Below, piece by piece: positions 1 to 64,000 of a stretch of 64,000 nt of DNA (position 1 is the first letter of the stretch; the number at the start of each line of letters is the position of its first letter). Origin of the DNA: Squalus acanthias (taxonomy: Eukaryota); contig CM059425.1 in the NCBI GenBank assembly GCA_030390025.1, positions 260,400,001-260,464,000 of the forward strand. The letters run 5' to 3'. A model generated the notes under the pieces. That model saw only the letters and a list, made by a program, of their open reading frames with translations. It was not told the origin of the DNA and made no database searches. The position numbers were made by a program, and so were the translations under genes.

Positions 1-2048
1 CCCTTTACCTCTAGGAAACTATCTATTTCTGTTTTAAATTTATTTAATGATGTAGATTCCACAGCTTCCTGGGGCAGCAAATTCCACAGACCTACTACCC
101 TCTGTGTGAAGAAGTTTCTCCTCATCTCAGTTTTGAAAGAGCAGCCCCTTATTCTAAGATTATGCCCCCTAGTTCTAGTTTCACCCATTCTTGGGAACAT
201 CCTTAGCGCATCCACCCGATCAAGCCCCTTCACAATCTTATATGTTTCAATAAGATCGCCTCTCATTCTTCTGAACTCCAATGAGTAGAGTCCCAATCTA
301 CTCAACCTCTCCTCATATGTCCACCCCTTCATCCCCGGGATTAACCGAGTGAACCTTCTTTGTACTGCCTCGAGAGCAAGTATGTCTTTTATTAAGTATG
401 GACACCAAAACTGTATGCAGTATTCCAGGTGCGGTCTCACCAATACCTTATATAACTGCAGCAATACCTCCCTGTTTTTACAATCTATCCCCCTAGCAAT
501 AAAAGCCAACATTCCGTTGGCCTTCTTCATCACCTGCTGCACCTGCATACTAACTTTTTGATTTTCTTGCACCAAGACCCCCAGATCCCTTTGTACTGCA
601 GTACTTTCCAGTTTCTCGCCATTAAGATAATAACTTGCTCTCTGATTTTTCCTGCCAAAAGTGCATAACCTCACATTTTCCAATATTGTATTGCATCTGC
701 CAAATCTCTGCCCACTCACCCAGCCTGTCTATATCCCCTTGTAGGTTTTTTATGTCCTCCTCACTTTCTACTTCCCCTCCCATCTTTGTATCATCTGCAA
801 ACTTTGATATGTTACACTCGGTCCCCTCCTACAAATCGTTAATATAGATTGTAAAGAGTTGGGGACCCAGCACCGACCCCTGCGGAACACCACTGGCTAC
901 TGGTTGCCAGTCCGAAAATGAACCATTTATCCCAACTCTCTGCTTCCTGTTAGATAACCAATCCTCCACCCATGCCAGAATATTACCCCCAATCCAGTGA
1001 TTTTTTATCTTGAGCAATAATCTTTTATGTGGCACCTTGTCGAATGCCTTCTGGAAGTCTAAATACACTACGTCCACTGGTTCCCCTTTATCCACCCTAT
1101 ACGTTATGTCCTCGAAGAACTCAAGCAAATTTGTCAGACATGACTTCCCCTTCATAAAGCCATGCTGACTTTGTCCTATTAAATTATGTTTATCTAAATG
1201 TTCCGTTACTGTCTCCTTAATAATAGACTCCAAAATTTTACCCACCACAGATGTTAGGCTAACTGGTCTATAATTTCCAGCCTTCTGCCTACAACCCTTT
1301 TTAAATAAGGGTGTTGCATTAGCAGTTTTCCAATCTGCCGGGACCTTTGCTGAGTCCAGGGAATTTTGGAAAATTATTACCAAAGTATCCACAATCCCTA
1401 CTGCCACTTCCCTGAAGACCCTAGGATGTAAGCCATCAGGTCCAGGGGATTTATCCGCCTTGAGTCCCATTATTTTACTGAGTACCAATTCCTTAGTGAT
1501 TTTAATCGTATTTAGCTCCTCCCCCCCTAGAGCCCCCTGTTTGTCCAGTTTTGGGATATTCTTAGTGTCCTCTACCGTAAAGACTGAAACAAAATATTTG
1601 TTCAGCATTTTTGCCATCTCCATGTTTCCCACCATTAATTTCCTGGTCTCATCCTCTAAGGGACCAACGTTTGCCTTAGCCACCCTTTTTCTTTTTATAT
1701 AACTATAGAAACTCTTGCTATATATTTTTATATTTTTTGCTAATTTATTTTCATAATCTATCTTCCCTTTCTTAATCAATCCTTTAGTTACTTTTTGCTG
1801 TCTTTTGAAGACTTCCCAATCTTCTATCCTCCCACGAAGTTTGGCTACCTTACATGTCCTTGTTTTTAGTCGGATACTATCCTTAATATCTTTACTTAGC
1901 CACGGATGGCTGTCATTTCTTTTACACCCTTTTTTCCTCAGTGGAATATATTTCTTTTGAAAGTTGTAAAATAACTCCTTAAATGAACACCACTGCTCAT
2001 GTACCGTCTTACCCTTGAATCTATTTTCCCAGTCCACTTTAATCAATC

Positions 2049-2373
2049 TGGGCAACACGGTGGCATAGTGGTTAGCACTGTTGCCTCACAGTGCCAGGGA
2101 CCCGGTTTGAATCCGGCCGCGGGTGACTGTCTGTGTGGAGTTTGCACATTCTCCGTGGGTTTCCTCCGGGTGCTCCGGTTTCCTCCCACAGTCCAAAGAT
2201 GTGCAGGTTAGGTTGATTTGGCTATGATAAATTGCCCCTTAGTGTTAGGGGGGATTAAATACGTGGGGTTACGGGATAGTGGGGGATTAAATACGGGGAT
2301 AGGGTGGGATATGTGTCGGTGCAGGCTCGATGGGCCGAAATGGCCTCTATCTGTACTGTGCGGATTCTGTGAA
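2049..2373 (+). mobile_element. tRNA-derived V-SINE (HE1-like) inserted in CR1 ORF2
   Basis: A box tggcatagtgg, B-box-like ggtttgaatcc, V-domain tgtgtggagtttgcacattctcc..ctccggtttcctcccacagtccaaagatgtgc, CR1-type tail; splits the CR1 frame at MRAE|LIKVDW. Confidence 0.88.
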
Positions 2374-4433
2374 TTCCGCTCTCATACCATTATAGTCTCC
2401 TTTATTCAAGCTCAGTACACTTGTTTGAGAACCAACCTTCTCACCCTCTAATTGGATATGGAATTCAACCATGTTATGGTCACTCATTCCAAGGGGATCC
2501 TTAACTAGGACATTATTAATTAATCCTGCCTCATTACACAGGACCAGGTCCAAGGTTGCTTGCCCCCTTGTAGGATCAGTTACATACTGCTCAAGAAATC
2601 CATCCCTAAGACACTCAATAAACTCTTCCTCAAGGCTGCCCTGCCCAATTTGATTTGTCCAGTTAATATGATAGTTAAAATCCCCCATAATTATAGCTGT
2701 TCCCTTACTACATGCCCCAACTATTTCCTGATTAATATTTCTTCCAGCAGAGTTGCAACTATTAGGAGGCCTATATACTACTCCCACTAGTGTTTTTTTC
2801 CCCTTATTATTCCTTATCTCCACCCAAACTGTTTCATTATCCTGATCTTTTGACCCAATATCATTTCTCTGTATTACAGTGATTCCTTCCTTTATTAACA
2901 TAGCCACCCCACCTCCCCTTCCTTCCTGCCTGTCCTTCCTGATTGTTAAATACCCTGGCATATTTAGTTCCCAGTCGTTGTCACCCTGCAGCCATGTTTC
3001 TGTAATGGCCACAAGATCATACCCATACGTAGTTATTTGTGCCGTTAACTCGTCCATTTTGTTACGAATGCTACGTGCATTCAGATAAAGAACTTTCAAA
3101 TATGTTTTGTGACACTTAGTTCCTGCTTTTTCCTTTTTTAACACTTTACCTTTTACTCCATACCTTCTGTCCCTTCCTGACACGCTTTCCTCTGTCTCCC
3201 TGCTCAGGTGCCCAACCTCCTGCCACATCAGTTTAAACCCTCCCCAACAGCACTAACAAACACTCCCCCTAGGACAGCGGTCCCGGCCCTGCCCAGGTGC
3301 AGACCGTCCGGTTTGTACTGGTCCCACCTCCCCCAGAACCGGTTCCAATGTCCCAGGAATTTGAATCCCTACCCCTTGCACCATTCCTCTAGCCACGTAA
3401 TCATTTGAAATATCCTCCTATTTCTACACTGACTAGCACGTGGCACTGGTAGCAATCCTGAGATTACTACCTTTGAGGTCCTATTTTTTAATTTACCTCC
3501 TAACTCCCTATATTCTGCTTTTAGGACCTCATCCCCTTTTTTACCTATATCGTTGGTGCCTATGTGCACCACGACAGCTGGCTGTTCGCCATCGCCCTCC
3601 AAAATGTTCTGTAGCCGCTCCGAGACGTCCTTGACCCTTGCACCAGGGAGGCAACACACCATCCTGGAGTCTCGGTTGCGGCCGCAGAAACGCCTATCTA
3701 TTCCCCTTACAATTGAGTCCCCTATCACTATAGCTCTTACACTCTTTTTCCTCCCAGCCTGTGCAGCAGAGCCACCCATGGTGCCAGGAAGTTGGCTGCT
3801 GCTGCCTTCCCCTGATAAGTCATCCCCCCCAACAGTATCCAAAGTGGTATATCTGTTTGAGAGAGGGATGTCCACAGGGGACCCCTGCACTACCTGCCTG
3901 CACCTCTTACTCTGCCTGGTGGTCACCCATTTACTTCCTGCCTGTACACCCTTTGCCTGCGGTCTGACCAACTCGCTAAACGTGCTATTCACGAGGTTCT
4001 CAGCATCGCGAATGCTCCAATATGCATCCAATCGCAGCTCCAGCGCCGTAATGCGGTCTGCCAGTAGCTGTAGCTGGATACACTTCCCGCACACATGGTT
4101 GTCAAGGACACCGGAAGGGTCCCTGATTTCCCACATAGCACAGGAGGAGCATACCACAGGGCCGAGCTCTCCTGCCATGACTTCCCCTTAATTCATTCAA
4201 ATTAAATTAAAACAAATCAATCCCACCAATTGCACTACAGTTAAATGATATACTTAAGGGCCCTGGTTTACCAACAGTCCCCGCTACACCACAGAGAGCT
4301 TAGAAACTATAAACCACAGAGTTTAAGTTTAAAAAGAGAGAAATACTCACCAACCAATCACTTACCTGCTTTCTGGTGACGTCACACTTCGATGACTTTT
4401 TACTTCTCTCCCTCCGAGCTCAGAGATTGGTAC

Positions 4434-4578
4434 GCCTACCTGGTCTCTGCCGCCTCTTAAACCTCGCCGCCGCCGCCTGGTTCCCCGCAGGTCCGCCGCC
4501 GCTCTGAGGCCTACCTGGTCTCTGCCGCCTCTTAAACCTCGCCGCCGCCGCCTGGTTCCCCGCAGGTCCGCCGCCGCT
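4434..4578. repeat. 2 x 75-bp GC-rich tandem repeat in a CR1 5' UTR
   Basis: gcctacctggtctctgccgcctcttaaacc... at 4434 and 4509. Confidence 0.9.
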
Positions 4579-7391
4579 TCTGAGCCAATATCACTTCTCA
4601 CCACTGCAGTGATCCCATCCTTTACCAACAAAGCCACCCCACCTCCTTTTCCTTTCTGTCTATCCTTCCGAATTGTCAAATACCCTGGAATATTCAGTTC
4701 CAGCCCTGGTCACCTTGCAACCACGTCTCTGTAATGGCAATCAGATCATACCCCTCCAAGTCACACACCATCCTGACTTAGAAGTATATTGCCAATCCTT
4801 CATCGTCGCTGGGTCAAAATCCTGACATTTCCTCCCTAACAGCACTGTGGGAGTACCTTCACTACAAGGACTGCAGCAGTTCAAGAAGGTGGCTCACCAC
4901 CACCTTCTCAAGGGCAACTCGGGATGGGCAATAAATGCCGGCCTTGCCAGCGATGCCCACATCCCATAAGTGAATTTAAAAATAATACCTATTTGTATCT
5001 ATTTGTGCCGTCAACTCATCTATCTTGTTACGAATGCTGCGTACATTCAGATATAGAGCTTCTAACTTTGTTTTTTTTTACCATTCCGCCTTGTTATGGA
5101 TCCATTTTCTGTTACACTCTTATTTTTAAACATTCTGTCCCTTCCTGTCACACGCTGGTTATTATTTCCCCCATCTCTATCCTGCTCTATTGTTTTCTCA
5201 TTTCTCATTGACTTTTTAAAATGAGTCAAGTATTCAATTTAATCCAGCACATCCAGGCTGAATTCATTGTTCTCATTTACTTAACAATACAACAAACCGA
5301 ATGAGACAAAGCAGGACTTCCTTAAATTGGTGTATGGGAGGGGTGCAGCGACACAGAGTACAGGGGGAGGGTGCGCTGGGGAACCAGGCGAGAGTCACAG
5401 TCACATTCTCGGTTCCTGAACCATTACAACCACCTCTCTCTCTGCTGATTCCAACCCTGCAACCCCCATTCCACATTCCTTCCCACCATCTTTCCACCAC
5501 TCACATTTCTGCTTCTCACTGAGCAGCTCATCCTCAGTTTTGAGACGGTCCCTTTCTACAAACTTTAAGAGCTTCTGAGCAAGTTTCTGCTGCTGCTTGT
5601 TGCTCAACAATCTTATCTTTATGTTCCTGGATTTCACTCTCCATTGCTTGCACCTCTAACTGTTTCTGTATCAGCATCTCGTTCTTTGCACTTTCCTTTT
5701 AGTTCTTTCAGAGTCTTCTCGTCCTGTTTGTTTCATTTCTTTTACTCTCCTTTCTGAGACCCCCAAACAGCCTGGGTTACAACCTTAGCCCCTGCGAGCA
5801 ATCCTTGTACCGTAACCCCAGTCCTGGCCTCTGTCGGGGTGTGTGGAAAGTCAGCTTTCGACATCTGGGCTCATTGACTCAAAGGATCTGCCTCTCCCAG
5901 CAGGACACTAACCTTTAAAGATGTCCCGCCATGTCTCTCCGATTATGCATCGATATATTCACCTGTGAGATTACTGTCCTCTCTTCTTCAGAATACAAAA
6001 GATGTCAAGCGAGATGCTGTAGTTGTTATCTAACTTTAAAGAATTTAATTTGACCCACAGTTTGTACCAGAAAGAAAGCAGTAACTTTTCATACAAACTT
6101 TTCCTTTTCTAGCGAGTGCAACTCAGGACAAAGAATTGATCGGATTCTTTGTCTCGGGCAGGGGTGATGGGTGAAGGGTACTTGGCTTCGGTCTTCCCAA
6201 TATTTAGTTGGTGGAAATTTCTGCTCATACAGTACTGGATGTCGGACAAACAGTCTGACAATTTAGAGACAGTGGAGGGGTTGAGATATGGTGGTGAGGC
6301 AGAGCTGGATGCCCGTCAGCGTACGTGAGTAAACTGACGCTGTGATTATGGATGATGTCGCCGAGGAGCAGCATGTAGATGAGAATTAGGAGGGGTCAAG
6401 GATAGATCCTTGGGGGATACCAGAGGTTTCCTGAGTCTGCTGTGCATTGAGTTTATCTACCTTACAGATGGCCAGTCCCCAACTAGATGCTTAACTTAAA
6501 AACACTCAAACTGTTGTTTTAAACAATCTTCTGTTGTTCACTTGAGTAGTAATGAATTCAGTGTTCGGGTTATAATCTCTTTATTTTTTTCTACTTCATC
6601 ATAAAAAACTATCTATAATTTCTTCAGAGTATAAAACAATTTACAAGCGGAGTTTTGTCAGCAGATTTGAACGTAGGCATGCGCTCATCCTTGTACACTT
6701 CTTCCTTCTCAAACATTAACATAAAAACTTATTTTTTAGACACTGTTTCTTCCTTATCAAACTGGAAATGGCATTGCCTTTTATGGTAGTCTCCGGTCAA
6801 TGCACCGTCTTTCAGCCGATACTTACGCACACAAGTTTATATTCCTCTACAGCATACGTACATCAATACCCTTTCGTGTAGGTTGCAGTAATATGTAGTG
6901 GAATGTTTATAGTATGGCACTACTATAAACATCCCAAGGCTTTACTTCAATCTTGAACATTGGCTATTGCTAGGGTGATCTGTAATTCTTTCTCCCTCTC
7001 TTTCTCTTTCCAATGATGTCAATCACTTTTTTTGCTCTCCATTGTAAGCTTTTTATTTCGACTGCATTAAATTGACAGCAAGACCAATTCTTTTGAAACA
7101 ATTTGGAATAAGTTTGTTAAACACACACACCCATGCACATCAAAACAATAGCCTACTGATATCCTATGGACTCTACTCGATGACAACAGGTAAGGTAATG
7201 GGTTAGAATTAAACAGACTTGTACTTCCCTGAGTCAAGCAATGCACGCGGCATTTTTCCTTGCTTCTTAGTCTGGTCTGTCGAGGGAGGGCTTCCTGCTT
7301 TTCCATGTGGTCATCCAGAGAGAGAGCGAGAGCCTTTGGGTTCCTTATTTTATATCTTTTTAAGTCCATTGTCTCTAGTCTAAATTGCTAA

Positions 7392-7568
7392 TGATGCGGA
7401 GATGCCGGTGTTGGACTGGGGTGGACAAAAGTGAGAAGTCGCACAACACCAGGTTATAGTCCAACAGCTTTATTTGAAATCATCACCTGACGAAGGAGCA
7501 GCCGCTCCGAAAGCTTGTGATTTCAAATAAAGCTGTTGGACTATAACCTGGTGTGGTGCGACTTCTCA
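7392..7568. mobile_element. Short palindromic non-autonomous Penelope-like element with a 12-bp TSD
   Basis: About 50-bp inverted arms around a hammerhead core; TSD ctaaattgctaa at 7380-7391 and 7569-7580. Confidence 0.8.
7482..7521 (+). ncRNA. Minimal type I hammerhead ribozyme
   Basis: atcac-CTGACGA-a-ggagc(agcc)gctcc-GAAA-gct-t-gtgat; stem I atcac/gtgat, stem II perfect, palindromic AGCT stem III. Confidence 0.75.
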
Positions 7569-8057
7569 CTAAATTGCTAAGACCACAGGATTGGGCCTTA
7601 GTTTCATGGCAGTTCTTGATTGGCTTTCCTTTGTACATGTGTCTGTCTGCAGTGGCTGGGGCCATTTCTTGATTAAGTTATTTGTTTGTTAACACCTTTT
7701 AATGGCTCTTGAGTTTCAATGGTGAGTTTCGATGGTGAGTTTCGATGGGTTTTCGATGCTGTCTCTGTGGGGGTTATCCTGTTATGCAGGTTTTCTTTGT
7801 TAAGTTTCGCGCCGTTGCCTTAAGCTCCGCTCCCAGGGAGATCCATACCCATCAAATTCATCTTTATTACATACATCTTATATTAATAGTCTCGAGTCCA
7901 TCACACATACAAAACATATATTTTTATTCTTACACCATTGAATGAGCAAAACACAAACACTTTTCAGAAGCTGAATTTGCCGAGTTCCCTGTACCAACAA
8001 AACCCTCCATTGTCTCAATCGTCAATGATGAAACTTTCCACCGATCCTCCACCAATG

Positions 8058-8233
8058 TTATGGCAGGAGATGAATTCCCATCACTCTCTCCTTGATCATT
8101 TGATGCTGTATTACGAGGGGCTCTCAAACACAGAAGTCTCTATTGGAATTTCAATTGAGCACTAAGAATGAGAAATGCCTTATCTTTTCTTTCAGAAGTT
8201 ACTTTACCTGATCCGCATCATCAGAAGCGGCAG
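8058..8233 (-). CDS. Copy A cytoplasmic exons: 26-nt exon 8233-8208 (AAASDDADQ) and putative last exon 8105-8058 (HQMIKERVMGIHLLP*)
   Basis: tattttcag acceptor and CAG|GTAAAG donor; taatacag acceptor; AATAAA on the minus strand at 7923-7928. The alternative is read-through to the stop at 8199. Confidence 0.55.
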
Positions 8234-11200
8234 CTGAAAATATTCCCCGTGTAACTATCTGTGAAGATGCCACAGTATTACCATGAAGTCCCACATCAGT
8301 AGAGCTTCCATTGTGAACCTTACCTCTCTTCAACTTCCAGATAGTAAACCCACTTAAAAGAAGGAAGATAATTAAAAAGGTGGTTCGAATGTAGAGGGTG
8401 ATGTTCAATTTGTCCTTGTCATCAGTGGGGAAGTGGATCTGACGGACGTCACTCCCGTGTTCATTTACAGCCACACAGCTGTAGTCCCCTCTCAGCGTTG
8501 GGTTAAGAATCTCTCCCACAGTTTGATGTTTGTCCGGCACTCGTGTGACTGTCGTGCTACTGCTGTCCACGGGCAGTGCGCTGTTTTCAGGGTCGATCCA
8601 TGTGATGTTTGCAGGTGGCTCCCCTTCAACCTTGCACACGATGGTGTCTCCAGTTATATTGTCGGTCACAACCGACAGCTCCAGGATGGTGGCTGGGGCT
8701 TGGGGAGGAAAGAGACAATGAGTTAACTCAATCTAATTAATCTTTATTAAACGGTCCGTGGTGACAACGTCCATTACGTGGCACTGAGAAACACGTGAGC
8801 ATGGAGAGGTGACACCCAACAGGAGATTGGATTGAAATATTCAGAGAGCAAGTGGACTGGCTCCTGATTGTAAAGGGACATGAGTTTGATGTTAACGGAG
8901 GAGGCGGATGGAATTAGCCTGAGTGAGTGGATCTGAACAACACAGCGGTCTGGAAATTGGGCTGCCTAAATGCCCTCCTAAACTGTTACAGGCGTCTCTC
9001 AGGTCTCAGCTCCTCACTGGGAGCGAATTTGCTCTTGTGTTTGTTCAACGTGATTTTATCACCTTCACCATATCATTGAGGTAGATGTTTCCTTACCGAC
9101 AACCTGTAGTCTCATCACATCCTGAGTCACGTTTTCCCCTTGTTCATTCTCGATGTGTACGTGACAGAAGTAGTCGCTGGTGTCGTTCAGCCCCAGGTCC
9201 CTCATCCTTATGGAGGCGTCTCCTTGGGTTGGGTTTCCGATCAGCTCATATCGATCTCCTTGATTTACACTAACTGTGTCAGTATAGTGAGAACCAGCGG
9301 CGAGGGAACGAGTGTGATTAAAAACAGTGGACTCTTGGCATGGATTCTCCTTCATCCAGAGGACAGTGATGGAGCTCGGATACCGGCCAGGGGGACTGAA
9401 GGTGCAGGGCAGTGTGGCAGAATCTCCCTTCATCCCAGTCACCGGCCGGTTATTGTTCTTATCAGCTGAGGTAGAGAAGGGTTTTAAAGAATGGACATTA
9501 TTCATTAGCACAGAGCATTAAACACAGTTTATACAACATATATGTCCCCTGTGCACTGTGAGGTTTGCTCTGACGACAGTGCAGGCAGACAACAGCACCT
9601 TACATTTAAACAGCGACTTTAACACAGTAAAACATTTCCTTCCTATTCACTCTCTCAAAACCCTTCATAATTTTGACAACCTCTACTAATTCTCCCCATA
9701 ACATTCTCTGCTCTGAGGAGAACAAGCTCAGTTTCTCCAGTCTCTCCACACAACAGAAGTGCCTCATCACTGGAACCATTCTAGTAAATCTCCTCTGCAC
9801 CCTCTCCAAGGCCTTGACATCGTTCCTAAAGAGTCCGGAATCGGACACAACACTCCAGCTAGGGCCCAACCTGTATTTTATAAAGGTTTAGCATAACTTC
9901 CTTGCTTTTGTACTCTTAACAGCTCTTCACAATCATCAACCTCACTCATTAATAATTCTCTTTATCCTACTCCAGTCCCACACCATTCTGATTGACTCTT
10001 AACTGCTCTCTGAAGTGGCTCAGTTGTATCAGCGCCTTCTCAGGGCAACGAGGGAAGGGCAATAAATGTCGGCCTTGGCAGCAACGTCCACATCACCAGA
10101 ACGAGTAAAACAAATACACACGGTTGTGATTGGATTATTTTACAGCACAACCTTATTTCTAGTTTGAATTATTCCTTACTTCTTATCTCGAGAACTCCAT
10201 GCTCGAGGCTAAATTTTCCTTTCTTTTCGTCCTTGAAATCCACATGACAAATGTACGTCTTCTTTGTGTCCGCTTTCTTCAGCTGTTTGATGATGATAGA
10301 AGCGTCGTTCTCCCTCGGGTTTCCCATCACTTGGTAGCGCTTGTCTACATTCAGGTGGATCTGATTCTTAAACCCATTGCTCTGTGAGTTTAGCGATGGA
10401 TAATTTGTGTAACTAAACACCAGTTTTGTCTTAGTTCTGTTCCAGGTGACGGTGATGTTGCCTTTATATCCAGGGTAAGGGTGAGTGAACTTGCAGAACA
10501 GAACAGTAGGCTTCCCTTCCCTAGCCGTCACCCTATCTGGGGTCTCCATGCTCCAGTTATTCTCACTGTGACCTGTGAGGACACACAGATGTCATGTTAA
10601 CACTTGACTGAGCCCAACAGTCAGACACTCCATGGGGGAACCACGACACACCCTGTACTGTCTGACATTCTAATGTCTATCTGAAACTGTGCTGAATTAT
10701 GGCCAGTTGTGTGCTGTGTGTCCACACTCAATAGGAAGTGGGTTGGAGTGCCTCCAGCCCACTGCACAGAGACTAAAGAAATAGAACCGGAGAGGCCTGC
10801 AGCACCGGAGGTCGTTCCACACCCCCTGTCTAAGCCTGCTCTTTCCTGGAGCCATCTTATCCCATCAGAGTATTCTGCCTTTAATACAAAAGAAAAGAAA
10901 GACTTGCATTTATATAGCATCTTTCACGACCTCAGCCTGTCCCAAAGCTCTTTACAACCAATGAGGGGTCTGGACAGAGTAGACAGAGAGACACTGTTCC
11001 AGTTGGCGGAAGGGTCGAGAACCAGAGGACACAGATTTAAGGTGATTGGCAAAAGAACCAAAGGCGACGAAAGAAAAAACTATTTTACGCAGCGAGCGGT
11101 TAAGATGGGGAATGCACTGCCTGAAAGGGTGGTGGAGGCAGACTCAATCACATCTTTCAAAAGGGAGTTGGATAAGTATCTGAAGGAAAACATTTTGCAG

Positions 11201-11619
11201 GTCTACGGGGAAAGGGCGGGGGAGTGGGACTCGATCAGAGCCAGCATGGGCTCGACGGGCCGAAAGGCCTTCTTCCGTGCTGTAACCATTCTATGATTCG
11301 ATGATTCTCTGATTCTATGTATTTATTGAAGTGGAGTCACTGTTGTAATATAGGAAACACGACAGCCAATTTGTGCACAGCAAGCTCCCACAAACAGCAA
11401 TGAAATAAATGGCCATGTCACCAGTTTTAGGTGTTGGTTGAGGGATAAATATCGTGCCTGTGCCGACTCTTTGAAATACCTCTCTAATTATTTCCACTCC
11501 CTTGCTCTTTCCCCATAGCCCAGAAGAAAGAAAGAAAATGGGTTCCTGCCTCCTCTTGGTGAATACATACGTTCTGCCGAGATGGCCAGGGCGAGTGCAC
11601 AAAACAAAATGCACAGCAT
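8058..11619 (-). CDS. Siglec-15-like V-V-C2 type I membrane receptor, copy A (6 coding exons, about 419 aa, apparently intact)
   Basis: GT-AG exons 11619-11571, 10572-10180, 9465-9097, 8698-8324, 8233-8208 and 8105-8058 join in frame (1260 nt; phases 1,1,1,1,0). V1 WSMETPDRV..VLFCKFTHP..GNPRENDAS..YICHVDF..HGVLEI and C2 APATILELSV..CKVEGEPPANITW resemble Siglec-15 as I recall it (WSMQVP..LPCTFTHP..GNPRRNDLS..YFCRVEF..HGVRL; APRIVNISV..CTAEGEPPPALAW). The last exon is the least certain. Confidence 0.85.
8324..8698 (-). CDS. Copy A C2-type Ig domain plus transmembrane exon (TM LYIRTTFLIIFLLLSGFTIW)
   Basis: Pyrimidine-tract acceptor, 375 nt, CKVEGEPPANITW..GDYSCVAVNEHGS, hydrophobic segment followed by KLKR, G|GTAAGG donor; ORF 8199..8669. 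Confidence 0.9.
9097..9465 (-). CDS. Copy A V-set Ig domain 2 exon
   Basis: ccttctctacctcag acceptor, 369 nt, GDSATLPCTF..W..GDASIRM..DTSDYFC, G|GTAAGG donor; ORF 9065..9511. Confidence 0.92.
9640..9920 (-). mobile_element. CR1 ORF2 3' fragment in the V1-V2 intron (paralogous copy at about 30695-30975)
   Basis: ALERVQRRFTRM..RLEKL..FSSEQR. Confidence 0.8.
10180..10572 (-). CDS. Copy A V-set Ig domain 1 exon
   Basis: ctcacag acceptor, 393 nt, B-strand Cys, C-strand Trp, YxC motif, GTAAGG donor; ORF 10169..10549. Confidence 0.92.
10960..11320 (+). mobile_element. CR1 3' fragment in intron 1
   Basis: MRGLDRVDRE..SRTRGHRFK; attctatg tail. Confidence 0.8.
11571..11619 (-). CDS. Copy A signal-peptide exon MLCILFCALALAISAE
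   Basis: ATG at 11619, hydrophobic 16-mer, phase-1 donor C|GTATGT that fits the phase-1 V1 acceptor; conserved in copy B. Confidence 0.85.
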
Positions 11620-11700
11620 TCTCTTCACTCCTTCAGTGCCCAGATCTCTCTGACGGCCGACCACCGACTGTGGAACTGCGACGGTTCCTCGCTATTTCTT

Positions 11701-11782
11701 GTTACTTCCTTCTTGAATCTGGGATTGCCAAAGAAAATAAAAATACTTGTGATATTTACCAGCCAGCTTCAGATGAGGAAGT
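11701..11782. promoter_or_regulatory. ETS/PU.1-type motifs upstream of the copy A leader
   Basis: GAGGAAGT at 11775-11782 (+) and GAAGGAAGTAAC at 11701-11712 (-); both retained in copy B (33603-33610 and about 33530-33541). Motif match only. Confidence 0.35.
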
Positions 11783-12645
11783 CTCTTTTGCTCCCTCCCC
11801 AGTCAGCTCAATGTCTGCACAGTGCCCCCATGTCTGGGAGCAACTGGCCTGCGCAGAAGCCTTGAAGTCAGACATAAGTTCTTCAGCACCTGCCACACCA
11901 CCCCCTGTAGACGTCTGCAACTTGAAACAACTATGGAAGGCACCAAACACTTGTAGAATTGCAGCGACAGTCAGAAGGAATCATCCAGCCACTGACCTGA
12001 AGGTAGTTGATGATCCTTTGAATCGTGCTGGTGGGGGGTCCTTCCTGCTGCTTAAAGCGCGTTCAGCTGTGCGCGCTTAATAGAGGGCGTTGGCTCGAGG
12101 GTGGAGCTTCAGAACGGCAGCGCTGACATCAGTATGGTCTGTCTGCTCTGCATACTTCCGGCGGACCTTAGCTGCGCACGGGCTGACGCCTTCACCAAGT
12201 TGGCCTCCGGCGTCATTCATGGCAGAAGTGTGCGCGTCTGCAGCAGACGCCATTTTGGTCCCCGAACTGCCCTCATAGCGCCCAAACCACGGGAGCTACT
12301 GAGCCCAATTTCCTGCCCCATGTCTTTACATTTAGTGTTGCAACTGGGCTAAATAGAAGGAAGGAGTTAATTATTTCTTGGAAAGCCCTTGGGTAAAAAA
12401 ACAGAAGTGGGTGGAGTCAGTCACCACATCACCAGTTTCAGACTTGCTGCACGCAAATAGATAAAAAAACAATCATTTGAAAATGTTCAAATTGATTTAA
12501 AACTAGACATCATCCTGGAACTGAACCATGTGATTCTCCAAAGCCCACATTTAAACCTTCATTTAACAGTGGTACAGTGTATTCTGTGGAGTTACAAATC
12601 TTACAATCAATTTAACTTCAAATAAAACTTGCTCCATGATCATCA

Positions 12646-13984
12646 GTCAATGATTCAATTTAATCCAGCACATCCAGGCTGAATTCATTGTTTTCAGTTA
12701 CTTAACAATACAACAAACCGATTGAGACAAAGCAGGACTTCCTTAAATTGGTGTATGGGAGGGGTGCAGCGACACAGAGTACAGGGGGAGGGTGCGCTGG
12801 GGAACCAGGCGAGAGTCACAGTCCCATTCTTGGTTCCTGAACCATTACAACCACCTCTCTCTCTGCTGATTCCAACCCTGCAACCCCCATTCCACATTCC
12901 TTCCCACCATCTTTCCACCACTCACATTTCTGCTTCTCACTGAGCAGCTCATCCTCAGTTTTGAGACGGTCTCTTTCTGCAAACTTTAACAGCTTCTGAG
13001 CAAGTTTCTGCTGCTGCTTGTTGCTCAACAATCTTATCTTTAAGTTCCTGGATTTCACTCTCCATTGCTTGCACCTCTAACTGTTTCTGTATCAGCTTCT
13101 CGTTCTTTGCACTTTCCTTTTAGTTCTTTCAGAGTCTTCTCGTCCTGTTTGTTTAATTTCTTTTACACTCCTTTCTGAGACCCCCAAACAGCCTGGGTTA
13201 CAACCTTAGCCCCTGCGAGCAATCCTTGTACCGTAACCTCGGTCCTGGCCTCTGTCGGGGTGTGTGGAAAGTCAGCTTTCGGCATCTGGGCTCATTGACT
13301 CAAAGGATCTGCCTCTCCCAGCAGGACACTAACCTTTAAAGATGTCCCGCCATGTCTCTCCGATTATGCATCGATATATTTTCCTGTGAGATTACTGTCC
13401 TCTCTTCAGAATACAAAAGATGTCAAGCGAGACGCTGTAGTTGTTATCTAACTTTAAAGAATTTAATTTGACCCACAGTTTGTACCAGAAAGAAAGCAAT
13501 AACTTTTCATACAACCTTTTCCTTTTCTAGCGAGTGCAACTCAGGACAAAGAATTGATCGGATTCCTTGTCTCGGGCAGAAAACAAATCTTCCTTTCCTT
13601 TGGCGTCTTGTTCCAATGTCTTACGTGGTTCTCTTGAAAAACCCCGTGTAGAATGAACTGTTTTATGTGGTTTCCTCTCCAAAATCTGCTGCTTAATTAT
13701 CAAAGGATCTCTTAACAGTTTGCAGACCTTGCTTCCTTATCTCTGCAACCGTCCGCATTGTTTCTTCCCGTCAGTTACCTCAGGTATAATCTTACCAAGG
13801 CTCCGTTTCATCCTGGCTAACACAGACGTATCTCTCACTCAGCATCCTGGACAATATGCATCCTGACTTCAGTCAATGTGACAGCGGAGTTCTTGACCAA
13901 GAAAGCAAAGGCTTCACCACAAGTCCATTATTTTAGTCTTCCTTAAAACATGTATCAAAAGTCCTCCACACCAGATCCTCCACA
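12646..13984 (-). mobile_element. Probable LTR-retroelement remnant (LTR about 13385-13984 plus leader/gag-like fragment); partial copies at 5224-6160 and 40420-41025
   Basis: TG start on the minus strand at 13984, ATTAAA, CA end, then a degenerate Lys/Gln-rich ORF; family not identified. Confidence 0.35.
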
Positions 13985-14242
13985 TTTCAACAAAACCAAC
14001 AACTTGTTTTCACACAGCACCTTTAATTTCCCACATTACAACAGTGACTCCGCTTTAAAAGTACTTCATTGGCTGTAAAGCACTTTGAAACGTCCGGTGG
14101 TCGTGAAAGGTGCTATATAAACACAAGTCTTTCTTTCTTTCTTAATGTAGTAAAATGTCCCAAGGTGCTTCACAGGAGTATTAAAAGAGAAAACTTTGAC
14201 ACCGAGCCACATAAGGAGATATTAGGGCAGGTGACCAGATGA

Positions 14243-15085
14243 CGGAGTGCAGATCGGAACAGAGTGTTAAGCTGCGAGTTTGGTTTGGGCAGGGCTAAGC
14301 AAGCTCTGTGCTGGAGAGCAGGTGAGAGTAATTAATTAATTAAGTGGTCTAATCTGGTTCTGTAACTGCCAGAGAGCTCACTTATTTAAATCTCAGCAGT
14401 ATAAATAAGGGAGGCTAGAGTGCAGTTTGTCACGGAGTGCAGATCGGAACAGAGTGTTAAGCTGCGAGTTTGGTGAGTGAGGGAGTAAATCTGAAAGGTT
14501 AATCTTTTATTTTTAGAAATTCTAGTCTTGTGTGCTTACAATTAGCATTTAAATTTACTGTTTCAAGTTTTAAGTTTCTTCCAGGCTTGCGCAGGGCTAA
14601 GCAAGCTCTGTGCTGGAGAGCAGGTGAGAGTAATTAATTAATTAAGTGGTCTAATCTGGTTCTGTAATTGCCAGAGAGCTCACTTATTTAAATCTCAGTA
14701 GTATAAGTAAGGGAGTCTAGACTGCAGTTTGTCATGGAGTGCAGATCGGAACAGAGTGTTAAGCTGCGAGTTTGGTGAGTGAGGGAGTAAATCTTAAAGG
14801 TTAATCTCTTATTTTTAGAAATTCTAGTCTTGTGTGCTTACAATTAGCATTTAAATTTACTGTTTCAAGTTTTAAGTTTCTTCCAGGCTTGCGCAGGGCG
14901 AAGCAAGCTCTGTGCTGGAGAGCAGGTGAGAGTAATTAATTAATTAAGTGGTCTAATCTGGTTCTGTAATTGCCAGAGAGCTCACTTATTTAAATCTCAG
15001 TAGTATAAGTAAGGGAGTCTAGACTGCAGTTTGTCATGGAGTGCAGATCGGAACAGAGTGTTAAGCTGCGAGTTTGGTGAGTGAG
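14243..15085 (+). repeat. About 302-bp tandem repeats in a CR1 5' UTR
   Basis: ggagtgcagatcggaacagagtgttaagctgcgagtttggt at about 14244, 14434, 14736 and 15038. Confidence 0.9.
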
Positions 15086-16658
15086 GGAGTTCGGTGAGGG
15101 AGGTGTTCCTTTCTTTTTCCATCTTTGTCAGCTTCCAGGAGAGCAGGAGCTAAAAAGCTGCACAAGAGGGGACAGAGAACCAGCGGTGAGTATTTCTACA
15201 GTATTTCTACATTCCAGTCATTAAAGTAAAAGTAAGGTCTCTAGTTTAGAGTAAGTAGTGTTTAAAGGGAAGTAAGATCCCAAGATATTTAATATTGTTT
15301 AATTTAAAGGGAGCAAATTAAGGATAGGACATGGCAGGGCAGCTCGGCAGCGTGGAGTGCTCCTCCTGTGCTATGTTGGAAGTCAGGGACACTATAGGTG
15401 TCCAAGGTGAACACATGTGCAGGAAGTGTCTCCAGCTGCAGCTACTCGAAATCCGCATTTCGGAGCTGGAGCTGCGACTGGAGTCACTGTGCAGCATCCG
15501 CGAAGCTGAGATCTTCATGGATAGCATGTTTAACAAGGTGGTCACACCGCAAGTAAAGAGTGCACAGGCAGACAGGGAATGGGTGACCACCAGACAGAGT
15601 AAAAGAACTAGGAACTAGGAACTAGGAAGCCCCCTGGGTCAATCTCCCTCTCCGACAGATTTTCCGTTTTGGATACTGATGGGGGAGATGGTTTCTCAGG
15701 GGAATGCAGCAAGAGCCAAGTCCATGGCACTACGAGTGGCTCAGCTGCACAGGACGGGAGGAAAAAGAGTGGGAGAGCAATAGTGATAGGGGATTCTATC
15801 ATAAGGGGAACAGATAGACGTTTCTGTGGCCGCAGACGTGACTCCAGGATAGTATGTTGCCTCCCTGGTGCCAGGGTCAAGGATGTCACTGAACGGCTGC
15901 AGGGCATTCTGAAGGGGGTGGGCGAACAGTCAGAGGTCGTGGTTCACATTGGCACCAACGACATGGGTAGAAAGAGGGATGAGGTCATGCAACAAGAATT
16001 TAGGGAGCTAGGTAGCAGATTAAAAAGCAGGACCTCAAAGGTTGTAATCTCTGGATTATTCCCGGTGCCACGTGCTAGTGAGTATAGGAATAAAAGGATA
16101 GAGCAGATGAATGCGTGGCTAAAGAGTTGGTGCAGGAGGGAGGGCTTTAGTTTCCTGGATCACTGGGTCGGCTTCTGGGGAAGGTGGGACCTGTACAAGT
16201 CGGACGGGTTGCACCTGAACCGAAACGGGACCAACATCCTTGCGGGGAGGTTTGCTAGTACTGTTGGGAGGGGGGGTTAAACTAACTTGGCAGGGGGATG
16301 GGATACGGAGTGGAGCTATAGTAGGGGGTGATGCACAGCCAAATACAGAGGAAAAAACAAGTCAGCCTGGAAGGCAGAGCAAATATGTAACAGCACAAAG
16401 GAGTATGGCAAGGCTGGATGGCATTTATTTTAATGCAAGGAGTCTTGCGAGTAAGGCAGATGAATTGAAGGTGTTGATGAACACATGGGAGTATGATATT
16501 GTTGCTATCACAGAGACATGATTGAGGGAGGGGCAGGACTGGCAGCTCAATATTCCGGGGTATAGAATCTTCAGGCGAGACAGAAGTGGGTGTAAAAGAG
16601 GAGGGGGTGTTGCAATATTAATCAAGGAGTCAATTACTGCTGTAAGGAGGGATAATAT

Positions 16659-19600
16659 ACATAGATACATAGATACATAGAAGATAGGAGCAGGAGTAGG
16701 CCATCCGGCCCTTCGAGCCTGCTCCGCCATTTAATGAGATCATGGCTGATCCTCCAATTCAGTATCCCGTCCCCGCCTTCTCTCCGTAACCCTTAACCCC
16801 TTTTGCCTGTAGAAATATATCTAATTCCCTCTTAAATATATTTAATGAGCTGGCGTACACTGCCCTCTGTGGCAATGAGTTCCACAGGTTCACCACCCTC
16901 TGAGTGAAGAAATTCCCCCTCATTTCTGTCCTAAATGGTTTAGCCCTTATCCTTAAATTATGTCCTCTAGTTCTGTTCTCACCCGCCAAGGGAAACATTC
17001 CTTCTGCATCTAGTCTGTCTAGACCTGTCAGAATTTTATACACTTCTATGAGGTCCCCTCTCAATCTTCTAAACTCCAGTGTGTACATCCCTAAACTACA
17101 TAGTCTCTCCTCATAGGTCAATCCCGCCATTCCTGGTATCAGCCTGGTGAATCGCCGCTGCACCCCCTCCATGGCAAGAACATCTTTCCTCAGATGAGGC
17201 GACCAAAACTGTACACAGTACTCGAGGTGTGGTCTCACCAGTGCCCTGTACAGCTGCAGCAAGCTAACCCTGTTCCTGTATTCCAACCCTTTTGCTATGA
17301 AGGCCAGCATACCGTTTGCCTTCTTGATCGCCTGTTGCACCTGCATGCTCGCCTTCAGTGACTGGTGTACAAGAACACCCAGGTCTCTCTGTACTTCCCC
17401 CTCTCCCAATTTATTGCCATTTAAATAATAATTTGCCCTCCCGTTCCTGCACCCAAGGTGGATAACTTCGCACTTGTCCACATTATAGTGCATCTGCCAT
17501 TTATCCGCCCAATCACCCAGTCTGTCCAAATCGCTCTGGAGCTTCCTGGTCTCCTCTTCTGAGCCCACCCCCCCTCCTAGTTTAGTGTCGTCTGCAAATT
17601 TGGAAATGCTGCATCCGACTCCCTGATCCAGGTCATTAATGTAAATTGTGAACAGCTGGGGACCCAGGACAGATCCCTGTGGTACCCCACTTGTTACTGC
17701 CTGCCATTCAGAAAATGAACCGTTTATTCCAACTCTCTGTTTTCTATCTGACAGCCAGTTCTCTATCCACGTCAATACTTTCCCCTTTATCCCATGAGCT
17801 TCAATTTTCCATGCTAATCTTTTATGTGGGACCTTGTCGAAGGCCTTTTGGAAGTCCAGGTACACCACATCTACTGGCTCACCCCCATCTATTTTACCAG
17901 TTACTCCCTCAAAAAATTCCAATAGATTAGTCAAGCACGATTTACCCTTTGTAAATCCATGTTGACTCTGTCCTATCCTGTCCCCATTTGCTAAGTGCTC
18001 CGCTATTTCATCCTTAATGATGGACTCCAGCATTTTGCCCACAACTGATGTAAGGCTTACAGGTCTGTAATTACCTGCTTTTTCCCTACCCCCCTTTTTG
18101 AATAGTGGGGTAACGTTAGCTACCCTCCAATCCATGGGCACTGTTCCCGAGTCTAATGAATTCTGAAAAATCATACTTAGTGCATCCGCTATCTCTGGGG
18201 CCACCTCCTTCAGTACCCTAGGATGCATGTTATCAGGCCCTGGGGATTTGTCCGCCTTCAATCCCTTTAGCTTCCTTAACACCATATCCTTAGAGATATT
18301 GATTTGCGTCAGTTCCTCCTTTGCCAATGTCCCTATTTTTCCCGATATCCCAGGGAGGTTTTTTGTGTTTTCCTTCGTAAAGACTGACCCAAAGTATGCA
18401 TTTAGTTGGTCTGCCATTTCCTTATTTCCCGTTATATATTCCCCCGTATCTGACTGCAATGGACCAACTTTGGTTTTCACCAGTCTTTTCCTCTTGATAT
18501 ACTTATAAAAGCTTTTGGAGTTCGTTTTTATATTTTCCGCCAGCTTGCTTTCGTAAGCTATTTTGCCCCTCTTGATTAAGCCCTTTGTCCTCCTTTGCTC
18601 TATCTTAAACTGTTCCCAATCTTCCGCTCTGGCACTTTTTTTGGCTATTTTATACACCCTATCTTTGGATTTTATGCTGTCTCTAATTTCCCCTGTTATC
18701 CACGGTTGAGTCACCTTTTTAGATTTCCTTTTATGTCAGATTGGTATAAACAATTTTTGCAATTTTGTCATTCTATCTTTAAATGCTTGCCATTGTTTAT
18801 CTACCTCCAGTCCTCCCAGGAACGTTGTCCAATCAGACCTACTCAGTTCCCGTCTAATGGCATCATAATTCCCCTTGTTTAAATTCAGGACCTTAGTCTC
18901 TGAGTCAATTTCTTTGCTCTCCATTTCGAGTGAGAAATCGATCATGTTATGATCGCTCTGACCCAAGGGTCCCCGTACAACAAGATTACTAATTAGTCCC
19001 TTCTCATTGCACAGTACCCAGTCCAATATAGCCTGTTCCCGAGTTGGTTCCTCGACATATTGATCCAGATAACCATCCCTTAAACACTCAAGGAATTCCT
19101 CCTCCTCATTATTTTTACTGATTAGGCTAGTCCAATCTATATGTAAGTTAAAGTCACCTATGATGACAGCTGTGCTCTTATTGCACGCTTCTCTAATTTC
19201 CCTCGTGATGCCCTCCCCAACCTCTATTTTACTATTTGGAGGCCTATATACCACTCCTATTAAATGTTTTTCGCCCCTCGCTATTTCTTAGCTCCACCCA
19301 TATAGATTCTGTATTAACTGAGTTAATATCCTTCCTTTCAATTGCATTTATCCCCTCTTTTACCAGCAATGCTACCCCTCCTCCCTTTCTTTTTTGTCGA
19401 TCCTTCCTAAATACTGAATACCCCTGTATGTTAAGCTCCCAGCCCTGCTCACCCTGCAACCATGTTTCCGTAATCCCAATTAGATCATAATTATTAACCT
19501 CTATTTCCACAGCTAATTCATCTACCTTGTTCCTGATGCTTCTCGCATTAAGGTATAAAACCCTCAGGCTTTTTTTATGCTCACATTTTTTATGAATTAG

Positions 19601-21368
19601 TTTGGCCCTTTGTTTTTTGTTCCTCACCCTTTTACCATTTATTTCTGTCTGCCTTTCACTTTCCTCTATTTCACTACATAGGTTTCTAGCCCCCTGCCAT
19701 ACTAGTTTAAATGCTCCCGAACTGCTTTATCAAAAATTACCCCGAGAACATCAGTTCCATCTTTGCACAGGTGTAGACCGTCCCTTTTGTATAGGTCACA
19801 CCTACCACAAAACTGGTTCCAATGCCTCAAAAATTTAAAACCCTCCCTCTTACACCACTGCTCAAGCCACGTATTTAGCCTAACTATCCTGTTCTCTGTA
19901 CTCTTACTAGCACGTGGCACTGGTAGTAATCCAGAGATTACTACCTTCAAGGTCCTACTTTTTAGCTTGGCTCCTAACTCCCTAAATTCTACTTGTAGGA
20001 CCTCTTCCCTTTTTTTAGCTACGTCGTTGGTACCAACATGTATCACGACAACTGGCTGTTCCCCCTCCCCCTCCAGAATGTTCTGCACCCGCGCCGAGAC
20101 ATCCTTGACCCTTGCACCAGGGAGGCAACATACCATCCTGGAGTCTCGGTCGCGACCACAGAAACCCCTATCTATTCCCCTTACAATCGAATCCCCTATT
20201 ACTATAGCCCTGCCACTCTTTTTCCCTCCCTTCTTTGCAACAGAGCCAGTCATGGTGCCATGAGCCTGGCTGCTGGTGCCTTCCCCCGATGAGTCATCCC
20301 CCCCGACAACAGCACCTAAGGCGGTGAACCTGTTGCTAAGGGAGACAACCCCAGGGGATTTCTGCACTACCTTCCTGCCCTTGCTCTGCCTTTTGGTCAC
20401 CCATGTACTATCTACGCTGGCCTTAACCTGCGGTGTGACCAACTCACTAAATGTGCTATCCACAACCCTCTCAGAATCGTGGATGCTCCAAAGTGAGTCC
20501 ATCCGCAGCTCAAGGGCCGTCATGCGGTCCCACATGAGCTGCAGCTGGACACACTTCCCGCACACATGGTTGTCAGGGACACAGGAAGCGTCCCTGATTT
20601 CCCACATGTTACAGGAGGAGCATGACACAGGTCCGAGCTCTACTGCCATGACTTAACCCTTATATTACTTTTTAATTTTCTAGTTTTAGTTTATTTATTG
20701 ACTTTTGTTTTCCCGAAGCTTACTTAGACCAATGTATACTGTACTCTTCTTATTCCTTTTTAAACTAACCAAATCCCACTAGTTTTAGTTTTACTTTCTA
20801 GGAAGGTTTGAGGAAAGTACTTACCAGTTAAGCCACCACCCTCCTTAAATGCCGTTCACCTGGGTGCTTCCCACCTGGTCCGCTTCCGGTCTCGTCTCTC
20901 CCGACAACAGCCTGTGAAAGAAAAGCCCGCGAAAGTGAATTCAAATACTCACAGGACCTCCGGTCTCGTCGCTCCCGACAACAGCCTGTGAAGAAAAGCC
21001 CGCGAAAGTGAGTTCAAATACTCACAGCACCTCACAGCACCTCCGGTCTCGTCGCTCCCGACAACAGCCTGTGAAGAAAAGCCCGCGAAAGTGAGTTCAA
21101 ATACTCACAGCACCTCACAGCACCTCCGGTCTCGTCGCTCCCGACAACAGCCTGTGAAGAAAAGCATGCGAAAGTGAGTTCAAATACTCACAGCACGTCA
21201 CAGCACCTCCAGTCTCGTCGCTCCCGACAACAGCCTGTGAAGAAAAGCCCGCGAAAGTGAGTTCAAATACTCACAGCACCTTGTCTCGTCGCTCCCGACA
21301 ACAGCCTGTGAAGAAAAGCCCGCGAAAGTGAGTTCAAATACTCACAGCACCTCACAGCACCTCCGGTC
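16659..21368 (-). mobile_element. Young full-length CR1 nested in the outer CR1
   Basis: Intact 315-aa ORF1 19702..20649; ORF2 in three frames (19244..19627, 18736..19254, 16759..18714 with FADD); ctatgtat tail; short TSD tat. Confidence 0.95.
20886..21368. repeat. About 6 copies of a 70-80-bp tandem repeat in a CR1 5' UTR
   Basis: gtctcgtcgctcccgacaacagcctgtgaagaaaagcccgcgaaagtgagttcaaatactcacagcacct repeated. Confidence 0.92.
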
Positions 21369-22094
21369 TATCTTAGCAGGTTCCTCTAATGAGGCCATAT
21401 GGGGAGAACTTAAAAACAAAAAGGGGGCAAGTACTTTGCTGGGAGTGTACTATAGGCCCCAAACAGTCAGCGGGAGATAGAGGAACAGATATGTAGGCAA
21501 ATTTCAGAGAAGTGTAGAAATAATAGGGTAATAATAGTAGGGGATTTCAACTTCCCCAATATTAACTGGGATAGTCAGAGTGTGAAAGGCTTAGAGGGTG
21601 CGCAATTCTTAAAGTGCATCCAGGAGAGCTTTTTGAGCCAGCATGTAGAAAGTCCATCAAGAGAGGGGGCGGTACTGGACCTAATTCTAGGGAATGTAGC
21701 CGGGCAAGTGGTAGAAGTGTTAGTAGGAGAGCATTTTGGTGACAGTGACCATAATTCGGTGAGATTTAAGGTAGTCATGGAAAAGGACAAAGATGGACCG
21801 GAAATAAAGGTTCTAAATTGGGGGAAGGCCGATTTTAATATGATAAGGCAGGATCTGGCCAAAGTGGACTGGGATCAGCTTTTTGTAGGAAAATCCACAT
21901 CAGAGCAGTGGGAGTCTTTCAGAAAGGAAATAGAGAGAGTACAACGGCAGCATGTTCCCGTAAAGGTCAAGGGTGGGACCAACAAGTCCAGGGAACCCTG
22001 GGTGTCAAGGGATATACGAGAATGGATTAGGAAAAAAAGGAAGGCTTTTGGCAGATACAAAGGACTAAAAACAGTGGAAGCCCTAGAGGAGTAT

Positions 22095-23970
22095 TAATCA
22101 TGGGAAACATGGAGATGACAAAAATGCTGAACAAATATTTTGTTTCAGTCTTTACGGTAGAGGACACTAAGAATATCCCAACACTGGACAAACAGGGGGC
22201 TCTAGTGGGGGAGGAGCTAAATACGATTAAAATCACTAAGGAATTGGTACTCAGTAAAATAATGGGACTCAAGGCGGATAAATCCCCTGGACCTGATGGC
22301 TTACATCCTAGGGTCTTGAGGGAAGTGGTAGTAGGAATTGTGGATGCTTTGGTAATAATTTTCCAAAACTCCCTGAACTCAGCAAAGGTCCCAGCAGATT
22401 GGAAAACTGCTAATGTAACACCCTTATTTAAAAAGGGTTGTAGGCAGAAGGCTGGAAATTATAGACCAGTTAGCCTAACATCTGTGGTGGGTAAAATTTT
22501 GGAGTCCATTATTAAGGAGACAGTAACGGAACATTTAGATAAACATAATTTAATAGGACAAAGTCAGCATGGCTTTATGAAGGGGAAGTCATGTCTGACA
22601 AATTTGCTCGAGTTCTTTGAGGACATAACGTACAGGGTGGATAAAGGGGAACCAGTGGATGTAGTGTATTTAGACTTCCAGAAGGCATTCGACAAGGTGC
22701 CACATAAAAGATTATTACTTAAGATAAAAAATCACTGGATTGGGGGTAATATTCTGGCATGGGTGGAGGATTGGTTATCTAACAGGAAGCAGAGAGTTGG
22801 GATAAATGGTTCATTCTCGGACTGGCAACCAGTAGCCAGTGGTGTTCCGCAGGGGTCGGTGCTGGGTCCCCAACTTTTTACAATCTATATTAACGATTTG
22901 GAGGAGGGGACCGAGTGTAACATATCAAAGTTTGCAGATGATACAAAGATGGGAGGGAAAGTAGAGAGTGAGGAGGACATAAAAAACCTACAAGGGGATA
23001 TAGACAGGCTGGGTGAGTGGGCGGAGATTTGGCAGATGCAATACAATATTGGAAAATGTGAGGTTATGCACTTTGGCAGGAAAAATCAGAGAGCAAGTTA
23101 TTATCTTAATGGCGAGAAACTGGAAAGTACTGGAGTACAAAGGAATCTGGGGGTCTTAGTGCAAGAAAATCAAAAAGTTAGTATGCAGGTGCAGCAGGTG
23201 ATCAAGAAAGCCAATGGAATGTTGGCTTTTATTGCTAGGGGGATAGAATATAAAAACAGGGAGGTATTGCTGCAGTTGTATAGGGTATTGGTGAGACCGC
23301 ACCTGGAGTACTGCATACAGTTTTGGTGTCCATACTTAAGAAAAGACATACTTGCTCTCGAGGCAGTACAAAGAAGGTTCACTCGGTTAATTCCGGGGAT
23401 GAGGGGGTGGACATATGAGGAGAGGTTGAGTAGATTGGGACTCTACTCATTGGAGTTCAGAAGAATGAGAGGCGATCTTATTGAAACATATAAGATTGTG
23501 AAGGGGTTGGATCGGGTGGACGCGGTGAGGATGCTCCCAATGATGGGTGAAACTAGAACTAGGGGACATAATCTTAGAATAAGGGGCTGCTTTTTCAAAA
23601 CTGAGATGAGGAGAAACTTTTTCACTCAGAGGGTAGTGGGTCTGTGGAATTTGCTACCCCAGGAAGCCGTGGAAGCTACTTCATTAAATAAATTTAAAAC
23701 AGAAATAGACCGTTTCCAAGAAGTAAAGGGAATTAGGGGTTACGGGGAGCGGGCTGGAAATTGGACGTGAGTTTGAGTTCGGATCGGTCAAGGCCCTGTG
23801 GGTGGCAGAGCGGGCCCAGTGGCCGAGTGGCCGGGTCCTGCTCCTACTTCTTGTGTTCTTTAGAGTTGAGGTTGGATCAGATCAGCCATGATCTCATTGA
23901 ATGGCGGAGCAGGCTCGAGGGGCCGATTGGTCTACTCCTGCTCCTATTTCTTATGTTCTTATGTTCTTAT
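22095..23970 (+). mobile_element. 5'-truncated CR1 (same family as 1-4580) nested in the outer CR1
   Basis: Open 556-aa RT 22100..23770; TSD gtat at 22091-22094 and 23971-23974; ttcttatg tail. Confidence 0.95.
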
Positions 23971-26900
23971 GTATAGAAAGTGCAGGGGGGTACTTAAAAA
24001 AGAAATTAGGAGAGCGAAGAGGGGGAATGAAATAACACTGGCGGGCAAAATAAAGGAAAATCCCAAGGTGTTTTATAAGTATATTAAGGGCAAGAGGATA
24101 ACCAGGGCAAGAGTAGGGCCCATTAGGGACCAAAGTGGCAATCTGTGTGTAGAGCCAGAAGATGTAGGTGGGGTTTTAAATGAATATTTTACATCTGTGT
24201 TCACTATGGAGAAGGACGATGTAGGCATAGAAATCAGGCAGGGGGACTGTGATATACTTGAACAAATTAGTATTGAGAGGGAGGAGGTACTAGCGGTTTT
24301 AGTGGGCTTAAAAGTGGATAAATCCCCAGGACCAGACAAGATGTATCCCAGGCTGCTGTGTGAGGCAAGGGAAGAGATTGCAGGGGCTCTGACACAAATT
24401 TTCAGAACCTCCCTGGCCACAGGGGAGGTGCCAGAGGACTGGAGGACAACTAACGTAGTACCATTATTCAAGAAGGGTAGTAGGGATAAACCAGGGGATT
24501 ACAGGCCATTGAGCCTAACATCAGTGGTAGGGAAATTATTGGAAAAAATTCTGAGGGACAGAATTAGTCTCCACTTGGAGAGGCAAGGATTAATCAAGGA
24601 TAGTCAGCATTGCTTTGTCAGGGGGAGATCATGTCTGACCAAATTGATTGCATTTTTCGAGGGGGTGACTAGGTGTGTGGATGAGGGTAGTGCAGTTGAT
24701 GTGGTCTACATGGACTTCAGTAAGGCTTTTGACAAAGTCCCGCATGGGAGACTGGTCAAGAAGGTAAGAGCCCATGGGATCCAGGGCAACTTGGCACATT
24801 GGATCCAAAATTGGCTTAGTGGCAGGAGGCAGAGGGTGATGGTCGAAGGTTGTTTTTGTGACTGGAAGCCTGTGTCCAGTGGTGTACCGCAGGGATCGGT
24901 GCTGGGTCCTTTGCTGTTTGTAGTGTACATTAATGATTTAGATATGAATGTAGGAGGTATGATCAGTAAGTTTGCAAATGACACGAAAATTGATGGGGTG
25001 GTAAATAGCGAGGAGGGAAGCCTCAGGCTACAGGACGATATAGACGGGTTGGTCAGATGGGCAGAACAGTGGCAAATGGAATTTAAACCTGAAAAGTGTG
25101 AGGTGATGCATTTTGGGAGGACTAACAAGGCAAGGGAATACACAATGAATGGTAGGACCCTAGGAAGGACAGAGGAATAGAGGGACCTTGGTGTGCATGT
25201 ACATAGATCCCTGAAGGCAGCAGGATAGGTAGATAAGGTGCTTAAAAAGGCATATGGGATGCTTGCCTTCATTTGCCGAGGCATAGAATATAAGAGCAGA
25301 GAGGTTATGACGGAGCTGTACAAAACAATAGTTAGGCCACAGCTGGAATACTGTGTGCAGTTCTGGTCGCCACACTATAGGAAGGATGTGATTGCATTGG
25401 AGAGGGTGCAGAGGAGATTCACCAGGATGTTACCTGGGCTGCAGCGCTTCAGCTATGAAGAGAGACTGGACCGGCTGGGGTTGTTTTCCTTAGAGCAGAG
25501 AAGGCTGAGATGGGACCTGATTGAAGTGTACAAAATTATGAGGGGCATAGATAGGGTAGATAGAAAGGAACTTTTCCCCTTAGTAGAGGGGTCAATAACC
25601 AGGGAGCACAGTTTCAAGGTAAGGGGCAGGAGGTTTAGAGGGGATTTGAGGAAAACTTTTTCACCCAGAGGGTGGTTGGAATCTGGAACTCACTGCCTGA
25701 AAGGGTGGTAGAGGCAGGAACCCTCACAATATTCAAGAAACATTTAGATGAGCACTTGAAACGCCATAGCATACAAGGCTACGGACCAAGTGCTGGAAAA
25801 TGGGATTAGAATAGACAGGGCTTGATGGCCGGCGCGGACACGATGGGCCGAAGGGCCTCTTTCTGTGCTGTATAACTCTATGACTCTATGATTCTGTGAC
25901 CAAACGCTTGGTCAAAGAGGTAGGTTTTAAGGAGCGTCTTATTGGAGGATTGAGTGGCAGAAAGACAGAAAGGTTTAGGGAGGGAATTCCAAAGCTTAAG
26001 GCCTTGGCAGCTGAAGGCACGACTACCAATGGTTGAGCGATTATAATCAGGAATGTTCAAGAGGCCAGAATTAGAAGAGTGCATATTACAGAGCTAGAGA
26101 AGGGCGAGGCCATTGAGGGATTTAAAACAAGGATGAGAATTTTAAAATCGAGGCATTGCTTAACCGGGAGCCAATGTAGGTCAGCGAGCACAGGGGTGAT
26201 TGGTGAAGGCTACTTGGCTTCGGTCTTCCCAATATTTAGTTGGTGGAAATTTCTACTCATACTGTACTGGATGTCGGACAAACAGTCTGACAATTTAGAG
26301 ACAGTGGAGGGGTTGAGAGATGGTGGTGAGGCAGAGCTGTATGCCCGTCAGCGTACGTGAGTAATCTAACGCTGTGATTATGGACGATGTCGCCGAGGAG
26401 CAGCATGTAGATGAGAAATAGGAGGGGTCAAGGATAGATCCTTGGGGGATACCAGAGGTTTCCTGAATCTGCTGTGCAGTGAGTTTATCTACCTTACAGA
26501 TGGCCAGTCCCCAACTAGATGCTCAACTTAAAAACACTCAAACTGTTGTTTTGAACAATCTTCTGTTGTTCACTTGAGTAGTAATGAATTCAGTGTTCGG
26601 GTTATAATCTCTTTATTTTTTTCTACTTCAACATAAAAATCTATCTATAATTTCTGCAGAGTATAAAACAATTTACAAGCGGAGTTTTGTCAGCAGATTT
26701 GAACGTAGGCATGCGCTCATCCTTCTACACTTCTTCCTTCTCAAACATTAACAGAAAAACTTCTTTTTTTATACACTGTTTCTTCCTTATCAAACTGGAA
26801 ATGGCATTGCCTTTTATGGTAGTCTCCGGTCAATGCACCGTCTTTCAGCCGATTCTTACGCACACAAGTTTATATTTCTCTACAACATACGTACATCAAC

Positions 26901-27782
26901 ACCCTTTCGTGTAGGTTGCAGTAATATGTAGTGGAATGTTTATAGTAAGGCACTACTATAAACATCCCAAGGCTTTACTTCAATCTTGAACATTGGCTAT
27001 TGCTGGGGTGATCTGTAATTCTTTCTCTCTCTCTTTCTCTTTCCAATGATGTCAATCACGTTTTTTGCTCTCCATTGTAAGCTTTTTATTTCGACTGGCA
27101 TTAAATTGACAGCAAGACCAAATCTTTTGAAACAATTTTGAATAAGCTTATTAAACACTCACACTCATGCACATCAAAACACTAGCCTACTGATATCCTA
27201 TGGACTCTGCTCGATGACAACAGGTAAGGTAATGGGTTAGATTTAAACAGACTAGTACTTCCCTGAGCCAAGCAATGCACGCGGCATTTTTCCTTGGTGA
27301 GTTTCGATGGTGAGTTTCGATGGGTTTTCGATGCTGTCTCTGTGGGGGTTATCCTGTTATGCAGGTTTCCTTTGTTAAGTTTCGCGCCGTTGCCTTAAGC
27401 TCCGCTCCCAGGGAGATCAATACCCATCAAATTCATCTTTATTACATTCATCTTATATTAATAGTCTCGAGTCCATCACACATAGAAAACATAGATTTTT
27501 ATTCTTACACCATTGAATGAGCAAAACACAAACACTTTTCAGAAGCTGAATTTGCCGAGTTCCCTGTACCAACAAAACCCTCCATTGTCTCAATCGTCAA
27601 TGATGAAACTTTCCACCGATCCTCCGCCAATGTTATGGCAGGAGATGAATTCCCATCACTCTCTCCTTGATCATTTGATGCTGTATTACGAGGGGCTCTC
27701 AAACACAGAAGTCTCGATTGGAATTTCAATTGAGCACTAAGAATGAGAAATGCCTTATCTTTTCTTTCAGCAGTTACTTTAC

Positions 27783-28264
27783 CTGTTCCGCATCATCAGA
27801 ACCAGCAGCTGAAAACATTACCGGTGTAACTATCTGTGAAGATGCCACAGTATTACCATGATGTCCCACACCAGGAGAGCTTCTATTGTGAATCTTCAAC
27901 CTCCAGATAGTCAAAGCAATTGAAAGAAAGAAGATAATTGAAATGGAGGTTCGAATGTAGAGGTCGATGTTCAACTTGTCCTTGTCATCAGCGGGGAAGT
28001 GGATCTGACGGACGTCACTCCCGTGTTCATTTACAGCCACACAGCTGTAGTTTCCTCTCAGCGTTGGGTTAAGAATCTCTCCCACAGTTTGATGTTTGTC
28101 CGGCACTCGTGTGACTGTCGTGCTACTGCTGTCCACGGGCAGTGCGCTCTTTTCAGGGTCGATCCATGTGATGTTTGCGGGTGGCTCCCCTTCAACCTTG
28201 CACACGATGGTGTCTCCAGTTATATTGTCGGTCACAACCGACAGCTCCAGGATGGTGGCTGGGG
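27783..28264 (-). CDS. Copy B C2-TM-cytoplasmic exon (former short intron read through in frame)
   Basis: ORF 27774..28235; TM LYIRTSISIIFFLSIALTIW; next donor CAG|GTAAAG at 27782. Confidence 0.8.
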
Positions 28265-28637
28265 CTTGGGGAGGAAAGAGACAATGAGTTAACTCAATCT
28301 AATTAATCTTTATTAAACGGTCCGTGGTGACAACGGCCATTACGTGGCACTGAGAAACACGTGAGCATGGAGAGGTGACACCCAACAGGAGATTGGATTG
28401 AAATATTCAGAGAGCAAGTGGACTGGCTCCTGATTGTAAAGGGAAATGAGTTTGATGTTAACGGAGGAGGCGGATGGAATTAGCCTGAGTGAGTGGATCT
28501 GAACAACACAGCGGCCTGGAAATTGGGCTGCCTAAATGCCCTCCTAAACTGTTACAGGCGTCTCTCAGGTCTCAGCTCCTCACTGGGAGCGAATTTGCTC
28601 TTGTGTTTGTTCAACGTGATTTTATCACCTTCACCAT

Positions 28638-30123
28638 TGTAGGGGGTGATGGTTTGTGTCAGCTTCACCTCTGACTTCTGAGCGGTTTGAATTGCTCCCA
28701 CTCCCTTGTTTCTAGACCTTGGACTTATTTGGGGGTTGTGATAAAAAGTGCAGCAGACAACTGAGTTTGATGCAAGAACTTTGATCTTTATTTAAGAAAG
28801 TAATACACAACACAAACACTCTTAACACTCTAAAAGTGGGGAACACTTCGGTACAAGCGATGGAAATAACATAAGGAGAATACTTCACCCCTCCCAATCC
28901 CACTTCACTGGCTAGGTTGGACTCCAGAGGACCAGGGATAATACTCACCAGAATCAATGACAGTTGGGTTAGTTGGCGGTTTTGGGGTTCACTCTATATG
29001 TCGGTTGGTGTCTGCTGTACCCCGTACGCGGTAGAGGACTTCAACTGTGTATCTGGTCAGTCTTCGTGAGTCCGCTGATGCGGTAGGGTACGTATTGGAT
29101 CTATCAGGTGAGTACCCACTTTTCTTTGGTTTAGAAGTAGGGTTTAGAGGTTTTTAAGGGAAAATCTTACCCAGGGGAAATCAGGAGTAGATTGTAGAGT
29201 GGAAACTTTGCGGATCTTCGGGTTTTCTTCGAGTTGGTTTTCTTTGGTCGCGGTGGCCCAAATATTGGTACTTGGTGTTCGGTTGGTTGTTTCGTGAGGG
29301 CCTTGTTGCCGCGAGGTGTCTGATGGTCGCTGAGGCGGTCGTTCTGGTTTCTTCACGTGTCGGCCTACTTTGTTGGATGGTCTGGCCTTCGAGCTGTCGA
29401 CCTCCTGGTTGGACACGGAACGCTGAACGGTGGTGTTGTAGAACTGTGTTGCGGAGAATGCCTCCGTGGATGTCTTCTTGTTCTTCCTTCCTCTTCTTCT
29501 TTTTCAGGTTGAGAACGGGCCTTCAATTATACCCATTGAAGCTCCCTTATCTGCGCGCCAAATCAGATCCCGGTCTTTGTTAGATTTTGGCGGGCTCGTT
29601 AACGGTAACTTGTTTGTTAAGGTGTGAAGTGGTTCCGGGATGGCCCCATCCTGTCGATTTGCCACTTAATCGGAGTTGATTGTCCTCATTTTTTGGGTTT
29701 CTTGACTGGGCCTAGGATTTCTATAGAGTAAGCCGAAGTAATCTGTTTTATGCATGTTTTAATGGGCTCTGTAACTTGGGGTGGAGACTGTTTTTCCTTG
29801 GGTTTCTTGTAAGGATGTTAATGTCTGACAGGGGCCGATTTACACTCCCAGCGAGGTCATGCGGTTCCCCAGACAGTTCCCATTAGCTCCAATACCCAAA
29901 CTGTTTTTACAGAGGTTGATCCACCTCCCTTTACAGCCTTTTCTCCCTTACAAGTCCAGACATGTCTTTTAAAATACGAAATCTTGGTTTTTACACTAAA
30001 ACGTCCTTCGGTTAAGCCCAATGCATTTCACTACCCTGTAATAGTTAGAAAAGAGTCCAAAGTCTTTTTCCTTAGGGTTTGTCTTCGAGTTTTGGGGGAT
30101 CTGTGAATTTTGAGAATCTTACA
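28638..30123 (-). mobile_element. Solo LTR (family 1) in the V2-C2 intron of copy B
   Basis: TG...CA ends; imperfect 4-bp TSD ccat/tcat; absent from copy A; reverse complement of 34216-35825. Confidence 0.85.
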
Positions 30124-30152
30124 TCATATCATTGACATAGATGTTTCCTTAC

Positions 30153-30521
30153 CGACAAGCTGTAGTCTCATCACATCCTGAATCACGTTTTCCCCTTGTT
30201 CATTCTCGATGTGTACGTGACAGAAGTAGTCGCTGGTGTCGTTCAGCCCCAGGTCCCTCATCCTTATGGAGGCGTCTCCTTGGGTTGGGTTTCCGGTCAG
30301 CTCATATCGATCTCCTTGATTTACAGTAACTGAGTCAGTATAGTGAGAACCAGCGGCGACGGAACGAGTGTGATTAAAAACAGTGGACTCTTGGCATGGA
30401 TTCTCCTTCATCCAGAGGACAGTGATGTTGTTCGGATACCGGCCAGGGGGACTGAAGGTGCAGGGCAGTGTGGCAGAATCTCCCTTCATCCCAGTCACTG
30501 GCCGGGTATTGTTCTCATCAG
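30153..30521 (-). CDS. Copy B V-set domain 2 exon (open)
   Basis: ORF 30124..30567; splice sites intact; about 10 aa differences from copy A. Confidence 0.88.
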
Positions 30522-31237
30522 CTGAGGTAGAGAAGAGTTTTAAAGAATGGACATTATTCATTAGCACAGAGCATTAAACACAGTTTATACAACAAATATG
30601 TCCCCTGTGCACTGTGAGGTTTGCTCTGACGGCAGTGCAGGCAGACAACAGCAGCTTCCATTTAAACAGCGACTTTAACACAGTAAAACATTTCCTTCCT
30701 ATTCACTCTCTCAAAACCCTTCATAATTTTGACAACCTCTACTAATTCTCCCCATAGCCTTCTCTGCTCTGAGGAGAACAATCTCAGTTTCTCCAGTTTC
30801 TCCACACAACAGAAGTGCCTCATCACTGGAACCATTCTAGTAAATCTCCTCTGCACCCTCTCCAAGGCCTTGACATCCTTCCGAAAGGGTCCAGAATCGG
30901 ACACAACACTCCAGCTAGGGCCTAACCTGTATTTTATAAAGGTTTAGCATAACTTCCTTGCTTTTGTACTCTAAACAGCTCTTCACAATCATCAACCTCA
31001 CTCATTAATAATTCTCTTTATCCTACTCCAGTCCCACACCATCCTGATTGACTCTTAACTGCTCTCTGAAGTGGCTCAGTTGTATCAGCGCCTTCTCAGG
31101 GCAACGAGGGAAGGGCAATAAATGTCGGCCTTGGCAGCAACGCCCACATCACCAGAACGAGTAAAACAAATACACACCTGGTTGTGATTGGAATATTTTA
31201 CAGCACAACCTTATTTCTAGTTTGAATTATTCCTTAC

Positions 31238-31631
31238 CTGTTATCTCGAGAACTCCATGCTCGAGTTCAAATATTCCTCCCTTTACGTCCTTGAAATCCA
31301 CACGACAAAATGTACGTTTTCTTTGTTTCCTCTTCCCTCAGCTGTTTGATGATGATGGATGCGTCGTTCTCCCTCGGGTTTCCCAACACTCGGTAGCGCT
31401 CGTTTATATTCTGGTCGATCTGATTCTTAAACCCATTGCTCTGCGAGTTTAGCGACTGATAATTTGTGTAATTAAACACCAGTTCTGTCTGAGTTCTGTT
31501 CCAGGTGACGGTGATGTTGCCTTCATATCCAGGGTAAGGGTGAGTGAACTTGCAGAACAGAACAGTAGGCTTCCCTTCCCTAGCCGTCACCCTATCTGGG
31601 GTCTCCATGCTCCAGTTATTCTCACTGTGAC
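31238..31631 (-). pseudogene. Copy B V1 exon with +1 frameshift; the corrected frame reads YICRVDFKDVKGGIFELEHGVLEIT
   Basis: Aligns with 10180-10572; 394 vs 393 nt; ORF 31267..31608 runs out of frame after TYI. Confidence 0.85.
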
Positions 31632-32230
31632 CTGTGAGGACACACAGATGTCATGTTAACACTTGACTGAGCCCAACAGTCAGACACTCCATGGGGGAAC
31701 CACGACACACCCTGTACTTTCTGACATTCTAATGTCTATCTGAAACTGTGCTGAATTATGGCCAGTTGTGTGCTGTGTGTCCACACTCAATAGGAAGTGG
31801 GTTGGAGTGCCTCCAGCCCACTGCACAGAGACTAAAGAAATAGAACCGGAGAGGCCTGCAGCACCGGAGGTCGTTCCACACCCCCTGTCTAAGCCTGCTC
31901 TTTCCTGGAGCCATCTTATCCCATCAGAGTATTCTGCCTTTAATACCAGATAACAGGAACTTGCATTTCTACAGCGTCTTTCACAGCCTCAGGATGTTCC
32001 AAAAACTATTTTACGCAGCGAGCGGTTAAGATGGGGAATGCACTGCCTGAAAGGATGGTGGAGGCAGACTCAATCACATCTTTCAAAAGGGAGTTGGATC
32101 AGTATTTGAAGGAAAAAAAATTTGCAGGTCTACGGGGAAAGGGCGGGGGAGTGGGACTGGATCAGAGCCAGCACGGGCTCGACGGGCCGAAAGGCCTTCT
32201 TCCGTGCTGTAACCATTCTATGACTCTATG

Positions 32231-33121
32231 GGGGAAAAATTCAGTATCGCCCCGTTTGCGGCGTAATTATCGGCTGGGCGCAAAGATTAGCGCCTGGCAC
32301 TAATTATCACCTCCGACTGAAAACTTGATTTTTATCGCTCCTGGAGGTGATTGGAGCGCTAAATCAGGCGCTTCACACCTGTCTTAAGGCACAAAGGCCG
32401 AGGAGCGAGGCGCTACCTCAGAGCGCTGGCGAAGCTCATGTGATGTCAGTCAGCAATGGAACACAGACACACTGGCGCCAGCCAGTTCTTAAAGGGAAGG
32501 GTCGATCTTGCTCTCCATCCACACCCTGCTCATTGCAGCCTTGAATCTCAGCCTGGAGAGACCTGTACATCAAATCTGCTGGAAAGAACAATGGAGAGGA
32601 CCAGGGAAAGAGCTCAGAGTGAAGCCCCCACAGTCTCTTCTAAATCGATACAAGGAATGGCAAATAAAAATGAACCTGCAAAGTGCTGCTCAGTACCCAA
32701 AACTCCTTCACACAGCATTGAATCTCTCCAGAAGTCTCTGTCTCTCTCTCTCAGAATGCGTGGTTCAAAAATGTCACCAACAAAGAAAAGCAGGAAGTGG
32801 TTGCCTTTAAATAGCGCTCCCCCAGTCCCTGCCTGACTGCAAAACGCTCCCCTCAACCTGTCGTTACTAGTGGCAGGCGGTAAGGCAGGGGGCGCTACTC
32901 AATATCTGCTCCGGGGTGCTACCGGGGCGTTACGCACTCGACTGACGTCACGATCTGCCGGTGCAGGAGATCGTGGCGGCAGTGTTTAGCGCTGCCGCAA
33001 AATGTCTAGTTAATTTCGCAAGCGGTGCAAACATCGCCGCGCCCGGGCACTAGTTGCTTTGCGCCTCATTAGCGCCCTCTTAAGGCGCTAACTGGAGGCG
33101 CAACCAACTGAATTTTTCCCC
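32231..33121. mobile_element. MITE / non-autonomous DNA transposon (possibly PIF/Harbinger) in copy B intron 1
   Basis: TIRs ggggaaaaattcagt / actgaatttttcccc; tat(g) duplication; absent from copy A. Confidence 0.8.
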
Positions 33122-33399
33122 TATGATTCTATGATTCTCTGATTCTAAGTATTTTTGAAGTGGAGTCCCTGTTGTAATGTAGGAAACGCGGCAGCCAATT
33201 TACGCACAGCAAGGTCCCACAAACAGCAATGAAATAAATGGCCATGTCACCAGTTTTAGGTGTTGGTTGAGGGATAAATATCATGCCTGTGCCAACTCTT
33301 TGAAATACCTCTCTAATTATTTCCACTCCCCTGCTCTTTCCCCATAGCCCAGAAGAAACAAAGAAAATGGGTTCCTGCCTCCTCTTGGGGAATACGTAC

Positions 33400-33448
33400 G
33401 TTCTGCCGAGATGGCCAGGGCGAGTGCACAAAACAAAATGCACAGCAT
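33400..33448 (-). CDS. Copy B signal-peptide exon
   Basis: Same peptide as copy A; donor C|GTACGT. Confidence 0.8.
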
Positions 33449-34215
33449 TCTCTTCACTCCTTCAGCGCCCAGATCTCTCTGACAGCCGACCACAGACTGT
33501 GGAACTGCGACGGTTCCTCGCTGTTTCTTGTTACTTCCTTCTTGAATCTGGGGGTAACGAAGAAATAAAAATACTTGTGATATTTACCAGCCAGCTTCAG
33601 ATGAGGAAGTCCCTGTTGCTCCCTCCCCAGTCAGCTCAGTGTCTGCACAGTGCCCCCATGTCTGGGAGCAACTGGCCTGCGCAGAAGCCTTGAAGTCAGA
33701 CATAAGTTCTTCAGCACCTGCCATACCACCCCCTGTAGACGTCTGCAACTTGAAACAACTATGGAAGGCACCAAACACTTGTAGAATTGCAGCGACAGTC
33801 AGAAGGAATCATCCAGCCACTGACCTGTAGGTAGTTGATGATCCTTTGAATCGCTCTGGTGGGGGGTCCTTCCTGCTGCTTAAAGCGCGTTCAGCTGTGC
33901 GCGCTTAATAGAGGGCGTTGGCTCGAGGGTGGAGCTTCAGAACGGCAGCGCTGACGTCAGTATGGTCTGTCTGCTCTGCATACTTCCGGCGGACCTTAGC
34001 TGCGAACGGGCTGACGCCTTCACCAAGTTGGCCTCCGGCGTCATTCACGGCAGAAGTGTGCGCGCCTGCAGCAGACGCCATTGTGGTCCCCGAACGGCCC
34101 CCATAGCGCCCAAACCACGGGAGCTACCGAGCCCAATTTCCTGCCCCATGTCTTTACATTTAGTGTTGCAACTGGGCTAAATAGAAGGAAGGAGTTAATT
34201 ATTTCTTGGAAAACC

Positions 34216-35825
34216 TGTAAGATTCCCAAAATTCACAGATTCCCCTAAACTCTAAGGAAACCCTGAGGAAAAAGACTTTGGACTCTTTCCTAGCTATTAC
34301 AGGATGGTGAAGTGCATTGGGCCTAACCGAAGGACTTTTTGAGCAAAAACCAAGATTTGGGATTGTAAAAGACATGTCTGGACTTGTAAGGGAGAAAAGG
34401 CTGTGAAGGAAGGTGGGTTCATCCTCTGTAAAAAACAGTTTGGGTATTGGAGGTACTGGGAACTGTCTGGGGGACCGCATGATCTTGCTGGGAGTGTAAA
34501 TCGGCCCCTATCAGACATTAGCATCCTAACAATAAACCCGAGGAGAACAGAATCCACCCCAAGCTACAGAGCCCATTAAGACCTGCATAAAACAAATTAC
34601 TTCGGCTTACCCTATAGAAATTACAGGCCCAACCAAGAAAACCAAACACAAAACCAATCACCTGTAATCAACCGAGCAGATCGACAGGATGCAAGCCATC
34701 CCGAAAGCCATTTGACACTTACAGAACAGTTACTGGGGACGAGCCCGCCAAAACCTCACAAAGAGCAGAACAAGATTTGACGCGCAAATAAGGCCATGCT
34801 CAATGGGTGAGATTGAAGGACTGTTTTAAACCAGTTAACACATTACTAAAATCATTGCCGTTAACGAGCCCGCCAAAACTAACAAAGACCGGGACCTGAT
34901 TTGGCGCGCAGATAAGGAACCTTCAATGGGTATAACTGAAGGCCTGTTCTAAACCTGAAAAAGAAGAAGAGGAAGGAAGAACAAGAAGACATCAACGGAG
35001 ACATTCTCCGCAACACAGTTCCAAAATCAACACCGTTCAGCGTTCTGTGTCCAGCCAGGAGGTCAACAGCTCGAAGGCCAGATCATCCAACAAAGTAGGC
35101 TGACACGAGAAGAACCCAGAACAACCGCCTCAGTGACCATCGGACACCTCGCGGCAACAAGGCCCTCAAGAAACAACCAACCAAACACCAAGTACCAGTA
35201 TTCGGGCCACCGCGACCAAAGAAAACCAACTCGAAGAAAACCCGAAGAACTGCGAAGTTTCCACTCTGCAACCTACTCCTGACTTACCCCTGGGTAAGAT
35301 TTTCCCTTAAAAAACTCTAAACCCTACTTCTAAACTAAAGAAAGTGGGTACTCACCTGATAGATCCAATACGCACCCTACCGCATCAGTGGACTCACGAA
35401 GACTGACCAGATACGCAGTTGAAGTCCTCTACCGCGTACGGGGTACGGCAGACACCAACCGACATATAGAGTGAACCCCAAAACCGCCAACTAACCCAAC
35501 TGTCAAGGATTCTGGTGAGTATTATCCCTGATCCTCTGGAGTCCAACCTAGCTAGTGAAGTGGGATTGGGAGGGGTGAAGTATTCTTCTAATGTTATTTC
35601 CCTCGCTTGTATCGAAGTGTTCCCCACTTTTAGAGTGTTAAGAGTGTTTGTGTTGTGTTTTACTTTCTTAAATAAAGATCAAAGTTCTTGCATCAAACTC
35701 AGTTGTCTGCTGCACTTTTTAGCACAACCCCCAAATAAGTCCAAGGTCTAGAACCAAGGGAGTGGGAGCGATTCGAACCGCTCAGAAGTCAGAGGTGAAG
35801 CTGACACAAACCATCACCCCCTACA
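34216..35825 (+). mobile_element. Solo LTR (family 1) upstream of copy B
   Basis: TG...CA ends; AATAAA at about 35670; approximate TSD aacc/accc; internal duplication at about 34730-34950; absent from copy A. Confidence 0.85.
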
Positions 35826-36086
35826 ACCCTTGGGGGGAAAAAACAGAAGTGGGTGGAGTCAGTCACCACATCACCAGTTTCAGACTTGCTGTACGCAAAT
35901 AAATAAAAAAACAATCAATTGAAAATGTTCAAATTGATTTAAAACTAGACATGATCCTGTAACTGAACCGTGTGATTCTCCAAAGCTCGCTTTTAACTCC
36001 TTCATTGAACAGTGGTACAGTGTATCCTGTGGAGTTACAAATCTTACAATCAATTTAACTTCAAATAAAACTTGCACAATGATCAT

Positions 36087-39000
36087 AAGAACATAAGCAA
36101 TAGGAGCAGGAATAGGCCTCTTGGCCCCTCGAGCCTGCTCCGCCATTCATTAAGATCATGGCTGATCTTGGGCTCAAAGCAACTTCACTGCCCGCTCCCC
36201 ATAACCCTTCACTCCCTTATCTTGCAAAAATCTGTCTATCTGCACCTTAAATGCATTTAATGACCCAGCCTCCACGGCTCTCTGGGGCAGAGAATTCCAC
36301 AGATTTACGACCCTCTGAGAGAAGAAATTCCTCCTCATCTCAGTTCTAAAAGGGCGACCCTTTATTCTGAAACTATGACCCCAAGTTCTAGATTTCCCCA
36401 CGAGGGGAAATATCCTCCCTGCTTCTACCTTGTCGAGCCCCCTCAGTATCTTATATATTTCAATAAGATCACCTCTCATTCTTCTAAATTCCAATGAGTA
36501 TAAGCCCAGCCTGCTCAACCTTTCTTCATAAGTCAACCCCCTCATTTCAGGAATCAACCTAGTGAATCGTCTCTGAACTGCCTCCAATGCAAGTATATCC
36601 TTCCTTAAATAAGGAGACCAAAATTGTACGCAGTACTCAAGGTGTGGTCTCACCAATACCCTGTACAGTTGTAGCAGGACTTCCCTGCTTTTATACTCCA
36701 TCCCCCTTGCAATAAAGGCCAACATTCCATTTGCCTTTTTGATTACTTGCTGTACCTGCATGCTAACTTTTGTGTTTCATGCACAATGACGCCCAGGTCC
36801 CTCTGAACTGTAGCATTTTGTTCTCTCTCCATTTAAATAATAATTTGCTTTTTTATTTTTCCTGCCAAAGTGGATAACTTTGCACTTTCCCACATTATAC
36901 TCCATCTGCCAAATGTTTGCCCACTCACCTAGCCTGTCTATATCCCTTTGCAGATTCTTTGAGTCCTCTACACAACTTGCTTTCCCACCCATCTTTGTAT
37001 CATCCGCAAACTTGGCTTCATTACACTCGGTTCCTTCATCCAAGTTATTAATATAGATTGTAAATAGTTGAGGCCCCAGCACTGATCCCTGTGGCACCCC
37101 ACTAGTTACTGTTTGCCAATCGGAAAATGACCCATTTATCCCGACTCTCTGCTTTCTGTTAGTTAGCCAATTCTCTATCCATGCTAATATATTACCCCCA
37201 ACTAATTGAGCTCTTATCTTATGCAGTAACCTTTTATGTGGCACCTTATCGAATGCCTTCTGGAAATCCAAATACACCACATCCACTGGCTCACCCTTAT
37301 CCAACCTGCTCGTTACATCTTCAAAGAACTCCAACAATTTTGTTAAACATGATTTCCCTTTCATAAAACCCTGATGACTCTGCTCGACTGCATTATGATT
37401 TTCCAAATGCCCTGCTGCTGCTTCCTTAATGAAGGACTCAAGCATTTTCCCAACGACAGATGTTAGGCTAACTGGTCTATAATTTCCTGCTTTCTGTCTC
37501 CCTCCTTTCTTAAATAGGGGTGTTACATTTGCGGTTTTCCAATCCGCTGGGACCTCTCCAGAGTCCAGGGAATTTTGGTATATTGCAACCAATGCATCCA
37601 CTATCTCTGCAGCCACTTCTTTTAAGACGCTGGAATGCAGGCCAGGGAACTTGTCGTCTTTTAGTCCCATTATTTTACCAAGTACTTTTCCTTAGTGATA
37701 GTGATTGTCTTTAGTTCCCCCCTCCCTGTGGCCCCTTGATTATCCATTATTGGATGTTGTTAGTGTCTTCTACCGTGAAGACAGATACAAAATATTTGTT
37801 CAGAGTCTCTGCCATTTCCCCGTTCCCTATTATTAATTCCCCATTCTCATCCGCTAAGGGTCCAACGTTTACTTTAGCTACTCTCTTCCTTTTTATATAC
37901 CTGTAGAAGCTCTTACTTTCTGTGTTAATATTTCTTGCCAGTTTACTTTCATCATTCATCTTCTCTCTCTTTATTATTTTTTTTGTCATCCTTTGCTGGT
38001 TTTTAAAAATTTCCCAATCCTCTGGCCTCCCACCAATCTTGGCAAAATTGTATGCCTTCGTTTTCAATTTAATACCATCTTTACTTCCTTAGTTAGCCAC
38101 GGATAGTGCTCCCTTCTCTTAAAATCTTTCTTTCTCACTGGAATATATTTTTGTTGAGAGTTATGAAATATCTCCTTAAATGTCCACCACTGCATTTCAA
38201 CTGTCTTACCTTTTAATTCATTTTTCCAGTCCACTTTAGCCAGTTTTGCCCTCATGCCACTGTAATTGCCTTTGTTTAAGATCAGGACACTGGTTTGAGA
38301 TACAACTTTCTCACCCTCCAACTGAATTTGAAATTCAACCATGTTATGATCACTCTTTCCTAGAGGATCCTTTACTATCATTTATTAATTCTGTCTCTTT
38401 ACACAGTACCAGATCCAAGATAGCCTGCTCCCTGGTTGGTTCCATTACATACTGTTTTAGGAAACCATCCCGGATACACTCTATGAACTCCTCCTCAAGG
38501 CTACCATGGCCAATTTGAATTGTCCAATCAATATGGAGATTAAAATCACCCATGATTATTACCGTACCTTTTTTATAGGCCTCCATTATTTGTTGATTTA
38601 TACTCTGTTGAAGAGATCGCAAAGTCTCTGTTTGAAGAATGGACTCAGTCGAGAATATTTTGTGGACCTTATGGGATTTTTCTGAGGGTATTTTCCCTGC
38701 GATGGGATCACCCTGTGCAGATATGTGAAAAACTGGCTTGTTAAAACTCCAGAGAACGCATGGCAGTTGGCTGTGACAAAAGAACTGTCAGTCATCCAGA
38801 ATATGCAAAAGCACTTCTCACCTCCATCTCAGAAGAGAAGCAGAACAATGAACCCACTGGCCTAGCCAGCCGGAGAGGAGCCAGTTTTTTCCCAACACAA
38901 AGACCAAAATATGTCCCAGACTTAGGGCCATTAGTCCAATCACGGAGTACACATGGGTCTGATGATGACCCATCACTGATTAAGCACTGGAGTGCTTAGA

Positions 39001-40420
39001 AACAAAAGGATTTTAAAGATTGGCGGGAAAGATAGGGGTAGCAAGACTGCTATAAAGATTGACCCTTTCCCACCATTCTCTCTCTCTCTCACTCTCGCCC
39101 CACCAAGATCGACCTACCAAGAAGACGAGAGGAAGAAGCAGCTAAGCGGAGCGATCGAGACCGACTGCGTGTGGGGGTAAGCATGGTCTCGAGTGTCCCA
39201 AGCCGGTAAACCAGATGTCCCAGGCGAGCTGGGTGAGGTGTAAGGGGCTCAGGGTTTTTCTCAGAAGTGAAGCTTTTGGGCTATTCCGAGGGTGGGAGCT
39301 TCGTTTGGTTCAGCCAGGTGAAGGGGCTTATGCGACTGGGTAATTCGTTGGTAGGGGTGGAATTAGAGTCCACCATAGCAACAAGGGAATTACTGCTTGT
39401 CATAGTCTTCAGTTGTGTACTGTATGTATGTTGTTTGTAACCTGGATTTTATTCTCCACAGAGACAGTGATTTCGTTTAGTAGTGCATGTTTTAGCCAGT
39501 GTATGTTAGACCAAATAAATATAAGTTTGATTTTTCGCCGCAGCATTCCTGTCCGTGACTTATTTCATTTACACTCTGAATAATAATTCCCGGGAATAGA
39601 ACTTTCGTAAGGCGGGGGCGATTCGAACCGTCCGTCTAGCAATGGGGCTAGGATCAAAAACCGCTTACACTGTCCAACAGTATTGCTACTCTTCGGGGGT
39701 CAGTAGACTACGCCCACCAGGGACTTTTTCCCCTTATTATTTTTTATCTCCACCCAAACCAATTCTACATCTTGATCTTTTGAGCCAATATCACTTCTCA
39801 CCACTGCAGTGTTCCCATCCTTTACCAACAAAGCCACCCCACCTCCTTTTCCTTTCTGTCTATCCTTCCGAATTGTCAAATACCCTGGAATATTCAGTTC
39901 CAGCCCTGGTCACCTTGCAACCACGTCTCTGTAATGGCAATCAGATCATACCCCTCCAAGTCACACACCATCCTGACTTAGAAGTATATCGTCAATCCTT
40001 CATCGTCGCTGGGTCAAAATCCTGAAATTCCTCCCTAACAGCACTGTGGGAGTACCTTCAACACATGGACTGCAGCAGTTCAAGAAGGCGGCTCACCACC
40101 ACCTTCTCAAGGGCAACTCGGGATGGGCAATAAATGCTGGCCTTGCCAGCGATGCCCACATCCCATAAGTGAATTTAAAAATAATACCTATTTGTATCTA
40201 TTTGTGCCGTCAACTCATCTATCTTGTTACGAATGCTGCGTGCATTCAGATATAGAGCTTTTAACTTTGTTTTTTTACCATTCCGCCTTGTTTTGGATCC
40301 ATTTTCTGTTACACTCTTATTTTTAAACATTCTGTCCCTTCCTGTCACACTCTGGTTATTATTTCCCCCATCTCTATCCTGCTCTATTGTTTTCTCATTT
40401 CTCATTGACTTTTTAAAATG
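36087..40420 (-). mobile_element. Degenerate CR1 ORF2 at the B/C unit junction (paralogous remnant at 4581-5223)
   Basis: RT ORFs 36174..38067; APE 38064..38622 and 39670-40426 (LYLNARSIRNK); contains a solo LTR and a short LINE 3' fragment. Confidence 0.9.
38609..39669 (+). mobile_element. Solo LTR (family 2) inserted in CR1
   Basis: TG...CA ends; perfect TSD ctgt at 38605-38608 and 39670-39673; TATAA at about 39051; AATAAA at about 39514. Confidence 0.88.
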
Positions 40421-41025
40421 AGTCAAGTATTCAATTTAATCCAGCACATCCAGGCTGAATTCATTGTTCTCATTTACTTAACAATACAACAAACCGAATG
40501 AGACAAAGCAGGACTTCCTTAAATTGGTGTATGGGAGGGGTGCAGCGACACAGAGTACAGGGGGAGGGTGCGCTGGGGAACCAGGCGAGAGTCACAGTCC
40601 CATTCTCGGTTCCTGAACCATTACAACCACCTCTCTCTCTGCTGATTCCAACCCTGCAACCCCCATTCCACATTCCTTCCCACCATCTTTCCACCACTCA
40701 CATTTCTGCTTCTCACTGAGCAGCTCATCCTCAGTTTTGAGACGGTCCCTTTCTACAAACTTTAAGAGCTTCTGAGCAAGTTTCTGCTGCTGCTTGTTGC
40801 TCAACAATCTTATCTTTAAGTTCCTGGATTTCACTCTCCATTGCTTGCACCTCTAACTGTTTCTGTATCAGCTTCTCGTTCTTTGCTCTTTCCTTTTAGT
40901 TCTTTCAGAGTCTTCTCGTCCTGTTTGTTTCATTTCTTTTACTCTCCTTTCTGAGACCCCCAAACAGCCTGGGTTACAACCTTAGCCCCTGCGAGCAATC
41001 CTTGTACCGTAACCTCGGTCCAGGC
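39781..41025. repeat. Truncated third duplication unit (no gene visible)
   Basis: Near-identical to 4581-5830; similarity ends at about 41025. Confidence 0.85.
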
Positions 41026-41138
41026 ACTATCCCCAAACCCCTTGATTCCCTTAAGAATCATAGAATCGTTACAGCACAGTAGGAGGCCATTCAGCCCGTC
41101 GAGCCCGTGCCGGCTCTCTGCAAGATGAAAAGATGCAA

Positions 41139-41640
41139 GGGCAACACGGTGGCATAGTGGTTAGCACTGGTGCCTCACAGCGCCAGAGACCCGGGTTCGA
41201 ATCTGCGATGAAAAGATGCAAGGGCACACCGGTGGGCATAGTGGTTAGCACTGGTGCCTCACAGCGCCAGAGACCCGGGTTCGATTGAACCTGGGGACGT
41301 CTGTGTGGAGTTGTGTACATTCTCCCCGTGTCTGCGTGGTTTTCTCCGGGTGCTCCGGTTTCCTCCCACAGTCCAAAAATGTGTGGGTTTGGTTGATTTG
41401 GCTATGGTAAATTGACCCTTAGTGTTAGGGGGGAGTAAAATATGTGGGGTATGGGGATGGATGGGATATGTTAGGGGAATTAAATACGTGGGGTTACGAG
41501 GTAGGGTGGGATATATGTAATGTGGGATTAAAGCAGGGACAGGGTATGGATTTGGATGATCAGCATGATCGTATTAAATGGCGGGAGCAGGCTCGACGGA
41601 GCCGAATGGCCTCTCCTGCTCCTAAGATTTATGTTTCTAT
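41139..41640 (+). mobile_element. V-SINE with a duplicated tRNA-like head and a CR1 tail
   Basis: Head repeated at 41124-41200 and 41207-41284; V-domain; tail matches the CR1 3' end at 43340-43450. Confidence 0.85.
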
Positions 41641-41719
41641 CCCAGCTATTAAGCAACAAAGCAAAAGTGGAAATAGCAGAGACCCTGAACTCATTTTTCA
41701 AAGCAATGCAGACAATTAA

Positions 41720-43455
41720 TACATACTTTGGTTTTGTCTTCACAAAGGAGGACACAAATACCCTCCTCCCAGTGATGTCAGGGCGAACCTAGGGTAGCCT
41801 AATGAGGGAGGAACTGAATGAAATCGTCTTGTGGGAAATGGTGTTAGGAAAATGAACGGGATTGAAGGCCGGTAAATCCCCGGGCCTGATAACTACATCC
41901 AGGTTACTTAGGGAAGTGGCCCTAGAAATAGTAGATGCATAGCTGGTCATCTTCCAAAATTCTATAGACTCTGGAACAGTTCCCAAGGATTGGAGGGTAG
42001 CTAATGTAACCCCACAATTTAAAAAAAGTGGTAGAGAAAAAATGGGGAATTATAGACTGGTAAGCCTGACATCGGTAGTGGGGAAAATACTAGAGTCCAT
42101 TATAAAAGATGTAATAGCTGAGCACTTGGAAAACAGTGACAGGATCGGACAAAGTCAACATGGATTTACAAAAGGGAAATCATGCTTGACTAATCTACTG
42201 GAATTTTTTGAGGATGTAACTGGTAGAATAGATAAGGGAGAACCAGTGGATGTGGTGTATTTGGACTTTCAGAAGGCTTTCGATAAGGTCCCGCAGAAGA
42301 GATTAGCGTGCAAACTTGAAGCACATGGGATTGGGGGTAAGGTACTGATTTGGATAGAGAACTGGTTGGCAGACAGGAAGCAAAGAGTTGGAATAAACGG
42401 GTCTTTTTCCGAGTGGCAGGCAATGACTAGTGGGGTACCGCAGGGATCGGTGCTAGGACCCCAGTTATTCACAATATATATTAATGATCTAGACGAGGGA
42501 ACTAAATGTAATATCTCCAAGTTTGCAGACGACACAAAGCTGGGTGAGTGTGTGTGCTGCGAGGAGGATGCAGAGAAACTCCAGTATGATTTGGACAGGT
42601 TGGGTGATTGGGCAGATGCATGGCAGATGCATTATAATGTGGATAAATGCGAGGTTATCCACTTTGGTGGCAAAAACAGGAAGACAGATTATTATCTGAA
42701 CAGCAATAGATTGGGAAAAGGGGAAGTGCAACGAGATCTGGGAGTCCTTGTGCACCAGTCGCTGAAGGTAAGCATGCAGGTGCAGCAGGCGGTTAAGAAG
42801 GCAAATGGTATGTTGACCTTCATAGCGAGAGGATTCGAGTACTGGAGCAAGGATGTCTTGCTGCAGTTGTACAAGGCCTTGGTGAGACCACACCTTGAGT
42901 ATTGTGTGCAGTATTGGTCGCCTTATCTGAGGAAGGATGTTCTTGCCATGGAGGGAGTGCAGCGAAGATTTACCAGATTGATACCTGGGATGGCAGGAAT
43001 GACGTATGAAGAGAGATTGGGTCGATTAGGCTTATATTCGCTAGAGTTTAGAAGAATGAGAGGGGATCTCATTGAAACTTATAAAATTCTAACAGGACTA
43101 GACAGACTAGATGCAGGAAGGATGTTCCCGATGGTGGGGGATTCCAGAACCAGAGGTCACAGTCTAAGGATAAGGGGTAAGCCATTTAGGACTGAGATGA
43201 GGAGGAATTTCTTCACCCAGAGAGTGGTGAACCTGTGGAATTCTCTACCACAGAAGGCAGTTGAGACCAATTCATTAAATATATTCAAGAAGGAGATAGA
43301 TATATTTCTTAAGGCTAAAGGGATCAAGGGATATGGGGAGAAAGCAGGGACAGGGTACTGAATTTGGATGATCAGCCATGATCTCATTAAATGGCGGAGC
43401 AGGCTCGAGGGGCGAAATGGCCTACTCCTGCTCCTATCTTCTATGCTTCTATGCT
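41720..43455 (+). mobile_element. 5'-truncated CR1 (RT)
   Basis: ORF 42042..43361 with FADD; 3' stem-loop and microsatellite tail. Confidence 0.92.
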
Positions 43456-43459
43456 TCTA

Positions 43460-44635
43460 GGCTCTCTGGCTTCAGGTGTGGTGCTGGAGGACTGGAGGAC
43501 TGCTAATGTGGTACTCTTGTTTAAAAATGGAGAGAAGATAGACCGAGTAATTACAGGCCAGTCAGCCTAACCTCGCTGGTGGGAAAATTATTGGAAAGAA
43601 TTCTGAAGGACAGGGTAAATCTTCATTTAGAAAGACACGGATTAATCAAGGATAGTCAGCACAGATTTGCTAAGGGAAGGTCATGTCTGACAAACTTGGT
43701 TGAATTTTTTGAGGAGGTAACAAGGAGGGTAGATGAGGGTAGTGCATTTGATGTAGTGTATAAAGACCTTAGCATGGCTTTTGATAAGGTTCCACATGGC
43801 AGACTGGTCACGAAGTTAAAAGCCCATGGGATCCAGGGCAAAGTGTCAAGTTGGATTCAAAACTGGCTCGGAGACAGGAAGTAGAGGGTAATGGTTGATG
43901 GGTGTTTTTGTGACTGGAAGGCTGTTTCCAGTGGGGTTCCGCAGGGCTCAGTACTAGGTCCCTTGCTTTTTGTGGTATATATCAATGATCTAGATTTGAA
44001 TATAAGGGGTATGATTAAGAAGTTTGCAGATGATACTAAAACCGGCTGTGTGGTTTATACTGAAGAAGGAAGCTGTAGACTGCAGGAAGATATCAATAAA
44101 TTGGTCAGGTGGGCAGAACAGTGGCAAACGGAATTCAATCCGGAGAGGTGTGAGGTAACGTATTTGGGGAAGGCTAACAAGGAAAGGGAATACACATTAA
44201 ATGGTAGGACACTGAGTAGTGCAGAGGAACAAAGGGACCTTGGAGTGCATGAGGGGAGACCTTATTGAGGTTTATAAAATTATGAGGGGTATAGATAAAG
44301 TGGATAGAAAGACCTGTTTCCCTTAGCAGAGGGGTCAAAAACCATCGGCACAGATTTAAAGTAATTGGTGGAAGGTTTAGATGGGATGTGAGGGGAAATT
44401 TCACCCAGAGGGCTGTGGGGGTCTGGAACTCACTGCCTGAAAGGGTGGTAGAGGCAGGAACCCGAACCACATTTAAAAATTACTTGGATGTGCACTTGGG
44501 ATGCTCTAACCTGCAGGGCTACGGACCAAGAGCTGGGAAGTGAAATTAGGCTGGATAGCTCTTTGTTGGCCGTCGCGGACACGATGAGCCGAAATGGCCT
44601 CTTCCGTGCTGTAACTTTCTATGATTCTATGATTC
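43460..44635 (+). mobile_element. Degenerate CR1 RT fragment
   Basis: ORFs 43579..44268; attctatg tail. Confidence 0.85.
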
Positions 44636-44639
44636 AGCT

Positions 44640-45420
44640 AGTCCCACTCCCCCGCCCTTTCCCCGGTAACCCTGCAAATTTTTTTCCTTCATACTTATCC
44701 AATTCCCTTTTGAAAGCCATGATTCAGTCTGCCTCCACCACCCTTTCAGGCAGTGCATTCCAGATCCTAACCTCTCACTGCGTAAAAAAGATTTTCCTCA
44801 TGTCACCTTTGCATCTGCTGCCAATCACCTTAAATCTGTGCCCTCTGGTTCTCGACCCATCTGCCAATGGGAACAGTTTCTCTCTATCTTCACTGTCCAG
44901 ACCCCTCATGATTTTGAACACCTCTATCAAATCTCCTCTCAAACTTCTCTGCTCTAAGGAGAACAACCTCAGCTTCTCCAGTCTATCCACGTAACTGAAG
45001 TCCCTCATAAAAACATAAGAACATGAGAAATAGGAGCTGGAGTAGGCCATTTGGCCCCTCGAGCCTGCTTCGCCATTCAGTAAGATCATGGCTGATCTTC
45101 TACCTCATCTTCACTTTGCTGAACTATCCCCATATCCCTTGATTCCCTTAATATCCAAAAATCTATCAATCTCTGTCTTGAATATACTCAACGACTGAGC
45201 CTCCACAGCCCTCTGGGGTAGATAATTCCATAGATTCACCACCCTCTGAGTGAAGAAATTTCTCCTCATCTCAGTCGTAAATGGCCGACCCCTTATTCTG
45301 AGTCTGTGACCCCTGGTTCTAGACTCCTCACCCAGGGGAAACACCTTCCCTGCATCTATCCTGTCAAGCCCTGTAAGAATTTTGAATGTTTCAATGAGAT
45401 CACCTCTCATTCTTCTAAAC
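44640..45420 (-). mobile_element. Two adjacent CR1 3' fragments
   Basis: ORFs 44775..45089 and 45111..45536 (RGDLIE..SRTRGH). Confidence 0.8.
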
Positions 45421-45449
45421 CTTCGTTGCAATCCCTGCATGCTATGTGA

Positions 45450-46240
45450 ACGGTAGCATAGTGGTAATGTCACTGGTCTAGTAATCCAGAAAACCTGGAC
45501 TAATGATCCAGAGACTGTGAGTTCAGATCCCACCACGGCAACTGGGGAATTTAAATTCAGTTAATTAAATAAATCTGGAATAAAAAGCTAGTAACAATAA
45601 TGGTAACCATGAAACTATCGGAATGTCATAAAAACCCATTTGGTTCACTAATGTCCTTCAGGGAAGGAAATCTGCCGTCCTTACCCGGTCTGGCCTATAT
45701 GTGACTCAGACCCACAGCAATGTGGTTGACTCTTAACTACCCTCTGAAATCGCCTAGAAAGCCACTCAGTTATAACTAACCGCAATGAAACACAATAATA
45801 AAAATGAAAACGGATGGACCACCTGACATCGACCTCAGCACCAGTTACGGACACGGCAACGGCACACCCAGCCCAGTCGACCCTGCAGAGTCCTCTGTAC
45901 CAACATCTGGGGACTTGAGCCAAAATTGGTAAAGCTGCCCCACAGACTAGTCAAGCAACAGCCTGACATAGTCATACTCACAGAATCATACCTTTCAGCC
46001 AATGTCCCAAACTCCTCCATCACCATCCCTGGGTATGTCCTGTCCCACCGGCAGGACAAACCCACCAGGGGTATACAGTGGGGAAGGAGTGGCCCTGGGA
46101 GTCCTCAACATTGACTCTGGACTCCATGAAATCACCTGGCTTCAGGCCAGGAATCCTCCTGCTGATTCCCACTGACTGCCCTCAGTACTGCTCCATGTTC
46201 AACACCATTTGGAAGAAGCACTGAGAGCAACAAGGGCACA
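45450..46240 (+). mobile_element. tRNA-like SINE-type head followed by a LINE APE-endonuclease remnant
   Basis: gtagcatagtggt..gagttcagatccc boxes; LVKQQPDIVILTESYL..IPGY..RQD in ORF 45926..46114. Confidence 0.6.
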
Positions 46241-46244
46241 GAAT

Positions 46245-47050
46245 GTACTGAGGGAGTGCTGCACTGTCGGAGGGGCAGTACTGAGGGAGTGCTGCACTGT
46301 CGGAGGGGCAGTACTGAGGGAGCGCTGCACTGTTGGAGGGGCAGTACTGAGGGAGTGCTGCACTGTTGGAGGGGCTGTACTGAGGGAGTGCTGCACTGTC
46401 GGAGGGACAGTACTGAGGGAGCGCTGCACTGTCGGAGGGACAGTACTGAGGGAGCGCCACACTGTCGGAGGGGCGGTACTGAGGGAGCGCTGCACTGTTG
46501 GAGAGGCAGTACTGAGAGAGCGCTGCACTGTGGGAGGGGCTGAACTGTGGGAGTGCTGCACTGTGGGAGGGGCAGTACTGAGGAAGCGCTGCACTGTCGG
46601 AGGGACAGTACTGAGGGGGTGCTGCACTGTTGGAGAGGCAGTACTGAGAGAGCGCTGCACTGTGGGAGGGGCTGCACTGTGGGAGTGCTGCACTGTGGGA
46701 GGGGCAGTACTGAGGAAGCGCTGCACTGTCGGAGGGACAGTACTGAGGGGGTGCTGCACTGTCGGAGGGGCGGTACTGAGGGGGTGCTGCACTGTCGGAG
46801 GGGCGGTACTGAGGGAGCGCCACACTGTCGGAGGGGCGGTACTGAGGGAGCGCTGCACTGTTGGAGGGGCAGTACTGAGAGAGCGCTGCACTGTGGGAGG
46901 GGCTGCACTGTGGGAGGGGCAGTACTGAGGAAGCGCTGCACTGTCGGAGGGACAGTACTGATGGGGTGCTGCACTGTCGGAGGGGCGGTACTGAGGAAGC
47001 CCTGCACTGTCGGAGGGGCAGTACTGAGGGAGCGCTGCACTGTCGGAGGT
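46245..47050. repeat. About 33-bp minisatellite (about 24 units) expanded from a Deu-SINE
   Basis: gtactgagggagtgctgcactgtcggaggggca repeated; runs directly into the SINE body. Confidence 0.95.
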
Positions 47051-47340
47051 CCTGTTGCGCAGATGAGACGTTAAACTGAGGCTCCGTCTGCCCTATCAGG
47101 TGGACATAAAAGATCCCATGACACTATTTCGAAGAAGAGCAGGGGAGTTATCCCCGGTGTCCTGGCCAATATTTAAACCTCAGTCAACATCACTAAAGAG
47201 CAGATTATTTGGTCATTGCTGTTTGTGGGATCTTGCTGTGCGCAAATTGGCTGCCGCGTTTCCTACATTTCAAAAAGTGCTTCATTGGCTGTAAAGCGCT
47301 TTGGGACGTCCTGAGGTGGTGAAAGGCGCTGGAGAAATGT
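47020..47340 (+). mobile_element. Deu-domain SINE (SacSINE1/AmnSINE1-like); another copy at about 50320-50595 (-)
   Basis: gatgagacgttaaac..aaagatcccatg..gaagaagagcagggga..cctggccaatattt, recognised from memory of the consensus. Confidence 0.65.
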
Positions 47341-48363
47341 AAATTCATTGTTTCTTGCACTGGGACTATTTTGAGTTGCAGCAATTAAAAAGCACAAAAA
47401 TGAAATTACAAACTGATCTGAAGGAAAAGTATTGTCTCCCATTTAAACCCGGTCTGTCCAATCCCCCGTGATCTTGGGCAGGAGGCAGCAGTAAGTTCAG
47501 TGCTGTGCCCTCACCTCAGCCGGTGGGATTAATGCTGAATTCTTTATGACAAGGTCCCAAGAAGACCGACATATTCCGTGGTCTGAGCTCCCCCCCGGTG
47601 TTCTGATGCCAATCTGGAGTTTGGCAACTCAAACCTTTTAACATTTCATTTATTAAACCTGCTCCCAGTTCATTACAGCACAGAAACAGGCCCTTCGGTG
47701 TTTATGCCCCACACCAGCCTCCTCCCACCCCTCTTCATAATCTCACCCTATCAGCACATCCTTCTATTCCTTGCTCCCTCATGTGATTATCTAGCTTCCC
47801 CGAAAATGCATCTTTGCTATTTGCCTGAACTCCTTGTAAAGGGAATTGGGTAAATCCTTGAAGGGGAAACATTTGCAGGGCGATGGGGAAAAGGTAGGGG
47901 AGCGTGGGACTGGCTGGAGAACTCTTTCCAAGAGCCGGCACAGGCACAATGGGCCGAACGGTCTCGTTCTGTGCTGAAAGATTCTATGGTTTGTCTGGTG
48001 GAATGGCTGAAATTCTGATGTAGATTTAACACAGCGGGAAGTGTGATGTCAATGGACTGAAAACCCAAGTCAGGTGCAGCATTTGGAACTGTTACACGGG
48101 CACACTCCACCCGCTCAGTGAGGGACACACAGTCCGGACATTCAACTCTGGAAACAGACTCAAGTCAGTGGAACACGAGTCACTCTCTCACTGCTGTCCT
48201 TGTATGTGTTTCTGTTATCACTCAGGAAGTGTCGGAGAACCTCAAACTCAGAAACCTTTGATCTGCCAAACCACCATCTTTCGGGTTGAGCTAGGTGTCA
48301 ACCTTCAGATACTGGCTCCGTAGAGCTGGTGATAGACTGTCTCTGCAGAATGCACAAATACAG

Positions 48364-50300
48364 CATAGAAACATAGAAGATAGGAGCAGGAGTAGGCTAT
48401 TCGGCCCCTCGAGCCTGCTCCGCCATTCAATGCGATCATGGCTGACCATCCAAACTCAGTACCCTGTCCCTGCTTTCTCCCCATATCCCTTGATCCTTTA
48501 GCCTTAAGAAATATATCCAACTCCTTCTTGAATATATTTAATGAGTTGGCCTCAACTGCCTTCTGTGGTAGAGAATTCCACAGGTTCACCACTCTCTGGG
48601 TGAAGAAATTCCTCCTCATTTCTGTCCTAAATGGCTTACCCCTTATCCTTAGACTGTGACCCCTGGTTCTGGACTCCCCGACCATCGGGAACATCCTTCC
48701 TGCATCTAGTCTGTCCAGTCCTTTCAGAATTTTATAAGTTTCAATGAGATCCCCTCTCATTCTTCTAAACTCCAGTGAGTATAAGCCCAATCGACCCAAT
48801 CTCTCCTCATACTTCATTCCTGCCATCCCAGGTATCAGCCTGGTGAATCTTTGCTGAACTCCTTCCATGGCAAGAACCTCCTTCCTCAGATAAGGTGACC
48901 AAAACTGCACACAATACTCAAGATGTGTTCTCACCAAGGCCCTGTACAACTGCAGCAAGACATCCTTGTTCCTGTACTCAAACCATCTCACTACGAAGGC
49001 CAACATACCATTTGCCTTCTTAACCGCCTGCTGCACCTGCATGCTTACCTTCAGCGACTGGTGCACAAGGACAACCAGGTCTCGTTGCACTTCCCCTTCT
49101 CCCAATCTATTGCCATTCAGATAATAATCTGCCTTCCTGTTTTTGACACCAAAGTGGATAACCTCGCATTTATCCACGTTAAATTGCATCTGCCATGCTT
49201 CAGCCCAATCACCCAACCTGTCCAAATCATCCTGGAGTTTCTCGGCATCCTTTTCACGGCACACACTCCCACCCAGCTTTGTGTCATCTGCTTTTTAATT
49301 TATTTCCTAGCTCCCTATATTCTGCTTGCAGGACCTCATCCCTCTTTCTAACTGTGTCGTTGGTACCGATATGGACCATGATCTCTGGCTGTTCACCCTC
49401 CCCCTTCAGAATGTCCTGCAGCCGCTCAGTGGCATCCTTGACCCTAGCACCAGGGAGGCAACATACCATCCTGGAGTCACGTCTGCGGCTACAGAAACGT
49501 CTATCTGTTTCCCTTACAATAGAATCCCCTATCACTATTGCTCTCCCACTCTTTTTCCTCCCCTCCTGTGCAGCTGAGCCACTCGTAGTGCCACGGACTT
49601 GGCTCTTGGTGCATTCCCCTGAGAAACCATCTCCCCCAGCAGTATCCAAAACGGAAAATCTGTTGGAGAGGGAGATGGACTCAGGGGACTCCTGCACTAC
49701 CTTACTAGTTCTTTTGCTCTGTCTGGCGGTCACCCATTCCCTGTCTGCCTGTGCACTCTTTAGCTGCGGTGTGAACACCTCGTTAAACGTGCTATTCACT
49801 AAGATTTCAGCCTTGTGGATGCTCCACAGTGACTCCTAGCCGCAGCTCCATCTCCGAAACACGGATTTCAAGTAGCTGCAGCTGGAGACACTTCCTCCAC
49901 ACGTGTTCGCCCTGGACACCAAAAGTGTCCCTGACTTCCAACATAGCACAGGAGGAGCACGCCATGGTACCGAGCTGCCCTGCCATGTCCTACCCTTAAT
50001 TTACTCCCTTTACTTCTTTTAAATTATAGAATATTAAATACACTAGGGACCTTACTTCACTTTAAACACTACTTACTCTAAACTAGAGACCTTACTTTTA
50101 CTTTAACAGCTGGACTGTAGAAATACTCACCAGGTCCTACTTACCAATCAGCTCCTTCCCTTGTGCCGATGTCACTTTTAATCTCTGACATCACTTTCGA
50201 ATGTTGCCTGTTGAGGTCCGCTCTCGCTGCTGCTCCCAATAGCTCGGTCTGGGCCTCGAGCCTCGGGCTTTATTTCCTCGCTCCTCCTTCGCCTGTTCCC
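48364..50300 (-). mobile_element. CR1 with a large internal deletion (ORF1 joined to the RT C-terminus)
   Basis: ORF1 esterase 49284..49799 abuts the DDTK RT segment at about 49285; 5' UTR to about 50300. Confidence 0.9.
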
Positions 50301-50769
50301 TCACAGGTCAGATAATCTGTTTTAATGACATTGGTTGAGGGATAAGTATTAGCCAGGATACCTGGAAGAACTCCCCTGCTATTCTTCAAATAATGCCATG
50401 GGATCTTTTACATCCACCTGAGAGGGCAGACGGGGCCTCTGTTTTACATCTCTTATGAAATATGGCACCTCCGACAGTGCAGCACTCAACCAGTACTGCA
50501 TGGAAATGCCAGCCTATATTAAGTCTCTGGAATGCGATTTGAACCTATGCCATTCTGGCTCAGAGGTGAGAGTGCTACCCACTGAGCCAGACTGACACAC
50601 AATCTCACTCCGCCTACAACAGTCACTGCACTCCAAAAAATACCAGTAATACATTGCCCGCAGCGCTGTAAGATGATGTGATATGATAAGGTGCTCCATT
50701 AATGGAAGTGTTCGGAGTTTACACCAGTGGACCGCCCCGTAGCATTACTCCCAGTGAATTGGAGGGAAC

Positions 50770-53085
50770 TATTAGGATTACACAGGATATACGGCACAGA
50801 AACAGGCCATTCGGCCCAACCAGTCTATGCCGGCATTTATGCTCCACTCGAGCCTCCTCCTGTCTTTTCTCATCTAACACTGTCAGCATAACCCTCTATA
50901 TTCCCTTCTCCCTCATACGCTTATCTAGCTTCCCCTTAAATGCATCTATACTATTCGCTTCAAACACTCCCTGTGGTAGCGAGTTCCACATTCTCACCAC
51001 TCTCTGGGTAAAGAAGTTTCTTCTGAATTCCCTATTTGATTTCTTGGTGACAATCTTATATGGATGGCCTCTAGTTATGCTCTTCCCCACAAGTGGAAAC
51101 ATTCTCTCTGTATCCACTCTATCAAAACCTTTCATAATTTTAAAGACCTCTATTAGGTCACCCCTCAGCCTTCTTCTTTCAAGCGAAAAGAGACCCAGCC
51201 TGTTCATTCTTTCCTGATATGTATACCCTCGCATTTCTGGTATTGTCCTTGTAAATCTTCTCTGCACCCTCTCCAGTGCCTCTATATCCTTTTTATAATA
51301 TGGAGACCAGAACTGTACGCAGTACTCTAAGTGTGGTCTAACCAAGGTTCGGTAGAAGTTTAGCATAACTTCACTACTTTTCAATTCTATCCCTCTAGAA
51401 ATAAACCCTAGTGCTTGGTTTGCTTTTTTGATGGCCTTGTTAACCTGTGTCGCTACTTTTATTGATTTGTGCATTTGTACTCCGAGATCCCTTTGCTCTT
51501 CTACTCCACCCAGACTCGCACCTTCCAAGTAATAAGTGACCTCCCTATTCTTCCTACCAAAATTTGCCAATATTATGCCCATTCTGCAAGTTTATTAATG
51601 TCCTCCTGTAATTTGTTGCAGTCCTCCTCAGTATTAACTATCCCCCCCGATTTGGTGTCGTCCACAAACTTAGAAATTGTGTTTTTGATTCCAAAGTCTA
51701 AATCGTTAATGTAAATTGTGAACAGCAGTGGTCCCAGCACTGATCCTTGTGGAACACCACTACCCACCTTCTGCCACTCTGAATAGCTGCCCTTTACTCC
51801 CACTCTCTGCTTTCTGTCTTGAACCAGCTAACTATCCATTCTGCTACTTGTCCCCTGACTCCACATTCTCTGACCTTATTCATTAGCCTATTATGTGGTA
51901 CCGTATCGAAGGACTTTTGAAAATCTAGATAAATTACATCTACTGCATCACCCTTGTCTATTCTCTCTGTTACCTCTTCAAAAAATTCAAAGAGGTTGGT
52001 CAAGTAAGACTTTCCCTTTTGAAATCCATGCTGACTATTCATTACCATATTTTTGACTTCTAGATGTTCTTCTATTTTCTCCTTTAGTAGGGATTCCATT
52101 ATTTTTCCTACCACCGATGTTAAGCTGACAGGTCTATAATTCCCTGGACATGTTCTATCCCCCTGCTTACATATAGGTATTAGGTTAGCGAAGCACCAGT
52201 CATCTGGCACTATACCTTTTTCTAATGAATTATTAAATATGTGTACTAATGTCTCTGCTATCACTTCCCTAGATTCTTTTAAAATGCACAGATTTAATCC
52301 ATCTGGACCAGGGTTCTTTCCTCTTTGAATTTGATTAGTTTATTTAATATATCTCCTCTTTTTATTTTAAATGCAGTTATTTTATTACTAATCACATGAT
52401 CCAATGTCATGTCCACCTGTTCTATCTTCCTGGTAAATACTGAGGCAAAGTAATTATTTAATATTTCTGCCGTCTCTCTATCACTGTCTGTGGTATTATC
52501 CTGTCTATCCCTTAGTGGCCCTATTCCCATCCCGACCTTCCTTTTTTTATTGATGTGCCTGTAAAATATTTTACTATTATGTTTTATGTTCCTTGATAAT
52601 TTAATTTCATAGTTCCTCTTTGCCTTCCTAATTGATTTTTTGACTTCTCTCCTAATCCCTTCATATTCTCCCTTATCATGCTCTCCCCTGCTGTCCATGT
52701 ACTCAATGTATGCCTCTTTCCTTACCCTCAATTTTTCCCTTATGGCTTTATTCATCCACGGTGTCTCATTAGCGTTTAGCTTGCTCTTGTTTTTTAGCGG
52801 AATATATTTTTCCTGAACTCTGTTGAATACCGTTTTAAATTATTCCCATTGCTGTTCTACGTCATTGTTTGCCAATATTGTTGTCCATTTTATTTTCCCA
52901 AGTTCTATTCTCAGCCTCTCAAAATCAGCTTTTATCCATTCTATTACTCCGGTCTTTGTCATACCTATGTCCTTCTCGATTATTATTTTGAAGCGTATTA
53001 TATTATGGTCACTATTGCCTAGATTTTCCCATATTTTTACTTCTCTTATCTGCTCTGGTTCATTCCCCATTACTAGATCATTACT
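50770..53085 (-). mobile_element. Degenerate CR1 ORF2
   Basis: Collinear ORF pieces 50896..53070. Confidence 0.9.
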
Positions 53086-53505
53086 ACTTTTATAATGACG
53101 GAAGAATCATCAGGTCACAAACATTACTTTCAGCGCTAAGTTTCTCAGCCAGCACGAGGTCCAGATGGCCGACAGGAAGATTGCCAAAAGGAATTTGAAG
53201 TGATTTGATTGGCTGCACTTCTCCTCCCTGCTGCTGGTAAGTGAAGCTGCTGATTTCCGATTGGAAGTTCTATCAGAATGATCATTCTCATTCCTTGTTG
53301 CTCTCTCTTCTGTCGGACACATTCCGTTCCTGTTCAGTTGTGATTTCTTGCTCTTTCATCAGTGTGAAGTCTGAGCCAATCAGGTGTAAGTGAGTAAAGT
53401 GCCCTTTATTAAACTGACCTCCTGTTATAATTCCCTGTTTACGAAGCCCCTGAAACTGGCCTTGTGAAATGCCCGAGCTTACAAAAAGAGCTACAGTCAC
53501 TCTTC

Positions 53506-53524
53506 AGCCACTAGATGGTGGTGT
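53506..53524 (+). promoter_or_regulatory. Putative CTCF site
   Basis: agccactagatggtggtg closely matches the CTCF core CCASYAGRKGGCRS; weaker second match at 53633-53647. Motif only. Confidence 0.45.
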
Positions 53525-53899
53525 GGCATTACCTATTATCCGACATCGATCCATCTATGAATCTATTTAATTCTCTACCTATGTAGAGTTTCCATTCCCG
53601 CCCAATCGCTGTAAGGTCAAACACAGGCCGCCACCAGCAGAGAGCAGAGGGAAGTCTTCCTGCGGCAAACTCCAACCATTCGTGCACCAACTTCATTTTT
53701 CTGACCTCGTTTCCGTTGGTTGCAGGAAGTGTTCACACATCTTTTGGTCATCTCTTGACGTCCACGTCTGGCCAGTGTATTAAGCGCTCCGTCCATTCCT
53801 TCACCCTGTGCTCCACGAGGATGCCATCATGCCATGACCCCGCTTAATCCAGCAAGGTCAGCAGGCCAATGCATCAGTGTGGGAGGCCCAGTCAGTGCC

Positions 53900-54540
53900 T
53901 CGATCATCAGACAAAGAGTCATCGAAAAGGCTAATGGAATGTTGGCCTTTATCTCAAGGGGGCTGGATTACAAAGGGGAGGAAAGCTGCTTCAGGTGAAC
54001 AGAGCCTTGGTCAGTCTCTATCTGCAGTACTGAGTTCAGTTCTGGGCACCGCACCTCAGGAAGGATATATTGGCCTTGAGGGGCTGCAGCGCAGATTCAC
54101 CAGAATGATACTGGGGCTAAAAGGGTTAAATTACGAGAATAGGTTGCATAGACTAGGCTTGTACTCCATTGAGTGTGGAAGGTTGTGGGGCGTCTAACTG
54201 AGGTGTTTCAAATGTTAGAGATAGCGAGAGGTTAGAGAAGTATTTCCCCTGGTGGAGGAATCCAGATTAACGGGAAATTGTATTAAAATTAGGCCAATCA
54301 GGAGTGAAATCAGGAAGCACCCTTTCACACAAAGGGTTGTGGAAATCTGGAACTCTCTCTGACAAAAGGCTGTGGATTAATTGCAATTTTCAAGACTGTG
54401 ATAGATTTTTGTTATGTAAGGGTATCAAGGGATATGGAGCAAGGGCGGGTAAATGGAGTTAAGATGCAGATCAGCCATGATATCATTGAATGGTGGAACA
54501 GGCTCGAGGAGCTGAATGGACTTCTCCTGTTCCTCTGTAA
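53900..54540 (+). mobile_element. Old CR1 3' fragment
   Basis: GLQRRFTRMI..LGLYS; 3' stem-loop. Confidence 0.75.
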
Positions 54541-55668
54541 GGTCATCAAAACACTCCATCAGTGTGGGAACGTGTGAAAGTGACTCAATTGTGAACTGAT
54601 TTTCCTTTAATGACTGGAAAATCATTCTTCGCACATGAGGTCCTGTAACAAATTGAGCTTTCTAGTGATCAAAGATGGAATTGCTTTTAAATACTGCATG
54701 ATAACATAACAAATAGGAGCAGGAGTGGGCCATACGGCCCCTCAAGCCTGCTCCACCATTCATAAGAACATAAGAACATAAGAAATAGGAGCAGGAGTAG
54801 GCCAATTGGCCCCTCGAGCCTGCTCCACCATTCAATAAGATCATGGCTGATCTTCTACCTCAACTCCACTTTCCCGCCCGATCCCCATATCCCTTGATTC
54901 CCTTAATATCCAAAAATCTATCGATCTCTGTCTTGAATATACTCAACGACTGAGCATCCACAGCCCTCTGGGGCAGAGAATTCCAAAGATTCACCACCCT
55001 CTGAGTGAAGAAATTTCTCATCATCTCAGTCCTAAATGGCCGACCCCTTATTCTGAGACTGTGACCCCTGGTTCTAGACTCCCCAGCCAGGGGAAACATC
55101 CTCCCTGCATCTACCCTGTCAAGCCCTGTAAGAATTTTGTATGTTTCAATGAGATCACCTCTCATACTTCAAAACTCTAGAGAATATAGGCCTAGTCTAC
55201 TCAATCTCTCCTCATAGGACAATCCCTCATCCCAGGAACCAGTCTGGTGAACCTTCGTTGCACTCCCTCTATGGCAAGTATATCCTTCCTTAGTTAAAGA
55301 GACCAAAACTGTACACAATACTCCAGGTGTGGTCTCACCAGGGCCCTATATAATTGCAGCAAGACGTCTTTACTTTTATACTCAAATCCTCTTGTAATAA
55401 AGGCCAACACACCATTTGCTTTCCTAATTGCTTGCTGTACCTGCATGTTAACTTTCAGTGATTTGTGTACAAGGACACCCAGGTCCCTCTGAACACCAAC
55501 ATTTTCCAATCTTTCACCATTTAAAAAATACACTGCTTTTCTATTTTTCCTACCAAAATGGATAACATCACAAAAGCAAAATACTGCGGATGCTGGAAAT
55601 CTGAAATAAAAACAGAAAATGCTGGAAACACTCAGCAGGTCAGGCAGCATCTGTGGAGAGAGAAACAG

Positions 55669-55705
55669 AGTTAACGTTTCAGGTCGATGACCCTTCGTCA
55701 GAACT
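55669..55705 (-). ncRNA. Minimal hammerhead ribozyme in a Penelope pLTR
   Basis: agtt-CTGACGA-agggtc-atc-gacct-GAAA-cgt-t-aact. Confidence 0.7.
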
Positions 55706-55821
55706 GGAAATAGTTGGAGATGTAAGAGGTTTTTAAGCAAGTGTCAGGTCAGGGAGAGGGGGGAGGAGAGGAAAGAACAAAAGGGAAGGTCTGTGATAGG
55801 ATGGAAGGCAGGAGAGATTAT

Positions 55822-56697
55822 GGCCGTAATTTTATCGGCACTGAGAGGGCGGGTTTGGAGGCGGGTCAAAAGTTAAAATCGTTTTGATTGATGGTGGGTT
55901 CCGATCCCACCGTCAACCCGCCTCCAAACAATTTTCCCAAGTGTCTGGTCCCCGATTTGCGCATGGACCCGACACCTCGCGGCGGGAGGAGGATTAAAGC
56001 CACTTACCTGCCTGTTAACAGGTAGTTGAGAGTAGTTGACAGGCTATTTTTTAATTTTGCCGCTTCTGCCTCGGGCTTTCCGACGTCCGGACACCACGCC
56101 AGGTAAGTGTGGCGTGTTGTGAGTCTGCTGTAATGTTTCTGGCTTGATGACAGCTGCAGAAGTGGTGTGAAGGATCCAATGGTGCACTGGTGAGTCTCAG
56201 AGGTAAGAACATGTTGGGAAATGCATTTTTAATGCATTTGCACATTTATTAAGGTAACAAGTTTTGAAAACAATGTCCAGTGCCACCTCATTGGGAGAAC
56301 CTCTCTCACCAGTGACAGAGCGCTTCTGTCATCTCACCTGCAGCTGCCATCTGTTCCAGCCTATGGAAGGAGTCACTGGAGAGCCTTGGTGCAGGAGCTC
56401 ACCTTTGTACAGTGATTGTCAGTGTTTGCAGCACCTCAATGCTGTCAAACACTGAGAAATAAGCTATCAAAGAAAAATTGTGCGTGGTCCCTTTAAGAAA
56501 ACCGGCAGATGACACATCATCAAATGACATCATCTGACTGGCTTTTTCTTAATTGGCTGGCAAGCCCGCAAGGCGGGCTTAACAAGGTCAATCAAGGCAA
56601 AATTACGTCCGTGGGCCGGATATAGTTGGGGGCAGGACTGGAAGCTGGAAACCACCTGACCCGCTCCCAACCCGCATACAATGACAAAATCGCGGCC
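55822..56697. mobile_element. MITE (PIF/Harbinger-like) inserted in the Penelope pLTR
   Basis: Imperfect TIRs ggccgtaattttatc / gacaaaatcgcggcc; TSD tat/taa; Penelope sequence resumes after it. Confidence 0.7.
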
Positions 56698-58641
56698 TAA
56701 GAGACAAAAGGGATGATGGTGCGAGGCAAAAGGAGATGGTAATGGGACAAGTTAAGAAACAAAAGATGGCTCTCGATGAAGTGTAAATGGTAATGGCAGA
56801 ATGATCGACAGCTGCCATGTGAGAGAGAGAAAAAAAATGATAGGGGCAGAGGTTATGGTTTGAAATCGTTGAACTCGATGTTGAGTCCAGAAGGCTGTAA
56901 AGTGCCTATTCGAAAGATGAGGTGCTGTTCCTCGAGCTTACATTGAGCTTCATTGGAACAGTGTAAGCGGCCGAGGACAGAGAGATCAGAGTGAGAGTGG
57001 GAGAATTAAAGTGACAGGCGACCGGAAGCTCAGGGTCACCCTTACTGACTGAATGGAGGTGTTCCGCAAAGCGATCACCCAATCTGCGTTTGGTCTCCCC
57101 AATGTAGAGGAGACTGCATCGTGAGCAGCGAATACAGTATACTAAATTGCAAGCAGTACAAGTAAATCGCTGTTTCACCTGGAAGGGGTGTTTGGGGCCC
57201 TGGACAGTGGGAAGGGAGGAGGTAAAAGGGCAGGTGTTGCATCTCCTGCGCTTGCACGGGAAGGTGCCAGGCGAAGGGGAAGAGGTATTGGGGGTGATTG
57301 AGGAGTGGACCAGGGTGTCGCGGAGGGAGTGGTCCCTTCGGAATGCTGAAAGGGGAGGGGAAGGGAAGATATGTTTGGTGGTGGGGGTCACGCTGGAGGT
57401 GGCGGAAATGGCGGCGGGTGATCCGCTAAATGTGGAGGCTGGTGGGGTGAAAGGTGAGGAGAAGGGGAACCCTATCGTGGTTCTGGGAGGGAGGGAAGGG
57501 GTGAGAGCAGAAGTACGGGAAATGGAACGGACATGGTCAAGGGCCGTGTCAACCACAGTAGAGGGGAATCCTCGGTTGAGGAAAAAGGAAGACATGTTGG
57601 AAGCACGAGTATGGAAGGTGGCATCATCAGAGCAGATGCGGCAGAGACGGAGAAACTGGGAGAATGGAATAGAGTCCTTACAGGAAGCGGGGTGGGAAGA
57701 AGTGACGTACAGGTAGCTGTGGGAGTCAGTGGGCTTGTAGTGGATGTTTGTCAATAACCTATCCCCAGAAATGGAGACAGAGAAGTCGAGGAAGGGAAGG
57801 GAAGAGTCAGAGATGGACCATGTGAAGGTGAGGGAAGGGTAGAAATTGGAAGCAAAGTGAATGAAATTTTCTAGTTCAGGGCGAGAGCAGGAAACAGCAC
57901 CGATACAGTCATCAATGTACCGGAAAAAGAGGTGAGGGAGGGGACCTGAGTAGGACTGGAACAAAGAATGTTCCACATATCCCATGAAAAGGCAGGCACA
58001 GCTAGGACCCATGCAGGTTCCCATAGCAACACCTTTGATTTGGAGGAAGTGAGTCGAGTCAAAGGAGAAGTTGTTCAATGTGAGAACAAGTTCAGCCAGG
58101 CGGAGGAGGGTGGTGGTGGGTGGGGACTGGTTGGGCCTCTGTTCAAGGAAGAAGCGGAGCCCCCTCAGGCCATCCTGGTGGGGGATGGAGGTGTAGAGGG
58201 ATTGGACGTCCATAGTGAAAAGGAGGCGGTTGGGGCCGGGAAACTGGAAACTGTTAAAGTGGCGGAGGGCGTCGGAAGAGTCGCGGATGTAGGAAGGTGG
58301 GAAGAGACTGTACAAGGGGAGAAAAAATAGAGTCGAGATAGGAAGAGATAAGTTCCGTGGGGCAAGAACAGGCTGAAATGATAGGTCTACCAGGGCAGTC
58401 CTGTTTGTGGATCTTGGGAAGGAGGTAGAAGTGGGCTGTGCCGGGTTGGGGAACTATGAGGTTGGCGGTCATGGAGGGAAGATCTCCAGAGGAGATGAGG
58501 TCAGTGACAATCTTGAAAACAGTGGCTTGATGTTCGATAGTGGGGTCATGGTCCAGAGCGAGGTGGGAGGAGGTGTCGGAGAGTTTAGAAAATGCTGGAA
58601 ATACTCAGCAGGTCAGGCAGCATCTGTGGAGAGAGAAAGAG

Positions 58642-58678
58642 AGTTAACGTTTCAGTTCGATGGCCCTTCATCAGAACT
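58642..58678 (-). ncRNA. Degenerate hammerhead copy in a pLTR
   Basis: CTGATGA..GAAACGTT core; stem II mismatched. Confidence 0.5.
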
Positions 58679-58949
58679 GGAAAAAGTTGGAGATGTAACA
58701 GATTTTTAAGCATGTGTAGCAGCTATCAATCATTCTACCATTGCCATTTACACTTCATCTAGAGCCATTTTTTGTTTCTTAACTTGTCCCATTACCATCT
58801 CCTTTTGCCTTGCACCATCATCCCTTTTGTCTCTTAATCTCGCCCACCTTCCATCCTATCACAGACCTTCCCTTTTGTTCTTTCCTCCCCTCCCCCCTCT
58901 CCCTGCCTCTACACTTGCTTAAAAACCTGTTACATCTCCAACTTTTTCC

Positions 58950-58986
58950 AGTTCTGACGAATGGTCATCAACCTGAAACGTTAACT
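58950..58986 (+). ncRNA. Degenerate hammerhead copy in the inverted pLTR
   Basis: CTGACGA..GAAACGTT core; stem II mismatched. Confidence 0.5.
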
Positions 58987-60464
58987 CTGTTTCTCTCTCC
59001 ACAGATGCTGCCTGACCTGCTGAGTACTTCCAGCATTTTCTGTTTTTATTTTGGATAACTTCACATTTCTCCACATTATATTCCATTTGCCATGTTTTTG
59101 CCCACTCACTTAGCCTGTCTATATCCCCTTGCATCCTCCTCACAACTTACATTCCCACCCAGCTTTGTATCATCAGCAAACTTGGATATATTACCTTTGG
59201 TCCCCTCATCCAAATCATTGATGTAGATTGTGAATAGCTGAGGCCCAAGCACTGATCCTTGCGGTACCCTACTAGTTACAGCCTGCCAACCCGAATATGA
59301 CCCATTTATTCCTACTCTCTGTTTTCTGTCCATTAACCAATCCTCAATCCATGCTAGTATATTACCCCCAATCCCATGAGCCTTAATTTTGTTTAATAAC
59401 TTGTGTGGCACCTTATTGAATGCCTTCTGAAAATTCAAATACACCGCATCTGCTAGTTACAACCTCAAAAAACTCTAATAGATTTGTCAAACATGATTTC
59501 CCTTTCATAAATCCATGTTGACTCTGCCCAATCCTATTATTATTTTCTAAGTGCCCTGTTACCACATCCTTAATAATAGGTTCTCGCATTTTCCCTACTG
59601 CTGATGTCAGGCTAACTGGTCTGTAGTTCCCTGTTTTCTCTCTCCCTCCTTTCTTAAATAGTGGGGTTACATTTGCTACCTTCCAATCCGCGGGACCTGT
59701 TCCAGAATCTATGGAATTTTGGAAAATGACATCCAATGCATCCACTATCTCTATAGCCACCTCTTTCAAAACCCTAGGATGTAGGCCATCGGGTCATCAG
59801 GATTTATCAGCTTTCAGTCCCATTAATTTCTCCAGTACTATTTTTTTACTAATACTAATTTCTTTCAGTTCCTCATTCTCGCTGGACTTTGGTTCTCCAC
59901 TATTTCCGGGAAGTTTTTTGCATCTTCTTCCATGAAGACAGACACAAAGTATTTGTTTAATTTCTCTGCCATTTCCTTATTGGCCATTATAATTTCTTCT
60001 GTCTCAGCCTGTAAGGGACCCACATTTACTTTTGCTAAACTTTTCCTTTTTACATAACTATAGAAGCTTTTACAGTCTGCTTTTATGTCTCTCGCTAGTT
60101 TACTCTCATATTCTATTTTCCCTTTCTTTATCAATTTCTTGGTTCTCCTTTGCTGAATTCTAAAATCCTCAGGCTTACTACTCTTTTTGGCAGCATCATA
60201 AGCCTCTTCCTTTAATCTAATACTATTATTTAACTTCTCTTGTTAGCCACGGTTAGACCACTTATCCTGTAGGGTTTTTGTGCCTTAAAGGAATGTATAT
60301 TTGTTGTAAATTATGTATTAATTCTTTAAATGCTAGCCATTGCTCGTCCACTGTCATACCTTTTAATGTAGTTTCCCAATCTACCTTCGCCAACTCACCC
60401 CTCATACCTACGTAGTTTGCTTTGTTGAAATAAGATATAAATCTTTACATGATGTCGGAAATGA

Positions 60465-60886
60465 GATACATAGAAACATAGAATCTAGAAGCAGGAGTAG
60501 GCCATTCGGCCCGTCGAGCCTGCTCCGCCATTCAATACGATCATGGCTGATCATCCAAATCCAGTACCCTGTCCCTGCTTTAATCCCCACAGTACACATA
60601 TCCCACCCTACCCCCGTAACCCCACGTATTTAATTCCCCCTAACATATCCCATCCCCATAACCCCACATATTTAATACCCCCCTAACACTAAGGGTCAAT
60701 TTATCACAGCCAAATCAACCTAACCCACACATTTTTGGACTGTGGGAGGAAACCGGAGCACCCGGAGGAAACACACGCAGACACGGGGAGAATGTGCAAA
60801 CTCCACACAGACAGTCACCCGAGGTCAGATTTGAACCCGGGTCTCTGGCGCTGTGAGGCACCAGTGCTAACCACTATGCCACCGTG
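60465..60886 (-). mobile_element. V-SINE with a CR1 tail
   Basis: Reverse complement of the 41221-41640 family. Confidence 0.88.
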
Positions 60887-61658
60887 TTACATATCCACTA
60901 AATCTGAGATCAGTAAGAGCAAACCTGAGCAACAAACTAAAGCTGAGATTAGGCAGACTGAACTGGAACAGAGACACCTAGCCAGAATCAAATCAGGAGT
61001 GTGTTGGTAATAGTCACCACTTGCCTGGGCAGGTGCCGCCGCAACAACACTCAAGAACCTCGGTATCATCCAGGACAGAGAAGTCCACTTGATTGCAGCC
61101 TCTGTCACGAGACTCAATATCCATCGTCTCCACCACCAGCTCACAGTGACAGATACCGTCGATAGGATGCACTGACACAACTCACTAAGGTTATTCTGAT
61201 TTCACCTCCTCGGCCCGCGTGACCTCAACGACCGAGAAGGACAGAGCAGGAGTGTCATGGGAAACTCCTCACCTCCAAGTTTAATTTCAAGTCACGCACC
61301 ATCTTGACTTGGACATATGTCATTGTTTCTTCACTGAGGCTGGGTCAAAACCCTGAAATTCCCGACCTAACACCATCTCAGGGACTGCATTTTTTTTTAG
61401 GGGATGTGGGTTTTGTTGTCGTTGGCAAGGCCAGCATTTATTGCCCATCCCTAATTGCCCTTGAGAGGGTGGTGGTGAGCAGCCGCCGTGAACCACTGCA
61501 GTGATACTTCTTTGTAGTGGTTTGGTACAACTCAGAGGGCAGTTAAGAGTTAACCACATTGCTGTGGGTCTGGAGTCACATATCGGCCAGACCGGGTAAG
61601 GACAGCAGATTTCCTTCCCTAAAAGACATTAGTGAGCCAAATGGGTTATTATGACAAT

Positions 61659-61808
61659 GATGCGGAGATGCCGGTGTTGGACTGGGGTGGACAAAATTGA
61701 GAGGTCGCACAACACCAGGTTATAGTCCAACAGTTTTATTTGAAATCACTTTGGTGATTTCAAATAAATCTGTTGGACTATAACCTGGTGTTGTGCGACG
61801 TCTCAATT
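61659..61808. mobile_element. Short palindromic Penelope-derived element lacking the hammerhead core
   Basis: Same arms as 7392-7568; 13-bp TSD ttattatgacaat at 61646-61658 and 61809-61821. Confidence 0.8.
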
Positions 61809-61952
61809 TTATTATGACAATCCAGTAGTCACCATTACTGATACTAGCTTTTTATTCCAAATTTATTTAATTGACTGAATTCAAATTCCACAGTTGCCAT
61901 GACTGGGACTTGAACTTGGGTCTACACAGACCTCAAGAACTACTAATACGAT

Positions 61953-64000
61953 AGCAAAATACTGCGGATGCTGGAAATCTGAAATAACAACAGAAAACGC
62001 TGGAAAAACTCAGCAGGCCAGGCAGCATCCGTGGAGAGAGAAAGAGAGTTAACGTTTCAGGTCGATGACCTTTCGTCAGAACTGTGAAGAGCCGGAAATC
62101 AAATAGATTTAAGGCCAGAGTAAAGCTGGGAAAAGGGGGAGGGGATAAAAGAACAAAGGGGGAGATGAAGAGACATTAAGAGACATTAAGAGATATGCAA
62201 GGCTAGAGGTGGTGTTAATGTGACAGATTAAGGCTGAAAGAAGTGTGAAATCCACTGGCAGAATGAAGGACAGCTGCCAGCTTCTAGGAGGAAAAAAAAG
62301 GTGGGGGGGGCAAATAAAAGGGTGGAAAAAATAAAATATAAATGTGATTGGAGCTGAGGTTATGATCTAAAATTGTTGAACTCGATATTGAGTCCAGAGG
62401 GCTGTAGCGTGCCTAAACGAAAGATGAGGTGCTGTTCCTCGAGCTTACGCTGCGCTTCCGTGGAACAGTGTAATAGGCCGAGGACGGTGAGGTCAGAGTG
62501 GGAGTGAAGCGGTGAATTAAAGTGACAGGCCACCGGGAGCTCGGAGTCCCCCTTACGGACTGAACGGAGGTGTTCCGCAAAGCGGTCACCCAATCTGCGT
62601 TTGGTCTCCCCAATGTAGAGGAGACCACATCGTGAGCAGCGAATACAGTATACTAAATTGCAGGAAGTACAAGTAAATCGCTGTTTCACCTGGAAGGGGT
62701 GTTTGGGGCCCTGGACAGTGGGAAGAGGGGAGGTGTAAGGGCATGTGTTGCATCTCCTGCGCGTGCACGGGAAGGTGCCGGGCGAAGGGGAAGGGGTGCT
62801 GGGGGTGGTAGAGGAGTGGACTAGGGTGTCGCGGAGGGAGCGGTCCCTGCGGAATGCTGAAAGGGGAGGTGAGGGGAAGATGTGTTTGGTGGTGGGATCA
62901 CGCTGGAGGTGGCGGAAATGGCGGAGGATGATCCGTTGAATGTGGAGGCTGGTGGGGTGAAAGGCGAGGACAAGTGGAACCCTATCGTGGTTCCGGGAGG
63001 GAGGGGCAGGGGTGAGGGCAGAAGTGCGGGAGATAGAACGGACACGGGCGAGGGCCGTGTCGACCACGGTAGAGGGGAATCCTCGGTTGAGGAAAAAGGA
63101 AGACATGTCGGAAGCACTGGTATGGAAGGTGGCATCATCAGAGCAGATGCGGCGGAGACGGAGAAACTGGGAGAATGGAATAGAGTCCTTACAGGAGGCG
63201 GGGTGGGAGGAAGTGTAGTCCAGGTAGCTGTGGGAGTCAGTGGGCTTGTAGTGAATGTTAGTCAATAACCTATCCCCAGAGATGGAGATGGAGAAGTCGA
63301 GGAAGGGAAGGGAAGAGTCGGAGATGGACCATGTGAAGGTGAGGGAAGGGTGGAAATTGGAAGCATAGTGAATGAAATGTTCTAGTTCAGGGCGAGAGCA
63401 GGAGACGGCACGATACAGTCATCAATGTACCGGAAAAAGAGGTGAGGGAGGGGTCCCGAGTAGGACTGGAACAAAGAGTGTTCCACATATCCCACGAAAA
63501 GGCAGGCATAGCTAGGACCCATGCGGGTACCCATAGCAACACCTTTAATTTGGAGGAAATGGGTAGAGTCAAAGGAGAAGTTGTTCAATGTGAGAACAAG
63601 TTCAGCCAGGCGGAGGAGGGTGGTGGTGGATGGGGACTGGTTGGGCCTCTGTTCAAGGAAGAAGCGGAGCGCCCTCAGGCCATCCTGGTGGGGGATGGAG
63701 GTGTAGAGGGATTGTACGTCCATAGTGAAGAGGAGACGGTTGGGGCCGGGAAACTGGAAACTGTTAAAATGGCGGAGGGCATCGGAAGAGTCGCGGATGT
63801 AGGTGGGAAGAGACTGGACAAGGGGAGAAAAAATAGAGTCGAGATAGGAAGAGATAAGTTCCGTGGGGCAAGAATAGGCTGAAATGATGGGTCTCCCGGG
63901 GCAGTCCTGTTTGTGGATCTTGGGAAGGAGGTAGAAGCAGGCTGTGCACGGTTGGGGAACTATGAGGTTGGCGGCCGTGGGGGGAAGATCTCCAGAGGAG
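61953..64000 (-). mobile_element. Penelope-like element (younger copy; continues beyond the window)
   Basis: ORF 63382..63723 (RT, RYIDD) and 62360..63265 (thumb plus GIY-YIG ending GLN); pLTR 61953-62360. Confidence 0.93.
62047..62083 (-). ncRNA. Minimal hammerhead ribozyme in a Penelope pLTR
   Basis: agtt-CTGACGA-a-aggtc-atc-gacct-GAAA-cgt-t-aact; perfect stem II. Confidence 0.72.

What the first reader, a model, noticed from the sequence alone, without database searches (positions are those of the whole stretch)
8058..33448. Tandem family of Siglec-15-like receptors with a doubled V domain (L-V-V-C2-TM), a TM arginine and no tyrosine motif
Seen: two paralogous genes whose exons splice to leader + V + V + C2/TM + short tail; both TMs start LYIRT; no Tyr in either predicted tail. 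Known: mammalian Siglec-15 is single-copy with one V and one C2 and pairs with DAP12 through a TM Lys; Siglecs normally have a single V-set domain; an Arg near the outer end of the TM marks FcR-gamma-coupled activating receptors (OSCAR, GPVI, LILRA, NKp46). Inference: a lineage-specific expanded family of activating Siglec-15-derived immune receptors in a cartilaginous fish. I know of no description of it, but cannot check.
Basis: partly seen in the sequence, partly recalled or inferred. Interest (0 to 1): 0.85.

Follow-up and report, generated by a model that had tools for sequence, protein, structure and literature searches.

The report
Shark Siglec-15-like receptor pair, arginine type
Two neighbouring shark genes encode immune receptors related to Siglec-15 that carry two outer domains, a charged arginine in the membrane span and no tyrosine signalling tail, so they look like activating partners of inhibitory sister genes, a family that genome annotation already lists in many sharks and rays but that I found described in no paper.

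Summary
Two minus-strand paralogues lie in a tandem duplication about 96% identical. Each has a leader, V1, V2 and one exon for C2, TM and tail. Both TMs begin LYIRT and neither tail holds a Tyr.

- Gene B's V1 carries one extra T just before the F-strand Cys codon, so its frame is broken.
- The tail is a 38-41 aa run-on of the C2/TM exon, not a separate short exon.

Both V exons match human Siglec-15 (7ZOZ) best. The sialic-acid Arg is His in V1 and V2 of gene A. Gene B keeps the Arg codon only behind its frameshift.

The doubled V is not special to this family or lineage:
- V1-V2-C2 models exist in RefSeq for sharks, rays, skates and chimaera.
- V1 is sister to bony-vertebrate Siglec-15 V. 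V2 is a separate, older clade.

The window genes are not the Lys-TM Siglec-15 orthologue. Their V1 and TM group with the ITIM-bearing long-tail branch, with Gly replaced by Arg. A skate model has Arg at the aligned TM position.

RNA contigs show V1-V2-C2 splicing in a close paralogue, and low-level gene-A-like transcripts.

The most likely reading is an adaptor-coupled activating counterpart of inhibitory paralogues; function is inferred. The same scan noted related loci elsewhere in this genome. I rate it a new variant of a known kind, of moderate interest.

The parts
11571..11619 (-). Gene A leader exon (16 codons + 1 base, donor GAAC|GTATGT)
   Evidence: tblastn of Heptranchias P0003 residues 1-18; splice context; sequence
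10180..10572 (-). Gene A V1 exon (V-set; F-strand C-H-V, His codon 10244-10246 where Siglec-15 has the essential Arg)
   Evidence: Pfam V-set 1.9e-10; 7zoz_A 8.3e-16 with Arg aligned to His; phase 1-1 splice sites
9097..9465 (-). Gene A V2 exon (V-set; F-strand C-H-V-H, His codon 9161-9163)
   Evidence: Pfam V-set 7.7e-17; 7zoz_A 1.1e-12; V2 clade
8199..8698 (-). Gene A terminal coding exon: C2 domain, stalk, TM (8337-8396, Arg codon 8385-8387), 41-aa Tyr-less tail, stop at 8199-8201
   Evidence: Pfam Ig_3/I-set; hydropathy and tail count; alignment with gene B; sequence
7905..8198 (-). Gene A 3' untranslated part with AATAAA at 7923-7928 (the end is inferred from gene B's contig ends)
33400..33448 (-). 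Gene B leader exon, identical in protein to gene A's
31238..31631 (-). Gene B V1 exon, 394 nt. The extra T lies in the run 31307-31310 and breaks the frame before the F-strand Cys. The piece behind it reads C-R-V-D-F (Arg codon 31302-31304).
   Evidence: alignment; tblastn in two frames; translation of the downstream piece; DNA run X5
30153..30521 (-). Gene B V2 exon
   Evidence: Pfam V-set 4.1e-16; RNA joints at 30155 and 30525
27774..28264 (-). Gene B terminal coding exon: C2, TM (27903-27962, Arg codon 27951-27953), 38-aa Tyr-less tail. It lacks 9 nt that in gene A hold a GTAAGG.
27480..27773 (-). Gene B 3' untranslated part. AATAAA lies at 27498-27503. RNA contigs end at about 27480 and 27487.
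6159..12643 (.). Duplication unit holding gene A
   Evidence: self-blastn; divergence by block, 3.0-7.0%
26191..36086 (.). Duplication unit holding gene B, with extra repeat insertions at about 28640-30118 and 32230-33121
   Evidence: very high repeat depth in those bins

Best explanation
Genes A and B are tandem paralogues of a cartilaginous-fish receptor family related to Siglec-15. Its ancestral ectodomain is V1-V2-C2.

Within that family they do not belong to the Lys-TM branch, which is the counterpart of mammalian Siglec-15. They belong to the branch whose other members have an uncharged TM and long tails with ITIM-like tyrosines. Compared with that branch they show three changes:
- Arg replaces Gly at the fourth residue of the TM.
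- The tail ends at the old splice donor, so it has 38-41 residues and no Tyr.
- In gene A, His replaces the sialic-acid-binding Arg of V1.

Shown:
- the gene anatomy, the family relations and the substitutions;
- splicing of V1-V2-C2 in a close paralogue;
- low-level transcripts that look like gene A.

Inferred:
- The Arg recruits an acidic ITAM adaptor dimer of the FcR-gamma/zeta type, as the Arg near the top of the CD89 TM does. The genes would then act as activating counterparts of inhibitory sister genes (paired receptors).
- Ligand binding of gene A is not canonical Arg-dependent sialic acid binding.
- Gene B is either a decaying copy or uses V2 only.
For: Anatomy and splice sites.

Siglec-15 likeness.

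V tree of 72 rows:
- The chondrichthyan V1 clade (99/97*) is sister (93/83) to bony-vertebrate Siglec-15 V.
- winA_V1 pairs with the Heptranchias long-tail V1 (96/95*), outside the Lys-TM clade (98/94*).

TM:
- Local alignment scores (gene A/gene B) are 96/82 against P0003 and 74/69 against P0133.
- Against the 12 Lys-TM proteins the scores are 19-35.
- The most hydrophobic 19-aa window includes the Arg.

Skate parallel: MAFFT puts the window Arg in one column with the Arg of Rhinoraja P0148 and P0149 and the Gly of P0003 and P0133. P0148 also has a 31-aa tail without Tyr.

Tail exons: none with tyrosine motifs found in the window; best tblastn E-value 0.048, inside a LINE ORF.

RNA contigs of 3 runs:
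- They join V1, V2 and C2 within 2-4 nt of the predicted borders.
- They have zero depth in the two repeat-free intron bins.
- X17 record 14 shows 14 differences from gene B where gene A has 12. It has the A state at 27875, the only site in its range that one search lists. It runs unspliced across the old donor into the 3' end.

Excess divergence: the V1 3' half (25 of 200, P 9e-8) and TM plus tail (22 of 191, P 2e-6) exceed the 3.6% background.

Literature, read as passages:
- CD89 binds FcR-gamma through an Arg near the N-terminal end of its TM; NKp30 and NKp46 are similar (PMC13107469).
- Siglec-15 uses a TM Lys for DAP10/12 and R143 for sialic acid (PMC7226832).
Against: - An Arg four residues into the TM could simply sit at the interface.
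- dN/dS between A and B is about 1 or higher (V1 1.24, V2 3.29, TM plus tail 2.11), but none differs significantly from neutrality. Relaxed constraint is therefore not excluded.
- Gene B's V1 is frame-broken.
- Transcripts that look like A or B are at depth 3-6, against about 47 for the paralogue. They come from contigs, not reads, and the runs are only guessed to be RNA.
- The dominant spliced contig is neither A nor B. It has 33 differences and 3 gaps in V1 where A has 16, plus a 3-nt insertion.
- The inhibitory partner in this genome was not seen by me. I know of it only from unchecked scan notes.
- The donor CAG|GTAAAG is kept in both genes just before the stop, so a spliced longer tail is not fully excluded.
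Confidence: 0.55

Rival explanations
1. Both copies are decaying or non-signalling duplicates (pseudogenes or decoys). The TM Arg and the loss of Tyr would then be neutral changes in genes released from constraint.
For: - Gene B's V1 is frameshifted.
- dN/dS is about 1 or higher and not different from neutrality.
- A/B-like RNA depth is low.
- The essential Arg is lost in gene A.
- The locus is full of LINE insertions.
Against: - All four exons and all splice sites of gene A are intact.
- The 9-nt loss in gene B keeps the frame, and both tails stay open to the same stop.
- LYIRT is kept in both genes, although the TM is the most diverged patch.
- The same Arg position with a Tyr-less tail recurs in a skate.
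- The diverged patches exceed the neutral background three-fold, which drift alone does not give.
Confidence: 0.25
2. They are inhibitory receptors like their closest relatives. The tail continues from the kept donor CAG|GTAAAG into tyrosine-bearing exons that I did not recognise or that lie outside the window.
For: - The donor is conserved in both genes, at the place where the tail alignment with P0003 ends.
- The tails of relatives are low in complexity and hard to find by tblastn.
Against: - No tail exon was found downstream of either gene.
- An A-like RNA contig is contiguous across the donor. Two contigs end 11-18 nt past an AATAAA.
- An uncharged-to-Arg change in the TM is not expected in an inhibitory receptor.
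Confidence: 0.08
3. They are an expansion of the true Siglec-15 orthologue, with Arg simply replacing the TM Lys.
For: Siglec-15 is the best solved-structure match. Many relatives are named Siglec-15 by RefSeq.
Against: - The Lys-TM genes form their own V1 clade (98/94*) that excludes winA_V1.
- The A/B TM aligns with the uncharged-TM class, not the Lys class.
- The Arg aligns with a Gly, not with the Lys.
Confidence: 0.05
4. The two copies are an assembly artefact: two haplotypes placed in tandem.
For: They are only 3-4% diverged. In DNA run X5, single contigs at single-copy depth were seen at several places.
Against: - There are no N runs in the window.
- The copies are 20 kb apart, with different LINE content between and inside them.
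- Only about 55% of run X5 was read, so missing contigs prove nothing. At the T run, X5 shows both an A-like contig (35.1 of depth 49.1) and other depth without the deletion.
Confidence: 0.05

Closest known systems
Siglec-15 of bony vertebrates (human structure 7ZOZ; TM Lys with DAP12/DAP10)
   Same: - V1 and V2 both match its V domain best.
- The V1 clade is its sister.
- It also has a C2 domain, one TM with a basic residue and no ITIM.
   Different: - The window genes have two V domains instead of one.
- The Arg that aligns with the Arg of the structure's Y-F-C-R-V-E-F stretch is His in both V domains of gene A.
- There is no mid-TM Lys. An Arg sits near the outer end, on a TM homologous to that of ITIM-bearing paralogues.
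Chondrichthyan Lys-TM 'sialic acid-binding Ig-like lectin 15' RefSeq models (for example Cetorhinus P0130, Heterodontus P0131, Callorhinchus P0007)
   Same: Same L-V1-V2-C2-TM plan. V2 is 68-77% identical and V1 63-68% identical. The V2 F-strand His is shared.
   Different: - Their TM has a central Lys and a 4-9 aa tail in elasmobranchs (20 aa in Callorhinchus P0007), and is very conserved.
- Their V1 forms a separate clade.
- Their V1 F strand mostly has Leu.
Long-tail ITIM-bearing paralogues (Heptranchias perlo XP_067838218.1 = P0003 'siglec 12 isoform X3'; Rhinoraja P0137; Leucoraja P0129)
   Same: They are the nearest relatives: about 70-73% identical in V1, V2 and C2/TM. V1 is sister at 96/95*. 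The TM is colinear.
   Different: They have Gly where A and B have Arg. They keep Arg in the V1 F strand. Their tails hold 3-7 Tyr with ITIM-like motifs.
Rhinoraja longicauda P0148 and P0149 (RefSeq 'sialic acid-binding Ig-like lectin 15')
   Same: Arg at the aligned TM position. P0148 has a 31-aa tail without Tyr.
   Different: Their C2 groups with the skate's own long-tail gene (98/94*). The Arg form therefore arose separately, or the ectodomains were homogenised. P0148 as modelled starts with two V2-type domains.
Paired Siglecs of primates (Siglec-5/14, Siglec-11/16)
   Same: Activating members resemble inhibitory neighbours in the ectodomain, carry a basic TM residue and lack ITIMs. Patchy similarity suggests gene conversion (abstracts of PMC4042635 and PMC5701461 seen in the listing).
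   Different: They belong to another Siglec branch (CD33-related), with a single V domain. The adaptor details for those Siglecs are my recollection, not checked here.
CD89 (Fc-alpha-RI), NKp46, NKp30
   Same: Arg in the top part of the TM, used to assemble with FcR-gamma or zeta dimers (PMC13107469 passages).
   Different: The ectodomains are unrelated. This is a resemblance in TM logic only.

Membership tests
Siglec-15 (orthologue group) | V-set domain of Siglec-15 type | tested here: met
   7zoz_A is the top hit for V1 (8.3e-16; next is CD33 at 9e-5) and for V2 (1.1e-12). The V1 clade is sister to bony-vertebrate Siglec-15 V at 93/83.
Siglec-15 (orthologue group) | Essential F-strand Arg (R143 in human) for sialic acid binding | tested here: not met
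   It aligns to His in A-V1, A-V2 and B-V2. B-V1 has the Arg codon only behind a frameshift. The role of R143 is taken from PMC7226832 passages.
Siglec-15 (orthologue group) | One V and one C2 domain | tested here: not met
   Two V-set exons per gene. The same holds in all chondrichthyan relatives examined.
Siglec-15 (orthologue group) | Mid-TM Lys that pairs with DAP12/DAP10 | tested here: not met
   No Lys in the TM, and Arg at TM residue 4. TM alignment scores are 19-35 against the Lys class and 69-96 against P0003 and P0133 of the uncharged class.
Siglec-15 (orthologue group) | Orthologous position in the genome | not testable with these tools
   The window holds only these two genes and retroelements. 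No annotated shark genome is on hand.
Chondrichthyan V1-V2-C2 Siglec-15-like family | V1-type followed by V2-type domain, then C2 and TM | tested here: met
   phmmer domain scores separate the V1 and V2 types in every family member listed. winA_V1 lies in the V1 clade (99/97*). winA_V2 and winB_V2 lie in the V2 clade (94/97).
Paired receptor, activating member | Basic residue inside the TM | tested here: met
   The Arg lies inside the most hydrophobic 19-aa window in both genes.
Paired receptor, activating member | No ITIM/ITSM tyrosine in the tail | tested here: met
   0 Tyr in the 41- and 38-aa tails. No further tail exon was found. An A-like RNA contig is unspliced there.
Paired receptor, activating member | Inhibitory partner with a near-identical ectodomain in the same genome | tested here: inconclusive
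   RNA contigs show a paralogue 88% (V1), 95-96% (V2) and 97% (C2) like gene B that departs just after C2. Its tail was not seen. Neighbouring loci are known only from unchecked scan notes.
Paired receptor, activating member | Association with an ITAM adaptor through the TM charge | not testable with these tools
   Needs co-expression and co-precipitation.
Siglec (functional lectin) | Binds sialylated glycans | not testable with these tools
   Only the missing Arg speaks, and it speaks against canonical binding.

The most novel reading that the evidence does not exclude
Cartilaginous fishes hold an old Siglec-15-related receptor system that no paper I found describes.
- Its ectodomain was V1-V2-C2 from before the split of chimaeras and elasmobranchs.
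- It has three signalling classes: mid-TM Lys; uncharged TM with ITIM tails; and outer-TM Arg without Tyr.
- The Arg class has been born repeatedly from inhibitory genes, here in a shark and separately in a skate.

Paired inhibitory/activating Siglec logic would then have arisen independently of the mammalian CD33-related pairs. The activating copies would have dropped the canonical sialic-acid Arg, which would fit escape from pathogen mimicry.
Probability: 0.35. Interest if true: 0.65.

Novelty: new variant of a known kind. Interest (0 to 1): 0.45.

Why it matters
Siglec-15 is usually presented as a conserved receptor from fish to mammals, with a conserved TM Lys and a conserved binding Arg (PMC7226832 passages).

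The shark, ray and chimaera models show something different:
- In cartilaginous fishes the relatives form a multigene family with a second V domain.
- The family has both inhibitory and putatively activating members.
- The canonical Arg is often missing, even in the Lys-TM orthologues.

If the Arg-TM genes signal through an ITAM adaptor, paired-receptor evolution in Siglec relatives would extend to the oldest jawed vertebrates. It would also offer a natural case of the same TM substitution arising twice.

As it stands, the genes in this window are two further members of a family that annotation pipelines already predict, and one of the two is damaged.

Tried and rejected
1. Leader. My first guess was an ATG ORF at about 11415. 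I rejected it when Heptranchias P0003 residues 1-18 aligned to 11619-11566 and 33448-33398. That site has a proper phase-1 donor.

2. Tail. I first modelled a donor AGAG|GTAAGG after the TM, joined to a 3-codon exon at 8161. I rejected this because gene B lacks those 9 nt yet keeps the frame, and because an A-like RNA contig is contiguous there.

3. ITIM exons. tblastn of five relatives' tails at E up to 20 gave nothing believable.

4. More copies. None were found in the window. The other large ORFs are reverse transcriptase, endonuclease, a GDSL-type ORF1 and a GIY-YIG ORF.

5. Positive selection. dN/dS above 1 is not significant on these few changes. The excess divergence with raised dS in V1 and in TM plus tail (0.068 and 0.065, against 0.012-0.031 in V2 and C2) fits patchy gene conversion at least as well as selection.

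6. The protein atlas gave only generic V-set neighbours for V2.

7. The C2 exon alone is a generic I-set/C2 domain. Its match to Siglec-15 has E-value 0.047 only.

8. Papers. Seven searches found no paper on shark or ray Siglec-15-like genes.
- PMC13738210 mentions 'shark' only inside the name Sharkey.
- PMC7226832 has 0 occurrences of shark, cartilaginous, Callorhinchus or lungfish.
- Subscription papers are not in the library. Supplements were not asked for.

9. Not done:
- No phylogeny against CD33-related Siglecs, NKp30, CD300 or NITR, because I held no sequences of those.
- No search or fold with joined exons.
- No structure prediction.

Full report
**What is there**

The window has no N runs. 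It holds a tandem duplication: 6159-12643 matches 26191-36086 in colinear blocks of 93-98% identity. The units are interrupted and separated by retroelement ORFs: RVT_1, Exo_endo_phos, a GDSL-type ORF1, and elsewhere a GIY-YIG ORF.

Each unit carries three Ig-type open frames on the minus strand. tblastn of gene A's three frames against the window finds exactly two copies of each and no third.

Pfam results:
- A-V1: V-set, 1.9e-10
- A-V2: V-set, 7.7e-17
- B-V2: V-set, 4.1e-16
- Both C2 parts: Ig_3/I-set, about 1e-6

**Gene models**

Homology with a Heptranchias perlo protein (P0003) places the leader at 11619-11571 in gene A and 33448-33400 in gene B. The two leaders are identical in protein.

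All internal junctions are phase 1 with AG acceptors and GTAAGG or GTATGT donors:
- Gene A: V1 10572-10180, V2 9465-9097, last exon from 8698.
- Gene B: V1 31631-31238, V2 30521-30153, last exon from 28264.

The last exon encodes the C2 domain, a stalk, the TM and the tail in one frame. I first took a GTAAGG after the TM of gene A for a donor. Gene B lacks exactly 9 nt that include it, and the frame is kept. Both frames run on to a stop at the same place, giving tails of 41 aa (A) and 38 aa (B) without any Tyr. AATAAA lies about 270 nt further on, at 7928 and 27503.

Both TMs start LYIRT. The most hydrophobic 19-residue window includes the Arg in both genes.

**The flaw in gene B**

Gene B's V1 has one extra T in a T run, directly before the codon of the F-strand Cys (column 451).
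- tblastn needs two frames to cover the exon.
- The upstream frame stops 14 codons later.
- The piece behind the run, read on its own, gives C-R-V-D-F....

In DNA run X5, from another sample than the best holders, an A-like contig lacks that base, as gene A does (depth 35.1 of 49.1). The remaining depth of 14 covers the place without the deletion. This is weak independent support that the extra T is real.

**Relation to Siglec-15**

Against all solved structures, human Siglec-15 (7zoz_A) is the best match of V1 (8.3e-16; next is CD33 at 9e-5) and of V2 (1.1e-12; next is CD276 at 1.8e-9). In both alignments the Arg of the structure's Y-F-C-R-V-E-F stretch lies opposite His.

That Arg (R143) is needed for sialic acid binding, and a TM Lys binds DAP10/12. 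Both statements come from passages of PMC7226832 that cite Angata and colleagues.

The C2 part is generic; its match to Siglec-15 has E-value 0.047.

**The family elsewhere**

phmmer of A-V1 against 1.84 billion representatives gave 117 proteins at E up to 0.001. Each of the nine best hits has two or more V stretches. By the sources' own names they come from:
- Heptranchias, Mobula, Amblyraja, Narcine and Callorhinchus;
- the lungfish Protopterus. Salamanders follow lower in the list.

A word search with P0003 added models from Cetorhinus, Heterodontus, Mustelus, Pristis, Chiloscyllium, Rhincodon, Leucoraja, Hypanus, Rhinoraja and others. Many are named 'sialic acid-binding Ig-like lectin 15' (39 proteins at E up to 1e-20).

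Domain scores show that every chondrichthyan member listed has a V1-type domain followed by one or more V2-type domains.

**Tree of V domains**

I chose 32 proteins and split them into V domains, giving 72 rows with the window's three intact V exons. Only 3 of the 7 domains of P0001 were kept, and domains under 90 aa were dropped. The tree is rooted on a hagfish CD276-like protein; it did not include other Siglecs.

- The chondrichthyan V1 clade (19 rows, 99/97*) is sister (93/83, not starred) to the bony-vertebrate Siglec-15 V clade (97/85*).
- The V2 clade (23 rows, 94/97) joins the second domain of another chondrichthyan V-V family (98/87*).
- The doubled V domains of lungfish, salamanders and gar lie inside the Siglec-15 V clade, so they are separate events.

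The second V domain is therefore old and general in cartilaginous fishes, not a feature of the window's genes.

**Where A and B belong**

The relatives fall into classes:
- **Lys class.** Proteins of about 400 aa with a very conserved TM holding a central Lys, and a 4-9 aa tail in elasmobranchs (20 aa in Callorhinchus P0007).
- **Long-tail class.** An uncharged TM and tails with 3-7 Tyr, with ITIM-like motifs in six of the seven by my pattern.

Three results place A and B with the long-tail class:
- winA_V1 pairs with the Heptranchias long-tail V1 (96/95*), outside the Lys-class V1 clade (98/94*).
- The stalk and TM of A/B score 96/82 against P0003 and 74/69 against Pristis P0133, but 19-35 against all 12 Lys-class proteins.
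- In a MAFFT alignment the Arg of A and B stands over the Gly of P0003 and P0133.

The same column holds Arg in two Rhinoraja longicauda models (P0148, P0149). P0148 also has a 31-aa Tyr-less tail.

In a tree of the C2 parts of 23 of 24 chosen relatives plus A and B (P0142 was dropped by my pattern), domains group by taxon. The Rhinoraja Arg forms sit with that skate's long-tail gene (98/94*). The Arg form therefore arose more than once, or the ectodomains are homogenised within genomes.

**The binding Arg across the family**
- V2 has His in 20 of the 23 V2-clade rows. The exceptions are Arg in Rhincodon, Tyr in Hypanus and Cys in Mobula hypostoma, and two of the 20 were read by eye because my pattern missed them.
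- Lys-class V1 has Leu in 9 of 10 rows.
- Long-tail V1 mostly keeps Arg.
- Gene A's V1 has His.

**A against B**

Non-coding flanks differ by 3.6% (88 of 2,425). Two patches differ far more:
- the 3' half of V1: 25 of 200, P 9e-8;
- TM plus tail: 22 of 191, P 2e-6.

| Part | dN/dS |
|---|---|
| V1 | 1.24 |
| V2 | 3.29 |
| C2 | 0.47 |
| TM plus tail | 2.11 |

None differs significantly from neutrality. dS is also raised in the two patches. I read this as patchy gene conversion from other paralogues, possibly together with selection. It is not simple decay, which would not exceed the background.

**Expression**

No listed run is on record as RNA. Three runs of the same organism are guessed to be RNA.

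Laid on 27600-33500 at 92% likeness, the three runs behave like RNA:
- They have zero depth in the two repeat-free intron bins (28388-28584 and 31737-31933), where DNA run X5 has 55-61.
- Their contigs of 1,131, 603 and 2,302 nt join 28265 to 30155.
- They join 30525 to 31345 with 102 unaligned letters between, about the length of the diverged end of V1.

These joints are within 2-4 nt of the predicted borders. They fit exact use of the borders if the source differs from gene B at a base or two next to each joint.

These contigs are not A or B. Over 31345-31625 they show 33 differences and 3 gaps where A has 16, they carry a 3-nt insertion, and they leave gene B's sequence just after C2. So a spliced V1-V2-C2 message is shown for a close paralogue, most likely a long-tail gene.

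Contigs that look like A or B exist at depth 3-6:
- X17 record 14 (27600-27883) has 14 differences where A has 12. It has the A state at 27875, the only site in its range that one search lists, and it is unspliced across the old donor.
- X17 record 19 covers the V1 start with 2 differences and stops at the exon border.
- Two contigs end at about 27480 and 27487, just past the AATAAA.

Contigs cannot give levels or exact ends, so this is supportive only.

**How it most likely works**

In the alignment with P0003 the A/B tail stops at the kept donor, where P0003's tail runs on into its tyrosine-bearing part. No such exons follow in the window.

A long-tail gene that gains a TM Arg, ends its tail there and carries no Tyr is the usual way an activating partner arises from an inhibitory receptor. 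An Arg near the top of the TM is how CD89 binds the FcR-gamma dimer, and NKp30 and NKp46 are thought to do likewise with zeta/gamma (PMC13107469 passages).

I therefore favour an adaptor-coupled activating receptor. In gene A it would have a ligand site that no longer uses the canonical Arg. The adaptor, the ligand and the cell type are all inferred.

**Novelty**

Seven full-text searches found no description of these genes in cartilaginous fishes. The library lacks most subscription journals.

The sequences themselves are in RefSeq for many species. Earlier notes of this scan flag related loci next to this window and on other pieces of the same genome. I could not check those.

Noticed in passing
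window 12700-26100, 829-4178, 36174-37670, 42042-43361, 56906-58315: LINE-type retroelement ORFs (reverse transcriptase, AP-type endonuclease, a GDSL-like ORF1) fill the space between and around the two genes, in both orientations.
   Followed up: partly
window 62360-63265 (-): An ORF with a weak GIY-YIG match (1.2e-4, just above the Pfam cut-off). It is possibly the endonuclease part of a Penelope-like element.
   Followed up: no
window 14282-15090: Self-blastn shows copies offset by 302 nt and 604 nt at 96-98% identity, that is a tandem repeat with a unit of about 302 nt.
   Followed up: no
window 5221-6161, 12642-13579, 40418-41025: A further repeated segment of about 0.6-0.9 kb, 97-98% identical, sits at three places. 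Two of them flank gene A's duplication unit.
   Followed up: no
proteins P0130-P0141 (other species): The Lys-TM Siglec-15 orthologues of sharks and rays mostly have Leu, not Arg, at the sialic-acid-binding position of V1 (9 of 10 rows). Their V2 has His in 7 of 10 rows. The canonical Arg thus seems to be missing from the orthologue itself in most elasmobranchs examined.
   Followed up: partly
proteins P0013, P0015, P0019, P0021, P0036, P0157 (other species): A second chondrichthyan V-V family whose second domain is sister to V2. Its members carry either a TM Lys or an ITIM-like V-T-Y-A-A-V motif.
   Followed up: partly
protein P0001 (Protopterus annectens): A lungfish model with seven tandem Siglec-15-type V domains, all keeping the Arg, before one C2 and a TM.
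   Followed up: no
window 46132-47074, both strands: Several overlapping ORFs of 175-302 aa on both strands lie in the most GC-rich part of the window (GC 0.55). Only a chance-level Pfam hit was found.
   Followed up: no

Follow-up and report, generated by a model that had tools for sequence, protein, structure and literature searches.

The window analysed here, i.e. the whole stretch of 64,000 nt from Squalus acanthias, contains two tandem copies (A and B) of one gene on the minus strand, set in repeat-rich DNA. At the site of the arginine that is essential to Siglecs (strand F of the N-terminal V domain) copy A has a histidine, and the Arg codon of copy B is out of frame. Taken as a whole, the reading that we prefer, and consider rather likely from sequence comparison and from analogy with characterised Siglecs, is that copy A, owing to a recent CpG transition, can no longer recognise sialic acid at the canonical site, its first V domain having retained the fold and the pocket aromatics. 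The single replacement appears to be one instance of a wider tendency, namely, the repeated loss of this Arg within a family of Siglec-15-like receptors of cartilaginous fishes.

Results and discussion

Two tandem copies of one receptor gene

Each copy consists of a signal exon, two V-set exons (V1 and V2) and an exon for a C2 domain plus the transmembrane (TM) helix. A tblastn search of the window with the three domains recovered A and B only and no third copy. The recognised features are listed below.

5221..36089, minus strand: tandem duplication (self-blastn blocks, 93-97% identity)
About 5221-12646: duplication unit A (self-blastn)
12642-13579 plus 26191-36089: duplication unit B, split by retroelement-rich inserts
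11571..11619, minus strand: copy A exon 1, signal peptide; ATG at 11619, phase-1 GT donor; tblastn match to Heptranchias P0001 residues 1-18, 78% identity
10180..10572, minus strand: copy A exon 2, V1 (N-terminal V-set domain); Pfam V-set E 2e-10, best PDB match Siglec-15
10244..10246, minus strand: CAT, His109 of copy A V1, at the Siglec-15 Arg143 position
9097..9465, minus strand: copy A exon 3, V2 (second V-set domain) with the family-wide His; Pfam V-set E 1.5e-16, Siglec-15 E 1e-12
8324..8698, minus strand: copy A exon 4, C2/I-type Ig domain and TM helix with Arg at helix position 6; donor GAG/GTAAGG retained
8199..8323, minus strand: open read-through frame past the copy A TM donor; ends at TAA 8199-8201, without Tyr motif
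33400..33448, minus strand: copy B exon 1, signal peptide; same as A (0/49 differences)
31238..31631, minus strand: copy B exon 2, V1; 1-nt insertion in the T run 31307-31310, premature stop at 31267-31269
31302..31304, minus strand: CGT, Arg codon of copy B V1, out of frame as written
30153..30521, minus strand: copy B exon 3, V2, open, His at the equivalent site
27774..28264, minus strand: copy B exon 4, C2 and TM, Arg at helix position 6; stop at 27774-27776

A repeat with three 97-98% identical copies (4577-6161, 12642-13579 and 39777-41025) flanks and separates the two genes and may have mediated the tandem duplication. The window is otherwise mostly occupied by retroelement ORFs (reverse-transcriptase and endonuclease-like; 829-4187, 15318-25711, 36174-38787, 41943-43361, 56906-58453 and 62360-63418), which were picked out by eye from the ORF list and which we take to be CR1-like and Penelope-like. 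No neighbouring host gene was recognised beside A and B in the 64 kb.

The essential-arginine site

On the minus strand positions 10241-10249 read TGT CAT GTG (Cys-His-Val), which places the His codon of copy A V1 at 10244-10246, as the earlier note on this DNA had it. The V2 exons of A and B both read YFCHVHI, also as described there. For V1 of copy B that note had given YIC-R-VDF; the codon CGT is indeed found at 31302-31304, but the motif exists in the shifted frame only and the written frame gives Y-I-L-S at the Arg site.

The equation of the site with the F-strand Arg of Siglec-15 stands: V1 of copy A aligns without gaps to YFCRVEF of Siglec-15 (PDB 7zoz; phmmer E 6e-16, 62 bits, vs 1e-4 and 25 bits for CD33) and the structural match is to 7zoz as well. 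The predicted model of the domain has 7zoz as best Foldseek match (E 9e-11) and superposes on it with Z 17.9 and rmsd 1.6 over 118 residues, the next entry having Z 14.2. The assignment of His109 to Arg143 derives from the sequence alignment anchored at the F-strand Cys, the structure comparisons giving ranges rather than residue pairs. An essential Arg elsewhere in V1 was considered and ruled out, the F-G region aligning gaplessly to 7zoz. In the same alignment Trp6 and Phe120 of copy A correspond to Trp44 and Tyr154 of Siglec-15; a counterpart of Tyr87 was not identified in copy A V1, and its only cysteines are Cys26 and Cys108.

In Siglec-15 the salt bridge to sialic acid is formed by Arg143, next to Cys142; binding is abolished by R143A, and simulations show CH-pi contacts of Trp44 and Tyr154 (PMC10264397). 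The general claim that loss of the Arg abolishes binding is thereby confirmed for Siglec-15. An Arg-to-His polymorphism at the same site occurs in ape SIGLEC5/14, and the His forms are described as failing to recognise sialic acid (PMC7379906). By homology and by these two analogies, copy A would be expected to have lost canonical sialoside binding, as had been proposed. We infer by homology that the Arg forms of the family bind sialic acid, and two points weigh against our reading here. First, the Arg forms are presumed lectins by sequence, and zebrafish Siglec-15, with the Arg present, showed weak binding to the tested glycans (PMC7226832). Second, Arg-independent sialoglycan binding exists in Siglec-6 (PMC10122656), and V1 of copy A is strongly basic (+9).

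CpG transitions of CGN codons yield His, Cys, Trp and Gln. The suggestion that CGT became CAT by a CpG change, which may recur, is the better-supported half of the earlier interpretation, with the outgroups showing the direction (CGT to CAT, in copy A) at the sequence level; deamination as the cause is our inference from the sequence and general background, a literature search having given no passage in its support. In flanking non-coding DNA 23/258 CpG positions differ between the copies, vs 110/4662 positions elsewhere, the CpG rate being inflated in that a site was scored as CpG if either copy had it. The Arg/His difference is 1 of 30 in a 253-nt V1 tract and, as a single difference, is not beyond chance. 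An origin of the His by copying from V2 was ruled out: the codons differ (CAT vs CAC), so do those on either side, and the CGT of copy B needs no more than a single G-to-A change to give CAT.

Recurrent loss of the arginine in V1 and an old histidine in V2

The V1 search (8 matches) and the three-domain search (30 matches) returned, where a species was given, proteins of sharks, rays or chimaera only, whose names are automatic annotations and not tested functions. One match without a stated species, P0134, was treated as Callorhinchus because it is nearly identical to P0124, which is named as such. No single-domain relatives were found at E 1e-15. The closest relative is from Heptranchias perlo, with about 70% identity per Ig domain and 78-82% in the signal exon.

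Among 18 named V1 domains the site holds Arg in 8, Leu in 7, and Gln, Trp and Cys in one each; two proteins with models missing most of V1 were excluded, and residues were scored at the protein level. Two of 14 further representatives also have His there, P0021 in its first V domain and P0023 in a later one. On the tree of V1 sequences A and B group as sisters (99/92) beside the Arg-bearing Heptranchias protein (92/86, not starred, for the three together). The Cys form pairs with an Arg form in Callorhinchus (100/100), and a single weakly supported group (82/99) unites the Leu forms with the Trp form and an Arg-bearing Mustelus protein. Judged from these sequences, Arg, which is present in Heptranchias and most relatives that lack a TM Lys, is ancestral in V1 and has been lost at least three separate times (to His, Cys and Leu), and probably four.

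An aromatic residue (Phe/Tyr) occupies the Tyr154 position in 8/8 Arg domains and in 1/10 non-Arg domains (Fisher p 4e-4, a value that is overstated, as relatives share states and are not phylogenetically independent). Of the indirect evidence that the Arg forms are real lectins, this covariation is the strongest. Because Trp6 and Phe120 remain in copy A, its loss of Arg looks recent.

In V2 the equivalent site holds His in 29/32 domains, Tyr in 2 and Arg in 1 (one protein per gene, 26 proteins, from chimaera to rays), or His in 32/36 with isoforms counted. The column ranks 22 of 114 in conservation (91%, like a core residue), although the corresponding residue of Siglec-15 faces the ligand. 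In the whale shark protein V2 carries Arg at this site, and V1 carries Leu. A second loss in Squalus acanthias as the origin of the V2 His was ruled out by its conservation across cartilaginous fishes; it is an old feature of the second domain, where sialic acid binding is not expected. The survey of the site across paralogs and species that the earlier note had called for thus finds, at the residue level, repeated loss of Arg in V1, and it sets the ancient V2 His outside the event. Domain number varies within the family, V2 exons being duplicated in Heptranchias, Amblyraja and Rhinoraja models (P0001, P0014, P0012, P0133 and P0138).

Two branches of the family

Twelve named relatives carry a Lys at position 8-9 of the TM helix and have tails of 4-9 residues, except for two chimaera models. 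Five other relatives have ITIM-like tails and no basic TM residue, a combination seen in Heptranchias, Heterodontus P0135, Narcine and Rhinoraja P0129. Of the TM-Lys proteins from sharks and rays in which V1 is complete, 7/8 have Leu at the Arg site; in P0003, P0004, P0006, P0007, P0126, P0127 and P0128 (V1) the G-strand aromatic is gone as well, vs P0005. The sole exception among these shark and ray proteins, in Mustelus, has both Arg and Phe, kept or regained.

In V1 and TM sequence A and B side with the branch without TM Lys, and they have none themselves. Helix position 6 is Arg in both (within about 8324-8420 in A and 27893-27990 in B) and in three ray proteins, Gly in Heptranchias and Trp in Heterodontus P0135. 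A TM Arg that pairs with FcR-gamma lies near the outer end of the helix. In paired-receptor layouts inhibitory members occur with activating ones, and in activating LILRs a TM Arg pairs with FcR-gamma (PMC3533184); TM Lys has its role with DAP10/12 (PMC7226832). By analogy, the TM Arg of A and B could possibly couple to FcR-gamma. Sequence comparison thus indicates that sharks and rays have a paired inhibitory/activating Siglec-15-like family. The matches from any one species have a longest contig of identical length, which suggests that the family genes are clustered.

Divergence between the copies

In aligned non-coding DNA A and B differ in 133 of 4936 columns (2.7%). In V1 there is 1 difference in the first 140 nt and there are 30 in the last 253 nt, and the stalk and TM helix differ at 13/93 positions; the densest and emptiest stretches lie beyond permutation (0 and 14 of 5000). 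Of the 22 amino-acid differences in V1, 21 fall from residue 47 on, in a tract that ends at the exon 3' end. Polarised against Heptranchias, 7 of them arose in A and 10 in B, with 5 unassigned, so the contrast that the earlier note had drawn between an intact His copy and a broken Arg copy, correct as to the codons, is weaker than it seemed, V1 of copy B being the more derived (10 vs 7 changes). The net charge of V1 is +9 in A, -2 in B and +10 in Heptranchias, i.e. A stays basic and B has become slightly acidic, with two Lys beside the pocket lost. Because of its more numerous derived changes, the acidic turn and the lost pocket Lys, copy B is, by sequence, not a frozen ancestral binder.

Replacement differences in V1 are threefold above the non-coding rate (p 5e-6), an excess that is compatible with selection acting on A and B alike and hard to square with a B that has long been dead; but the synonymous sites of V1 are raised too, and against these dN/dS is 1.24 (p 0.81). 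The corresponding values for V2 (3.3; 11 vs 1, p 0.31) and TM (1.57) are not significant against their own synonymous sites either, and that for C2 is 0.47 on 5 differences. Positive selection was considered and is not established for A and B, dN/dS being indistinct from what their own synonymous sites give, and diversifying selection cannot be separated from gene conversion as a source of the V1 divergence. The segments 10433-10880 and 31492-31939 (intron 1 and the 5' third of V1) differ at 2 positions in about 450 nt, adjoin the most divergent tract, and look like a recent gene-conversion tract.

These data bear directly on an adaptive ligand switch, according to which the V1 face of A was selected for a protein, a polyanion or an acid-dependent glycan, with His109 as a working residue, and B diverged elsewhere. 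The clustering of the amino-acid differences from residue 47 on exceeds all 5000 permutations and the A/B difference of 11 in net charge points the same way, as does a precedent, since Siglec-5/14 bind a bacterial protein (beta protein) independently of sialic acid (table in PMC6288428). We nevertheless regard such a switch as unlikely: V1 dN/dS is not distinguishable from 1, an older tract or gene conversion explains the clustering equally well, and the replacement of Arg by five different residues fits loss better than a His-specific function. The proposal in the earlier note of a switch to a specific new ligand, or to pH-dependent binding, is unsupported.

State of copy B

Copy B has a single frame break, the extra T that makes a run of 4 (31307-31310) of what are 3 in A (10249-10251), with the resulting stop at V1 codon 121; its other exons are open. 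A 9-nt in-frame deletion after 27893 removes the donor of the TM exon and the frame continues to the stop at 27774-27776. No tail exons were found between B and A, an interval that lies wholly within the window (best score 39 vs 49-79 for the control), and copy B is a partial copy whose own tail exons are absent.

As the aligned non-coding DNA holds four other 1-nt indels between A and B, a real frameshift in B is plausible, and a single such indel is nothing unusual in some 1.2 kb of coding DNA under relaxed constraint. The alternative is an effect of the assembly, in which the extra T would be a homopolymer base-call error, or A and B two haplotypes laid in tandem, and the Arg/His difference would be allelic or lie between working paralogues. 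That the one frame break is one base in a T run, with the other exons open and the 9-nt deletion in frame, is what such an error would look like; V1 of copy B also has many replacement changes, as if recently functional, and Arg and His are polymorphic within ape species (PMC7379906). The run is short, however (3 to 4), and in our judgement 2.7% non-coding divergence with kilobase-sized inserts is much for alleles, so that we hold both forms of this explanation, taken together, to be very improbable.

State of copy A

The description of copy A as intact holds for its four exons (signal, V1, V2 and C2-TM), which are open, in phase 1 and GT-AG bounded, but not further, as no tail exon was found in the window. 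Seven relatives' tails were searched against 1-8354 and 11625-27905, and two tails against the whole window on both strands; the best score for a tail piece was 39, vs 32-45 for shuffled pieces and 49-79 when two shark tails were compared as a positive control. Because just 8.3 kb downstream of the TM exon are covered, the tail exons of copy A may lie beyond the left edge of the window.

Past the TM donor the frame reads through to a common stop in A (8199-8323) and B (27774-27892), with 10 differences in 115 sites (9 replacement, 1 silent). AATAAA-type sites follow in both copies (7928 and 7868 in A), and a second donor-like CAG/GTAAAG lies just 5' of the stop. This sequence may be a new short tail; it may also be open by chance, because comparably long open frames follow 27/105 donor-like sites in the window.

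A second alternative to our reading is that both copies are decaying: A, too, would have lost its function or be truncated, and the His would be a neutral CpG change in a gene under relaxed constraint. The lack of an ITIM-tail exon in the 64 kb would fit this, as would a V1 donor that has moved from CAG/GT to GAA/GT (two exonic changes in GAA/GTAAGG, 10180-10182, vs CAG/GTAAGG of copy B, the GT site remaining), a less hydrophobic TM helix (1.91 in copy A vs 2.52 in Heptranchias and 2.81 in Heterodontus) and N-glycosylation sequons, absent from Heptranchias, beside Trp6 and in the C-C' region. Nevertheless, the four exons of A are open, in phase and properly bounded, its invariant Ig-core residues are retained in a V1 model of high confidence (pLDDT 88.5), dN/dS is 0.47 in C2 (if on 5 differences only), and tail exons may lie beyond the 8.3 kb covered. 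Decay of both copies therefore strikes us as quite improbable.

If the V1 donor of copy A failed to splice, the product would be a lone V domain, secreted, that stops 3 residues further on. The V1 sequons are at residues 5 and 44 in both copies, with another at 53 in B, and those beside the pocket Trp6 and in the C-C' region could cover the site irrespective of the residue at 109.

Relation to known Siglecs

Siglec-15 (7zoz) is the best sequence and fold match of both V domains; the F-strand Cys before the Arg site, the Trp44/Tyr154 positions (Trp6/Phe120) and the layout of V, C2 and TM are common to both. A and B differ from it in having two V domains, in lacking the second disulfide (C95-C104) and in having, instead of the TM Lys for DAP10/12, an Arg at helix position 6, and A has His at the Arg143 site. 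Compared with a SIGLEC15 orthologue, A and B thus have the closest V domain and the F-strand Cys-Arg adjacency, but not the one V plus one C2 domain, the C95-C104 disulfide or the TM Lys, and we do not file copy A as one. Of the marks of a functional Siglec, V-set, C2 and a single TM helix are present (with the extra V between), as are the A- and G-strand aromatics; the essential Arg is not. Membership of the chondrichthyan Siglec-15-like branch without TM Lys is indicated by the V1-V2-C2-TM order, the V2 His and the grouping of V1 with Heptranchias; that protein resembles A and B in exon and domain layout, signal peptide and V2 His, and differs in its V1 Arg and in the ITIM-like tails, without basic TM residue, of its kind.

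Great-ape Siglec-5/14, human Siglec-XII and SIGLEC17 have an Arg lesion at the same site, which in SIGLEC5/14 is likewise Arg to His, and by analogy copy A would work like the ape His variant. The resemblance to ape CD33-related Siglecs is parallel and independent, as A and B score 62 bits with Siglec-15 and 25 with CD33. Frameshift null alleles and gene conversion between neighbours are also found in primate Siglecs (PMC7379906, PMC6288428), and a review counts point mutation of this Arg among the ways in which Siglecs evolve rapidly when pathogens mimic their ligands (PMC13358205). The Arg of Siglec-15 is described as conserved down to lower vertebrates in a study of fish that, in the part available, is without sharks (PMC7226832). 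A loose literature search for Siglecs in cartilaginous fishes gave, among the titles listed, no work on the chondrichthyan family, which is weak evidence of absence. Supplements of genome papers may list these genes. A term search of PMC4042635 found nothing, and the whale shark genome paper mentions Siglecs once, in passing (PMC8455134).

A probable course of events

According to our preferred reading, A and B would be lineage-specific tandem copies of a chondrichthyan Siglec-15-like receptor, derived from the ITIM-tailed branch of a paired family. By homology, the ancestral V1 would have bound sialic acid via the F-strand Arg, flanked by the A-strand Trp and the G-strand aromatic. After the A/B split, deamination of a methylated CpG presumably turned the CGT of A into CAT, the direction being given by the outgroups. 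The His is short and mostly neutral at body pH; copy A would thus retain fold and display without the salt bridge and would be blind, or nearly blind, to sialosides at the canonical site. Copy B would have kept the Arg codon and, as a partial copy, become a null gene or null allele by the 1-nt insertion. The change would be a further case of the birth, Arg loss and death that recur in Siglec clusters, and may have been tolerated by redundancy or favoured as an escape from sialylated mimics.

A more far-reaching scheme, which we consider doubtful, would have a chondrichthyan paired Siglec system arise from a Siglec-15-like gene independently of the mammalian CD33 cluster. With the same turnover as there, the ITIM branch would mostly keep the Arg but lose it repeatedly, the DAP12-type branch, with Leu in sharks and rays alike, would have had a non-sialic ligand since before the shark/ray split, and Squalus acanthias would have gained the TM Arg and shed the tail, to yield a new activating FcR-gamma-type pair of A (His, basic) and B (Arg, acidic, with a null allele segregating) under selection for different ligands.

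Conclusions

Alone, the single Arg-to-His change matters little, since the same lesion is on record for ape Siglecs. What makes it valuable is that it draws attention to a receptor family of sharks, rays and chimaeras that has apparently not been studied. In this family one scaffold occurs naturally with Arg, His, Leu, Cys, Gln or Trp at the site, which gives a ready panel for finding out what Siglecs without the Arg bind.
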